From: an uncultured Actinomycetes bacterium
GTDB lineage: Bacteria > Actinomycetota > UBA4738 > HRBIN12
Direction of reading: 5' to 3'
Length of the DNA: 35,913 bases
Assembly (NCBI GenBank): GCA_964509215.1
Contig: CAZDXK010000001.1
Coordinates: forward strand, 1-35,913
The notes beneath the pieces are model-generated. The model had not been told where the DNA came from and did not search any database. It worked only from the letters and a program-made list of their open reading frames with translations. Positions 1 to 35,913 of this stretch are shown here, one piece after another (positions within the stretch are counted from its first letter, which is position 1; each line of letters opens with the position of its first letter). A program made the position numbers and the translations under genes.

Positions 1-115
1 CGGGATCGACGGGGAATGGGCTCGCCATGGATACCACTCGCTACGAAGAGCTCACAAGACGCGGAGCGTGACGCGACCCTCGGTGAGCAGTCGCCCTACC
101 TTGTCATGGGCGTTC

Positions 116-955
116 TCACGAGGCATGGGAGGCCTCCGAACATGGAATGATTGCGTCGCGAAACTCGGTTTGACGCTTGCGTTGCTCCAGGAACTTCATG
201 CCCTCGGTGTGGCCGGCGTTGTGTGTGCCGTGCCGCAGCGCGATCAGGTCGAGATACTCCAGCACCTCATCCGCGATTTCAGGTTGGCGGGCGAAATATG
301 AGAACCGATGCCAGCCACGATCTCCAAGGGCCGCGCATCGGAACGCATCATGGGCGAGGAGGACCCGCTCCTGAACATAGGAGGCCCTCAGGAAGGTCTC
401 TTCTATGTTCGCCTGGGGAGGTGGAACGAAAACCGCGATGTTCGACGTCCCCTTGTCGTGCGGATTCCGCTTCAGCCAGCCGAGCTCGTCGAGTTTGATG
501 CGACTGAGGCGAACCGCGCATAGCGAGTGACCTGCTCTCATCGCGTGGGTCCGTAGGTCAAGCTTCATGTTCGCAACGCGGCCTCGCTCGAAAGCGATCG
601 AGAACGCTGCCTCGAGTGCGCGTCGAGCGCTTGCGAGCTCGAGCGGCCACGGTTCCCTGTCTACCTGTGCATAGATCGCCGCGAGCCGCTCAGTGGCTTC
701 ATACGGGGTCCACACGCGGGGTTCGTCCTTCGCGATCGCCGCGGCCTTCCGGGCGGTTCTCTCGGCGTAGTGGTGGGCGGCTTGAGATCCCCGCTCCACC
801 AAGATCCGCTCGTACTGGAGCGAGTGGTAGCCGTGCTTCGCGTGCCGTTTCGAGAGGGTTCGGACGATCGTCTGCTCGTCGTTCCCGAGGCAGACGAGCC
901 GCAACGCCCAGGTGAGGTCTTCGCTCAGATACCTGCCATCGTCGACTCGGCTCAT
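116..955 (-). CDS. hypothetical protein, possibly mobile-element associated (replication/primase-accessory-like); start uncertain (ATG 955 preferred over ATG 1072)
   Basis: Only long ORF with ordinary composition in the unique left flank (track ORF 116..1072). The first 39 codons are Arg/Gly/Pro-rich and look non-coding; the internal ATG at 955 is preceded by GGGAG. The segment LSEDLTWALRLVCLGNDEQTIVRTL...YAERTARKAAA weakly recalls helical modules of plasmid/phage replication proteins (memory only, unverified). Confidence 0.45.
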   Translation of the reverse strand: MSRVDDGRYLSEDLTWALRLVCLGNDEQTIVRTLSKRHAKHGYHSLQYERILVERGSQAAHHYAERTARKAAAIAKDEPRVWTPYEATERLAAIYAQVDREPWPLELASARRALEAAFSIAFERGRVANMKLDLRTHAMRAGHSLCAVRLSRIKLDELGWLKRNPHDKGTSNIAVFVPPPQANIEETFLRASYVQERVLLAHDAFRCAALGDRGWHRFSYFARQPEIADEVLEYLDLIALRHGTHNAGHTEGMKFLEQRKRQTEFRDAIIPCSEASHAS

Positions 956-1278
956 GGGAGGCGCTCCCAGACGCGCTGCGCGCCCTTGTGTCGAGTGACG
1001 GCGCGGCTCTCGACGAGGCCCGACGCAGACGATCCAGCCGACGTTCCGAGCGCAGTGGAACACCGATCCCATAGCCGGTGAGCGCCCGTGCTCGGAGCGG
1101 ATATCGTCGGCAGAGATGCGAGCACCGACGGGAAGCTGCCAGATCAGCTCAAGCGCACGCTCAGTCCATTCAGGATCGTTGCATGGGACTCAATTGACCT
1201 GCTGAGCCAACGACCTACCCCCAGCCCACGACGATGCAGGAATCGCCCCGGGGCTAAGGTCGCGGTCAGCGCCCCGTC

Positions 1279-1857
1279 CTAGGCCCGGACGAATCGGGCG
1301 GAACCAAGAACGGGCGCGATGAGCGTCTCGTTCCCGTCTGTCCACTTGACCCGGTAGCTCACGCTCAAGTCGCCGTGGATGACTTGAAGAATTTCCCCCT
1401 CGCGGGGTTGGGAGCCAACCTTGGGGGATTCGATGACGATGAGGTCGCCTCGCTTGGCTGGCATCGTCGTCGCGAGTGTGCGAGTTGCCGGCGTCGCGGT
1501 CTGCCCAGATGCCCTTGCGCCTCGGAGTGCAGGTCGTTTGGCCTGAGACGCGATTGGAGCTGAGCGACTCGCCGTGGCCCTCCTCGCTGTCGCCTTCTTG
1601 GCGATCGTCTTCTTCGCCATGACCTTCTTCGCGCTCTTCTTCCTGCCGGTGACCTTCCTCGCGACGGGCTTCTTGGCAATCGTCTTCTTGGCAGTCGTCT
1701 TGGCCGTGGTCTTCCTCGCAGTGGTCTTCCTCGGATTTGTCTTGCCAGGGGTCCTCCTCGCCGCGACCTTCCGGGCCGTCGACTTCTTCGCGCTGACCTT
1801 CCTTGCCGTCATCTTCTTGGTCGTTGTCTTCTTGGCAGTGGTCTTGTTCGCTGGCAC
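1279..1857 (-). CDS. Lys/Thr/Ala-rich basic (histone-H1-like) N-terminal tail fused to a DUF1918-like C-terminal domain
   Basis: 192-aa ORF. GTG start at 1857 is preceded by AGGAGGGG. The N-terminal ~100 aa are TAKK/TARK/AKK-type repeats. The C-terminus GDLIVIESPKVGSQPREGEILQVIHGDLSVSYRVKWTDGNETLIAP fits my recollection of the DUF1918 consensus (GDxLVI...R.GxI.EV...Y.VRW.DG.E...P). Confidence 0.75.
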   Translation of the reverse strand: MPANKTTAKKTTTKKMTARKVSAKKSTARKVAARRTPGKTNPRKTTARKTTAKTTAKKTIAKKPVARKVTGRKKSAKKVMAKKTIAKKATARRATASRSAPIASQAKRPALRGARASGQTATPATRTLATTMPAKRGDLIVIESPKVGSQPREGEILQVIHGDLSVSYRVKWTDGNETLIAPVLGSARFVRA

Positions 1858-2040
1858 GGTTCCCCTCCTGGCGCTAACAGCCGCATCGAGAGACTACTCC
1901 CCTTGGTACTCCTCGAAGCATGCTCGGGGCGGTCGGGAGTAGGTGAGTCCTGTCCTGAACGCCTCGTTCCGAGCGGTGCCATGCTGCCCGTCGAACTGAG
2001 CCAGGTAGGATCAGGCCGAGAAGGCGACAAGAGGCTCTTA

Positions 2041-2433
2041 TTAAGATCCTTCACGGTGTGAAACCAGCACCTAGGACGGATCGACCTGCGCACTAACCCT
2101 AGCCCCGATGTTCACGGCCAGGCCGCCGATCTTGCCGTTATGGTCGTGACTTCCCCGGTGTGGAGACCTGTTCGGTGACGGGAAGGCTCGACATCTTCTG
2201 ATCCACCCGTCTGACGAGCTCGCGGAGATCGTCGGCGACGTAGGTGGGACGCACCTCCGACGCCGCGAGCTCCTCCTTGGTCGACACCCCGTCAGCACGA
2301 GCAGGGAGTCCCAGCCGTCGTGGGAGTGACTTCGTATGCGTCCCACTGAGCCGGGCTGCGCTTGGCGCCGGTACGCTGGCGTCCGACACCATCCCTGGAA
2401 GTTGGTGAAGATTACCCAACTGCGCGACCTCAA
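2041..2433 (-). pseudogene. decayed class III adenylate/guanylate cyclase catalytic domain
   Basis: Frame 2071..2433 reads SWVIFTNFQG...GWDSLLVLTG...GKIGGLAVNIGARVSAQVDPS. An in-frame TAG (2073-2071) follows, then VLVSHREGS and TAA (2043-2041). This matches the cyclase motifs FTDIxG / GD / xAVNxAARV...GEVLVS, but with degenerate metal-binding positions (FTN, GWD) and premature stops. Only a TTG start is available, in the same frame directly after the ATPase stop. Confidence 0.45.
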
Positions 2434-2442
2434 TTTCCGGCC

Positions 2443-3408
2443 TCAAACGCCCAGCACATCCTCCGCACGGTGGCAGGACACGGTTCGGCCCGGTTCGACT
2501 TCCCGCAGCTGCGGCACCTCGACCCGACAACGGTCGACCGCGAGCTTGCACCGCGGATGGAAGGGGCACCCGAGTGGCGGGTCGGCTGGATCGGGGACGT
2601 TGCCCGGCAGCACCACGCGCGACCGGCGTGCCGCCAGATCGATCTCTGGTACTGCCGACCTGAGCGCCACCGTGTACGGGTGCGCCGGCCGGGCCAGCAC
2701 TTCCTCCGTCGGCCCCTGCTCCACGATCTTCCCGAGGTATAGGACCGCGGTCTCCTCGCAGAGCTGCTCCACAACCGCAAGGTTGTGGGACACGAGCACG
2801 TAGGCGAGCCCGCGTTCCTTGCGCAGCTTCCCGATCAGCTCGAGGATCCGCGCCTGCACGGTCACGTCGAGCGCGCTCGTCGGCTCGTCCAGCACCAGCA
2901 CCCGCGGCTCCACCGATAGGGCGCGGGCGATCGCGACTCGCTGGCGCTGCCCGCCTGATAGCTGATGTGGGTACCGCCCCGCGAAACCATCCGCCAGCCC
3001 CACCTCGGCCAACAGCGACTCAACCCTTCCCGGGATGTCCGCCTTGGGCACGATCCCGTGCGCGCGCAGCGGCTCTGCCACCGCCGCGCCGATCCGCACA
3101 CGTGGGTCCAGGCTCGTCGTCGGATCCTGGAACACGATCTGCACGGTTCGCCGGTACGCGCGCAGCTCACCGCCGCGCAGGCGCAGCACGTCCTGCCCCC
3201 CCAGCCGGATCGAGCCTCCCTCGGCATGAACCAGCCGCAGGAGCGCGCGAGCGATGGTCGTCTTGCCCGACCCACTCTCCCCCACGAGCCCGAGCCCGAA
3301 CGGGCCAATCGGCAACGAGAACGACACCCCGTCCACGGCGCGCACAAGCCCGAACCGGACATGAAGGTCCTCGACCTCCAGGAGCGGGGCGCCGGCGCTA
3401 TCGGTCAT
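2443..3408 (-). CDS. ABC transporter ATP-binding protein, oligopeptide/dipeptide (OppF/DppF-like)
   Basis: 321 aa. Walker A GESGSGKTT, signature LSGGQRQRVAIARAL, Walker B VLVLDEPTSALD, and a C-terminal Opp-type extension (HPYT...CPFHPRC). ATGA overlap with the upstream ATPase gene. Confidence 0.9.
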   Translation of the reverse strand: MTDSAGAPLLEVEDLHVRFGLVRAVDGVSFSLPIGPFGLGLVGESGSGKTTIARALLRLVHAEGGSIRLGGQDVLRLRGGELRAYRRTVQIVFQDPTTSLDPRVRIGAAVAEPLRAHGIVPKADIPGRVESLLAEVGLADGFAGRYPHQLSGGQRQRVAIARALSVEPRVLVLDEPTSALDVTVQARILELIGKLRKERGLAYVLVSHNLAVVEQLCEETAVLYLGKIVEQGPTEEVLARPAHPYTVALRSAVPEIDLAARRSRVVLPGNVPDPADPPLGCPFHPRCKLAVDRCRVEVPQLREVEPGRTVSCHRAEDVLGV

Positions 3409-4214
3409 CGAGGGCCCGGCCCCCCGATCCTGGGCACCGCCGCCACGAGCTCCCTCGTGTAGACGTGCCGCGGTTCGCCGAGCACCCGGGGCGTCGATCC
3501 TTCCTCGACGATCCGCCCCGCCCGCATCACCGCAAGGCGGTCGCAGAGCTCCGAGATCACCGCGAGGTCGTGGGTGATGAACAGCACGCTCATCCCCCGC
3601 TCGTCGCGGAGCCGGCGGAGCAGCTCCAGGATCTCGGCCTGCACCGTGACGTCGAGCGCGCTCGTGGGCTCGTCGGCGAGGAGCACCTCCGACCGGAGCG
3701 CGACCGCCATCGCGATGACCACACGCTGCGCCTGCCCACCGGAGAGCTGGTGGGGGTACCGCACCAGCAGCTCCGGTGAGAGCAGCACCGAGCGGAGCGC
3801 TTCGGCGGAGCGCTCGCGCGCCTGTTCACGGGAGGCGCCGTGCACCCGCAGCGTCCGCTCGAACAGCTCGCCCACACGGGTGAGCGGGTCGAGCGAGGCC
3901 ACCGGGCTCTGGAAGATCGCCGCAATGCGGCTGCCACGGATCTGGCGCAACCGATGCTCCGGGGCGCCGACGAGCTCCTCCCCGTCGAGCCGGATGCTCC
4001 CCTCGACCGTCGCCCCGAGCGTTCCGGCCAGCCCCAGCACGGCCAGCGACGTCATCGATTTCCCCGAGCCGCTCTCGCCGGCGAGTCCCAAGATCTCGCC
4101 GGCTCTCAGGTCGAGCCGCTCCAGCTCCACCACGCGTCGCTCGCCGAACCGGATCCGCAGGTCGCGCACTCCGAGCCGCGGTTCGCGTGCGGCTGTTGGC
4201 GTCGCGTCGCTCAT
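3405..4214 (-). CDS. ABC transporter ATP-binding protein, oligopeptide/dipeptide (OppD/DppD-like)
   Basis: Start set at ATG 4214 (MSDATPTAAREPRLGV...). Walker A GESGSGKS, LSGGQAQRVVIAMAV, LLADEPTSALD. The longer track ORF (to 5057) runs out of frame through the permease gene. ATGA overlap with the permease stop at 4211. Confidence 0.9.
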   Translation of the reverse strand: MSDATPTAAREPRLGVRDLRIRFGERRVVELERLDLRAGEILGLAGESGSGKSMTSLAVLGLAGTLGATVEGSIRLDGEELVGAPEHRLRQIRGSRIAAIFQSPVASLDPLTRVGELFERTLRVHGASREQARERSAEALRSVLLSPELLVRYPHQLSGGQAQRVVIAMAVALRSEVLLADEPTSALDVTVQAEILELLRRLRDERGMSVLFITHDLAVISELCDRLAVMRAGRIVEEGSTPRVLGEPRHVYTRELVAAVPRIGGPGPR

Positions 4215-5140
4215 CGCGACAGTACCCGCCTCGGGTCCAGGATCTCCCGGAGCCCGTCGCCGAGCAGGTTGAACGCCACCGCGGTGAGGAAGATCGCCGC
4301 GCCCGGGAACGTCCCTAACCACCAGTGGGTGGTGAAGAATGACAGACCCTGACTCACCATGAGGCCCCAGTCCGGGGTGGGATCCTGCGCACCGAGCCCC
4401 AGGAACGACAACGCGGAAGCCGTCAGGATCACGCCACCCACGTCCGACGAAACCTGGACGATCACCGGGGTGATGGAGTTCGGCAGGATGTGCCGCAAGA
4501 GGATCCGGCGGTGCGGGATGCCCAGGGCCCGAGCGCTTTCCACGAACGGGCGCCCAGCAACCGAAGCGGCCTGCCCGCGAACGAGCCGCGTGTACCAGGG
4601 CCACCAGGTGATCGCGATGGCAATCACCGTCGTGCCGAGCGAGGGCGTGAGGACCGCCGCGAACGCGAGCGCCAGAAGCAAGGCCGGAAAAGCCAGGAAC
4701 ACGTCGGTCACTCGCATGATGGTCTCGTCCACGATCCCACCGAAGTAGCCGGCTACGGTCCCGAGCGGCACGCCGACCACGGTCGAGATCACCAGCACCA
4801 GCACCGCGATCGTCGGTGAGATGCGAGCGCCGTAGATCACGCGCGACAGGACGTCCCTCCCCACCTGATCCGTGCCGAACGGATGCTGGAGCGAGGGCGA
4901 GAGCAGGATCTGGCTCGGGTGTGTGGCGCTTCCCGCGTCCTCCGGGAACGGCGCGAGCAATGGCGCGAGCAACGCCACCAGGACGATCAGCAGGGATAGC
5001 CCGGCGCCCCACGCGAGGAGCGGGTTCCGCCGGAATCCCGCGACGACGTCCCGCCACCGTCCGGGCGGTCTCGGCTCCGCACCTCGTTCCTCGATAACGG
5101 CGACCGCGCCGTCGTGGGCTCGTACCGGTTCGTCGGCCAT
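4211..5140 (-). CDS. ABC transporter permease (DppC/OppC-like)
   Basis: Start set at ATG 5140 (MADEPVRAHDG...). Multiple hydrophobic helices and a conserved loop ESARALGIPHRRILLRHILPN. 1-nt TGATG overlap with the upstream permease stop. Confidence 0.85.
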   Translation of the reverse strand: MADEPVRAHDGAVAVIEERGAEPRPPGRWRDVVAGFRRNPLLAWGAGLSLLIVLVALLAPLLAPFPEDAGSATHPSQILLSPSLQHPFGTDQVGRDVLSRVIYGARISPTIAVLVLVISTVVGVPLGTVAGYFGGIVDETIMRVTDVFLAFPALLLALAFAAVLTPSLGTTVIAIAITWWPWYTRLVRGQAASVAGRPFVESARALGIPHRRILLRHILPNSITPVIVQVSSDVGGVILTASALSFLGLGAQDPTPDWGLMVSQGLSFFTTHWWLGTFPGAAIFLTAVAFNLLGDGLREILDPRRVLSR

Positions 5141-6156
5141 CAGCTCAGCCGGATCCTCGGGTCGATGAGAGCCTGGATCACGTCGACCAGCGTGTTCCCC
5201 ACGACGTAGACGATTGCCACGAAGAGCGTCACGCCGACGATCGCCGGGGTATCGAGTGCCGACACGGCGTCGGCCGCGTAGCTTCCGAGGCCCGGTCGGT
5301 TGAAGATCGCCTCGACCAGGAAGGCGTTCACGATCGAGTACGCGAAGACGAGTGCGAGGATCGCCAACACCGGGTTCCACACATGTCGGAGGGCGAATCG
5401 CCCGAACACGCTCCGCTCGGAGAATCCCAGCGCGCGAACCATGCGGATGTGGTCCTCCCCGACCGTGTCGAGGACGGAGGCCCGGACCATCCTCGTGATC
5501 ACACCGAAGGGATAGGCCGCGATCACGACGGCCGGGAGGACGAGGTGCTGGAGGGTGCTCCAGAGCACCGGCCAGTTCCCGGTGATCAGCGAGTCGATCA
5601 CCGGCATGTTGGTGATGCTCCGGAGCGGACTCGTGTAGTCGAGGTCCGGGGCGTAGGTCCCCGCCACCGGCAACACCCGGAGCCACTGGAAGAACACGAG
5701 CTGGAGGATCAGCGCCAACCAGAACGAGGGCATGGACACTCCGAACACCGCGCCCAGGCGCGCGAGGAAGTCGGGGGCACGTCCCTTCCACCGCGCCGAC
5801 ACCAGCCCCAGTGGGACACCGACCACCAGGGCAAGGATCAATGCGGCGGCCACCAGCTCGATCGTCGCCGGCGCCCTCCGGGCGATGTCGGTGAGCACGG
5901 GGCGACGCGTCCGGAGCGACACCCCCCAGTCGCCTGAGGCGACCCCTCCGAGGTAGGCCACGATCTGAACGGGCATCGGTCGGTCGAGCCCGAGCTCATC
6001 GCGCGCTTGCTTCACCTGCTCGGGGCGGGCGCGCGGGCCCGCCCATGTGGCCGCCGGGTCGCCCGGGACCACGCGGGCGATCACGAACGTCAGGACCACC
6101 ACCCCCACCACCACGAGCGCGGCGAGAGCGACGCGACGGACGAGGTAGCGGCTCAC
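5140..6156 (-). CDS. ABC transporter permease (DppB/OppB-like)
   Basis: 338 aa, MSRYLVRRVALAALVVVG...GDP... typical N-terminus, multi-span membrane protein. GTGA overlap with the SBP stop (6153-6156). Confidence 0.9.
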   Translation of the reverse strand: MSRYLVRRVALAALVVVGVVVLTFVIARVVPGDPAATWAGPRARPEQVKQARDELGLDRPMPVQIVAYLGGVASGDWGVSLRTRRPVLTDIARRAPATIELVAAALILALVVGVPLGLVSARWKGRAPDFLARLGAVFGVSMPSFWLALILQLVFFQWLRVLPVAGTYAPDLDYTSPLRSITNMPVIDSLITGNWPVLWSTLQHLVLPAVVIAAYPFGVITRMVRASVLDTVGEDHIRMVRALGFSERSVFGRFALRHVWNPVLAILALVFAYSIVNAFLVEAIFNRPGLGSYAADAVSALDTPAIVGVTLFVAIVYVVGNTLVDVIQALIDPRIRLS

Positions 6157-7766
6157 GCCGCCGGCGTCAGCTCATAGCCGAAGACCACGTTCGGGTAGGC
6201 GGGGTCGTCCACGAACCCCTGCACCGAATCGAGCATCGCCCGCTGGTATACCTGCGTGTACAGGGGGATCGCCGGGTCGTCCTCGTACAGCGTCTCCTGC
6301 ATCCGAACGTACATCTGGCTCGCCGCATCACGATCGGTGGCCGCGACCACCGAGGCCTCGTCGATCTGCGCGTCGAGCTCCGGGTTCGAGTAGTAGGACA
6401 GATTGAAGAACGGCTCCTGCTCGGTGCGGAACAGGTTGAAGAACCACGACACCGGGTCGGGATAATCCGGCCACCAATAGAAGATGAAGATGTCCTGGCG
6501 CTCGGCGGGGTTCGCCGACTTCCCTTTGTCCCACTGCGTCTGCCATTGGTACCCGCGAACTTGCAGATCGACGTTCAGGTCGGCGAGGTTCGACTTCATG
6601 AGGGTCGCCACGGTCTCCTCGTCGGCGTCGCCCTTCAGGTAGGTGAGCTCGAGCTTGAGCGGCTGGCCGCCGGGGCCGTAGCCCGCCTCCGCGAGAAGCT
6701 CGGTGGCGAAGGCCTGGTCGTACTCGTAGCCGGAGAGGTCATCGGAGTGGCCCCAGAGCCCCGGTGGGATGACGCCCACGAGCGGGTCGGCCGCGCCCTG
6801 GAGGGCCTGGATGATTCCGTCGTAGTCGATCCCGTACGCGATCGCCTCGCGCACGCGGTCGTCGGCGAGCGGACCGTCACTCGTGTTCAGCAGCCCGAAA
6901 AGCGTCTGCCACGAAGGTGCGGTCGTCGTCTCGAATCCTTCCTGGCCCTCGAACGATGCCCACAGCTGCGGACTCATCCGCTGGACCATCGTGACCTCGC
7001 CGGCACGAAGCAGCTGCGCGGCGGTGGACGCTTCCGGCGTCACGCGGAACACGTAACGCTCGTAGTGGTCGCCGTCCCATCCCCCCCAGTAGTCGGGGTA
7101 AGCCTCCATCCGAAGCTCGATCTCCTCGCCGGGATTGAACTCAGTGGCGGTGTACGGGCCGGTGCCGGCGTCGTTCCCCTCCGCGAACCACTCCCCGAGG
7201 TCGGCCCCGCCCGCGGCCTCCGTGTCGTAGATGAACGCGGAGTACGTGCCGGACGCCACCAGGTCGAGCGGCGACGGGTACGCCAACTTGAACACGAGCG
7301 TCCGCTCGTCCGGCGTCTGGATCTTCTTGACGGCCCCCCAGATGTACGCGGCACCCTGCCCGAGCTCCATCGTCCGTTCGATCGCCGCCTTCGCAGCCTC
7401 GGCGGTGAGCGCGCGTCCCGAGTGGAATGTCACGCCGTCGCGCAGCGAGAAGGTCCACGTGAGGCCGTCGGCTGAGGGCTCCCAGCTCTCCGCGAGCAGC
7501 GGCTCCACTTGCTGGGTCGCCGAGTCGTATCGCGTGAGGGTTTCGTAGAGGTTGTGCATCGCGATGACCTCGTTCGAGTACCCCGTTGCGGGGTCCCAGC
7601 CGATCATGACCTCGGAGGTCACCGAGTAGGTGAACGTCTGCGGCCCGGCCTGCCCGGACGGCTGCGGACTGGGACCCTCACCCCCCGCGCCCTCGCAGGC
7701 CACGGCAACCAGCGCCAGCACCGCCAGCGCCGCGATACAGCGTTCCCGGATCCGGATCATCGCCAT
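6153..7766 (-). CDS. ABC transporter substrate-binding protein, family 5 (peptide/nickel/opine type), probable lipoprotein
   Basis: 537 aa. Signal-like N-terminus ...IAALAVLALVAVAC followed by a Gly/Pro/Ser linker. Family-5 SBP-like body. SD GGGAGGGG lies directly upstream of ATG 7766. Confidence 0.9.
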   Translation of the reverse strand: MAMIRIRERCIAALAVLALVAVACEGAGGEGPSPQPSGQAGPQTFTYSVTSEVMIGWDPATGYSNEVIAMHNLYETLTRYDSATQQVEPLLAESWEPSADGLTWTFSLRDGVTFHSGRALTAEAAKAAIERTMELGQGAAYIWGAVKKIQTPDERTLVFKLAYPSPLDLVASGTYSAFIYDTEAAGGADLGEWFAEGNDAGTGPYTATEFNPGEEIELRMEAYPDYWGGWDGDHYERYVFRVTPEASTAAQLLRAGEVTMVQRMSPQLWASFEGQEGFETTTAPSWQTLFGLLNTSDGPLADDRVREAIAYGIDYDGIIQALQGAADPLVGVIPPGLWGHSDDLSGYEYDQAFATELLAEAGYGPGGQPLKLELTYLKGDADEETVATLMKSNLADLNVDLQVRGYQWQTQWDKGKSANPAERQDIFIFYWWPDYPDPVSWFFNLFRTEQEPFFNLSYYSNPELDAQIDEASVVAATDRDAASQMYVRMQETLYEDDPAIPLYTQVYQRAMLDSVQGFVDDPAYPNVVFGYELTPAA

Positions 7767-7791
7767 CCCCTCCCTCGGGTTGCGCAGCGGG

Positions 7792-9381
7792 TCAGCTCCA
7801 GGTAAGCGGACCCGCCGCCTTCACTCTGATACGTATTGCAGGATCGGTCAGGTATGCAAGGGGCACTTCTTCCACCTCGACCACCGCCACGCCGGCGCGG
7901 TCGGCGCCGGCCTCCACCGCACGATCCACCGCCTCGGCCGAGGCCTCCTCGACGGCGGCCCGACGCCCTCCCGGGCCGAGGTGGAAGATGCGGTCGACCT
8001 CGCCGCTCACCGAACCGATCGCCGCGCCGATCGCGTTCGCGACGTCGTGGTGGTCCGGACGGTGGATCTCGCTCACTCCCGGCAGCCGATCGGGCACCAG
8101 GATGCTGCCGCCGCCCACCGCGACGAGCGGGCGATCGTCCCGGGAGGTCTTCACGCGGTCGACGGCGTCGGCGAGGAGCTCGTCGGCCTTCGCGATGGCA
8201 GCAAGTAGCAGTTCGCGGTGCGGCCCGGCTCCCGAGGGATCACCGAGGTCTGCGCGTCCCGCCACCACGGCGGCATCCGTGAGCGTCGGCGTCTGGCCGC
8301 CGAACACGAGCGACTCCTCGGTGAGGCGATAGCCAACGCTGTCCGGGCCAACCCCCACTCCACCATCGGAATCTCTCACGACCGTGCCGCCGCCGAGCGC
8401 GATCGTCACGAGGTCCGGCATGCGGAAGTTCGTGCGCACGCCGCCGATCTCCACACCGAGCGAAGACTCGCGCGGGAACCCGTTCACGAGCACGCCGACG
8501 TCGGTCGAGGTGCCTCCGACGTCGACCACGAGCGCGTCGCTGCGGTCCGAGAGATATGCGGCACCACGGATACTGTTCGCGGGCCCGCTGCCGATCGTGA
8601 GCACCGGATACCTGACGGCGTAGTCGAGCGCCATCAGCGTGCCGTCGTTCTGCGCGAAGAACGTCACCGGATGCAGGCCGTTGGCGGCGAGCGCTCCGGC
8701 GATCGCGTCGGCGACGTCGCGTGCCACGTCGATCAGCGCCGCGTTCAGGACCGTGGCATTCTCGCGCTCGAGGAGGCCGACGGATCCGACCTGGTGGCTC
8801 AGCGACACGGGGACGTCGCCGAGCTCCTTGCGCACGACCTCCTGCGCGGCGAGCTCGTGCTCGGCCGAGACGGGAGCGAAGACGCTCGTGATCGCGACGG
8901 CCTGCGCCCGCCCCGCGACCTGCGACAGGAACCGCGCCGCTGCCTCTGCGTCGAACGACGAAAGCTCACGGCCATCGAACTCGATCCCGCCCGCGACGAT
9001 CGTCTCGCCGGCCGACACCGCCGCCCGGAGGTCGTCGGGCCAGCCGAACAATGGACGGACTGCGTGCGTCGCCGGTGCACCGAGGCGGAGCACGGCCACG
9101 CGGCGCAGGCGCCGGCGCTCGAGGATCGCGTTCGTGGCGTGGGTCGTACCGAGCATGGCGTGGGTGATGCGTGCGGGCGCCACGCCGGCGCGACCCACGA
9201 CGGCCTCGACGGCCGTGGCGATGCCCGACGTGACATCGGGGGTCGTGGGGACCTTCGCCTTCGCCATGAGCCGGTCGTCGCGGTCGACAACCACCGCGTC
9301 GGTGTTCGTGCCCCCAACATCGACACCGAGCCGCAGGTCGAGCGTCGGCGCAGGGTCGACGGTCAGATCAGCCGAGTCCAT
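7792..9381 (-). CDS. hydantoinase/oxoprolinase-family protein (A-type, ~529 aa; partner of DUF917)
   Basis: N-terminus LGVDVGGTNTDAVVV, internal VVDVGGTSTDVGV (ASKHA/hydantoinase-A ATP-binding motifs). SD GAGGAG upstream of ATG 9381. 14-nt overlap with the DUF917 gene end. Confidence 0.85.
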   Translation of the reverse strand: MDSADLTVDPAPTLDLRLGVDVGGTNTDAVVVDRDDRLMAKAKVPTTPDVTSGIATAVEAVVGRAGVAPARITHAMLGTTHATNAILERRRLRRVAVLRLGAPATHAVRPLFGWPDDLRAAVSAGETIVAGGIEFDGRELSSFDAEAAARFLSQVAGRAQAVAITSVFAPVSAEHELAAQEVVRKELGDVPVSLSHQVGSVGLLERENATVLNAALIDVARDVADAIAGALAANGLHPVTFFAQNDGTLMALDYAVRYPVLTIGSGPANSIRGAAYLSDRSDALVVDVGGTSTDVGVLVNGFPRESSLGVEIGGVRTNFRMPDLVTIALGGGTVVRDSDGGVGVGPDSVGYRLTEESLVFGGQTPTLTDAAVVAGRADLGDPSGAGPHRELLLAAIAKADELLADAVDRVKTSRDDRPLVAVGGGSILVPDRLPGVSEIHRPDHHDVANAIGAAIGSVSGEVDRIFHLGPGGRRAAVEEASAEAVDRAVEAGADRAGVAVVEVEEVPLAYLTDPAIRIRVKAAGPLTWS

Positions 9382-10441
9382 GGATCTCCTCGACCGGCAC
9401 GTAGTCCACGTCGTAGCCGAACGCGCGCGGGCCCGCGAGGTCCAGCCCGCGCACCGTCCGCCAGATCGGATCGCAGGGGAACGCGATCACGTGGACGCGT
9501 TGCCCGTACTTCAGCCGCTCGGTGGAGATCGCCTCGGCGCTCTCGGAATCCAGCACCGTGATGATGTCCGGCACGGTCGCGAGCAGCCGGCTGTCCTCGA
9601 GCGCGACGAGGTTCTCGTTCTGGATCTCGAGGCGAAGCGTGCGGCCGGCGTGTTCGCCGAGCCCCCCGATCGTGGCGGAGCCGCGGACGAACCCGGCGGT
9701 GGTGCGCCGCTCCACGTCGACGACCTTGCCGTTGATCAGCACCGCAGCGCCCAACTCCTCGGTGAGCGCGGTGACCGGGTCGTGTTCCGCTTCGAGCACC
9801 ACCGAGCCGATCCGGATGGCGAGGGAGAGGGACCGCCGGACCGTGGCCGTCTTCGCCTGAGCCACGGTGAGCTGGTACTCCGACGAGGAGGCCATGCCGC
9901 CGAACTCCACCGCCGCCGCTCGCTCCATGCGCTCCATCCACCCGCCGTCGATCGCGCGGAACACCGTGAGGTTTCCGCGCTCGTCGGTCATCACCGCCGG
10001 GTTCGGTGAGATCCCGGCCACCTCCATCGTGACCTGCGGCACTTCGGGAAAGGCGCGTCCCATCCCGTCGGCGTCGACCACTGGGACGCCGGCGTGGGCC
10101 GCCCACACGACAGGGATCAACCCGTTCGACCCTCCGATCTCCGCGGCGAAGAACGCCACCACCGGACAGCCCCAGAGTCGCTCGACCTCCTCGCGGAGGC
10201 GAACGCCCTCCCGTCCGTTCTCGATCTTCTCGATCGAGACGGTGGGCGCTCCGATGCCGCCGCACGGCATGAGGAGCGCGTCGTCGGGCAGGTCGTCGAG
10301 GTCCACCACGGGCACCGGCCCGTACTCCTCCACAGCCTGAAGCGCCATGAGCAGCCCGTAGTGGGTGTCGCCTCCTCCTCCGGCGCCGAGGATCGCGCAC
10401 CCCCTCGCGAGGGCCGGGAGGTTCGACGAGTCAAGGCGCAC
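9368..10441 (-). CDS. DUF917-family protein
   Basis: ARGCAILGAGGGGD...MPCGGIGAP...AAEIGGSNG are hallmarks of DUF917 (PF06032) as I recall it. Start placed at GTG 10441 (GAGG 6 nt upstream; gives ~357 aa, typical size). The alternative ATG 10513 would overlap hyuB-like by 83 nt. Confidence 0.8.
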   Translation of the reverse strand: MRLDSSNLPALARGCAILGAGGGGDTHYGLLMALQAVEEYGPVPVVDLDDLPDDALLMPCGGIGAPTVSIEKIENGREGVRLREEVERLWGCPVVAFFAAEIGGSNGLIPVVWAAHAGVPVVDADGMGRAFPEVPQVTMEVAGISPNPAVMTDERGNLTVFRAIDGGWMERMERAAAVEFGGMASSSEYQLTVAQAKTATVRRSLSLAIRIGSVVLEAEHDPVTALTEELGAAVLINGKVVDVERRTTAGFVRGSATIGGLGEHAGRTLRLEIQNENLVALEDSRLLATVPDIITVLDSESAEAISTERLKYGQRVHVIAFPCDPIWRTVRGLDLAGPRAFGYDVDYVPVEEIHGLG

Positions 10442-12089
10442 CGTAGACCTCGCGGGCCTCGCGCTCGGTGATGATCCCGTTGACGAGGTCTTCTGCAACG
10501 AGCTCCCGTTCACGCTCCCTCGGATCCCCGTGGCCGCCCCCGGTGCCCGTCACGAGCCGCACCAGGTCGCCGGTCCGAAGCGGCAACCTCGCGGCCTTCC
10601 CGAACCGACGCGGCGGCGAACCGTCGGCCGGCACGACCTCCACGTAGTTCACGGATCCTTCGCCGCCGCCGTCAACGCCCCAGGGTGGGAACCGATGGCG
10701 GCCGAACCCAACGGTGAGGCTGCCGTCGGTGAGGAGCCGGTACTCGCGGACCAGCCCCCGGCCGCCACGCCGGCGCCCGGCCCCGGCTCCCTCCACGATG
10801 TCGAGCCCGAATCGCTCCACGCGGATGCCGTAGCGCTGCTCGCAGACCTCTGCCGGGATCACATATGTCTCGCCGTCACCGACCGAGACGAGCCCGTGCT
10901 CTCCGTCCTTGAGGGCACTCGCGCCCCAGCCGCCAGCCTGCGGCTCGACGAGCAGCGTCGGCTCGCCCATGTCGGGATGCGTGCAGGCAACGGATGTCGC
11001 GCACACCGAGAGGAAGCTCCCGGCCGTGAGGACCTCCGGAAGCGCGGGCGCGAGCGCCTTCCACACGAGATCGGTGGCCGCCTCAGTGGCCTCGAAGTAG
11101 AGGGCGACAGGAGCCGGCCGCTCCGCCGTGAGCACCGTGCCCGGCGGGCAGACGATCTTGAACGGGCGGAACCATGCGTCGCTCGCGGCCTCGGTGGGAT
11201 CGGTGATCGCCTTGAAGACCGTGCGGACTCCCGATACCAGCCCACTCCGTGTGCAGTTCACGGGCCCCTTCACCTGGGGGCTCGAGCCGGTGAAGTCGGC
11301 CACGACCCCGTCCTCGGAGATCTCGACGCGCACCCGGATCGGGATCGGTGTCGTGTCGAGACCGTCATCGTCGAGAAAGTCCTCGGCCTCCCAGACTCCG
11401 CGCGGTAGGCGGACGACCGCGGCGCGAGCCAGCTCCTCGCTCCGCCGGTGCGCCTCGGCCATCGCCTCGCGGATCGCTTCGATCCCGTGGCGGTCGCACA
11501 GTTCGAAGAAGCGACGCTCCGCGACCTCGAGGCACGCGGCGAACGCGTGGAGGTCGCCGAGTGTCTCGTCGGGGAGCCGGCAGTTCGCGGCGACGATGGC
11601 CGCGATGTCGCGAACGAGTTCGCCGCGGCGGTGGGTCTTCACGAAGGGGAGCTGCAGGCCTTCCTGATAGATCTCGGTCGAGTCGGCCGTCCAAGAGCCC
11701 GGATCCTTGCCCCCCACCTCCGGCCAGTGGCCCTTCGCGCCGGCGAACGCGGCGAGTTCCCCATCCACGAAGATCGGCCGAACCATCGCGACGTCGGAGA
11801 GGTGTCCGCCGCCGCCCGAGTAGGGATCGTTCGTCGCAACAACGTCGCCCGGCTCGAGGTCGGGGACCTTCACCATCGTGTCGCGCGCTACCTCGCCCAG
11901 CGGCCCGAGGAACCCGGCGATCCCGTTGCCTTGCGACACGAGCTCGCCGTCCGCGTCGGTCAGTCCGACGGCGAAGTCGAGCACCTCGTAGATCACGGGG
12001 CTCTGCGAAGTCCGCTGCAGCGACACGAACATCTCGTCGGTGACGGCCGAGAAGGCCTCGCGAAGGACGTCCATCGTGAATCGGTCCAT
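10431..12089 (-). CDS. hydantoinase B / oxoprolinase family protein (HyuB-like)
   Basis: Start at ATG 12089 (MDRFTMDVLREAFSAVTDEMFVSLQRTSQSPVIYEVLDF, canonical Hydantoinase_B N-terminus). SD GAGGAGG lies upstream. TGATG overlap with the HyuA-like stop. The longer track ORF is an Arg-rich upstream extension. Confidence 0.9.
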   Translation of the reverse strand: MDRFTMDVLREAFSAVTDEMFVSLQRTSQSPVIYEVLDFAVGLTDADGELVSQGNGIAGFLGPLGEVARDTMVKVPDLEPGDVVATNDPYSGGGGHLSDVAMVRPIFVDGELAAFAGAKGHWPEVGGKDPGSWTADSTEIYQEGLQLPFVKTHRRGELVRDIAAIVAANCRLPDETLGDLHAFAACLEVAERRFFELCDRHGIEAIREAMAEAHRRSEELARAAVVRLPRGVWEAEDFLDDDGLDTTPIPIRVRVEISEDGVVADFTGSSPQVKGPVNCTRSGLVSGVRTVFKAITDPTEAASDAWFRPFKIVCPPGTVLTAERPAPVALYFEATEAATDLVWKALAPALPEVLTAGSFLSVCATSVACTHPDMGEPTLLVEPQAGGWGASALKDGEHGLVSVGDGETYVIPAEVCEQRYGIRVERFGLDIVEGAGAGRRRGGRGLVREYRLLTDGSLTVGFGRHRFPPWGVDGGGEGSVNYVEVVPADGSPPRRFGKAARLPLRTGDLVRLVTGTGGGHGDPRERERELVAEDLVNGIITEREAREVYGAP

Positions 12090-14143
12090 CACGAAGCCTC
12101 CTCGATGACCAGGTTCCCCAGGTCGTCTACCTCGACGGTCTGTCCCGGAAGCACGAGCGTCGTCGCCGCAGGTTCCTCGACGACACACGGACCGTCGAGC
12201 CTCGTGGCCGTATCGAGCGCGCTGCGCTCCACCACCTCCGCTCTTCGGACGCCCCCGTGCTGGTCGAGATCGACGTCGCGTGGTCGGAGCGTGGGGGGCG
12301 CACCGGATCGGTGCGTCGTCCACGACAGGCGCTCTGCCGGTGCCGACACGCTCACACGAATGGCCACGATCTCCACCGGCGACGGCAAGCTGAACGCGTA
12401 CGCCTCTTCGGAGGCTCGGTCGAAGTCACTCCGCAACATGTCGAGCAGCGAGGCGTCCACCGCTCCCTCGCGAAGCGGCACCTCCAGCGTGTGCTCCTGC
12501 CCGACGTAGCGAAGGTGTGCGAACCGCTGGACATGTCGCGAGCCCGCCTCGTCCTCGATCTCTGCCGCCGCCTCACGCTCCAGCAGATCGAACAGCGGAG
12601 CGAGCGTGGCGGGGCTGAGTGCACCGACGTGGGTCCGGATGGCGTCGGCACCGAAGTCTCCGAGCAGCATGCCCAGCGCCGAGAAGTGCCCGGGCGCGGG
12701 CGGGATCACCGTTCGACGGATGCCGAGCTCTCGGGCGAGCAGCGAGGCGTGGAGCGGGCCGGCGCCGCCGTAGGCCACGAACGTGAAGTCCCGGGGGTCG
12801 AGGCCGCGACGGACGGTGACCAGCCGAAGCGCGTGCGCCATCTGCGCGACCGCGTATCGCAGAACCCCTCGAGCCGCCTCAGAACTATCGACACCGAGTT
12901 CCCCCCCGAGCTGCCGGAGCGCCTTGGACGCCGCCTCCATGTCGAGCTGCATCGCTCCACCTAAGAAGTACTCGGGGTCGAGGCGCCCGGCCACGAGGTT
13001 CGCGTCGGTAACGGTGGGCTCCGTCCCGCCACGGCCGTAACAAGCCGGACCGGGTTCGGCGCCTGAGCTTGTGGGTCCGACGTGGAGCCCGCCCGCGGCG
13101 TCGATCCATGCGATCGAACCACCGCCGGCGCCGATCTCCATCACCTCTACCACCGGCACCTGGACGGGGTACCCGGCGAAGGTCGGCGTACGTGCGATGT
13201 GGTGAGACGTGTCGATCCTCACTCGGCCGCCGCGCACCGCCGACGTCTTCGCGGTCGTGCCGCCGATGTCAAGCGACAGCACGTCGGATGTGCCGAGTCG
13301 GCGCCCCAGCTCCGCGGCCGCCGTCACGCCGGCGACGGGCCCGGACTCGAGGAGCGAGATCGGCGAGGCGAGCGCACGCTCGAACGACGAGACACCGCCG
13401 CTCGAACGCATGGCGTACAAGGGACCGATCAGGCCCGCTTGCCGAAGACGGGCGGTGAGCCCACCGAGGTAGTTGGCGACCACGGGCTTCACGTATGCGG
13501 CGAGGACGGCGGTGCTGCTGCGCTCGTACTCGCGCCACTGCGAGCTCACATGGTGAGAAGCGACGACCTCGACCTCCGGGAGGAGTTTCCCGATCAACTC
13601 CGCGGCTCGCCGTTCGTGGTCGGGGTTCGTCCACGCATGGAGGAAGCACACCGCGACCGCTTCGACTCCCGCATCGCGGAGGGCAGGAGCGAGCGCCTCG
13701 ACCTCGTCCTCGTTGAGAGGCACCAGCACCTCACCTCGATGCGTGATCCGTTCGCTTACCTCGAAGCGAAGACGACGCGGGACGAACGGGCGAGGCTTCG
13801 CGTACGAAAGGTTGTACAGGTCGGGCCGATTGGCCCGACCGATCTCGAGCACGTCGCGAAAGCCCAGGGTCGTGACGAGCGCTGTGAGCGCGCCCTTGCG
13901 CTCGGTGATCGCGTTGATGACGGCGGTGGTGCCGTGGACGAACCCGCCGACCCAGGCTGGATCGACGCCCGAATGTTTAATCGCCTCGATCACCCCTTCG
14001 TCGAGCCGGCCCGAGGTGGTCGGAACTTTCGCCAGCACGAGGCGGCCTGTGTCCCCATCGACGCCGGCGAGATCGGTGAACGTGCCGCCGATATCGACCG
14101 CGAGGCGCTGTCCGGATCTCGCGGGAGCGGTGGGCACCGACAC
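12089..14143 (-). CDS. hydantoinase A / oxoprolinase family protein (HyuA-like)
   Basis: 684 aa. LAVDIGGTFTDL and LSLDIGGTTAK motifs, length typical of Hydant_A_N + Hydantoinase_A proteins. GTG start at 14143. Confidence 0.9.
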   Translation of the reverse strand: MSVPTAPARSGQRLAVDIGGTFTDLAGVDGDTGRLVLAKVPTTSGRLDEGVIEAIKHSGVDPAWVGGFVHGTTAVINAITERKGALTALVTTLGFRDVLEIGRANRPDLYNLSYAKPRPFVPRRLRFEVSERITHRGEVLVPLNEDEVEALAPALRDAGVEAVAVCFLHAWTNPDHERRAAELIGKLLPEVEVVASHHVSSQWREYERSSTAVLAAYVKPVVANYLGGLTARLRQAGLIGPLYAMRSSGGVSSFERALASPISLLESGPVAGVTAAAELGRRLGTSDVLSLDIGGTTAKTSAVRGGRVRIDTSHHIARTPTFAGYPVQVPVVEVMEIGAGGGSIAWIDAAGGLHVGPTSSGAEPGPACYGRGGTEPTVTDANLVAGRLDPEYFLGGAMQLDMEAASKALRQLGGELGVDSSEAARGVLRYAVAQMAHALRLVTVRRGLDPRDFTFVAYGGAGPLHASLLARELGIRRTVIPPAPGHFSALGMLLGDFGADAIRTHVGALSPATLAPLFDLLEREAAAEIEDEAGSRHVQRFAHLRYVGQEHTLEVPLREGAVDASLLDMLRSDFDRASEEAYAFSLPSPVEIVAIRVSVSAPAERLSWTTHRSGAPPTLRPRDVDLDQHGGVRRAEVVERSALDTATRLDGPCVVEEPAATTLVLPGQTVEVDDLGNLVIEEAS

Positions 14144-14275
14144 GGCGTACTTATATCGCCCCTGAAGCGTCTCGGGCCACTCGAGGGGGATGCATGCCCG
14201 GAATCCCCTAGGGCGCAGAAGGCCAATGTACCGAAAAGGTGCTCTGGCCGAGAAGCGAGCGTCGCCTACTCTTCT

Positions 14276-14308
14276 GTCGCCGTCATCCTTCGGGATGACG
14301 GCGGCGAC
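14276..14308 (-). terminator. stem-loop downstream of the DUF1059-like gene (candidate tail-less intrinsic terminator or RNA-processing site)
   Basis: GTCGCCGTCATCC-TTCG-GGATGACGGCGGCGAC: 11 perfect bp closing a 4-nt loop, extendable with a 3-nt bulge. About 20 nt after the stop at 14325. No U-tract. Confidence 0.35.
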
Positions 14309-14324
14309 CTACCACTATTCGGCG

Positions 14325-14477
14325 CTACTCCTCTTTCGTGGTGGCCATGACCGCCTCGAAGTCGAGGTCCTCGCCCTGGTGGTGCTCCGCGACATGCTGC
14401 TCCGCTTTCGTCCTCAGCTCCTCCATCGTTTCGCCTCGTACGGTCATCCCGTCGGCGCAGTCGATCCGGTAGCCCAC
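14325..14477 (-). CDS. small DUF1059-like protein (50 aa)
   Basis: GTG at 14477 is preceded by GAAGGAGG with a 5-nt spacer. Product VGYRIDCADGMTVRGETMEELRTKAEQHVAEHHQGEDLDFEAV... resembles the DUF1059 small metal-binding protein pattern (C.d.G....get.eEl...a..H...H). The upstream part of track ORF 14325..14714 has no such support. Confidence 0.5.
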   Translation of the reverse strand: MGYRIDCADGMTVRGETMEELRTKAEQHVAEHHQGEDLDFEAVMATTKEE

Positions 14478-15039
14478 GTTCGCCTCCTTCGTCGCTCCGA
14501 CGACGAGCGTACCCCTCACAGCTACGTCTCGCAGACGCCCCGCCAGGGCTGACTCGGCTCGTCGGTCCGGCCAGCTTCGCGGTGCTCCTGGGGAATCGCA
14601 ATGATGCGTTCGCATCAGCTCCCCGACCCAGGAAAACGCTCCGGTGCGCGCCAGTGCGACGACGTCACTCCAGGGCGAGAGGGCCCACGATTTCATGCGA
14701 CTGTCCCAGGCCATTCACATCATGCATGCTCTCGGAGGACGAGGGACCGGGAAGAGGTGAAGAGCAACGATGTACATCGACTCCGATTGCACCGGTGCCA
14801 TGAAGTACGTCCGTGTGACGGACCCGACCGACAAGCGAACCTGGGAGGTTTGGTGCGAGCCTGGTAACGCCAGCTGGCCCTCGCAATCCGAGAGTCCGGG
14901 GATAAGAGATGGGTCGTTCAGAGCCCCGATGGCGCTAAGGAACCGATCGACATGGTCGGCTTGACGAAAAGAAGTGCTCTTGGGCAGGCTGGCCGTACTG
15001 CTTGGCGGCGAAGACGCTGCACATGAGGTTCTCGAGCTC

Positions 15040-15457
15040 TTCGAACCCCTACGACTTGATAGCGAGGGCTGCATCAGTCCCGACGCTACGACCAAGTCCC
15101 TGCCGCTGAGGGCGCGGATCGGAACCTCCAACCTCACCGACCTCGAGCACCGACTCCGCGCCGGAGATGCTCGCCGTGGGCCGGGAGCGCGCAGCCGACG
15201 CCGGCCTCGCCAACGTCGAGTTCGTTGCCCGCGACGCCGAGGAGCTCGAGTTCGACAGCCAGAGCTTCGACGCGGGGCTCAGCCGCGCCACCTCAATGTT
15301 CCTGCCGGACGTCGCAGGCGCGTTGAGCCCAGCAGCAAGGGCAACTGCCCCAGGCGGGCTTTCATTCAGGAGTCAGGCTTCCGGCCGGTCGTGTTGCAGT
15401 TGCGGCGCGGCCCCTTCAGGAGAAGGATTCGAGCGTGGACTCCCAGATACCAACTAG
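15040..15457 (+). pseudogene. decayed class I SAM-dependent methyltransferase
   Basis: Pieces sit in different frames: RLDSEGC (about VLDxGCG), DSAPEMLAVGRERAADAGLANVEFVARDAEELEFDSQSFDAG...APGG, then FIQESGFRPV. At least two frameshifts and an internal deletion between the PGG and GF motifs. Confidence 0.5.
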
Positions 15458-15521
15458 CACGCATGGAGGTGTGGCCGAGCGACGCTGACGATCGACGGCG
15501 ACCCAAATTGCGGAGGTGGAG

Positions 15522-15908
15522 ATGGAGCCGGTCGGACAGCTCGGGTGGATCCAGGTTGACTGCCGAGATCCCGTAGCTCTTGCCACTTTCTGGGGGGTAG
15601 TGCTCGGCCTCCAGGTCGACGACGACTACCTCGGCGATCCACCTCACTACGTGGGGCTTGCGGCGACGAACCCCGACCACCCCCAGGTGAACTTCCAGCG
15701 GGTCGCGGAGCCGAAGACCATGAAGAGCCCACTCCATTTCGACCTACGCGTGGACGACGTCGACAAGGCGACGGCCCGGATCGAGGCGCTGGGCGGCCTG
15801 CGGCTACAGGCAGAAGACGTCCACGAGTACGGCTACAACTGGCGTGTGATGGCCGATCCTGAGGGCAACGAGTTCTGTCTGATCTACGAGATTGCCGCAG
15901 CGTCCTAG
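15522..15908 (+). CDS. VOC-family (glyoxalase/bleomycin-resistance-like) protein
   Basis: LGWIQVDCRDPVALATFWGVVLG...HFDLRVDDVDKATARIEALGG...VMADPEGNEFCL is typical of the Glyoxalase-like/VOC fold. ATG 15522 is preceded by GGAGG with a 5-nt spacer (the track ORF starts at GTG 15516). Confidence 0.8.
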   Translation: MEPVGQLGWIQVDCRDPVALATFWGVVLGLQVDDDYLGDPPHYVGLAATNPDHPQVNFQRVAEPKTMKSPLHFDLRVDDVDKATARIEALGGLRLQAEDVHEYGYNWRVMADPEGNEFCLIYEIAAAS

Positions 15909-15954
15909 CCGTCCCTCGATCTACGGGAGTCAATCTGCGCCTACAGCCGATCCT

Positions 15955-16002
15955 TGGTGGGCGCTAGAGGATTTGAAACTCTGACCTCTTCCGTGTCAGG
16001 GA
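15955..16002 (-). other. tRNA-Val(GAC) 3' fragment (nt 29-73 plus encoded CCA), att-like direct repeat, degenerate
   Basis: Minus-strand reading TCCCTGACACGGAAGAGGTCAGAGTTTCAAATCCTCTAGCGCCCACCA matches the tRNA-Val at the window end. The exceptions are G53->T (which breaks the T-stem) and the presence of CCA. No 5' half is present. Confidence 0.8.
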
Positions 16003-16063
16003 GATGGGCCGCAGGTGTCTGAGCTGCACCTTCCCAGGTGAGGGACGAAGTCGACCGTCACAC

Positions 16064-16117
16064 GAGTACCGGAGAGTACCGTTGGGTTCGGTCGGCTCCT
16101 TGACCAGGTGTTGACCA
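16064..16117. repeat. short tandem direct repeats next to the tRNA-Val fragment (GAGTACCG x2, period 10; TTGACCA x2, period 11)
   Basis: cacGAGTACCGgaGAGTACCGtt at 16064-16081 and TTGACCAggtgTTGACCA at 16100-16117, read directly. Function unknown (recombinase arm-type sites are a speculation). Confidence 0.4.
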
Positions 16118-16292
16118 AACCAAGCGACCCAACGCCATCCAACTAGCTGCTAGTTCGACCCTCAGAGATCACCGGGACTGGGTGGGGTGGGCCCCTCGGG
16201 CGTGGCCGTTTCGTGGGCACGGGCGATCGCCTCGTGTCGACTGGGGGGTCGTTGTGACAACTGTCCGGTCGACTCGACAACCCCGCGGCGAG

Positions 16293-17375
16293 CTAGATAC
16301 CGAGTAGACCGAGCCGCTGCGCGAGGGCCGCCGCCTCCGCCCGCCGCTCCGCCCCCAGCTTCGCCAAGATGTTCGAGACGTGGGTCCCTACGGTCTTCGG
16401 GCTGATGAAGAGCTGATCCGCGATCTGCTTGTTCGTGCGCCCGGTCGCGACAAGCTGCAGGACTTCCAGCTCGCGCGCTGACAGACCAAGCTCGTCCGGA
16501 CTCACGCGCCGCGAGCGGGTCTGCGGGCTCGGAGGCAGGGTGAGGAGGAACCTGCGTACCTCGTCCACGATCGCGTCCTGGTCGCCCACCCACATCAGGT
16601 GGTCCACTCCGGGGAGCTCGACGTAGCGAGCCCCCTTGATCCCCTCCGCCAACGCGCGTCCCTGATGCACCGGAACGACCAGATCGCCGGTCCGATGAAG
16701 TACCAGGGTCGGTACTTCGATCCTGGGCAGCACGTCACCCCAATCGATCTGGTACCCCAGCTGCATCAGCGCACGAGCCGACCCGGGGCTCAGTCCCGAC
16801 CGGGTGAGCCGCAGGTACGCGGCAGTCGTTCGCTCGTCGGCCAAGAGGTTCGGCGCCCAGAACGCCGCACCGACGCCTTCGGTGCCCCACTCGTTCTCGA
16901 TCCTGTCGAGCGCCTCCTCCTCCGTGTTGGCCAGTCGGGAGAGCATGCCGGTCTCGGGCTCCAGCTTCGGGAACGTTCCGTACAGGATGAGTGCCACCGA
17001 GCGCTCGGGGTACGTGGCGGCGAACAGGCCGCACATCGCGCCACCTCCGAGCGTGCCGAACAGCACCGCGCGCTCGGAGCCGGCGGCGTCCATGACGACG
17101 CGGATGTCGTCCATGCGGTCGGGAAGGCTGGGGAGCCGGTCGGGGTCGACTCGATCCGATAGGCCCGTCCCGCGCTTGTCGAACAGGATCAGGCGCGAGA
17201 AGGAAGCGAGCCGCTCCAGGAAGCGTGCGAGCGGCGGGACCTCCCATGCCAGGTCCAGATGCGTGACCCATCCCGGCGAGAGGATCAGATCGACGGATCC
17301 CTCGCCCAGCACCTGATACGCGATGTTGAGACCGCCGCTCTTTGCATACTTCGTCCGAGGCCTCACAAGCCACAC
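16293..17375 (-). CDS. alpha/beta-hydrolase-fold domain (nucleophile Ser absent) fused to a C-terminal LuxR/FixJ-type HTH
   Basis: 360 aa. N-terminus NIAYQVLGEG..DLILSPGW...FDKRGTGLSDR is alpha/beta-hydrolase-like. The nucleophile elbow reads G-T-L-G-G instead of G-x-S-x-G. C-terminus LSARELEVLQLVATGRTNKQIADQLFISPKTVGTHVSNILAKLG is a canonical LuxR HTH. GTG start at 17375 (uncertain). Confidence 0.85.
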   Translation of the reverse strand: MWLVRPRTKYAKSGGLNIAYQVLGEGSVDLILSPGWVTHLDLAWEVPPLARFLERLASFSRLILFDKRGTGLSDRVDPDRLPSLPDRMDDIRVVMDAAGSERAVLFGTLGGGAMCGLFAATYPERSVALILYGTFPKLEPETGMLSRLANTEEEALDRIENEWGTEGVGAAFWAPNLLADERTTAAYLRLTRSGLSPGSARALMQLGYQIDWGDVLPRIEVPTLVLHRTGDLVVPVHQGRALAEGIKGARYVELPGVDHLMWVGDQDAIVDEVRRFLLTLPPSPQTRSRRVSPDELGLSARELEVLQLVATGRTNKQIADQLFISPKTVGTHVSNILAKLGAERRAEAAALAQRLGLLGI

Positions 17376-17423
17376 CCTATGTCGGGTGCGAGGGACCGTA
17401 CTCCGTCATGTTCCCTATGCCGG
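17376..17423. promoter_or_regulatory. divergent intergenic region with two copies of CCTATG(T/C)CGG (candidate operator); a third copy lies at 18114-18123
   Basis: CCTATGTCGG at 17376-17385, CCTATGCCGG at 17414-17423, CCTATGTCGG at 18114-18123. Also a TGCGG-TG-CCGCA inverted repeat near 17443-17454. Function is inferred only. Confidence 0.25.
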
Positions 17424-17522
17424 AATGCGGCGTCTTCCCGATTGCGGTGCCGCAGAGCCGGACCCACGATGGCACGTGACGCGTCGTCGTGGATCGAGAC
17501 CTATCGACAAGGAGGGATGGAT

Positions 17523-17750
17523 ATGCCGCTCATCAACGTGAAAGTGATCGAAGGCGTCTTCTCGGACGAGCAGAAGGGGGCGATCGTCCGAGGACTGACC
17601 GACGCCATGGTCGTGATCGAGGGCGAGAACATGCGGCCGGTCACGTGGTGCGTGATCGATGAGGTGCGCAGCGGTGACTGGGGCATCGGCGGCGATGCGC
17701 TGACGACCGACGCAGTGAAGAAGCTGGCAGCCGGCGTGCCGGTCGGCTGA
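17523..17750 (+). CDS. 4-oxalocrotonate tautomerase-family protein (75 aa)
   Basis: MPLINVKVIEGVFSDEQKGAIVRGLTDAMV...: catalytic Pro-1 context and beta-alpha-beta length typical of the tautomerase superfamily. AAGGAGGG lies upstream of ATG 17523. The longer track ORF (from 17259) is an unsupported extension. Confidence 0.85.
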   Translation: MPLINVKVIEGVFSDEQKGAIVRGLTDAMVVIEGENMRPVTWCVIDEVRSGDWGIGGDALTTDAVKKLAAGVPVG

Positions 17751-17855
17751 TCGCTCGATACCCGTCCGAGCAAGCCTGGGCATCCCTCCCCGCGAGACCC
17801 GGAGCCCGGATCGAGGCACGAAGCTTCATCGAATCACCGGGTGCCACCACGGAAG

Positions 17856-17887
17856 GAAGCCCGGAGCCCCTTGTGGCTCCGGGCTTC
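17856..17887 (+). terminator. strong GC hairpin between the tautomerase gene and the tRNA-Val fragment
   Basis: GAAGCCCGGAGCC-CCTTGT-GGCTCCGGGCTTC: 13 perfect bp with a 6-nt loop. No clear U-tract on either strand, so it could act in either direction. Confidence 0.4.
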
Positions 17888-17999
17888 TCATGCAGGGCTG
17901 ACGTTCGTCGGATTCGACAGCACGCGGCAGGATACATCCATGAGTCGCGTTTCTCGGCGCCTACTCACGTCCTTCATGACAGACCAACGGTTCTGCTTG

Positions 18000-18045
18000 T
18001 GGGCGCTAGAGGATTTGAACCTCTGACCTCTTCCGTGTCAGGGAA
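18000..18045 (-). other. tRNA-Val(GAC) 3' fragment (nt 28-73, no CCA); att-like repeat forming the right end of copy A
   Basis: 46 nt identical to 35860-35905. Beyond 18045 the sequence (caacggacc...) departs from the tRNA body (gcgctctc... at 35906). Confidence 0.85.
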
Positions 18046-18246
18046 CAACGGACCCCCTCTCTGAGCAGGCCGAAAACAGCATATCCCCTGCTCAGACCCC
18101 ATATCTAATAGAGCCTATGTCGGTGTAGTTCGATGTACGGACGAACAGTCCGTGGCAGAATCCAGGCAGAAAGCTAGTCGAAAAGACAGAATGCGGCTCC
18201 GTCAAGAACGCGGGCCGACCGCCGACGGAGATCAGGAGGTCGCTAC

Positions 18247-18411
18247 ATGTCGATTCAACTGTCCGAAGAAGCCTTCACGCTGCCGTACTTCCTGCGGGAG
18301 AGACTGGACCGCATGCATGAGCTGATCGACAGCGGTCCAGCTCGGGCGAAAGGGGAGCTTGCGGAAGCGAATGCTGAACTGGCCGAGTGGATCGGACCCG
18401 GCGTGCTCTAA
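18247..18411 (+). CDS. small hypothetical protein (54 aa) in the inter-copy spacer
   Basis: Below the ORF-track cutoff. ATG 18247 is preceded by AGGAGG with a 7-nt spacer. Product MSIQLSEEAFTLPYFLRERLDRMHELIDSGPARAKGELAEANAELAEWIGPGVL has balanced, helix-like composition. No family recognised. Confidence 0.4.
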   Translation: MSIQLSEEAFTLPYFLRERLDRMHELIDSGPARAKGELAEANAELAEWIGPGVL

Positions 18412-18500
18412 CGAGCTTGCGTGTGAGTGCTCACGCCGCCCGATGTTGTTCGCTGAACCAGCGGTCTTGCAACCGGGCTCGGTCGCGCTTTGCCTGCTTG

Positions 18501-18546
18501 TGGACCCACGGGGATTCGAACCCGGACCTATTGGCTGCCAGCCAAC
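18501..18546 (-). other. tRNA-Ala(GGC)-like 3' fragment (anticodon arm to discriminator), no 5' half
   Basis: Minus-strand reading GTTGG-CTGGCAG-CCAAT-AGGT-CCGGG-TTCGAAT-CCCCG-TGGGTCC-A: anticodon loop with GGC, a TTCGAAT T-loop, U70 compatible with Ala identity, and one T-stem mismatch. The upstream sequence has no D-arm or acceptor complement. Confidence 0.5.
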
Positions 18547-18592
18547 GCCGTGGGAGCACGCGTTCATCGTTTGCGCTGCTCAACGCCTCCCA

Positions 18593-18641
18593 TGTCCCTC
18601 CGTGTCCCTCAGCGCACGTTACTCCGTTCGTTACTCCGTTG
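18593..18641. repeat. short tandem direct repeats beside the tRNA-Ala-like fragment (TGTCCCTC x2, period 10; GTTACTCCGTT x2, period 12)
   Basis: caTGTCCCTCcgTGTCCCTCag at 18593-18610 and GTTACTCCGTTcGTTACTCCGTTg at 18618-18641, read directly. Function unknown. Confidence 0.45.
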
Positions 18642-19138
18642 GCAGTTCCCCACCGCAGGTCACGTCCCGTCAAGTGGTGTGTACGAGTCGCCGCGTCATC
18701 CTTGGTCCTCAGCTCGCCGCGACGCGCTCGGCGATCTCTTGTTGATCTACAGCAACCAGTCCTCGTCCGCGAGAAGCTCCATTCTGACCTCGCGTGGCTG
18801 GCCGGTTTGACGGTCCAGCGCGAGACTGCGGTGGCAGGGTACCGGTCGAATGCCCACGCTCAAGCAGTGCTCCGAGGTCAGATCTTCTCCTTCCTCGACG
18901 ACTTACGGAGTGGTGGTGCTAAGCCGGTTGAAAGGCTAACGGTAGCCGGTCGAAGGTCAGCACCTAGGGTCGGTTGAGCTTCCGGTTGCTGACTGGCTCG
19001 CTCTGGGGGCTGCGCCTCCAGAGCTACTGGGCTTTCAAGGTCAATGGGACTCAATTGACCGCTGAGCCAACGACCTACCCCCAGCCGACGACGATGCAGG
19101 AATCGCCCCGGGGCTAAGGTCGCGGTCAGCGCCCCGTC

Positions 19139-19717
19139 CTAGGCCCGGACGAATCGGGCGGAACCAAGAACGGGCGCGATGAGCGTCTCGTTCCCGTCTG
19201 TCCACTTGACCCGGTAGCTCACGCTCAAGTCGCCGTGGATGACTTGAAGAATTTCCCCCTCGCGGGGTTGGGAGCCAACCTTGGGGGATTCGATGACGAT
19301 GAGGTCGCCTCGCTTGGCTGGCATCGTCGTCGCGAGTGTGCGAGTTGCCGGCGTCGCGGTCTGCCCAGATGCCCTTGCGCCTCGGAGTGCAGGTCGTTTG
19401 GCCTGAGACGCGATTGGAGCTGAGCGACTCGCCGTGGCCCTCCTCGCTGTCGCCTTCTTGGCGATCGTCTTCTTCGCCATGACCTTCTTCGCGCTCTTCT
19501 TCCTGCCGGTGACCTTCCTCGCGACGGGCTTCTTGGCAATCGTCTTCTTGGCAGTCGTCTTGGCCGTGGTCTTCCTCGCAGTGGTCTTCCTCGGATTTGT
19601 CTTGCCAGGGGTCCTCCTCGCCGCGACCTTCCGGGCCGTCGACTTCTTCGCGCTGACCTTCCTTGCCGTCATCTTCTTGGTCGTTGTCTTCTTGGCAGTG
19701 GTCTTGTTCGCTGGCAC
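19139..19717 (-). CDS. Lys/Thr/Ala-rich basic tail + DUF1918-like domain protein (copy B)
   Basis: Translation identical to 1279..1857. Confidence 0.75.
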   Translation of the reverse strand: MPANKTTAKKTTTKKMTARKVSAKKSTARKVAARRTPGKTNPRKTTARKTTAKTTAKKTIAKKPVARKVTGRKKSAKKVMAKKTIAKKATARRATASRSAPIASQAKRPALRGARASGQTATPATRTLATTMPAKRGDLIVIESPKVGSQPREGEILQVIHGDLSVSYRVKWTDGNETLIAPVLGSARFVRA

Positions 19718-19900
19718 GGTTCCCCTCCTGGCGCTAACAGCCGCATCGAGAGACTACTCCCCTTGGTACTCCTCGAAGCATGCTCGGGGCGGTCGGGAGT
19801 AGGTGAGTCCTGTCCTGAACGCCTCGTTCCGAGCGGTGCCATGCTGCCCGTCGAACTGAGCCAGGTAGGATCAGGCCGAGAAGGCGACAAGAGGCTCTTA

Positions 19901-20293
19901 TTAAGATCCTTCACGGTGTGAAACCAGCACCTAGGACGGATCGACCTGCGCACTAACCCTAGCCCCGATGTTCACGGCCAGGCCGCCGATCTTGCCGTTA
20001 TGGTCGTGACTTCCCCGGTGTGGAGACCTGTTCGGTGACGGGAAGGCTCGACATCTTCTGATCCACCCGTCTGACGAGCTCGCGGAGATCGTCGGCGACG
20101 TAGGTGGGACGCACCTCCGACGCCGCGAGCTCCTCCTTGGTCGACACCCCGTCAGCACGAGCAGGGAGTCCCAGCCGTCGTGGGAGTGACTTCGTATGCG
20201 TCCCACTGAGCCGGGCTGCGCTTGGCGCCGGTACGCTGGCGTCCGACACCATCCCTGGAAGTTGGTGAAGATTACCCAACTGCGCGACCTCAA
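19901..20293 (-). pseudogene. decayed class III nucleotidyl cyclase domain (copy B)
   Basis: Identical to 2041..2433. Confidence 0.45.
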
Positions 20294-20302
20294 TTTCCGG
20301 CC

Positions 20303-21268
20303 TCAAACGCCCAGCACATCCTCCGCACGGTGGCAGGACACGGTTCGGCCCGGTTCGACTTCCCGCAGCTGCGGCACCTCGACCCGACAACGGTCGACCG
20401 CGAGCTTGCACCGCGGATGGAAGGGGCACCCGAGTGGCGGGTCGGCTGGATCGGGGACGTTGCCCGGCAGCACCACGCGCGACCGGCGTGCCGCCAGATC
20501 GATCTCTGGTACTGCCGACCTGAGCGCCACCGTGTACGGGTGCGCCGGCCGGGCCAGCACTTCCTCCGTCGGCCCCTGCTCCACGATCTTCCCGAGGTAT
20601 AGGACCGCGGTCTCCTCGCAGAGCTGCTCCACAACCGCAAGGTTGTGGGACACGAGCACGTAGGCGAGCCCGCGTTCCTTGCGCAGCTTCCCGATCAGCT
20701 CGAGGATCCGCGCCTGCACGGTCACGTCGAGCGCGCTCGTCGGCTCGTCCAGCACCAGCACCCGCGGCTCCACCGATAGGGCGCGGGCGATCGCGACTCG
20801 CTGGCGCTGCCCGCCTGATAGCTGATGTGGGTACCGCCCCGCGAAACCATCCGCCAGCCCCACCTCGGCCAACAGCGACTCAACCCTTCCCGGGATGTCC
20901 GCCTTGGGCACGATCCCGTGCGCGCGCAGCGGCTCTGCCACCGCCGCGCCGATCCGCACACGTGGGTCCAGGCTCGTCGTCGGATCCTGGAACACGATCT
21001 GCACGGTTCGCCGGTACGCGCGCAGCTCACCGCCGCGCAGGCGCAGCACGTCCTGCCCCCCCAGCCGGATCGAGCCTCCCTCGGCATGAACCAGCCGCAG
21101 GAGCGCGCGAGCGATGGTCGTCTTGCCCGACCCACTCTCCCCCACGAGCCCGAGCCCGAACGGGCCAATCGGCAACGAGAACGACACCCCGTCCACGGCG
21201 CGCACAAGCCCGAACCGGACATGAAGGTCCTCGACCTCCAGGAGCGGGGCGCCGGCGCTATCGGTCAT
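20303..21268 (-). CDS. ABC transporter ATP-binding protein (OppF/DppF-like), copy B
   Basis: Translation identical to 2443..3408. Confidence 0.9.
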   Translation of the reverse strand: MTDSAGAPLLEVEDLHVRFGLVRAVDGVSFSLPIGPFGLGLVGESGSGKTTIARALLRLVHAEGGSIRLGGQDVLRLRGGELRAYRRTVQIVFQDPTTSLDPRVRIGAAVAEPLRAHGIVPKADIPGRVESLLAEVGLADGFAGRYPHQLSGGQRQRVAIARALSVEPRVLVLDEPTSALDVTVQARILELIGKLRKERGLAYVLVSHNLAVVEQLCEETAVLYLGKIVEQGPTEEVLARPAHPYTVALRSAVPEIDLAARRSRVVLPGNVPDPADPPLGCPFHPRCKLAVDRCRVEVPQLREVEPGRTVSCHRAEDVLGV

Positions 21269-22074
21269 CGAGGGCCCGGCCCCCCGATCCTGGGCACCGC
21301 CGCCACGAGCTCCCTCGTGTAGACGTGCCGCGGTTCGCCGAGCACCCGGGGCGTCGATCCTTCCTCGACGATCCGCCCCGCCCGCATCACCGCAAGGCGG
21401 TCGCAGAGCTCCGAGATCACCGCGAGGTCGTGGGTGATGAACAGCACGCTCATCCCCCGCTCGTCGCGGAGCCGGCGGAGCAGCTCCAGGATCTCGGCCT
21501 GCACCGTGACGTCGAGCGCGCTCGTGGGCTCGTCGGCGAGGAGCACCTCCGACCGGAGCGCGACCGCCATCGCGATGACCACACGCTGCGCCTGCCCACC
21601 GGAGAGCTGGTGGGGGTACCGCACCAGCAGCTCCGGTGAGAGCAGCACCGAGCGGAGCGCTTCGGCGGAGCGCTCGCGCGCCTGTTCACGGGAGGCGCCG
21701 TGCACCCGCAGCGTCCGCTCGAACAGCTCGCCCACACGGGTGAGCGGGTCGAGCGAGGCCACCGGGCTCTGGAAGATCGCCGCAATGCGGCTGCCACGGA
21801 TCTGGCGCAACCGATGCTCCGGGGCGCCGACGAGCTCCTCCCCGTCGAGCCGGATGCTCCCCTCGACCGTCGCCCCGAGCGTTCCGGCCAGCCCCAGCAC
21901 GGCCAGCGACGTCATCGATTTCCCCGAGCCGCTCTCGCCGGCGAGTCCCAAGATCTCGCCGGCTCTCAGGTCGAGCCGCTCCAGCTCCACCACGCGTCGC
22001 TCGCCGAACCGGATCCGCAGGTCGCGCACTCCGAGCCGCGGTTCGCGTGCGGCTGTTGGCGTCGCGTCGCTCAT
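21265..22074 (-). CDS. ABC transporter ATP-binding protein (OppD/DppD-like), copy B
   Basis: Identical to 3405..4214. Confidence 0.9.
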   Translation of the reverse strand: MSDATPTAAREPRLGVRDLRIRFGERRVVELERLDLRAGEILGLAGESGSGKSMTSLAVLGLAGTLGATVEGSIRLDGEELVGAPEHRLRQIRGSRIAAIFQSPVASLDPLTRVGELFERTLRVHGASREQARERSAEALRSVLLSPELLVRYPHQLSGGQAQRVVIAMAVALRSEVLLADEPTSALDVTVQAEILELLRRLRDERGMSVLFITHDLAVISELCDRLAVMRAGRIVEEGSTPRVLGEPRHVYTRELVAAVPRIGGPGPR

Positions 22075-23000
22075 CGCGACAGTACCCGCCTCGGGTCCAG
22101 GATCTCCCGGAGCCCGTCGCCGAGCAGGTTGAACGCCACCGCGGTGAGGAAGATCGCCGCGCCCGGGAACGTCCCTAACCACCAGTGGGTGGTGAAGAAT
22201 GACAGACCCTGACTCACCATGAGGCCCCAGTCCGGGGTGGGATCCTGCGCACCGAGCCCCAGGAACGACAACGCGGAAGCCGTCAGGATCACGCCACCCA
22301 CGTCCGACGAAACCTGGACGATCACCGGGGTGATGGAGTTCGGCAGGATGTGCCGCAAGAGGATCCGGCGGTGCGGGATGCCCAGGGCCCGAGCGCTTTC
22401 CACGAACGGGCGCCCAGCAACCGAAGCGGCCTGCCCGCGAACGAGCCGCGTGTACCAGGGCCACCAGGTGATCGCGATGGCAATCACCGTCGTGCCGAGC
22501 GAGGGCGTGAGGACCGCCGCGAACGCGAGCGCCAGAAGCAAGGCCGGAAAAGCCAGGAACACGTCGGTCACTCGCATGATGGTCTCGTCCACGATCCCAC
22601 CGAAGTAGCCGGCTACGGTCCCGAGCGGCACGCCGACCACGGTCGAGATCACCAGCACCAGCACCGCGATCGTCGGTGAGATGCGAGCGCCGTAGATCAC
22701 GCGCGACAGGACGTCCCTCCCCACCTGATCCGTGCCGAACGGATGCTGGAGCGAGGGCGAGAGCAGGATCTGGCTCGGGTGTGTGGCGCTTCCCGCGTCC
22801 TCCGGGAACGGCGCGAGCAATGGCGCGAGCAACGCCACCAGGACGATCAGCAGGGATAGCCCGGCGCCCCACGCGAGGAGCGGGTTCCGCCGGAATCCCG
22901 CGACGACGTCCCGCCACCGTCCGGGCGGTCTCGGCTCCGCACCTCGTTCCTCGATAACGGCGACCGCGCCGTCGTGGGCTCGTACCGGTTCGTCGGCCAT
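22071..23000 (-). CDS. ABC transporter permease (DppC-like), copy B
   Basis: Identical to 4211..5140. Confidence 0.85.
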   Translation of the reverse strand: MADEPVRAHDGAVAVIEERGAEPRPPGRWRDVVAGFRRNPLLAWGAGLSLLIVLVALLAPLLAPFPEDAGSATHPSQILLSPSLQHPFGTDQVGRDVLSRVIYGARISPTIAVLVLVISTVVGVPLGTVAGYFGGIVDETIMRVTDVFLAFPALLLALAFAAVLTPSLGTTVIAIAITWWPWYTRLVRGQAASVAGRPFVESARALGIPHRRILLRHILPNSITPVIVQVSSDVGGVILTASALSFLGLGAQDPTPDWGLMVSQGLSFFTTHWWLGTFPGAAIFLTAVAFNLLGDGLREILDPRRVLSR

Positions 23001-24016
23001 CAGCTCAGCCGGATCCTCGGGTCGATGAGAGCCTGGATCACGTCGACCAGCGTGTTCCCCACGACGTAGACGATTGCCACGAAGAGCGTCACGCCGACGA
23101 TCGCCGGGGTATCGAGTGCCGACACGGCGTCGGCCGCGTAGCTTCCGAGGCCCGGTCGGTTGAAGATCGCCTCGACCAGGAAGGCGTTCACGATCGAGTA
23201 CGCGAAGACGAGTGCGAGGATCGCCAACACCGGGTTCCACACATGTCGGAGGGCGAATCGCCCGAACACGCTCCGCTCGGAGAATCCCAGCGCGCGAACC
23301 ATGCGGATGTGGTCCTCCCCGACCGTGTCGAGGACGGAGGCCCGGACCATCCTCGTGATCACACCGAAGGGATAGGCCGCGATCACGACGGCCGGGAGGA
23401 CGAGGTGCTGGAGGGTGCTCCAGAGCACCGGCCAGTTCCCGGTGATCAGCGAGTCGATCACCGGCATGTTGGTGATGCTCCGGAGCGGACTCGTGTAGTC
23501 GAGGTCCGGGGCGTAGGTCCCCGCCACCGGCAACACCCGGAGCCACTGGAAGAACACGAGCTGGAGGATCAGCGCCAACCAGAACGAGGGCATGGACACT
23601 CCGAACACCGCGCCCAGGCGCGCGAGGAAGTCGGGGGCACGTCCCTTCCACCGCGCCGACACCAGCCCCAGTGGGACACCGACCACCAGGGCAAGGATCA
23701 ATGCGGCGGCCACCAGCTCGATCGTCGCCGGCGCCCTCCGGGCGATGTCGGTGAGCACGGGGCGACGCGTCCGGAGCGACACCCCCCAGTCGCCTGAGGC
23801 GACCCCTCCGAGGTAGGCCACGATCTGAACGGGCATCGGTCGGTCGAGCCCGAGCTCATCGCGCGCTTGCTTCACCTGCTCGGGGCGGGCGCGCGGGCCC
23901 GCCCATGTGGCCGCCGGGTCGCCCGGGACCACGCGGGCGATCACGAACGTCAGGACCACCACCCCCACCACCACGAGCGCGGCGAGAGCGACGCGACGGA
24001 CGAGGTAGCGGCTCAC
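23000..24016 (-). CDS. ABC transporter permease (DppB-like), copy B
   Basis: Identical to 5140..6156. Confidence 0.9.
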   Translation of the reverse strand: MSRYLVRRVALAALVVVGVVVLTFVIARVVPGDPAATWAGPRARPEQVKQARDELGLDRPMPVQIVAYLGGVASGDWGVSLRTRRPVLTDIARRAPATIELVAAALILALVVGVPLGLVSARWKGRAPDFLARLGAVFGVSMPSFWLALILQLVFFQWLRVLPVAGTYAPDLDYTSPLRSITNMPVIDSLITGNWPVLWSTLQHLVLPAVVIAAYPFGVITRMVRASVLDTVGEDHIRMVRALGFSERSVFGRFALRHVWNPVLAILALVFAYSIVNAFLVEAIFNRPGLGSYAADAVSALDTPAIVGVTLFVAIVYVVGNTLVDVIQALIDPRIRLS

Positions 24017-25626
24017 GCCGCCGGCGTCAGCTCATAGCCGAAGACCACGTTCGGGTAGGCGGGGTCGTCCACGAACCCCTGCACCGAATCGAGCATCGCC
24101 CGCTGGTATACCTGCGTGTACAGGGGGATCGCCGGGTCGTCCTCGTACAGCGTCTCCTGCATCCGAACGTACATCTGGCTCGCCGCATCACGATCGGTGG
24201 CCGCGACCACCGAGGCCTCGTCGATCTGCGCGTCGAGCTCCGGGTTCGAGTAGTAGGACAGATTGAAGAACGGCTCCTGCTCGGTGCGGAACAGGTTGAA
24301 GAACCACGACACCGGGTCGGGATAATCCGGCCACCAATAGAAGATGAAGATGTCCTGGCGCTCGGCGGGGTTCGCCGACTTCCCTTTGTCCCACTGCGTC
24401 TGCCATTGGTACCCGCGAACTTGCAGATCGACGTTCAGGTCGGCGAGGTTCGACTTCATGAGGGTCGCCACGGTCTCCTCGTCGGCGTCGCCCTTCAGGT
24501 AGGTGAGCTCGAGCTTGAGCGGCTGGCCGCCGGGGCCGTAGCCCGCCTCCGCGAGAAGCTCGGTGGCGAAGGCCTGGTCGTACTCGTAGCCGGAGAGGTC
24601 ATCGGAGTGGCCCCAGAGCCCCGGTGGGATGACGCCCACGAGCGGGTCGGCCGCGCCCTGGAGGGCCTGGATGATTCCGTCGTAGTCGATCCCGTACGCG
24701 ATCGCCTCGCGCACGCGGTCGTCGGCGAGCGGACCGTCACTCGTGTTCAGCAGCCCGAAAAGCGTCTGCCACGAAGGTGCGGTCGTCGTCTCGAATCCTT
24801 CCTGGCCCTCGAACGATGCCCACAGCTGCGGACTCATCCGCTGGACCATCGTGACCTCGCCGGCACGAAGCAGCTGCGCGGCGGTGGACGCTTCCGGCGT
24901 CACGCGGAACACGTAACGCTCGTAGTGGTCGCCGTCCCATCCCCCCCAGTAGTCGGGGTAAGCCTCCATCCGAAGCTCGATCTCCTCGCCGGGATTGAAC
25001 TCAGTGGCGGTGTACGGGCCGGTGCCGGCGTCGTTCCCCTCCGCGAACCACTCCCCGAGGTCGGCCCCGCCCGCGGCCTCCGTGTCGTAGATGAACGCGG
25101 AGTACGTGCCGGACGCCACCAGGTCGAGCGGCGACGGGTACGCCAACTTGAACACGAGCGTCCGCTCGTCCGGCGTCTGGATCTTCTTGACGGCCCCCCA
25201 GATGTACGCGGCACCCTGCCCGAGCTCCATCGTCCGTTCGATCGCCGCCTTCGCAGCCTCGGCGGTGAGCGCGCGTCCCGAGTGGAATGTCACGCCGTCG
25301 CGCAGCGAGAAGGTCCACGTGAGGCCGTCGGCTGAGGGCTCCCAGCTCTCCGCGAGCAGCGGCTCCACTTGCTGGGTCGCCGAGTCGTATCGCGTGAGGG
25401 TTTCGTAGAGGTTGTGCATCGCGATGACCTCGTTCGAGTACCCCGTTGCGGGGTCCCAGCCGATCATGACCTCGGAGGTCACCGAGTAGGTGAACGTCTG
25501 CGGCCCGGCCTGCCCGGACGGCTGCGGACTGGGACCCTCACCCCCCGCGCCCTCGCAGGCCACGGCAACCAGCGCCAGCACCGCCAGCGCCGCGATACAG
25601 CGTTCCCGGATCCGGATCATCGCCAT
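24013..25626 (-). CDS. family-5 ABC substrate-binding protein, copy B
   Basis: Identical to 6153..7766. Confidence 0.9.
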   Translation of the reverse strand: MAMIRIRERCIAALAVLALVAVACEGAGGEGPSPQPSGQAGPQTFTYSVTSEVMIGWDPATGYSNEVIAMHNLYETLTRYDSATQQVEPLLAESWEPSADGLTWTFSLRDGVTFHSGRALTAEAAKAAIERTMELGQGAAYIWGAVKKIQTPDERTLVFKLAYPSPLDLVASGTYSAFIYDTEAAGGADLGEWFAEGNDAGTGPYTATEFNPGEEIELRMEAYPDYWGGWDGDHYERYVFRVTPEASTAAQLLRAGEVTMVQRMSPQLWASFEGQEGFETTTAPSWQTLFGLLNTSDGPLADDRVREAIAYGIDYDGIIQALQGAADPLVGVIPPGLWGHSDDLSGYEYDQAFATELLAEAGYGPGGQPLKLELTYLKGDADEETVATLMKSNLADLNVDLQVRGYQWQTQWDKGKSANPAERQDIFIFYWWPDYPDPVSWFFNLFRTEQEPFFNLSYYSNPELDAQIDEASVVAATDRDAASQMYVRMQETLYEDDPAIPLYTQVYQRAMLDSVQGFVDDPAYPNVVFGYELTPAA

Positions 25627-25651
25627 CCCCTCCCTCGGGTTGCGCAGCGGG

Positions 25652-27241
25652 TCAGCTCCAGGTAAGCGGACCCGCCGCCTTCACTCTGATACGTATTGCA
25701 GGATCGGTCAGGTATGCAAGGGGCACTTCTTCCACCTCGACCACCGCCACGCCGGCGCGGTCGGCGCCGGCCTCCACCGCACGATCCACCGCCTCGGCCG
25801 AGGCCTCCTCGACGGCGGCCCGACGCCCTCCCGGGCCGAGGTGGAAGATGCGGTCGACCTCGCCGCTCACCGAACCGATCGCCGCGCCGATCGCGTTCGC
25901 GACGTCGTGGTGGTCCGGACGGTGGATCTCGCTCACTCCCGGCAGCCGATCGGGCACCAGGATGCTGCCGCCGCCCACCGCGACGAGCGGGCGATCGTCC
26001 CGGGAGGTCTTCACGCGGTCGACGGCGTCGGCGAGGAGCTCGTCGGCCTTCGCGATGGCAGCAAGTAGCAGTTCGCGGTGCGGCCCGGCTCCCGAGGGAT
26101 CACCGAGGTCTGCGCGTCCCGCCACCACGGCGGCATCCGTGAGCGTCGGCGTCTGGCCGCCGAACACGAGCGACTCCTCGGTGAGGCGATAGCCAACGCT
26201 GTCCGGGCCAACCCCCACTCCACCATCGGAATCTCTCACGACCGTGCCGCCGCCGAGCGCGATCGTCACGAGGTCCGGCATGCGGAAGTTCGTGCGCACG
26301 CCGCCGATCTCCACACCGAGCGAAGACTCGCGCGGGAACCCGTTCACGAGCACGCCGACGTCGGTCGAGGTGCCTCCGACGTCGACCACGAGCGCGTCGC
26401 TGCGGTCCGAGAGATATGCGGCACCACGGATACTGTTCGCGGGCCCGCTGCCGATCGTGAGCACCGGATACCTGACGGCGTAGTCGAGCGCCATCAGCGT
26501 GCCGTCGTTCTGCGCGAAGAACGTCACCGGATGCAGGCCGTTGGCGGCGAGCGCTCCGGCGATCGCGTCGGCGACGTCGCGTGCCACGTCGATCAGCGCC
26601 GCGTTCAGGACCGTGGCATTCTCGCGCTCGAGGAGGCCGACGGATCCGACCTGGTGGCTCAGCGACACGGGGACGTCGCCGAGCTCCTTGCGCACGACCT
26701 CCTGCGCGGCGAGCTCGTGCTCGGCCGAGACGGGAGCGAAGACGCTCGTGATCGCGACGGCCTGCGCCCGCCCCGCGACCTGCGACAGGAACCGCGCCGC
26801 TGCCTCTGCGTCGAACGACGAAAGCTCACGGCCATCGAACTCGATCCCGCCCGCGACGATCGTCTCGCCGGCCGACACCGCCGCCCGGAGGTCGTCGGGC
26901 CAGCCGAACAATGGACGGACTGCGTGCGTCGCCGGTGCACCGAGGCGGAGCACGGCCACGCGGCGCAGGCGCCGGCGCTCGAGGATCGCGTTCGTGGCGT
27001 GGGTCGTACCGAGCATGGCGTGGGTGATGCGTGCGGGCGCCACGCCGGCGCGACCCACGACGGCCTCGACGGCCGTGGCGATGCCCGACGTGACATCGGG
27101 GGTCGTGGGGACCTTCGCCTTCGCCATGAGCCGGTCGTCGCGGTCGACAACCACCGCGTCGGTGTTCGTGCCCCCAACATCGACACCGAGCCGCAGGTCG
27201 AGCGTCGGCGCAGGGTCGACGGTCAGATCAGCCGAGTCCAT
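25652..27241 (-). CDS. hydantoinase/oxoprolinase-family protein (A-type, DUF917 partner), copy B
   Basis: Identical to 7792..9381. Confidence 0.85.
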   Translation of the reverse strand: MDSADLTVDPAPTLDLRLGVDVGGTNTDAVVVDRDDRLMAKAKVPTTPDVTSGIATAVEAVVGRAGVAPARITHAMLGTTHATNAILERRRLRRVAVLRLGAPATHAVRPLFGWPDDLRAAVSAGETIVAGGIEFDGRELSSFDAEAAARFLSQVAGRAQAVAITSVFAPVSAEHELAAQEVVRKELGDVPVSLSHQVGSVGLLERENATVLNAALIDVARDVADAIAGALAANGLHPVTFFAQNDGTLMALDYAVRYPVLTIGSGPANSIRGAAYLSDRSDALVVDVGGTSTDVGVLVNGFPRESSLGVEIGGVRTNFRMPDLVTIALGGGTVVRDSDGGVGVGPDSVGYRLTEESLVFGGQTPTLTDAAVVAGRADLGDPSGAGPHRELLLAAIAKADELLADAVDRVKTSRDDRPLVAVGGGSILVPDRLPGVSEIHRPDHHDVANAIGAAIGSVSGEVDRIFHLGPGGRRAAVEEASAEAVDRAVEAGADRAGVAVVEVEEVPLAYLTDPAIRIRVKAAGPLTWS

Positions 27242-28301
27242 GGATCTCCTCGACCGGCACGTAGTCCACGTCGTAGCCGAACGCGCGCGGGCCCGCGAGG
27301 TCCAGCCCGCGCACCGTCCGCCAGATCGGATCGCAGGGGAACGCGATCACGTGGACGCGTTGCCCGTACTTCAGCCGCTCGGTGGAGATCGCCTCGGCGC
27401 TCTCGGAATCCAGCACCGTGATGATGTCCGGCACGGTCGCGAGCAGCCGGCTGTCCTCGAGCGCGACGAGGTTCTCGTTCTGGATCTCGAGGCGAAGCGT
27501 GCGGCCGGCGTGTTCGCCGAGCCCCCCGATCGTGGCGGAGCCGCGGACGAACCCGGCGGTGGTGCGCCGCTCCACGTCGACGACCTTGCCGTTGATCAGC
27601 ACCGCAGCGCCCAACTCCTCGGTGAGCGCGGTGACCGGGTCGTGTTCCGCTTCGAGCACCACCGAGCCGATCCGGATGGCGAGGGAGAGGGACCGCCGGA
27701 CCGTGGCCGTCTTCGCCTGAGCCACGGTGAGCTGGTACTCCGACGAGGAGGCCATGCCGCCGAACTCCACCGCCGCCGCTCGCTCCATGCGCTCCATCCA
27801 CCCGCCGTCGATCGCGCGGAACACCGTGAGGTTTCCGCGCTCGTCGGTCATCACCGCCGGGTTCGGTGAGATCCCGGCCACCTCCATCGTGACCTGCGGC
27901 ACTTCGGGAAAGGCGCGTCCCATCCCGTCGGCGTCGACCACTGGGACGCCGGCGTGGGCCGCCCACACGACAGGGATCAACCCGTTCGACCCTCCGATCT
28001 CCGCGGCGAAGAACGCCACCACCGGACAGCCCCAGAGTCGCTCGACCTCCTCGCGGAGGCGAACGCCCTCCCGTCCGTTCTCGATCTTCTCGATCGAGAC
28101 GGTGGGCGCTCCGATGCCGCCGCACGGCATGAGGAGCGCGTCGTCGGGCAGGTCGTCGAGGTCCACCACGGGCACCGGCCCGTACTCCTCCACAGCCTGA
28201 AGCGCCATGAGCAGCCCGTAGTGGGTGTCGCCTCCTCCTCCGGCGCCGAGGATCGCGCACCCCCTCGCGAGGGCCGGGAGGTTCGACGAGTCAAGGCGCA
28301 C
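27228..28301 (-). CDS. DUF917-family protein, copy B
   Basis: Identical to 9368..10441. Confidence 0.8.
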   Translation of the reverse strand: MRLDSSNLPALARGCAILGAGGGGDTHYGLLMALQAVEEYGPVPVVDLDDLPDDALLMPCGGIGAPTVSIEKIENGREGVRLREEVERLWGCPVVAFFAAEIGGSNGLIPVVWAAHAGVPVVDADGMGRAFPEVPQVTMEVAGISPNPAVMTDERGNLTVFRAIDGGWMERMERAAAVEFGGMASSSEYQLTVAQAKTATVRRSLSLAIRIGSVVLEAEHDPVTALTEELGAAVLINGKVVDVERRTTAGFVRGSATIGGLGEHAGRTLRLEIQNENLVALEDSRLLATVPDIITVLDSESAEAISTERLKYGQRVHVIAFPCDPIWRTVRGLDLAGPRAFGYDVDYVPVEEIHGLG

Positions 28302-29949
28302 CGTAGACCTCGCGGGCCTCGCGCTCGGTGATGATCCCGTTGACGAGGTCTTCTGCAACGAGCTCCCGTTCACGCTCCCTCGGATCCCCGTGGCCGCCCC
28401 CGGTGCCCGTCACGAGCCGCACCAGGTCGCCGGTCCGAAGCGGCAACCTCGCGGCCTTCCCGAACCGACGCGGCGGCGAACCGTCGGCCGGCACGACCTC
28501 CACGTAGTTCACGGATCCTTCGCCGCCGCCGTCAACGCCCCAGGGTGGGAACCGATGGCGGCCGAACCCAACGGTGAGGCTGCCGTCGGTGAGGAGCCGG
28601 TACTCGCGGACCAGCCCCCGGCCGCCACGCCGGCGCCCGGCCCCGGCTCCCTCCACGATGTCGAGCCCGAATCGCTCCACGCGGATGCCGTAGCGCTGCT
28701 CGCAGACCTCTGCCGGGATCACATATGTCTCGCCGTCACCGACCGAGACGAGCCCGTGCTCTCCGTCCTTGAGGGCACTCGCGCCCCAGCCGCCAGCCTG
28801 CGGCTCGACGAGCAGCGTCGGCTCGCCCATGTCGGGATGCGTGCAGGCAACGGATGTCGCGCACACCGAGAGGAAGCTCCCGGCCGTGAGGACCTCCGGA
28901 AGCGCGGGCGCGAGCGCCTTCCACACGAGATCGGTGGCCGCCTCAGTGGCCTCGAAGTAGAGGGCGACAGGAGCCGGCCGCTCCGCCGTGAGCACCGTGC
29001 CCGGCGGGCAGACGATCTTGAACGGGCGGAACCATGCGTCGCTCGCGGCCTCGGTGGGATCGGTGATCGCCTTGAAGACCGTGCGGACTCCCGATACCAG
29101 CCCACTCCGTGTGCAGTTCACGGGCCCCTTCACCTGGGGGCTCGAGCCGGTGAAGTCGGCCACGACCCCGTCCTCGGAGATCTCGACGCGCACCCGGATC
29201 GGGATCGGTGTCGTGTCGAGACCGTCATCGTCGAGAAAGTCCTCGGCCTCCCAGACTCCGCGCGGTAGGCGGACGACCGCGGCGCGAGCCAGCTCCTCGC
29301 TCCGCCGGTGCGCCTCGGCCATCGCCTCGCGGATCGCTTCGATCCCGTGGCGGTCGCACAGTTCGAAGAAGCGACGCTCCGCGACCTCGAGGCACGCGGC
29401 GAACGCGTGGAGGTCGCCGAGTGTCTCGTCGGGGAGCCGGCAGTTCGCGGCGACGATGGCCGCGATGTCGCGAACGAGTTCGCCGCGGCGGTGGGTCTTC
29501 ACGAAGGGGAGCTGCAGGCCTTCCTGATAGATCTCGGTCGAGTCGGCCGTCCAAGAGCCCGGATCCTTGCCCCCCACCTCCGGCCAGTGGCCCTTCGCGC
29601 CGGCGAACGCGGCGAGTTCCCCATCCACGAAGATCGGCCGAACCATCGCGACGTCGGAGAGGTGTCCGCCGCCGCCCGAGTAGGGATCGTTCGTCGCAAC
29701 AACGTCGCCCGGCTCGAGGTCGGGGACCTTCACCATCGTGTCGCGCGCTACCTCGCCCAGCGGCCCGAGGAACCCGGCGATCCCGTTGCCTTGCGACACG
29801 AGCTCGCCGTCCGCGTCGGTCAGTCCGACGGCGAAGTCGAGCACCTCGTAGATCACGGGGCTCTGCGAAGTCCGCTGCAGCGACACGAACATCTCGTCGG
29901 TGACGGCCGAGAAGGCCTCGCGAAGGACGTCCATCGTGAATCGGTCCAT
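28291..29949 (-). CDS. hydantoinase B/oxoprolinase family protein (HyuB-like), copy B
   Basis: Identical to 10431..12089. Confidence 0.9.
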   Translation of the reverse strand: MDRFTMDVLREAFSAVTDEMFVSLQRTSQSPVIYEVLDFAVGLTDADGELVSQGNGIAGFLGPLGEVARDTMVKVPDLEPGDVVATNDPYSGGGGHLSDVAMVRPIFVDGELAAFAGAKGHWPEVGGKDPGSWTADSTEIYQEGLQLPFVKTHRRGELVRDIAAIVAANCRLPDETLGDLHAFAACLEVAERRFFELCDRHGIEAIREAMAEAHRRSEELARAAVVRLPRGVWEAEDFLDDDGLDTTPIPIRVRVEISEDGVVADFTGSSPQVKGPVNCTRSGLVSGVRTVFKAITDPTEAASDAWFRPFKIVCPPGTVLTAERPAPVALYFEATEAATDLVWKALAPALPEVLTAGSFLSVCATSVACTHPDMGEPTLLVEPQAGGWGASALKDGEHGLVSVGDGETYVIPAEVCEQRYGIRVERFGLDIVEGAGAGRRRGGRGLVREYRLLTDGSLTVGFGRHRFPPWGVDGGGEGSVNYVEVVPADGSPPRRFGKAARLPLRTGDLVRLVTGTGGGHGDPRERERELVAEDLVNGIITEREAREVYGAP

Positions 29950-32003
29950 CACGAAGCCTCCTCGATGACCAGGTTCCCCAGGTCGTCTACCTCGACGGTC
30001 TGTCCCGGAAGCACGAGCGTCGTCGCCGCAGGTTCCTCGACGACACACGGACCGTCGAGCCTCGTGGCCGTATCGAGCGCGCTGCGCTCCACCACCTCCG
30101 CTCTTCGGACGCCCCCGTGCTGGTCGAGATCGACGTCGCGTGGTCGGAGCGTGGGGGGCGCACCGGATCGGTGCGTCGTCCACGACAGGCGCTCTGCCGG
30201 TGCCGACACGCTCACACGAATGGCCACGATCTCCACCGGCGACGGCAAGCTGAACGCGTACGCCTCTTCGGAGGCTCGGTCGAAGTCACTCCGCAACATG
30301 TCGAGCAGCGAGGCGTCCACCGCTCCCTCGCGAAGCGGCACCTCCAGCGTGTGCTCCTGCCCGACGTAGCGAAGGTGTGCGAACCGCTGGACATGTCGCG
30401 AGCCCGCCTCGTCCTCGATCTCTGCCGCCGCCTCACGCTCCAGCAGATCGAACAGCGGAGCGAGCGTGGCGGGGCTGAGTGCACCGACGTGGGTCCGGAT
30501 GGCGTCGGCACCGAAGTCTCCGAGCAGCATGCCCAGCGCCGAGAAGTGCCCGGGCGCGGGCGGGATCACCGTTCGACGGATGCCGAGCTCTCGGGCGAGC
30601 AGCGAGGCGTGGAGCGGGCCGGCGCCGCCGTAGGCCACGAACGTGAAGTCCCGGGGGTCGAGGCCGCGACGGACGGTGACCAGCCGAAGCGCGTGCGCCA
30701 TCTGCGCGACCGCGTATCGCAGAACCCCTCGAGCCGCCTCAGAACTATCGACACCGAGTTCCCCCCCGAGCTGCCGGAGCGCCTTGGACGCCGCCTCCAT
30801 GTCGAGCTGCATCGCTCCACCTAAGAAGTACTCGGGGTCGAGGCGCCCGGCCACGAGGTTCGCGTCGGTAACGGTGGGCTCCGTCCCGCCACGGCCGTAA
30901 CAAGCCGGACCGGGTTCGGCGCCTGAGCTTGTGGGTCCGACGTGGAGCCCGCCCGCGGCGTCGATCCATGCGATCGAACCACCGCCGGCGCCGATCTCCA
31001 TCACCTCTACCACCGGCACCTGGACGGGGTACCCGGCGAAGGTCGGCGTACGTGCGATGTGGTGAGACGTGTCGATCCTCACTCGGCCGCCGCGCACCGC
31101 CGACGTCTTCGCGGTCGTGCCGCCGATGTCAAGCGACAGCACGTCGGATGTGCCGAGTCGGCGCCCCAGCTCCGCGGCCGCCGTCACGCCGGCGACGGGC
31201 CCGGACTCGAGGAGCGAGATCGGCGAGGCGAGCGCACGCTCGAACGACGAGACACCGCCGCTCGAACGCATGGCGTACAAGGGACCGATCAGGCCCGCTT
31301 GCCGAAGACGGGCGGTGAGCCCACCGAGGTAGTTGGCGACCACGGGCTTCACGTATGCGGCGAGGACGGCGGTGCTGCTGCGCTCGTACTCGCGCCACTG
31401 CGAGCTCACATGGTGAGAAGCGACGACCTCGACCTCCGGGAGGAGTTTCCCGATCAACTCCGCGGCTCGCCGTTCGTGGTCGGGGTTCGTCCACGCATGG
31501 AGGAAGCACACCGCGACCGCTTCGACTCCCGCATCGCGGAGGGCAGGAGCGAGCGCCTCGACCTCGTCCTCGTTGAGAGGCACCAGCACCTCACCTCGAT
31601 GCGTGATCCGTTCGCTTACCTCGAAGCGAAGACGACGCGGGACGAACGGGCGAGGCTTCGCGTACGAAAGGTTGTACAGGTCGGGCCGATTGGCCCGACC
31701 GATCTCGAGCACGTCGCGAAAGCCCAGGGTCGTGACGAGCGCTGTGAGCGCGCCCTTGCGCTCGGTGATCGCGTTGATGACGGCGGTGGTGCCGTGGACG
31801 AACCCGCCGACCCAGGCTGGATCGACGCCCGAATGTTTAATCGCCTCGATCACCCCTTCGTCGAGCCGGCCCGAGGTGGTCGGAACTTTCGCCAGCACGA
31901 GGCGGCCTGTGTCCCCATCGACGCCGGCGAGATCGGTGAACGTGCCGCCGATATCGACCGCGAGGCGCTGTCCGGATCTCGCGGGAGCGGTGGGCACCGA
32001 CAC
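29949..32003 (-). CDS. hydantoinase A/oxoprolinase family protein (HyuA-like), copy B
   Basis: Identical to 12089..14143. Confidence 0.9.
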   Translation of the reverse strand: MSVPTAPARSGQRLAVDIGGTFTDLAGVDGDTGRLVLAKVPTTSGRLDEGVIEAIKHSGVDPAWVGGFVHGTTAVINAITERKGALTALVTTLGFRDVLEIGRANRPDLYNLSYAKPRPFVPRRLRFEVSERITHRGEVLVPLNEDEVEALAPALRDAGVEAVAVCFLHAWTNPDHERRAAELIGKLLPEVEVVASHHVSSQWREYERSSTAVLAAYVKPVVANYLGGLTARLRQAGLIGPLYAMRSSGGVSSFERALASPISLLESGPVAGVTAAAELGRRLGTSDVLSLDIGGTTAKTSAVRGGRVRIDTSHHIARTPTFAGYPVQVPVVEVMEIGAGGGSIAWIDAAGGLHVGPTSSGAEPGPACYGRGGTEPTVTDANLVAGRLDPEYFLGGAMQLDMEAASKALRQLGGELGVDSSEAARGVLRYAVAQMAHALRLVTVRRGLDPRDFTFVAYGGAGPLHASLLARELGIRRTVIPPAPGHFSALGMLLGDFGADAIRTHVGALSPATLAPLFDLLEREAAAEIEDEAGSRHVQRFAHLRYVGQEHTLEVPLREGAVDASLLDMLRSDFDRASEEAYAFSLPSPVEIVAIRVSVSAPAERLSWTTHRSGAPPTLRPRDVDLDQHGGVRRAEVVERSALDTATRLDGPCVVEEPAATTLVLPGQTVEVDDLGNLVIEEAS

Positions 32004-32135
32004 GGCGTACTTATATCGCCCCTGAAGCGTCTCGGGCCACTCGAGGGGGATGCATGCCCGGAATCCCCTAGGGCGCAGAAGGCCAATGTACCGAAAAGGT
32101 GCTCTGGCCGAGAAGCGAGCGTCGCCTACTCTTCT

Positions 32136-32168
32136 GTCGCCGTCATCCTTCGGGATGACGGCGGCGAC
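32136..32168 (-). terminator. stem-loop downstream of the DUF1059-like gene, copy B
   Basis: Identical to 14276..14308. Confidence 0.35.
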
Positions 32169-32184
32169 CTACCACTATTCGGCG

Positions 32185-32337
32185 CTACTCCTCTTTCGTG
32201 GTGGCCATGACCGCCTCGAAGTCGAGGTCCTCGCCCTGGTGGTGCTCCGCGACATGCTGCTCCGCTTTCGTCCTCAGCTCCTCCATCGTTTCGCCTCGTA
32301 CGGTCATCCCGTCGGCGCAGTCGATCCGGTAGCCCAC
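32185..32337 (-). CDS. small DUF1059-like protein, copy B
   Basis: Identical to 14325..14477. Confidence 0.5.
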   Translation of the reverse strand: MGYRIDCADGMTVRGETMEELRTKAEQHVAEHHQGEDLDFEAVMATTKEE

Positions 32338-32899
32338 GTTCGCCTCCTTCGTCGCTCCGACGACGAGCGTACCCCTCACAGCTACGTCTCGCAGACGCCC
32401 CGCCAGGGCTGACTCGGCTCGTCGGTCCGGCCAGCTTCGCGGTGCTCCTGGGGAATCGCAATGATGCGTTCGCATCAGCTCCCCGACCCAGGAAAACGCT
32501 CCGGTGCGCGCCAGTGCGACGACGTCACTCCAGGGCGAGAGGGCCCACGATTTCATGCGACTGTCCCAGGCCATTCACATCATGCATGCTCTCGGAGGAC
32601 GAGGGACCGGGAAGAGGTGAAGAGCAACGATGTACATCGACTCCGATTGCACCGGTGCCATGAAGTACGTCCGTGTGACGGACCCGACCGACAAGCGAAC
32701 CTGGGAGGTTTGGTGCGAGCCTGGTAACGCCAGCTGGCCCTCGCAATCCGAGAGTCCGGGGATAAGAGATGGGTCGTTCAGAGCCCCGATGGCGCTAAGG
32801 AACCGATCGACATGGTCGGCTTGACGAAAAGAAGTGCTCTTGGGCAGGCTGGCCGTACTGCTTGGCGGCGAAGACGCTGCACATGAGGTTCTCGAGCTC

Positions 32900-33317
32900 T
32901 TCGAACCCCTACGACTTGATAGCGAGGGCTGCATCAGTCCCGACGCTACGACCAAGTCCCTGCCGCTGAGGGCGCGGATCGGAACCTCCAACCTCACCGA
33001 CCTCGAGCACCGACTCCGCGCCGGAGATGCTCGCCGTGGGCCGGGAGCGCGCAGCCGACGCCGGCCTCGCCAACGTCGAGTTCGTTGCCCGCGACGCCGA
33101 GGAGCTCGAGTTCGACAGCCAGAGCTTCGACGCGGGGCTCAGCCGCGCCACCTCAATGTTCCTGCCGGACGTCGCAGGCGCGTTGAGCCCAGCAGCAAGG
33201 GCAACTGCCCCAGGCGGGCTTTCATTCAGGAGTCAGGCTTCCGGCCGGTCGTGTTGCAGTTGCGGCGCGGCCCCTTCAGGAGAAGGATTCGAGCGTGGAC
33301 TCCCAGATACCAACTAG
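32900..33317 (+). pseudogene. decayed SAM-dependent methyltransferase, copy B
   Basis: Identical to 15040..15457. Confidence 0.5.
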
Positions 33318-33381
33318 CACGCATGGAGGTGTGGCCGAGCGACGCTGACGATCGACGGCGACCCAAATTGCGGAGGTGGAG

Positions 33382-33768
33382 ATGGAGCCGGTCGGACAGC
33401 TCGGGTGGATCCAGGTTGACTGCCGAGATCCCGTAGCTCTTGCCACTTTCTGGGGGGTAGTGCTCGGCCTCCAGGTCGACGACGACTACCTCGGCGATCC
33501 ACCTCACTACGTGGGGCTTGCGGCGACGAACCCCGACCACCCCCAGGTGAACTTCCAGCGGGTCGCGGAGCCGAAGACCATGAAGAGCCCACTCCATTTC
33601 GACCTACGCGTGGACGACGTCGACAAGGCGACGGCCCGGATCGAGGCGCTGGGCGGCCTGCGGCTACAGGCAGAAGACGTCCACGAGTACGGCTACAACT
33701 GGCGTGTGATGGCCGATCCTGAGGGCAACGAGTTCTGTCTGATCTACGAGATTGCCGCAGCGTCCTAG
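33382..33768 (+). CDS. VOC-family protein, copy B
   Basis: Identical to 15522..15908. Confidence 0.8.
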   Translation: MEPVGQLGWIQVDCRDPVALATFWGVVLGLQVDDDYLGDPPHYVGLAATNPDHPQVNFQRVAEPKTMKSPLHFDLRVDDVDKATARIEALGGLRLQAEDVHEYGYNWRVMADPEGNEFCLIYEIAAAS

Positions 33769-33814
33769 CCGTCCCTCGATCTACGGGAGTCAATCTGCGC
33801 CTACAGCCGATCCT

Positions 33815-33862
33815 TGGTGGGCGCTAGAGGATTTGAAACTCTGACCTCTTCCGTGTCAGGGA
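33815..33862 (-). other. tRNA-Val(GAC) 3' fragment with CCA (degenerate), copy B
   Basis: Identical to 15955..16002. Confidence 0.8.
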
Positions 33863-34152
33863 GATGGGCCGCAGGTGTCTGAGCTGCACCTTCCCAGGTG
33901 AGGGACGAAGTCGACCGTCACACGAGTACCGGAGAGTACCGTTGGGTTCGGTCGGCTCCTTGACCAGGTGTTGACCAAACCAAGCGACCCAACGCCATCC
34001 AACTAGCTGCTAGTTCGACCCTCAGAGATCACCGGGACTGGGTGGGGTGGGCCCCTCGGGCGTGGCCGTTTCGTGGGCACGGGCGATCGCCTCGTGTCGA
34101 CTGGGGGGTCGTTGTGACAACTGTCCGGTCGACTCGACAACCCCGCGGCGAG

Positions 34153-35235
34153 CTAGATACCGAGTAGACCGAGCCGCTGCGCGAGGGCCGCCGCCTCCGC
34201 CCGCCGCTCCGCCCCCAGCTTCGCCAAGATGTTCGAGACGTGGGTCCCTACGGTCTTCGGGCTGATGAAGAGCTGATCCGCGATCTGCTTGTTCGTGCGC
34301 CCGGTCGCGACAAGCTGCAGGACTTCCAGCTCGCGCGCTGACAGACCAAGCTCGTCCGGACTCACGCGCCGCGAGCGGGTCTGCGGGCTCGGAGGCAGGG
34401 TGAGGAGGAACCTGCGTACCTCGTCCACGATCGCGTCCTGGTCGCCCACCCACATCAGGTGGTCCACTCCGGGGAGCTCGACGTAGCGAGCCCCCTTGAT
34501 CCCCTCCGCCAACGCGCGTCCCTGATGCACCGGAACGACCAGATCGCCGGTCCGATGAAGTACCAGGGTCGGTACTTCGATCCTGGGCAGCACGTCACCC
34601 CAATCGATCTGGTACCCCAGCTGCATCAGCGCACGAGCCGACCCGGGGCTCAGTCCCGACCGGGTGAGCCGCAGGTACGCGGCAGTCGTTCGCTCGTCGG
34701 CCAAGAGGTTCGGCGCCCAGAACGCCGCACCGACGCCTTCGGTGCCCCACTCGTTCTCGATCCTGTCGAGCGCCTCCTCCTCCGTGTTGGCCAGTCGGGA
34801 GAGCATGCCGGTCTCGGGCTCCAGCTTCGGGAACGTTCCGTACAGGATGAGTGCCACCGAGCGCTCGGGGTACGTGGCGGCGAACAGGCCGCACATCGCG
34901 CCACCTCCGAGCGTGCCGAACAGCACCGCGCGCTCGGAGCCGGCGGCGTCCATGACGACGCGGATGTCGTCCATGCGGTCGGGAAGGCTGGGGAGCCGGT
35001 CGGGGTCGACTCGATCCGATAGGCCCGTCCCGCGCTTGTCGAACAGGATCAGGCGCGAGAAGGAAGCGAGCCGCTCCAGGAAGCGTGCGAGCGGCGGGAC
35101 CTCCCATGCCAGGTCCAGATGCGTGACCCATCCCGGCGAGAGGATCAGATCGACGGATCCCTCGCCCAGCACCTGATACGCGATGTTGAGACCGCCGCTC
35201 TTTGCATACTTCGTCCGAGGCCTCACAAGCCACAC
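34153..35235 (-). CDS. Ser-less alpha/beta-hydrolase-fold / LuxR-HTH fusion, copy B
   Basis: Identical to 16293..17375. Confidence 0.85.
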   Translation of the reverse strand: MWLVRPRTKYAKSGGLNIAYQVLGEGSVDLILSPGWVTHLDLAWEVPPLARFLERLASFSRLILFDKRGTGLSDRVDPDRLPSLPDRMDDIRVVMDAAGSERAVLFGTLGGGAMCGLFAATYPERSVALILYGTFPKLEPETGMLSRLANTEEEALDRIENEWGTEGVGAAFWAPNLLADERTTAAYLRLTRSGLSPGSARALMQLGYQIDWGDVLPRIEVPTLVLHRTGDLVVPVHQGRALAEGIKGARYVELPGVDHLMWVGDQDAIVDEVRRFLLTLPPSPQTRSRRVSPDELGLSARELEVLQLVATGRTNKQIADQLFISPKTVGTHVSNILAKLGAERRAEAAALAQRLGLLGI

Positions 35236-35382
35236 CCTATGTCGGGTGCGAGGGACCGTACTCCGTCATGTTCCCTATGCCGGAATGCGGCGTCTTCCCG
35301 ATTGCGGTGCCGCAGAGCCGGACCCACGATGGCACGTGACGCGTCGTCGTGGATCGAGACCTATCGACAAGGAGGGATGGAT

Positions 35383-35610
35383 ATGCCGCTCATCAACGTG
35401 AAAGTGATCGAAGGCGTCTTCTCGGACGAGCAGAAGGGGGCGATCGTCCGAGGACTGACCGACGCCATGGTCGTGATCGAGGGCGAGAACATGCGGCCGG
35501 TCACGTGGTGCGTGATCGATGAGGTGCGCAGCGGTGACTGGGGCATCGGCGGCGATGCGCTGACGACCGACGCAGTGAAGAAGCTGGCAGCCGGCGTGCC
35601 GGTCGGCTGA
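35383..35610 (+). CDS. 4-OT-family tautomerase, copy B
   Basis: Identical to 17523..17750. Confidence 0.85.
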   Translation: MPLINVKVIEGVFSDEQKGAIVRGLTDAMVVIEGENMRPVTWCVIDEVRSGDWGIGGDALTTDAVKKLAAGVPVG

Positions 35611-35715
35611 TCGCTCGATACCCGTCCGAGCAAGCCTGGGCATCCCTCCCCGCGAGACCCGGAGCCCGGATCGAGGCACGAAGCTTCATCGAATCACCGG
35701 GTGCCACCACGGAAG

Positions 35716-35747
35716 GAAGCCCGGAGCCCCTTGTGGCTCCGGGCTTC
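35716..35747 (+). terminator. 13-bp GC hairpin, copy B
   Basis: Identical to 17856..17887. Confidence 0.4.
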
Positions 35748-35859
35748 TCATGCAGGGCTGACGTTCGTCGGATTCGACAGCACGCGGCAGGATACATCCA
35801 TGAGTCGCGTTTCTCGGCGCCTACTCACGTCCTTCATGACAGACCAACGGTTCTGCTTG

Positions 35860-35913
35860 TGGGCGCTAGAGGATTTGAACCTCTGACCTCTTCCGTGTCA
35901 GGGAAGCGCTCTC
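35860..35913 (-). tRNA. tRNA-Val (anticodon GAC), 3' 54 nt; the 5' part lies beyond the window end
   Basis: Minus-strand reading GAGAGCGC-TTCC-CTGACAC-GGAAG-AGGTC-AGAGG-TTCAAAT-CCTCT-AGCGCCC-A: anticodon stem-loop with GAC, 5-nt variable loop, perfect T-arm, acceptor 3' strand and discriminator A. CCA is not encoded (next bases CAAGCAG). Confidence 0.85.

Follow-up and report, generated by a model that had tools for sequence, protein, structure and literature searches.

RecA-dependent tandem duplication and amplification in bacteria have been described by Roth, Andersson and colleagues, and actinomycetes are known to carry AICEs, with pSAM2 and SLP1 as examples. Tyrosine recombinases that target tRNA genes classically use an identity block that begins at the anticodon stem and reaches the 3' end of the gene. 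Tandem accretion at tRNA genes and CIMEs have been reported for ICESt1/CIME in Streptococcus thermophilus and for the Streptomyces pathogenicity islands (PMC5704250). The window analysed here, a complete NCBI contig of 35,913 bp with no Ns, shows the order A-S-B-S-tRNA-Val, in which two copies of a segment S are separated by a spacer B and preceded by a flank A, and a 47-nt tRNA-Val 3' segment reaching from the anticodon stem as far as the 3' end, here termed T, closes each copy on the right (Table 1).

Like the described accretion arrays and CIMEs, the units appear to be placed head to tail downstream of one tRNA, with direct repeats from the tRNA 3' end between them, and the inner units keep att sites (relic generations T, T' and T*) and are devoid of integration and transfer genes. 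Unlike them, the stacked units share 16.9 kb at an apparent identity of 100%, instead of being different or decayed elements; no partner with a cognate integrase is present in the contig, and the putative array is here known from the metagenome contig sequence of an uncultured soil actinomycete. The unit of ≈18 kb, the actinomycete host and the identity block of ≈47 nt also recall the AICEs, from which the unit differs in that int/xis, Rep, FtsK-like Tra and Nudix/Kor are all absent.

The repeat and its tRNA-derived edge

The two copies of S, 1183-18045 (16,863 bp) and 19044-35905 (16,862 bp), were compared by offset and by alignment of their edges. They are offset by 17,860 bp (17,861 for the first 17 nt), and no difference was found by offset comparison between 1228-18045 and 19088-35905, over 16,818 bp. 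The only differences revealed by the edge alignment were one indel (an additional T at 1200) and one substitution (C1227 vs G19087), both confined to the first 45 nt, a clustering with P ≈ (45/16863)^2 = 7e-6 if they were random mutations occurring after duplication. Full alignment thus bore out the claim, made in a previous sequence-only reading of this DNA, of a 16.9-kb segment present in two near-identical direct copies, and the A-S-B-S-tRNA layout proposed there agreed with both coordinates and edge alignment. The same reading had held A to be unrelated to B, and indeed blastn found nothing in common between flank A (1-1182) and spacer B (18046-19043) past the repeat edge; the overlap of a circular contig was rightly excluded, the two contig ends having zero terminal overlap at any common k.

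Exact copies of T are found at 17999-18045 and 35859-35905, at the right edge of the repeat, and bound a 17,860-bp unit made of B and S. Near-copies of 46 nt, with one mismatch each, are located at 15957-16002 (T*) and 33817-33862; T* and the exact copy closing the first S (T') bracket a 2-kb module, termed alpha (16003-17998). The left edge of S shows no likeness to T (p ≈ 0.47), so that S alone is not att-flanked. The contig begins 1.2 kb to the left of the repeat and ends on the right inside the tRNA, where an Rfam tRNA match covers 35860-35913 (40.5 bits, model positions 18-71), the first 17 positions being past the contig end. A further tRNA-Val called by ARAGORN at 17999-18070 was rejected as a gene, since it scores 18.2 bits with Rfam, below the gathering score of 29, and has no D arm. 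Judging from the sequence, this call is the 47-nt 3' fragment plus unrelated sequence, an att-like pseudo-tRNA, and the copy at the contig end is the sole credible tRNA-Val in the window.

Table 1. Features of the window, with positions, strand and remarks.
Feature	Position	Strand	Remarks
Flank A	1-1182	minus	279-aa replication-like gene P0122 at 116-955, minus strand
Left edge of copy 1 (L1)	1183-1227		45 nt; T at 1200, C at 1227
Copy 1 of S, exact part	1228-18045	minus	main genes all on minus strand
DUF1918/HC2-like protein	1279-1857	minus	
Dpp/Opp-type ABC ATPases and permeases	2443-6156	minus	
SBP_bac_5 solute-binding protein	6153-7766	minus	
HyuA-like protein	7792-9381	minus	
S-Me-THD/DUF917 protein	9368-10513	minus	
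HyuB	10431-12323	minus	
HyuA	12089-14143	minus	
Gene-poor stretch	14.1-16.0 kb		methyltransferase fragment and VOC/glyoxalase gene
T*	15957-16002	minus	46-nt tRNA-Val 3' fragment, one mismatch to T; direct repeat D3, spacing 2042
LuxR-alpha/beta-hydrolase gene	16293-17375	minus	
Tautomerase gene	17523-17750	plus	
T'	17999-18045	minus	47-nt tRNA-Val 3' segment, right edge of copy 1; attR-like pseudo-tRNA when joined to B
Spacer B	18046-19043		998 bp, single copy in contig
tRNA-Ala(GGC) 3' fragment in B	18500-18545	minus	aligned to L092 tRNA-Ala over 47 nt with one gap, identity 91.5%
Left edge of copy 2 (L2)	19044-19087		without T insertion; G at 19087; Logan contig L001 carries exactly the same version
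Copy 2 of S	19088-35905	minus	identical to 1228-18045; own T* at 33817-33862
tRNA-Val(GAC) 3' 55 nt	35859-35913	minus	T (35859-35905) and 8 nt of D arm; cut by contig end

Cargo, flanks and relatives of the unit

According to the predicted proteins, the cargo of S consists of ordinary genes for nutrient uptake and breakdown, namely a hydantoinase/oxoprolinase-type operon and a Dpp/Opp-type ABC importer. No Phage_integrase, recombinase or transposase family was found in any of the ORFs tested in the S+B unit, the unit gave no PHROGs match, and no integrase remnant was retrieved by tblastn using the L092 integrase as query. No int/xis, replication, partition or transfer (FtsK-like Tra) gene was found in 18046-35905, and mobility genes are absent also from the alpha module between T* and T'.

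Only the operon (2448-14108) is conserved in relatives, and a tRNA scan of 60 relatives placed a tRNA-Val beside it in no case. Relatives also have the alpha module, at 92-97% identity, either in different contexts or interrupted; on such comparisons the locus is plastic, its context varying among close relatives. As a side observation, the sequence interrupting the alpha module of relatives seems, on inspection by eye, to be the end of a transposase gene of IS type.

The protein encoded by P0122 belongs to a rare family (16 homologues) and was found in its exact form on this contig only; it has no plasmid or phage relatives and is absent from all Logan contigs. A weak RepB_primase_C domain is present in its homologues, one of which (P0127) lies downstream, by ≈670 bp, of a tyrosine integrase adjoining tRNA-Ala(GGC), and another (P0125) between an HTH_17 gene and McrBC. 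The usual upstream partners of P0122, an xis-like gene and an integrase, are missing from A, cut away where the repeat starts on the left. P0122 is a replication-like gene of a family of small integrative elements, seen beside an integrase at tRNA-Ala and not at tRNA-Val. In spacer B, a 54-aa ORF with a ribosome-binding site (18247-18411, plus strand) was detected, and the spacer gave no family matches. It also shows a weak Rfam tRNA match at 18501-18565, and its tRNA-Ala fragment is a second att-like relic, with another tRNA specificity.

Assembly graph and proposed origin of a putative array

Both inner junctions are reproduced at 100% by Logan contigs of SRR6868923, which we take to have been built with k = 31: L084 corresponds to 17999-19019, across T|B, and L001 to 19011-20212, across B|S. 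On the evidence of these independent short-read contigs the two junctions are real, and a circle would show them just as a tandem array would. L001 crosses position 19088 unbranched, with no branch to the context of A; Logan contigs break at base 17999, the left end of T, and the Logan graphs show T with two or more left contexts. In the contig under study, the last 55 nt correspond exactly to T plus 8 nt (47+8 = 55) and the internal differences lie within 45 nt of unique flanks, contig ends and differences alike obeying k-mer logic. De Bruijn metagenome assembly with SPAdes-type path extension can traverse repeats and loops. The contig is most likely a single walk, A-S-B-S-tRNA, along a cyclic de Bruijn graph built from short reads at k = 55, and the two S copies are probably one collapsed edge printed twice. 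Like in a loop traversal, we have an entry edge, the repeat, a back-edge, the repeat again and an exit, with identical copies, differences within k of the flanks and an end falling 55 nt into the tRNA; the junctions, on the other hand, are real in independent assemblies, the assembler and its k being here inferred.

As S may be one edge written twice, its exact identity and its copy number of two are not to be trusted as measurements, and the previous claim that near-zero divergence implies a very recent event is unsafe, since a single collapsed edge could be printed twice. A mis-joined assembly had also been proposed. An assembly effect must still be reckoned with, the window being a whole contig that ends 55 nt into the tRNA, but the T|B and B|S junctions are real in independent contigs, thus making a false join unlikely to be the problem and a walk around a graph cycle likelier.

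With T on both sides and cargo only in its interior, the unit looks like a tRNA-integrated island without integrase, and it adjoins both tRNA-Val and a second copy of the same cargo with a different far end, A, as a tandem accretion-type array would. Our best explanation, to which we assign a probability of about 0.5, is indeed that the T-bounded 17,860-bp unit (B + S), with ends joined head to tail in the sampled population, is an att-flanked, integrase-less island belonging to such an array, of which the contig is a graph walk. The array would arise by recombination at the T repeats, either site-specific, with an integrase acting in trans, or RecA-mediated; a circle of [S+B] integrating at T into A-S-T-tRNA would give exactly the observed order and, as we infer, place both full S copies on one molecule. 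Either the T repeats or the 16.9-kb S copies could expand the array, collapse it or excise a circle, and physiologically this would alter the dosage of the hydantoinase/oxoprolinase-type catabolic operon and of the Dpp/Opp-type ABC importer.

Tandem tRNA-Val islands with different distal ends were already among the proposals of the sequence-only reading; they reproduce the layout with no extra events and are supported by the 47-nt repeats, but the repeated unit carries no integrase or mobility gene. Further relics of integration are found nearby, namely the tRNA-Ala fragment in B and the replication-like gene in A, with homologues that neighbour either an integrase at tRNA-Ala or an xis-like gene. 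On the other side, integrase, excisionase, replication and transfer genes are all lacking in the unit, and a cognate integrase, if any, would lie outside the contig; after a plain unequal crossover between two Ts, the left copy of S would be expected to have B on its left rather than A; at k = 55, the alpha-T-B link is backed by just 8 nt of alpha; and with an equimolar A-S-B-S-tRNA the Logan contigs should be interrupted at 19088 and where T ends on the right, but the breaks were seen at the left end of T.

A less likely but serious rival is that the contig is instead a chimera of strains or alleles, with one S per genome, in which co-occurring A-type and B-type tRNA-Val islands, the latter with T' as a relic beside it, were threaded into a pseudo-tandem through the S that they share and a short common sequence beside T. 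A whole metagenome contig ending a k-sized distance inside a tRNA, two differences both within k of unique flanks (where a graph assembler can keep them), the multiple left contexts of T in the Logan graphs and the many alternative contexts of the alpha module in near relatives would all fit such a chimera, and L001, unbranched at 19088, together with the lack of the A protein in any Logan contig, suggests unequal amounts of A|S and B|S. However, the native flank of T' should then share no fewer than its last 8 nt with alpha (a longer stretch if k > 55), the Logan break at the first base of T implies that the alternative left context diverges right beside T, and B runs unbranched for 1 kb, joined to T and to the start of S in independent contigs.

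More doubtful is the view of the island as a CIME-like, att-driven gene-dosage device, in which an integrase-less 17.9-kb catabolic unit of the Actinomycetota would, by means of its 47-nt tRNA-Val-derived repeats, amplify head to tail, excise as a circle and be mobilised in trans, with loop junctions outnumbering the chromosomal ones in the natural population.

A RecA-type tandem duplication or amplification of the 17,860-bp [S+B], giving A-S-B-S-B-... and possibly favoured because the hydantoinase/ABC importer operon gains in dosage, with the last 8 nt as a stray branch into another tRNA-Val, seems quite improbable. Bacteria frequently carry tandem duplications, which are unstable, and the locus resembles them in its big direct repeat of ordinary metabolic genes, in the potential dosage benefit, in the short repeats at the joins and in the instability and population heterogeneity to be expected. 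The dissimilarity of A and B is likewise expected from such an event, the sole contrary evidence being the 8 nt at the contig end, and L084 and L001 are unbroken over T|B and B|S, as though loop junctions dominate. Nevertheless, those 8 nt extend the tRNA model exactly, a graph with k = 55 requires reads with 56-mers made of the alpha tail, T and the same 8 bases, and one recent event would not be expected to leave two differences clustered at the left edge. As assembled, the layout also does not appear to be P-U-U-Q, as B is in single copy and the left flank is unrelated to it, and the join falls at a tRNA-derived att-like segment rather than at an IS element, an rRNA operon or a microhomology. 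A simple head-to-tail duplication had been rejected by the earlier reader, in agreement with B occurring once and with the tRNA, not B, following copy 2, but this rejection depends entirely on the 8 nt with which the contig ends; a selection-driven amplification of the operon, suggested as well, is possible.

Least credible of all is a free circular S+B molecule of 17.86 kb (plasmid or excised island), merged by the assembler with a chromosomal A-S-tRNA-Val: it would give the same graph cycle, loop junctions seem dominant over entry and exit junctions in SRR6868923 and ≈17.86 kb falls in the size range of actinomycete integrative elements, but S+B has no replication, partition, integrase or transfer gene, the replication-like gene is in A, outside the cycle, and its protein is without plasmid or phage relatives.

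Implications for genome scans and for the operon

In genome scans, a single graph edge written out two times can lie behind a long perfect repeat in a metagenome contig built from short reads; this caution is strongest where the contig ends one k-mer length into a tRNA, and dating such duplications by divergence is unsafe without read depth. The locus itself belongs to a well-known type, the tandem island or duplication, and its biology is ordinary. If real, it would be another natural case in which att-flanked cargo islands stack up or are amplified at a tRNA gene, doubling an operon for cyclic amide uptake and hydrolysis that is widespread in soil actinomycetes, thus a useful, if unsurprising, case study.

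Structure of the repeat and its tRNA-derived edges

Base-by-base comparison at an offset of 17,860 aligned 16,818 bp (1228–18045 and 19088–35905) without any mismatch. Similarity reaches leftward to 1183 and 19044, where the copies differ by an extra T at 1200 and by a substitution (C1227 vs. G19087); with one indel and one substitution, both at the left edge, the full alignment agreed with the repeat coordinates proposed in the sequence-only reading, as it did with the 998-bp spacer (B, 18046–19043) separating the two copies of the repeated segment (S). The left flank (A, 1–1182) and B had been described as unrelated and, indeed, blastn gave no match between them past a 48-nt edge; a circular-contig overlap, discounted by the same reading, was ruled out by the absence of shared ends at k = 21–141. 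Both differences fall within the first 45 nt of the 16,863-nt repeat, an arrangement having a chance of ~7e-6 under random post-duplication mutation, so that this edge is either an older, pre-existing homology or mosaic boundary, or the sole site where an assembler could keep differences.

On its right, the repeat ends in 47 nt (T) that match tRNA-Val(GAC) between the 5' strand of the anticodon stem and the 3' terminus. Where the window ends on the right, 8 more nt after T continue the tRNA (Rfam 40.5 bits for 35860–35913, model positions 18–71, cut by the sequence end). Past the mid-window copy (T') the sequence is unrelated; ARAGORN nevertheless calls a tRNA-Val at 17999–18070, which lacks the D arm, scores 18.2 bits against an Rfam gathering score of 29, and is a pseudo-tRNA of attR type. 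A further near-copy (T*) lies inside the repeat, which is therefore itself composite, consisting of beta (1228–15956), T*, alpha (16003–17998) and T; T* and the 47-nt copy, 2,042 bp apart, bracket a 2-kb module with the tautomerase and LuxR-hydrolase genes. As an att-like relic, the tRNA-Ala fragment in B marks a second integrase specificity at this locus. A degenerate tRNA-Val fragment as the left boundary of S was rejected, its alignment to T being no better than that of shuffled sequences (p ~0.47). A strong, terminator-like hairpin (17851–17892, GAAGCCCGGAGCC...GGCTCCGGGCTTC) separates the tautomerase gene from T, and another strong one (18059–18095, CTGAGCAGG-N17-CCTGCTCAG) begins in B, 13 nt past T'.

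Features of the repeat, the spacer and the left flank
Feature	Position	Strand	Description
DUF1918 protein	1279–1857 and 19139–19717		HC2-like, lysine/alanine-rich N-terminus
Dpp/Opp-type ABC importer	in repeat		two ATPases, permeases, SBP_bac_5 binding protein
Hydantoinase-type set	in repeat		two HyuA-like proteins, one HyuB, one S-Me-THD/DUF917 protein
Gene-poor stretch	in repeat		methyltransferase fragment, VOC/glyoxalase gene
LuxR-alpha/beta-hydrolase regulator; tautomerase	in repeat
T*	15957–16002 and 33817–33862		46-nt tRNA-Val 3' fragment, one mismatch
tRNA-Ala(GGC) 3' fragment	18500–18545 (in B)	minus	47-nt alignment, 91.5% identity to full tRNA-Ala of contig L092
Flank A family, window	116–955	minus
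Flank A family locus, contig L092	8086–10861
Flank A family locus, contig L093	2046–3374

Cargo of the repeat and origin of the left flank

According to family searches of its ORFs, the repeat codes for cargo alone. Pfam detected in it none of the integrase, transposase, replication, partition or transfer families, PHROGs gave zero phage matches, and tblastn with the integrase of a related element (L092) retrieved no integrase remnant; hidden integrase, phage or conjugation genes were thus discarded, all 30 ORFs being negative in the Pfam and PHROGs scans and tblastn likewise. The N-terminus of the DUF1918 protein is long, histone H1/HC2-like and coded by imperfect 15-nt-spaced repeats (families D1 and D2). 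The stretch 14144–16000 is gene-poor, with a GC content of ~0.64 vs. 0.70 in the operon, a truncated methyltransferase ORF (15167–15457) and overlapping family-less ORFs; lying between the operon and T*, it resembles DNA in decay.

The 279-aa protein encoded in flank A belongs to a rare family (16 homologues); it had no match among plasmids or phages, nor in a second metagenome scan. A weak RepB_primase_C signature was detected in its homologues; a tyrosine integrase adjoining a full tRNA-Ala(GGC) lies ~670 bp upstream of one of them, and another has an HTH_17 (xis-like) gene before it and McrBC after it. Given this company, A is an incomplete remnant of a small integrative element, which the left boundary of the repeat severs directly upstream of the replication-like gene. 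The family appears to represent a hitherto undescribed, replication-like module found in small integrative elements of soil Actinomycetota; the attR of the L092 element was looked for and not found.

Junctions and contig ends

Independently assembled short-read contigs (Logan, SRR6868923) matched 17999–19019, that is T|B with nearly all of B, and 19011–20212, the B|S junction with the left-edge variants of the second copy, both at 100%. This support covers the T|B and B|S junctions. B is thus truly attached to T at one end and to the left end of S at the other, so a mis-joined assembly in its plain form, one of the explanations offered by the sequence-only reading, is unlikely. Logan contigs are built at k = 31; T (47 nt) exceeds this length and they therefore cannot tell alpha from another sequence preceding T'-B.

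Both matching contigs run unbroken through 18045/18046, where the tRNA would branch, and 19087/19088, where A would branch, and the break falls at the left end of T. An equimolar A-S-B-S-tRNA predicts the opposite pattern, which suggests that loop junctions outnumber entry and exit junctions in those runs, or that strains are mixed. In SRR6868922 and SRR6868923 the contigs break at the first base of T, L089 ending at 18028 (one base of alpha plus 30 nt of T) and L084 starting at 17999.

A single NCBI contig, of 35,913 bp, is on record for the exact LuxR-hydrolase protein, so the window is an entire contig; its final 55 nt consist precisely of T (47 nt) and the 8 nt of tRNA. The default top k of metaSPAdes is 55, and a k = 55 de Bruijn contig meeting shared sequence stops at the first k-mer wholly inside the shared part; such an end is what a k = 55 assembler yields on entering a tRNA shared with other contexts. 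A 16.9-kb exact repeat is not resolvable from reads by a short-read assembler, and a simple graph loop (A to S, S to B, B to S, S to tRNA) can be emitted as entry, repeat, back edge, repeat and exit. If, as we infer, the two copies of S are one collapsed edge printed twice, zero divergence and a copy number of two would reflect how the sequence is represented.

Relatives and possible histories of the locus

The best matches among GTDB species representatives were uncultured soil Actinomycetota at 78–79% amino-acid identity, none being closer, in which the ABC-hydantoinase operon (2448–14108) alone is conserved; in the 60 related loci scanned for tRNAs, none had a tRNA-Val beside the operon. 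The alpha module was found at 97% identity in Logan contigs (L087, L088 and L090), diverging from window position 17931. By eye, the sequence beyond this point resembles the 3'-terminal part of an IS-type (rve-like) transposase gene; such an insertion would separate the tautomerase terminator from the tRNA fragment. At 92% identity, alpha also occurs in an ENA contig of wholly different context, where 13 nt of T remain. The varied contexts of alpha, together with the lack of tRNA-Val beside the operon in relatives, indicate a highly plastic neighbourhood and a tRNA-Val association specific to this contig. Exact-protein look-ups returned short Logan contigs (SRR6868922, SRR6868923) and 92–97% relatives and nothing else, and the junction 29-mer was absent from JGI metagenome contigs and IMG/VR. 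The metagenome-assembled genome JBOGWD01 holds two diverged ABC-hydantoinase operon copies on separate contigs (L006 and L007; 76–77% amino-acid identity to the window), hence multiple copies or strain mixtures of the operon may be common.

We favour, at a probability of about one half, a tRNA-Val island without an integrase, arrayed head to tail (or present as the corresponding circle) through recombination at the 47-nt repeat and written as a graph walk. A circle of S and B carrying T, by integrating at T into A-S-T-tRNA, would give exactly the observed order; equivalently, two related islands with a common S and differing distal ends, A-type and B-type, could stand in tandem at the tRNA. 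Tandem tRNA-Val islands of this kind had been proposed from inspection of the window, and they do reproduce the order, although the unit has no integrase. In accretion arrays of ICEs, IMEs and CIMEs, site-specific recombination stacks elements that no longer have integrase and transfer genes but retain their att sites (PMC5704250 and references therein), the same pattern as the A-S-B-S-tRNA layout here. By its structure, the unit 18046–35905 falls within the definition of a cis-mobilizable relic (CIME); lacking an integrase, it is neither an autonomous island nor an AICE.

A chimera of strains or alleles, each genome carrying one S, is a serious rival but less likely. Simple tandem amplification, the contig end being stray, is improbable: a P-U-U-Q duplication would yield A-S-B-S-tRNA only if the final 8 nt were spurious; for U = S+B one expects B after the second S. 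A free circle accompanied by a chromosomal copy receives the least weight. Unequal exchange between T copies predicts B to the left of the first copy, where A stands.

All four readings are known kinds of event, and the genes and architecture are mechanistically nothing new. The main value of the locus is methodological: long identical repeats in short-read metagenome contigs need confirmation by read depth before being read in evolutionary terms.

Follow-up and report, generated by a model that had tools for sequence, protein, structure and literature searches.

Repeats, spacer and gene content of the contig

The window analyzed here is a whole contig of 35,913 nucleotides from an uncultured actinobacterium, and its right end falls inside a tRNA-Val gene, at nt 20 of the tRNA. 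It contains two copies of a long direct repeat (R1 and R2), a spacer between them (M), a unique segment on the left (L) and 3' fragments of tRNA-Val(GAC) that we designated A and B. The features are as follows:

1..1182: segment L, unique to the left end; belongs to a small integrative element of the int-xis-rep type and lacks int and xis
116..1072, - strand: rep-like gene in L, 279 aa as called by the gene caller
1183..18045: repeat copy R1, 16,863 bp
1279..14143 and again 19139-32003, - strand: operon block, cargo or native, syntenic in L001-L008
15516..15908 and again 33376-33768, + strand: VOC/glyoxalase-like gene, directly outside fragment A
15955..16002, - strand: fragment A, copy 1, tRNA-Val(GAC) nt 29-73 plus CCA, with G53T
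16003..17998: islet, copy 1, 1,996 bp, two genes, recombinase absent
16293..17375, - strand: fusion of an alpha/beta-hydrolase and a GerE/LuxR HTH, 360-aa ORF (357 aa as called in Logan contigs)
17523..17750, + strand: gene of the 4-oxalocrotonate-tautomerase family (4-OT-type), 75 aa
18000..18045, - strand: fragment B, copy 1, tRNA-Val nt 28-73, then CA and not CCA; inner side joined to M
18046..19043: spacer M, 998 bp, GC 0.59-0.62, the sole unique DNA between R1 and R2
18247..18411, + strand: 54-aa ORF in M, with an AGGAGG ribosome-binding site
18501..18551, - strand: tRNA-Ala(GGC) 3' fragment in M, anticodon stem to 3' end, 51 nt
19044..35905: repeat copy R2, 16,862 bp, equal to R1 from 19088 on
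33815..33862, - strand: fragment A, copy 2, tRNA-Val(GAC) nt 29-73 plus CCA, with G53T
35860..35913, - strand: tRNA-Val(GAC) gene, nt 20-73 only; its 3' part is fragment B, copy 2 (35860-35905)

The two repeat copies were 100% identical over 16,818 nt (1228-18045 in R1 and 19088-35905 in R2). Similarity between them began at 1183 and 19044, and the first 45 nt contained one indel and one substitution. The other end of the direct repeat coincided exactly with the inner edge of B (18045/35905), where the junction of B with M (B|M) and the continuation of B into the tRNA gene (B|tRNA) part. The left flanks of the copies also differed, R1 being preceded by L and R2 by M. A perfect tandem with a period of 17,860 was ruled out since positions 1-1182 were unrelated to 18046-19043, and a circular contig was ruled out since the first 55 nt differed from the last 55 nt. 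Both junctions of M occurred in independent short-read data: Logan unitig L167 was 100% identical to 17999-19019 and covered B|M, and unitig L168 was 100% identical to 19011-20212 and crossed the M|R2 junction. These unitigs were built with k=31, which is too short to span the 47-nt core described below.

The operon block within the repeat encodes a histone-like/DUF1918 protein, an Opp/Dpp-type ABC transporter, hydantoinase/oxoprolinase A and B, and S-Me-THD. The preliminary description of this DNA had given the islet a regulator-like gene and a tautomerase gene and no recombinase, and domain searches and tblastn bore this out; a hairpin lies downstream of the tautomerase gene at 17856-17887. 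None of the major ORFs of the contig had a Phage_integrase or recombinase domain, and tblastn of the contig with two integrases from related elements gave 0 matches for integrase remnants. The islet interior (16201-17933, ~1.7 kb) was 97% identical to Logan metagenome contigs that carried both islet genes and were too short to reveal a tRNA-Val site. In these contigs the left flank was unrelated, the right side was the end of a DDE transposase and the tRNA-Val fragment was absent, so that the islet genes do not stand in one fixed arrangement; a fixed arrangement is what the preliminary description had said would speak against integration. The tautomerase gene was not found beside the LuxR-hydrolase gene in more distant homologues. 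The best relative among genome contigs had 76% amino-acid identity and the best among metagenome contigs 73%, with tRNA-Val absent nearby in both; as these sets contained no closer relative, an empty site could not be found. Scans of viral contigs with the core and with the L protein gave no matches, and BLAST of M and the B junction against plasmids and phages returned nothing useful.

Besides its orphan ORF and the piece of tRNA-Ala, spacer M has a hairpin at 18060-18096. No homologue of the 54-aa ORF was found outside its own cluster, and Pfam, NCBIfam and PHROGs gave no label for the ORFs of L and M. The tRNA-Ala(GGC) fragment was 90% identical over 51 nt to the tRNA-Ala of contig L169, in which a displaced tRNA-Ala fragment was not found. 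From its extent, the fragment in M is read as a scar of att type that involves a tRNA species other than tRNA-Val. The L protein had homologues with a weak RepB_primase_C match, which were located downstream of a tyrosine integrase or of an HTH_17 excisionase, and one int-xis-rep element bearing such a homologue lay directly downstream of a tRNA-Ala(GGC) gene, suggesting that tRNA-Ala may be a target of L-type elements. In the window, int and xis were missing from their expected place upstream of the rep-like gene, where R1 starts (1183). We also considered whether the L|R1 junction interrupts a terminator hairpin, which would have been evidence that L is the derived junction. This idea was rejected as the fold was no better than that of shuffles (z = -0.36) and a terminator-like site was absent.

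tRNA-Val fragments and the B|M junction

A 46-nt core occurred on the + strand at four sites, exactly at 17999-18044 and 35859-35904 and with one mismatch each at 15957-16002 and 33817-33862, while 100 dinucleotide shuffles gave an expectation of 0 sites. Aligned on the - strand, the fragments agreed base for base with the coordinates and tRNA numbering given in the preliminary description. B matched the tRNA fully from T28 to A73 and continued with CAAG; A matched from T29, except for G53->T, and continued with CCAAG. The earlier statement that A has CCA and a T-stem-breaking change and that the gene lacks CCA was thus correct. The G53->T change turns AGAGG into AGAGT and breaks the G53-C61 pair. 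The alignment of A with B spanned 50 nt and contained a single mismatch and a single 1-nt indel (CCA vs CA), and both fragments had the orientation of the gene (- strand), with core matches of 45/46 for A and 46/46 for B. Outside the tRNA-derived block their flanks had nothing in common, with no shared arm sequences. Identity with the tRNA begins at nt 28 in B and at nt 29 in A and continues beyond nt 73, which corresponds to the Islander anticodon class 'A'.

Four tRNA-Val 3' ends had been counted in the window. The four sequences are present, but they do not stand for four events: the 16.86-kb repeat contains A, the islet and B, so that its duplication makes two sites appear as four. Likewise, A and B do bracket the islet as had been proposed, but B (18000-18045) is at the same time the junction of the repeat with M at tRNA nt 28. 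The relevant unit is a nested composite of 17,860 bp, running from M to B, and reaches beyond the 2-kb islet alone. The genuine tRNA-Val gene is the truncated copy at the right contig end. Its location had been given correctly as 35860-35905, but the contig breaks off within the gene and leaves nt 20-73, which the Rfam tRNA model, applied in 5'-truncated mode, scored at 40.5 bits. This copy extends 8 nt beyond B, and these nucleotides, GAGAGCGC, fit the D-stem and the C27-G43 pair, and the contig end lies 55 nt past the left edge of the core.

ARAGORN had been suggested as a means of confirming an intact tRNA-Val; its single call in the window was 17999-18070, which is the hybrid of B and M. 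This hybrid had two C-C mismatches in the acceptor stem and scored 18.2 bits vs the Rfam gathering score of 29, and its minimum-free-energy fold lacked a cloverleaf and was no better than that of shuffles. A live tRNA gene at 17999-18070 was rejected on these grounds, and the B|M junction is an attP-like or internal tandem att site and not a gene. Pieces of tRNA genes are known to be miscalled as tRNAs (van der Gulik et al. 2023, PMC9897764), and the call at 17999-18070 is a direct instance of the cases treated there, with no differences from them.

Probable attachment-site scars at tRNA-Val and competing explanations

We consider it probable that tRNA-Val is a hotspot of integration here, where CIME-like remnants without an integrase have accreted and a 17,860-bp unit closes on itself at the core. 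Tyrosine-integrase elements would repeatedly have used the 3' end of tRNA-Val(GAC) for attachment, with the crossover centred on the anticodon loop, and integrase-less remnants would have been left as a nested set. Downstream of the gene the order would be tRNA-Val (its 3' part being B), the 2-kb islet, A, ~14.8 kb with the conserved hydantoinase/peptide-ABC operon, the 1-kb M with its tRNA-Ala(GGC) att scar, and B again. Since the M-to-B unit joins itself head-to-tail exactly at the core, it may have recombined as a unit at B, with an integrase supplied in trans, and it would now be a tandem duplication or else a circle that coexists with an integrated copy. Lying between A and B, the islet is best read as a CIME-like cassette, as it has att sites and lacks recombination genes. 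Fragment A is consistent with an older, displaced and decaying 3' end (an attR-type scar), as the preliminary description had supposed, since this fits its CCA and G53T.

Several observations favour reading the fragments as att scars. The core repeats are far beyond chance, have the orientation of the gene and start in the anticodon stem, and the long repeat ends exactly at core B. A second tDNA 3' fragment, also from the anticodon stem, lies in M. Homologues of the L protein occur in int-xis-rep elements, one of which follows tRNA-Ala(GGC). Finally, B|M and M|R2 were found at 100% in independent unitigs, and elsewhere the islet genes lie by a transposase end. The tyrosine-integrase footprint proposed earlier is supported by the same-orientation 3' fragments that start at nt 28/29 and adjoin the tRNA gene. 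Against this reading, an integrase, an attP-bearing element and an empty site were all not found in these searches, so that recombination at the cores is put forward from the anatomy of the locus. Further observations also count against it. L, and not M, precedes the left copy, so that a simple tandem dimer or a circle plus an integrated copy needs an extra event or a second strain. Moreover, other Actinomycetota carry the operon found between A and M as a conserved block of the chromosome, which fits a native flank as well as it fits island cargo.

There is slightly less than an even chance that the tandem arose in assembly, from a genome with a single R (L-R-tRNA) in which the assembler walked a loop from R through M to R that came from a variant, a strain or an excised 17.86-kb circle. 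The window is a complete contig that ends 8 nt past the core, and its last 55-mer begins with the leftmost base of the tRNA-derived repeat, as is typical where a second edge enters a vertex of a k=55 de Bruijn graph. R1 and R2 differ only within 45 nt adjoining the point of divergence between L and M, positions that would lie in separate graph edges, and the SRR6868923 unitig at the repeat start leads into M and not L, as if L and M were different variants. In addition, unitig breaks at 17999/18028 in two samples indicate that another left flank enters the core. If one graph edge was walked twice, the 100% identity of R1 and R2 is true by construction and only 8 nt of the islet flank are surely linked to M in single reads. 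On the other hand, the assembler and its k value are themselves deduced, and with k=55 exceeding the 47-nt core the link from the islet end through B to M would have to come from real reads. The reading of A and B as att scars stays even under such a loop, and only the tandem changes, to a circle or a variant.

An ordinary segmental tandem duplication, arising by homology or microhomology and ending near the tRNA by chance with the tRNA pieces having no role, appears improbable. Tandem duplications are common, and R has an operon of conserved, housekeeping type and lacks mobility genes. However, the right end of the repeat coincides with the tRNA identity limit (nt 28), within 1 nt of the limit of A (nt 29), the copies are not directly joined but parted by 998 bp of unrelated DNA with another tDNA scar, and the left flanks L and M are unlike. 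It seems more improbable still, to the point of being hardly credible, that A and B are decayed duplicate tRNA-Val genes of a former array. Such an origin could account for the D-arm motif GCTCAG, found 15-16 nt from the core in both non-tRNA flanks, and for the cloverleaf into which ARAGORN folded B|M. Yet identity falls from 45-46/46 to none right at nt 28/29 without graded decay, the tRNA-Ala fragment in M is likewise a 3' half only, and the low score and shuffle-like fold of B|M, together with the known tendency of fragments to yield false tRNA calls (PMC9897764), argue against former genes.

Returning to the att-scar reading, we regard its furthest form as rather doubtful, namely that in an uncultured soil actinobacterium a 17.9-kb unit lacking its own recombinase, carrying a complete hydantoinase/oxoprolinase and peptide-ABC operon and a nested 2-kb att-flanked cassette and arranged as a head-to-tail dimer or circle at tRNA-Val, was moved or amplified purely in trans. 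If this were so, the unit would be a metabolic island mobilized by an integrase encoded elsewhere. Circularization or amplification of the 17.9-kb unit, if true, would amount to trans-mobilization of an ordinary catabolic operon, which would be useful and add no new principle. The locus also serves as a worked example of traps, in which an att-type tDNA was called as a tRNA, a repeat was counted as separate copies and an assembler loop may be involved.

Comparison with known systems

The elements that carry the L-protein homologues have the order int - (xis) - rep-like, and we take them to be of the small actinomycete int-xis-rep type (AICE-like, pSAM2 type). In contrast to these, the window keeps the rep-like gene only, and the start of R1 replaces int/xis. 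SGI1 encodes the integrase that it uses, and its target is a protein-coding gene, at the end of which it inserts. The array seen here may be an assembly loop and the outer flank of its distal copy differs (L), unlike the SGI1 tandem arrays (PMC2297512), with which it shares head-to-tail island copies and an att junction between them.

Islander islands have a regenerated target and a displaced fragment, with an anticodon-centred class of attP (Hudson, Lau & Williams 2015, PMC4383910; Williams 2002). The present locus resembles them (PMC4383910) in having a putatively regenerated tRNA gene at one end and a displaced 3' fragment in the same orientation at the other, an identity block from the anticodon stem (attP class 'A') and more than one fragment at one tDNA. 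However, no interval here has an integrase gene, so that it would not pass the Islander filter, the contig breaks off within the tRNA gene, and the outer interval includes a copy of the inner interval.

Both CIMEs and their accretion at the 3' ends of tRNA genes have been described (Pavlovic 2004; Bellanger 2011; reviewed in PMC5704250). Compared with the CIMEs reviewed there, the origin from an ICE or IME is only putative here, no partner ICE/IME with a matching integrase was seen, the host is an uncultured actinobacterium and not a streptococcus, and mobilization would be deduced from one junction, the head-to-tail B|M. As in the reviewed cases, the islet adjoins a tRNA gene at its 3' end and stands in a row with further remnants, as part of a composite of the kind that can recombine at its outer sites. 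Att sites lie at both ends of the islet (A/B) and of the 17.86-kb unit (B/B), and genes for integration and transfer are absent. The structure is probably an ordinary kind of genomic-island remnant, and from an uncultured actinobacterium it adds one hotspot linked to a tRNA gene at which remnants without an integrase have accreted.

A 16.86-kb repeat and its tRNA-Val sites

Positions 1228-18045 were identical to 19088-35905 across 16,818 nt, forming a direct repeat (R, copies R1 and R2) whose similarity started at 1183/19044 with one indel and one substitution in the first 45 nt. A core search with a 46-nt tRNA-derived block identified four copies in the window, all on the plus strand, against a chance expectation of none. 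The preliminary description had reported four tRNA-Val(GAC) 3' ends; all four are present, but given the identical repeat they represent only two sites, A and B, each occurring twice. Its fragment coordinates and tRNA numbering were borne out by alignment of A and B to the tRNA.

Repeat copies, tRNA-Val cores and their flanks
1183-18045, direct repeat, copy R1
19044-35905, direct repeat, copy R2
15957-16002 and 33817-33862, plus strand, core in A, 46-nt block with one mismatch
17999-18044 and 35859-35904, plus strand, core in B, exact match to the 46-nt block
16003-16035 and 18046-18075, core flanks bearing CTGAGC

On the minus strand, B corresponded to tRNA T28 to A73 followed by CAAG, and A to the tRNA from T29, with G53->T, followed by CCAAG. 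The G53->T change disrupts the conserved G53-C61 pair. Over a 50-nt alignment A and B differed by one substitution and one 1-nt indel (CCA to CA). The right end of the repeat coincided to the base with the inner limit of core B. Past ...CAGGGAA, the first copy ran CAACGG... into a unique 998-bp spacer (M, 18046-19043) and the second ran GCGCTCTC, which is tRNA nt 27-20. To the left of the first copy lay a unique segment (L, 1-1182) distinct from M, and the resulting layout, L - R1 - M - R2 - tRNA, excludes a perfect tandem. We noted CTGAGC (GCTCAG on the tRNA strand, a D-arm motif) in both non-tRNA flanks, 15-16 nt from the cores; either chance or a degenerate 5' tRNA half within attP arms could explain it.

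Rfam identified one above-threshold tRNA in the window (35860-35913, 40.5 bits), 5'-truncated by the sequence end. The sole ARAGORN call was the hybrid of B and M at 17999-18070. Its acceptor stem contained two C-C mismatches and its D-arm was poor; it scored 18.2 bits in Rfam versus a gathering score of 29, and its fold was no better than that of shuffles. The score, the mismatches and the shuffle-like fold rule it out as a gene; mis-calling of att-type tDNA fragments as tRNA genes is a recognised problem (PMC9897764).

Gene content of the repeat, the islet and the flanking segments

The genes of R encode a histone-like/DUF1918 protein, an Opp/Dpp-type ABC transporter, hydantoinase/oxoprolinase A and B, S-Me-THD and a second HydA-like protein, followed by several orphan ORFs and a VOC protein; after these come A, an islet of ~2 kb, and B.

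Genes and other features of the window
116-1072, minus strand, rep-like protein (homologues at 35-64% identity)
1279-1857 and 19139-19717, minus strand, Lys/Ala/Thr-rich histone-H1/HC2-like N-terminus fused to a DUF1918 C-terminus
3405-5057, minus strand, 550-aa ORF, ABC ATPase domain at residues 315-466 only
16293-17375, minus strand, alpha/beta-hydrolase fused to a GerE/LuxR HTH domain, 360 aa
17523-17750, plus strand, tautomerase, 75 aa
18060-18096, hairpin with a 10-bp stem, CTGAGCAGG...CCTGCTCAG
18501-18551, minus strand, tRNA-Ala(GGC) 3' fragment, anticodon stem to 3' end, 51 nt

Many Actinomycetota MAGs shared the HydA-to-ABC block in synteny at 52-77% amino-acid identity, in one case together with the DUF1918 gene, and synteny ended at HydA; no tRNA-Val lay near these syntenic loci. 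The N-terminal part of the histone-like gene contained DNA repeats at 15-nt spacing (1581-1861), and the gene is conserved beside the ABC operon in contig L008. The 550-aa ORF overlaps another long ORF (4211-5791) and may be a fused permease-ATPase or reflect a wrong start choice.

Neither an integrase domain nor a remnant of one was detected anywhere in the contig, and the islet, with its LuxR-hydrolase and tautomerase genes only, has no recombinase, as previously described. These two genes (window 16201-17933) occurred at 97% identity in Logan contigs from other runs, where the left flank of ~330 nt was unrelated to the window and, on the right, the C-terminus of a DDE transposase (rve_2) replaced the window's 65 nt and B. 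The differing flanks indicate that the arrangement is not fixed among close relatives, which speaks against the first refuting condition of the preliminary description, the same fragments in a fixed order in every relative. The transposase end could be a mere IS insertion. The tRNA-Val fragment was absent from these contigs, which are too short to reveal an empty site. An IS3/rve_2-type transposase end adjoined the region downstream of the tautomerase in L084 (1360-1436) and L086 (850-993), and these 97% relatives also had a ~45-nt insertion near window 17830-17840. More distant LuxR-hydrolase homologues (<=73%) had neither a tautomerase nor tRNA-Val adjoining.

M and L are mobile-element debris. 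M was low in GC (0.59-0.62) and held an orphan ORF of 54 aa preceded by a good ribosome-binding site. Its strong hairpin, at a distance of 15 nt from the core, was much more stable than shuffles (z = -3.7) and could act either as a terminator or as an arm-type site. Its tRNA-Ala(GGC) fragment, 90% identical to the tRNA-Ala of contig L169 and without similarity in the 5' half, represents an att-type scar, here from a second tRNA species.

Homologues of the rep-like protein of L gave weak RepB_primase_C matches, with no Pfam assignment above threshold, and were arranged in int-(xis)-rep order. In L169 (8086-10861) a tRNA-Ala(GGC) gene and a tyrosine integrase immediately preceded the rep-like gene. 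It lay downstream of an integrase in L172 (126-2750) and of an HTH_17 excisionase in L170 (2046-3374), so that among these homologues it always followed a tyrosine integrase or an HTH_17 excisionase. The family appears to represent uncharacterised small int-xis-rep elements; one of them carried McrBC cargo. L172 begins inside another tRNA (1-29, minus strand, 5' half GGGCGCTTAGCTCAGCGGAAGAGCG); this 5' half shares its acceptor stem with the window's tRNA-Val, and it directly precedes an int-xis-rep element.

The boundary between L and R1 is probably a truncating rearrangement junction, since the start of R1 occupies the expected int/xis position and the upstream reading frame is open up to the junction. 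Upstream of the rep-like gene (952-1190, minus strand), two frames each held part of a small protein (...GSVFHCARNVGWIVCVG and ...SRAVTRHKGAQRVWERLP), which suggests a frameshifted, 5'-truncated gene ending at this junction. The rep-like gene is on the strand of the tRNA-Ala fragment, which fits a model in which an int-xis-rep element would once have integrated at the Ala fragment of an M copy and a later deletion would have taken out attL, int, xis and 494 nt of M. A search of L169 revealed no displaced Ala fragment.

Assembly of the duplication

The window is a complete contig, since a database protein identical to the product of the L ORF belongs to a contig of exactly 35,913 nt. It ends 8 nt past core B, and the left edge of the tRNA-derived repeat is precisely where its final 55 nt start. 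This suggests a k=55 de Bruijn assembly that traversed R, a single edge, twice (L to R to M to R to the tRNA side), with a second downstream flank entering the same tRNA in the source sample. The 100% identity of R1 and R2 would then be true by construction, and the two differences beside L and M would sit in separate graph edges. Both junctions of M are real, since independent Logan unitigs from SRR6868923 reproduced 17999-19019 (B into M) and 19011-20212 (M into R2) at 100% identity; these unitigs have k=31, too short to bridge the 47-nt core. As k=55 exceeds this core, the link from the islet end through B to M should be backed by real reads, with guaranteed linkage of only 8 nt of left flank. 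Unitig breaks at 18028 in L085 and 17999 in L167 indicate a further left flank joining the core in both samples. One chromosomal copy, accompanied by a circle of 17,860 bp or by a co-existing variant, has in our judgement slightly less than an even chance; a real tandem in one genome is nearly as likely, and a chimeric junction is unlikely.

Probable integration at tRNA-Val

The standard tRNA-integration model is reportedly described in Williams 2002. Here the crossover made by a tyrosine integrase falls in the anticodon loop; the attP of the element provides a new 3' part for the tRNA, and the former one ends up at the element's far end (PMC5704250, PMC4383910). The anatomy of the A/B locus fits it. 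A, which has the native CCA and is bordered by the VOC side, would be an older chromosomal 3' end displaced by the islet element and mutated at G53 afterwards. B in the live gene would be attP-derived, and the first bases of M would be an arm of an element that underwent recombination at B. Since M adjoins the end of R precisely at nt 28, the M-to-B unit of 17,860 bp has probably recombined at the core with itself or a sister copy; as the unit has no integrase gene, the enzyme would have to be supplied in trans. The repeats, their limits, the junctions and the gene content are direct observations; how an integrase acted, in which direction and order the events ran, and any mobility today are inferences. 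The unit would thereby be like a cis-mobilisable element (CIME) in behaviour, keeping att sites with recombination genes absent, and the islet a nested CIME. The earlier reading as integration scars and a non-autonomous remnant is partly supported; it was incomplete in that the four ends amount to two sites in a 16.9-kb repeat, the larger unit is a composite, and the duplication may be an assembly loop. The structure is a fresh instance of a well-known kind.

What the first reader, a model, noticed from the sequence alone, without database searches (positions are those of the whole stretch)
18046..19043. The inter-copy spacer resembles an orphan att region
The spacer begins right after the tRNA-Val fragment with a locally AT-richer stretch and two hairpins: CTGAGCAGG...CCTGCTCAG at 18061-18095, and ACGGAC-gaaca-GTCCGT at 18137-18153.

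It contains a 54-aa ORF with a near-perfect AGGAGG-N7-ATG (18247-18411), followed by a 46-nt tRNA-Ala(GGC)-like 3' half (18501-18546). On the plus strand the Ala-like and Val fragments are both preceded by the same CTGCTTG, so in tRNA sense both are followed by CAAGCAG (17993-18002 versus 18494-18503).

About 50-100 bp beyond the Ala-like core lie two sets of tandem 8-12-mers (18593-18641). Similar period-10/11 repeats lie beside the internal tRNA-Val fragment (16064-16117). A core with nearby short direct repeats is how attP arm-type sites are organised.

This may be the remnant of a second integrative element family that targets tRNA 3' ends and shares a downstream flank.
Basis: partly seen in the sequence, partly recalled or inferred. 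Interest (0 to 1): 0.6.

Follow-up and report, generated by a model that had tools for sequence, protein, structure and literature searches.

The report
Relic integration site in a duplicated island
The 998-bp spacer between two near-identical 16.9-kb copies is a patchwork of dead mobile-element ends, including one arm of an attachment site for a tRNA-targeting integrase whose gene sits elsewhere in the same genome; it is a well-documented but ordinary kind of genomic scar.

Summary
The att reading holds and is now tied to a specific integrase family.

- **Ala-like fragment.** 18501-18546 matches the 3' part of this genome's real tRNA-Ala(GGC) on contig C221.
- **Arm beside it.** The ~100 nt at 18547-18646, with its two pairs of direct repeats, is conserved in three congeneric MAGs. 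It is also the integrase-distal arm of 8.9-kb elements in three metagenome contigs. Those elements have the layout core, integrase gene, cargo, arm, core.
- **Link to an integrase.** Tandem GAGTAAC-N5-GAGTAAC occurs only twice in the 2.3-Mb assembly. One copy is in this arm. The other lies between tRNA-Ala(GGC) and a 370-aa tyrosine integrase on C221.
- **One family, several targets.** Relatives of that integrase (65-88% identity) sit beside tRNA-Ala(GGC), tRNA-Val(GAC) and Val(CAC)-type cores.
- **Shared CAAGCAG trailer.** It is not a general tRNA feature.

The spacer has no integrase and no integrase-side arm, so it is a relic. The 54-aa ORF has no homologue anywhere. An IS21-family end relic lies at 18914-18976.

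The parts
17996..18045 (-). tRNA-Val(GAC) 3' fragment 'a' at the end of copy 1. It runs from the anticodon stem to the discriminator, encodes no CCA, and is followed by the trailer CAAGCAG.
   Evidence: The same sequence at 35856-35905 completes the real tRNA-Val at the contig end.
18046..18100 (.). Spacer side of the Val-core junction, with a perfect 10-bp inverted repeat at 18060-18069 / 18087-18096. It carries GCTCAGA about 20 nt from the core, as the conserved Val-type arms do.
   Evidence: The ARAGORN tRNA call here is a pseudo-structure.
18247..18411 (+). 54-aa orphan ORF with AGGAGG-N7-ATG.
   Evidence: No family hit. No homologue in 293 genomes or in 5.8 billion proteins. Codon-position GC is 0.69/0.42/0.69.
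18494..18500 (-). CAAGCAG trailer after the Ala-like core, identical to the trailer after Val fragment 'a'.
18501..18546 (-). tRNA-Ala(GGC) 3' core, from the anticodon stem to the discriminator. Against the real gene it has one G missing in the T stem and one G-to-T change, and it lacks the CCA.
18547..18646 (-). Integrase-distal att arm. In tRNA sense it carries GGAGTAACGAAC x2 (plus strand 18617-18640) and GAGGGACA(C/T)G x2 (plus strand 18590-18609).
   Evidence: Repeats. Conserved in G007, G008 and G009. Same arm in L055-L057 next to the distal core of integrase-gene-bearing elements. The motif pair is unique to this arm and to the C221 integrase-side arm in the genome.
18914..18976 (+). 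Relic of the IstB-proximal terminus of an IS21-family insertion sequence, with two copies of GCCGGTyGAA(A)GG. Weaker similarity may continue towards 19043.
   Evidence: 83-90% identity to multi-copy ends in G029 and G036. IstB_IS21 lies directly inside that end in G029.
19000..19024 (.). GC-rich hairpin: 11-bp arms, 91% complementary, with a 3-nt loop.
   Evidence: Two independent Logan contigs of run SRR6868923 break here.
15953..16117 (-). Context: internal tRNA-Val fragment 'b' (with CCA) plus the conserved Val-type arm, which carries TGGTCAA x2 and GGTACTC x2 in tRNA sense.
   Evidence: The arm is conserved in 8 sites of 7 genomes, with conservation starting sharply about 115 nt from the core.
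116..955 (-). Context: 279-aa gene in the left flank. Its homologues lie inside integrative elements.
   Evidence: A homologue lies three genes after an integrase at tRNA-Ala(GGC) in L037. Another lies after an HTH_17 gene in L038.

Best explanation
The spacer is a patchwork of mobile-element scars at the distal end of an integrase-less island that sits in a tRNA-Val(GAC) integration array.

Its centre, 18501-18646, is an attR-type relic. It consists of the integrase-distal arm and the tRNA-Ala(GGC) 3' core of an integrative element. That element belongs to a family defined by a lambda-type tyrosine integrase, one copy of which lies next to the real tRNA-Ala(GGC) on contig C221 of the same genome.

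**Shown**
- The arm is the same arm that closes integrase-gene-bearing elements elsewhere.
- Its two repeat motifs recur in the integrase-side arms of the family.

**Inferred**
- The paired repeats (period 12 and period 10) are arm-type binding sites for the integrase N-terminal domain and an accessory protein.
- Strand exchange happens in the anticodon-loop part of the core.

The integrase-side arm blocks and the integrase gene are missing here, and the core carries three changes. The site is therefore most likely inactive. At most it could act as a weak secondary substrate for the C221 integrase.

The rest of the spacer is a Val-core junction, an orphan ORF and an IS21-family end relic.
For: - **Core.** It matches the real tRNA-Ala(GGC), and it starts at the anticodon stem as the Val fragments do.
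- **Arm conservation.** The arm is 70-80% identical over its 100 nt in five other sequences. It reaches 92-93% over 70 nt to L055-L057. Conservation begins abruptly about 100 nt from the core.
- **Whole elements.** L055-L057 show core, integrase-side arm, integrase gene, about 7.5 kb of cargo, this arm, core.
- **Motif link.** GAGTAAC-N5-GAGTAAC occurs only in this arm and beside the C221 integrase in 2.3 Mb. GAGTAAC itself occurs 31 times.
- **Shared integrase-side blocks.** C221, L052, L053, L054 and L055 share CTCAAGTCCCTC(C), the reverse complement of the arm's GAGGGAC motif. The Ala and Val(CAC) members also share GGAGTAAC-type pairs.
- **Integrase.** The C221 protein has catalytic and core-binding domains, plus about 70 N-terminal residues with no Pfam match.
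- **Family targets.** Relatives at 88% identity sit at tRNA-Ala(GGC). Relatives at 79-80% sit at tRNA-Val(GAC). Relatives at 65% sit at Val(CAC)-type cores.
- **No RNA structure.** The covariation term in the arm is -0.19.
- **Independent assembly.** Logan contigs reproduce the spacer and its junction with copy 2.
Against: - No integrase or integrase fragment lies in the window.
- The sequence after the Ala core lacks the family's integrase-side blocks, so no complete attP is present.
- The integrase is frameshifted in all three reference contigs L055-L057. The clearest architecture therefore comes from decaying copies.
- The assignment of the repeats as protein-binding sites is an inference. 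No binding data exist.
- In G008 and G009 the arm abuts cores that diverge after the anticodon loop. The arm is thus often found at degenerate sites.
- How an Ala-type site came to lie inside a tRNA-Val array is unexplained.
Confidence: 0.8

Rival explanations
1. The spacer is the live attachment region of a 17.9-kb integrase-less composite element (one copy plus the spacer). The element carries two cores, Ala and Val, side by side. It is mobilised in trans by a C221-type integrase, and the two copies are a tandem accretion at tRNA-Val.
For: - The 17,861-bp unit is bounded by a Val core on one side.
- Reading across the spacer gives distal arm, Ala core, 455 bp, Val core, then the start of an integrase-side arm that resembles L053.
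- Integrases of one family serve both Ala(GGC) and Val(GAC).
- Tandem junctions and stacked integrations are described for tRNA-targeting elements (bioRxiv 10.1101/2020.12.28.424599). Accretion of integrase-less elements is reviewed in PMC5704250 (abstract seen only).
Against: - The left copy is joined to unrelated DNA at 1182/1183, with no spacer and no core.
- The integrase-side arm after Val fragment 'a' keeps only about 20 nt of family similarity.
- The Ala core is damaged.
- No circular junction or read depth could be examined.
Confidence: 0.12
2. The copy-spacer-copy layout is an assembly-graph loop, not one chromosome. The real structure would be one chromosomal copy plus a second molecule or strain variant in which the spacer joins the ends of that copy.
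For: - This is a short-read MAG of 509 contigs, yet it holds a 16.8-kb repeat inside one contig.
- The copies are 100% identical from 1227 to 18045. Both differences lie in the first 44 nt, at 1200 and 1226. That is what walking one graph node twice would give.
- The spacer and its junction with copy 2 are found in Logan contigs of SRR6868923. The left-flank gene was not found there as an exact product.
Against: - Topology alone cannot separate a true tandem duplication from a chromosome plus a circle.
- Both spacer junctions are real sequence, as shown by an independent assembly.
- This rival concerns the duplication only. It leaves the att reading of the spacer intact.
Confidence: 0.4
3. The Ala-like piece is just a decayed tRNA-Ala pseudogene left from an old tRNA gene cluster, and the repeats beside it are chance.
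For: tRNA genes cluster at this locus in relatives, as Gly-Cys-Val. The core carries three defects relative to the real gene.
Against: - The 5' half is replaced by an arm that recurs next to different cores (Ala and Val(CAC)) in other genomes. The same arm recurs in integrase-gene-bearing elements.
- The repeat pair is unique in the genome, apart from the integrase-side arm on C221.
Confidence: 0.03

Closest known systems
Lambda-type tyrosine-integrase elements that integrate into tRNA 3' ends (for example actinomycete integrative elements such as pSAM2, and mycobacteriophages L5 and Ms6; recalled from my own knowledge)
   Same: The core equals the tRNA 3' part, from the anticodon stem to the end. 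The arms flanking the core carry short paired direct repeats. The integrase gene lies directly downstream of the restored tRNA (C221, L052-L054).
   Different: In the spacer only the distal arm and core remain. The same arm is found with three different tRNA cores. The relic lies inside an array anchored on a different tRNA (Val-GAC).
Tycheposon-type genomic islands of Prochlorococcus (bioRxiv 10.1101/2020.12.28.424599)
   Same: Islands next to tRNA genes are built by repeated integration. Partial tRNAs and degenerate elements are scattered through them, and some subpopulations show tandem repeat junctions.
   Different: The host is a different phylum (uncultured Actinomycetes MAGs), and relatedness of the integrases was not tested. 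Here the integrase-less islets keep highly conserved arms across species.
Cis-mobilizable elements and accretion of integrative elements in streptococci (review PMC5704250, found, abstract seen only; details from my own knowledge)
   Same: Segments bounded by att sites but lacking an integrase sit in tandem at one integration site. In principle they can be moved by an integrase supplied in trans.
   Different: No mobility evidence exists here. The sites are tRNA-derived and of mixed identity (Val and Ala).
IS21-family insertion sequences
   Same: 18914-18976 matches the IstB-proximal terminus, with its two repeated sub-terminal sites.
   Different: Only about 60-130 nt survive. There is no istA or istB and no second end.

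Membership tests
tRNA-targeting tyrosine-integrase integrative element (att site) | Core identical or nearly identical to the 3' part of a tRNA gene of the host | tested here: met
   18501-18546 against tRNA-Ala(GGC) on C221: 92.7% over 55 nt, with 22 of 22 from T-arm to acceptor.
tRNA-targeting tyrosine-integrase integrative element (att site) | Arm with repeated short motifs that recur in the partner arm next to the integrase gene | tested here: met
   The GAGTAAC-N5-GAGTAAC pair occurs only in the spacer arm and the C221 integrase-side arm. GAGGGAC recurs, inverted, as CTCAAGTCCCTC in all integrase-side arms.
tRNA-targeting tyrosine-integrase integrative element (att site) | The same arm closes elements that carry an integrase gene and are bounded by two direct core repeats | tested here: met
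   L055-L057: two Val(CAC)-type cores about 8.9 kb apart, an integrase gene at one end and this arm at the other. The integrase is frameshifted there.
tRNA-targeting tyrosine-integrase integrative element (att site) | Integrase gene and integrase-side arm present at this locus (a complete element or attP) | tested here: not met
   No Phage_integrase hit and no tblastn trace in the window. The integrase-side blocks are absent after the Ala core. Hence a relic, not an element.
tRNA-targeting tyrosine-integrase integrative element (att site) | Recombination activity (integration or excision) | not testable with these tools
Cis-mobilizable (integrase-less, att-flanked) element | Segment bounded by two att cores in direct orientation without its own integrase | tested here: met
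   The 2-kb islet 16003-17995 lies between Val fragments b and a. The segment 19044-33812 plus the spacer lies between Val fragments. No integrase is present.
Cis-mobilizable (integrase-less, att-flanked) element | Mobilisation by an integrase supplied in trans | not testable with these tools
   No reads or experiments were available.
IS21 family | Terminal repeats plus istA and istB | tested here: not met
   Terminal repeats are present, but there are no genes and no second end. It is a relic only.

The most novel reading that the evidence does not exclude
One copy plus the spacer (17,861 bp) is a functioning integrase-less composite element. Its attachment region carries two tRNA cores, Ala(GGC) and Val(GAC). 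A single integrase family supplied in trans could then place it at either tRNA gene, and the window would have caught it in tandem accretion. More broadly, the sharply conserved arms at integrase-less islets across this genus would mark a tRNA-anchored cassette-exchange system.
Probability: 0.12. Interest if true: 0.6.

Novelty: new member of a known kind. Interest (0 to 1): 0.35.

Why it matters
It documents, in uncultured soil Actinomycetes, an integrase family whose members are 65-88% identical. They keep the same arm architecture but sit at three different tRNA cores: Ala-GGC, Val-GAC and Val-CAC.

That makes a natural series for asking which residues and core bases set the target choice of tyrosine integrases. 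It also explains why partial tRNAs of mixed identity accumulate in one island.

For annotation, it shows that ARAGORN calls at such junctions (17999-18070 here, and 'tRNA-Ser' in L055) are artefacts. For this window itself the result is mostly housekeeping: the spacer is a scar, not a gene or a new system.

Tried and rejected
- **Read depth and junction support.** The duplication therefore remains untested.
- **Rfam scan of 15700-19400.** No tRNA or other family.
- **Pfam, NCBIfam and PHROGs on spacer ORFs.** Nothing.
- **Homologues of the 54-aa ORF.** None.
- **Similarity between the left flank and the spacer.** None beyond the first 48 nt of the repeat. The left flank is not a diverged spacer.
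- **Integrase pseudogene in the window.** None.
- **Tyrosine integrase inside tRNA-Val islets.** None in the nine relatives scanned whose islet positions are known, nor in this window.
- **Arm pattern in other collections.** None in viral contigs or metagenome contigs. In 185,579 species genomes only the three congeners have it.
- **IS21 relic as a complete miniature element.** No inverted second end was found.
- **C221 and the spacer as two ends of one element.** Rejected. Every path from the arm leads into the repeat and then to tRNA-Val or back to the spacer, never to C221.
- **G005 integrase (40% identity).** It sits beside a tRNA-Ala core but has different arm repeats. It adds no support.
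- **Mechanism of the duplication.** I considered unequal site-specific exchange, re-integration of a circle, IS-mediated events and filler DNA. None fits all junctions without a second event.

Full report
**Layout of the window**

The window is the whole of contig C1 of a 2.3-Mb, 509-contig MAG that is 76% complete. A 16,863-bp repeat occupies 1183-18045 and 19044-35905. The spacer is 18046-19043.

The contig ends 8 nt after copy 2. Those 8 nt, together with the end of copy 2, match the D-arm and 3' part of the real tRNA-Val(GAC) seen in relatives.

Each copy contains, from left to right:
- 14.8 kb of metabolic and transport genes: a DUF1918/histone-like gene, an Opp/Dpp-type ABC transporter and hydantoinase/oxoprolinase genes;
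- an internal tRNA-Val 3' fragment 'b' with CCA, at 15953-16002;
- a 2-kb islet with a LuxR/hydrolase fusion and a tautomerase;
- a terminal tRNA-Val 3' fragment 'a' without CCA, at 17996-18045.

No integrase lies in the window.

**Checking the observation**

All listed features are present.
- **Base composition.** GC falls to 0.535-0.55 at 18000-18300.
- **First hairpin.** It is a perfect 10-bp inverted repeat with z = -4.5.
- **Second hairpin.** It is marginal, with z = -2.1.
- **ORF.** The 54-aa ORF has AGGAGG-N7-ATG.
- **Ala-like piece.** 18501-18546 matches the real tRNA-Ala(GGC) on contig C221. BLAST gives 92.7% over 55 nt, and the 22 nt from T-arm to acceptor are identical. There is one missing G in the T stem, one G-to-T change, and no CCA.
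- **Direct repeats.** They lie at 18590-18609 (period 10) and 18617-18640 (period 12).
- **ARAGORN call.** The whole 'tRNA-Val' at 17999-18070 has a poor acceptor stem. Rfam does not find it. It is a fragment joined to unrelated DNA.

**The shared trailer**

CAAGCAG follows Val fragment 'a' and the Ala fragment, but none of the other tRNA genes called in this assembly. The pattern T-loop + 13 nt + CAAGCAG occurs in only one of 120 other genomes of the family. That case, G014:C25, is again a tRNA 3' fragment. Its continuation, CAAGCAGAAGCGCTGGTC, resembles the one after fragment 'a', CAAGCAGAACCGTTGGTC.

**What the arm is**

The ~100 nt on the 5' side of the Ala core (18547-18646) are conserved in three congeneric MAGs: G007, G008 and G009. 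Conservation starts abruptly about 100 nt from the core, and unrelated cargo genes lie beyond it. No other species among 185,579 has the arm pattern.

Within this genome, GAGTAAC-N5-GAGTAAC occurs exactly twice. One copy is in this arm. The other is on C221, between the 3' end of the real tRNA-Ala(GGC) and the GTG start of a 370-aa tyrosine integrase.

I then searched metagenome contigs with that integrase and found six relatives:
- **L052 (88% identity)** lies directly after a tRNA-Ala(GGC).
- **L053 and L054 (79-80%)** lie directly after a tRNA-Val(GAC).
- **L055-L057 (65%)** lie after a Val(CAC)-type core.

In L055-L057 a second copy of the core lies about 8.9 kb away. Immediately before that second core is the spacer-type arm, at 92-93% identity over 70 nt. 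This gives the complete architecture: core, integrase-side arm, integrase gene, cargo, distal arm, core.

The integrase-side arms of all members share CTCAAGTCCCTC(C), the reverse complement of the distal arm's GAGGGAC repeat. They also carry a pair of GGAGTAAC-type motifs, which read GGAGTCAC in the Val(GAC) members.

The integrase is frameshifted in L055-L057. Those copies are decaying, but their ends are intact.

A consensus fold of four arms shows no covariation. A structured RNA is therefore not supported, although four sequences make a weak test.

**Reading of the spacer**

The centre of the spacer is an attR-type relic, meaning distal arm plus core, of this element family. The sequence after the Ala core lacks the integrase-side blocks, and no integrase is present. 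It is therefore neither a complete attP nor an element.

The same arm abuts a Val(CAC)-like core in G007 and L055-L057. In G008 and G009 it abuts Ala-type cores that diverge just after the anticodon loop. That pattern fits strand exchange near the anticodon loop, which is my inference.

The remaining parts of the spacer are:
- **Junction with Val fragment 'a'.** It carries GCTCAGA about 20 nt from the core, as the conserved Val-type arms do.
- **54-aa ORF.** It has no homologue in 293 genomes of the order or in 5.8 billion proteins.
- **IS21-family end relic at 18914-18976.** It is homologous to the IstB-proximal terminus of multi-copy IS21-family elements in G029 and G036.

**Context**

The Val-type arm beside fragment 'b' (16003-16117) is conserved in 8 sites of 7 genomes from two genera, with invariant TGGTCAA and GGTACTC pairs. 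Islets of 1.7-5.4 kb lie between the real tRNA-Val and that arm. Where I looked, the islet content differs: G017 has only a 46%-identical hydrolase in the opposite orientation. None of the nine relatives scanned whose islet positions are known has a tyrosine integrase in the islet, and neither does this window.

The start of the trailer after fragment 'a' resembles the start of the integrase-side arm of the Val(GAC) members L053 and L054. The Val and Ala sites in this window therefore belong to sister lineages of one family, not to two unrelated families.

The left flank (1-1182) encodes a 279-aa protein. One homologue lies three genes after an integrase at a tRNA-Ala(GGC) (L037). Another lies after an HTH_17 gene (L038). 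The left flank is thus also mobile-element DNA.

**The duplication**

The two copies differ only at 1200 (one base extra in copy 1) and at 1226 (C against G). Both lie within the first 44 nt, and the remaining 16.8 kb are identical.

Independent Logan contigs of run SRR6868923 reproduce the spacer (17999-19019). They also reproduce its junction with copy 2 (19011-20212).

The graph topology allows either a true tandem arrangement or one chromosomal copy plus a circle made of one copy and the spacer. I leave this open at roughly 60:40 in favour of a real duplication or accretion. This question does not affect the att reading.

**Comparison with known systems and verdict**

The site works like the attachment sites of lambda-type tyrosine integrases that target tRNA 3' ends. 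The island resembles tRNA-anchored islands built by repeated integration, as described for tycheposons (bioRxiv 10.1101/2020.12.28.424599). It also resembles integrase-less att-flanked elements that accrete in tandem (PMC5704250; abstract seen only).

It is a new member of a known kind. Interest is modest.

Noticed in passing
window 16003-16117 and 33863-33977; L014, L015, L023-L026: The arm beside the internal tRNA-Val fragment is conserved (74% mean column identity, with many invariant columns including both repeat pairs) in 8 sites of 7 genomes from two genera. Islets of 1.7-5.4 kb lie between it and the real tRNA-Val. No scanned islet holds a tyrosine integrase. The arm is better conserved than neighbouring genes.
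   Followed up: partly
window 1200 and 1226 versus 19061 and 19086: The only two differences between the 16.9-kb copies lie within the first 44 nt of the repeat. The remaining 16.8 kb are identical. This fits one assembly-graph node walked twice, or a very recent event with a fuzzy boundary.
   Followed up: partly
window 116-955 (-): A 279-aa protein with no family assignment. Its homologues (45-64% identity) occur in integrative elements. One lies three genes after an integrase at tRNA-Ala(GGC) (L037) and another after an HTH_17 gene (L038). It may be a replication or regulatory module.
   Followed up: partly
window 18914-18976; L046-L049, L051: Relic of an IS21-family terminus with two GCCGGTyGAAAAGG-type sites. 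Full copies with IstB occur several times in two genomes of other families of the same order.
   Followed up: yes
G000 contig C221 (L041) 1440-2724: Real tRNA-Ala(GGC) followed by an arm and a 370-aa tyrosine integrase. This is an integrated element of the family discussed here. The contig is too short to show its far end.
   Followed up: partly
G000 contig C64 (L042) 2976-4671: A second phage-type integrase (377 aa) lies next to tRNA-Gly(GCC). In relatives that tRNA heads the Gly-Cys-Val cluster, so the whole tRNA cluster may be an integration hot spot.
   Followed up: no
L055-L057 (Ga0137372_10001988, WNGF01006980.1, WNGE01004682.1): The same 8.9-kb element appears in three metagenome contigs. 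Its integrase is frameshifted in all three, yet both att ends are intact. ARAGORN miscalls its distal junction as a 92-nt tRNA-Ser(CGA).
   Followed up: partly
L011 (G007:C10:384000-400000), L012 (G008:C255): Fragments of several different tRNAs (Ala, Asn-like, Met, Val-CAC-like) lie within a few kb of each other. They bracket single cargo genes such as an octopine-dehydrogenase-like gene and a nitroreductase. Mixed-identity partial-tRNA arrays are common in this genus.
   Followed up: partly
L016 (G006:C85) 7975-9838: A 95%-identical copy of the LuxR/hydrolase-tautomerase islet exists in another species. It keeps only the last 8-9 nt of the tRNA-Val core and lacks the distal arm.
   Followed up: no
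G000 contig C329 1480-1569: ARAGORN reports a 90-nt 'tRNA-Val(gac)' inside GC-rich sequence that looks protein-coding. It is probably a false call.
   Followed up: no
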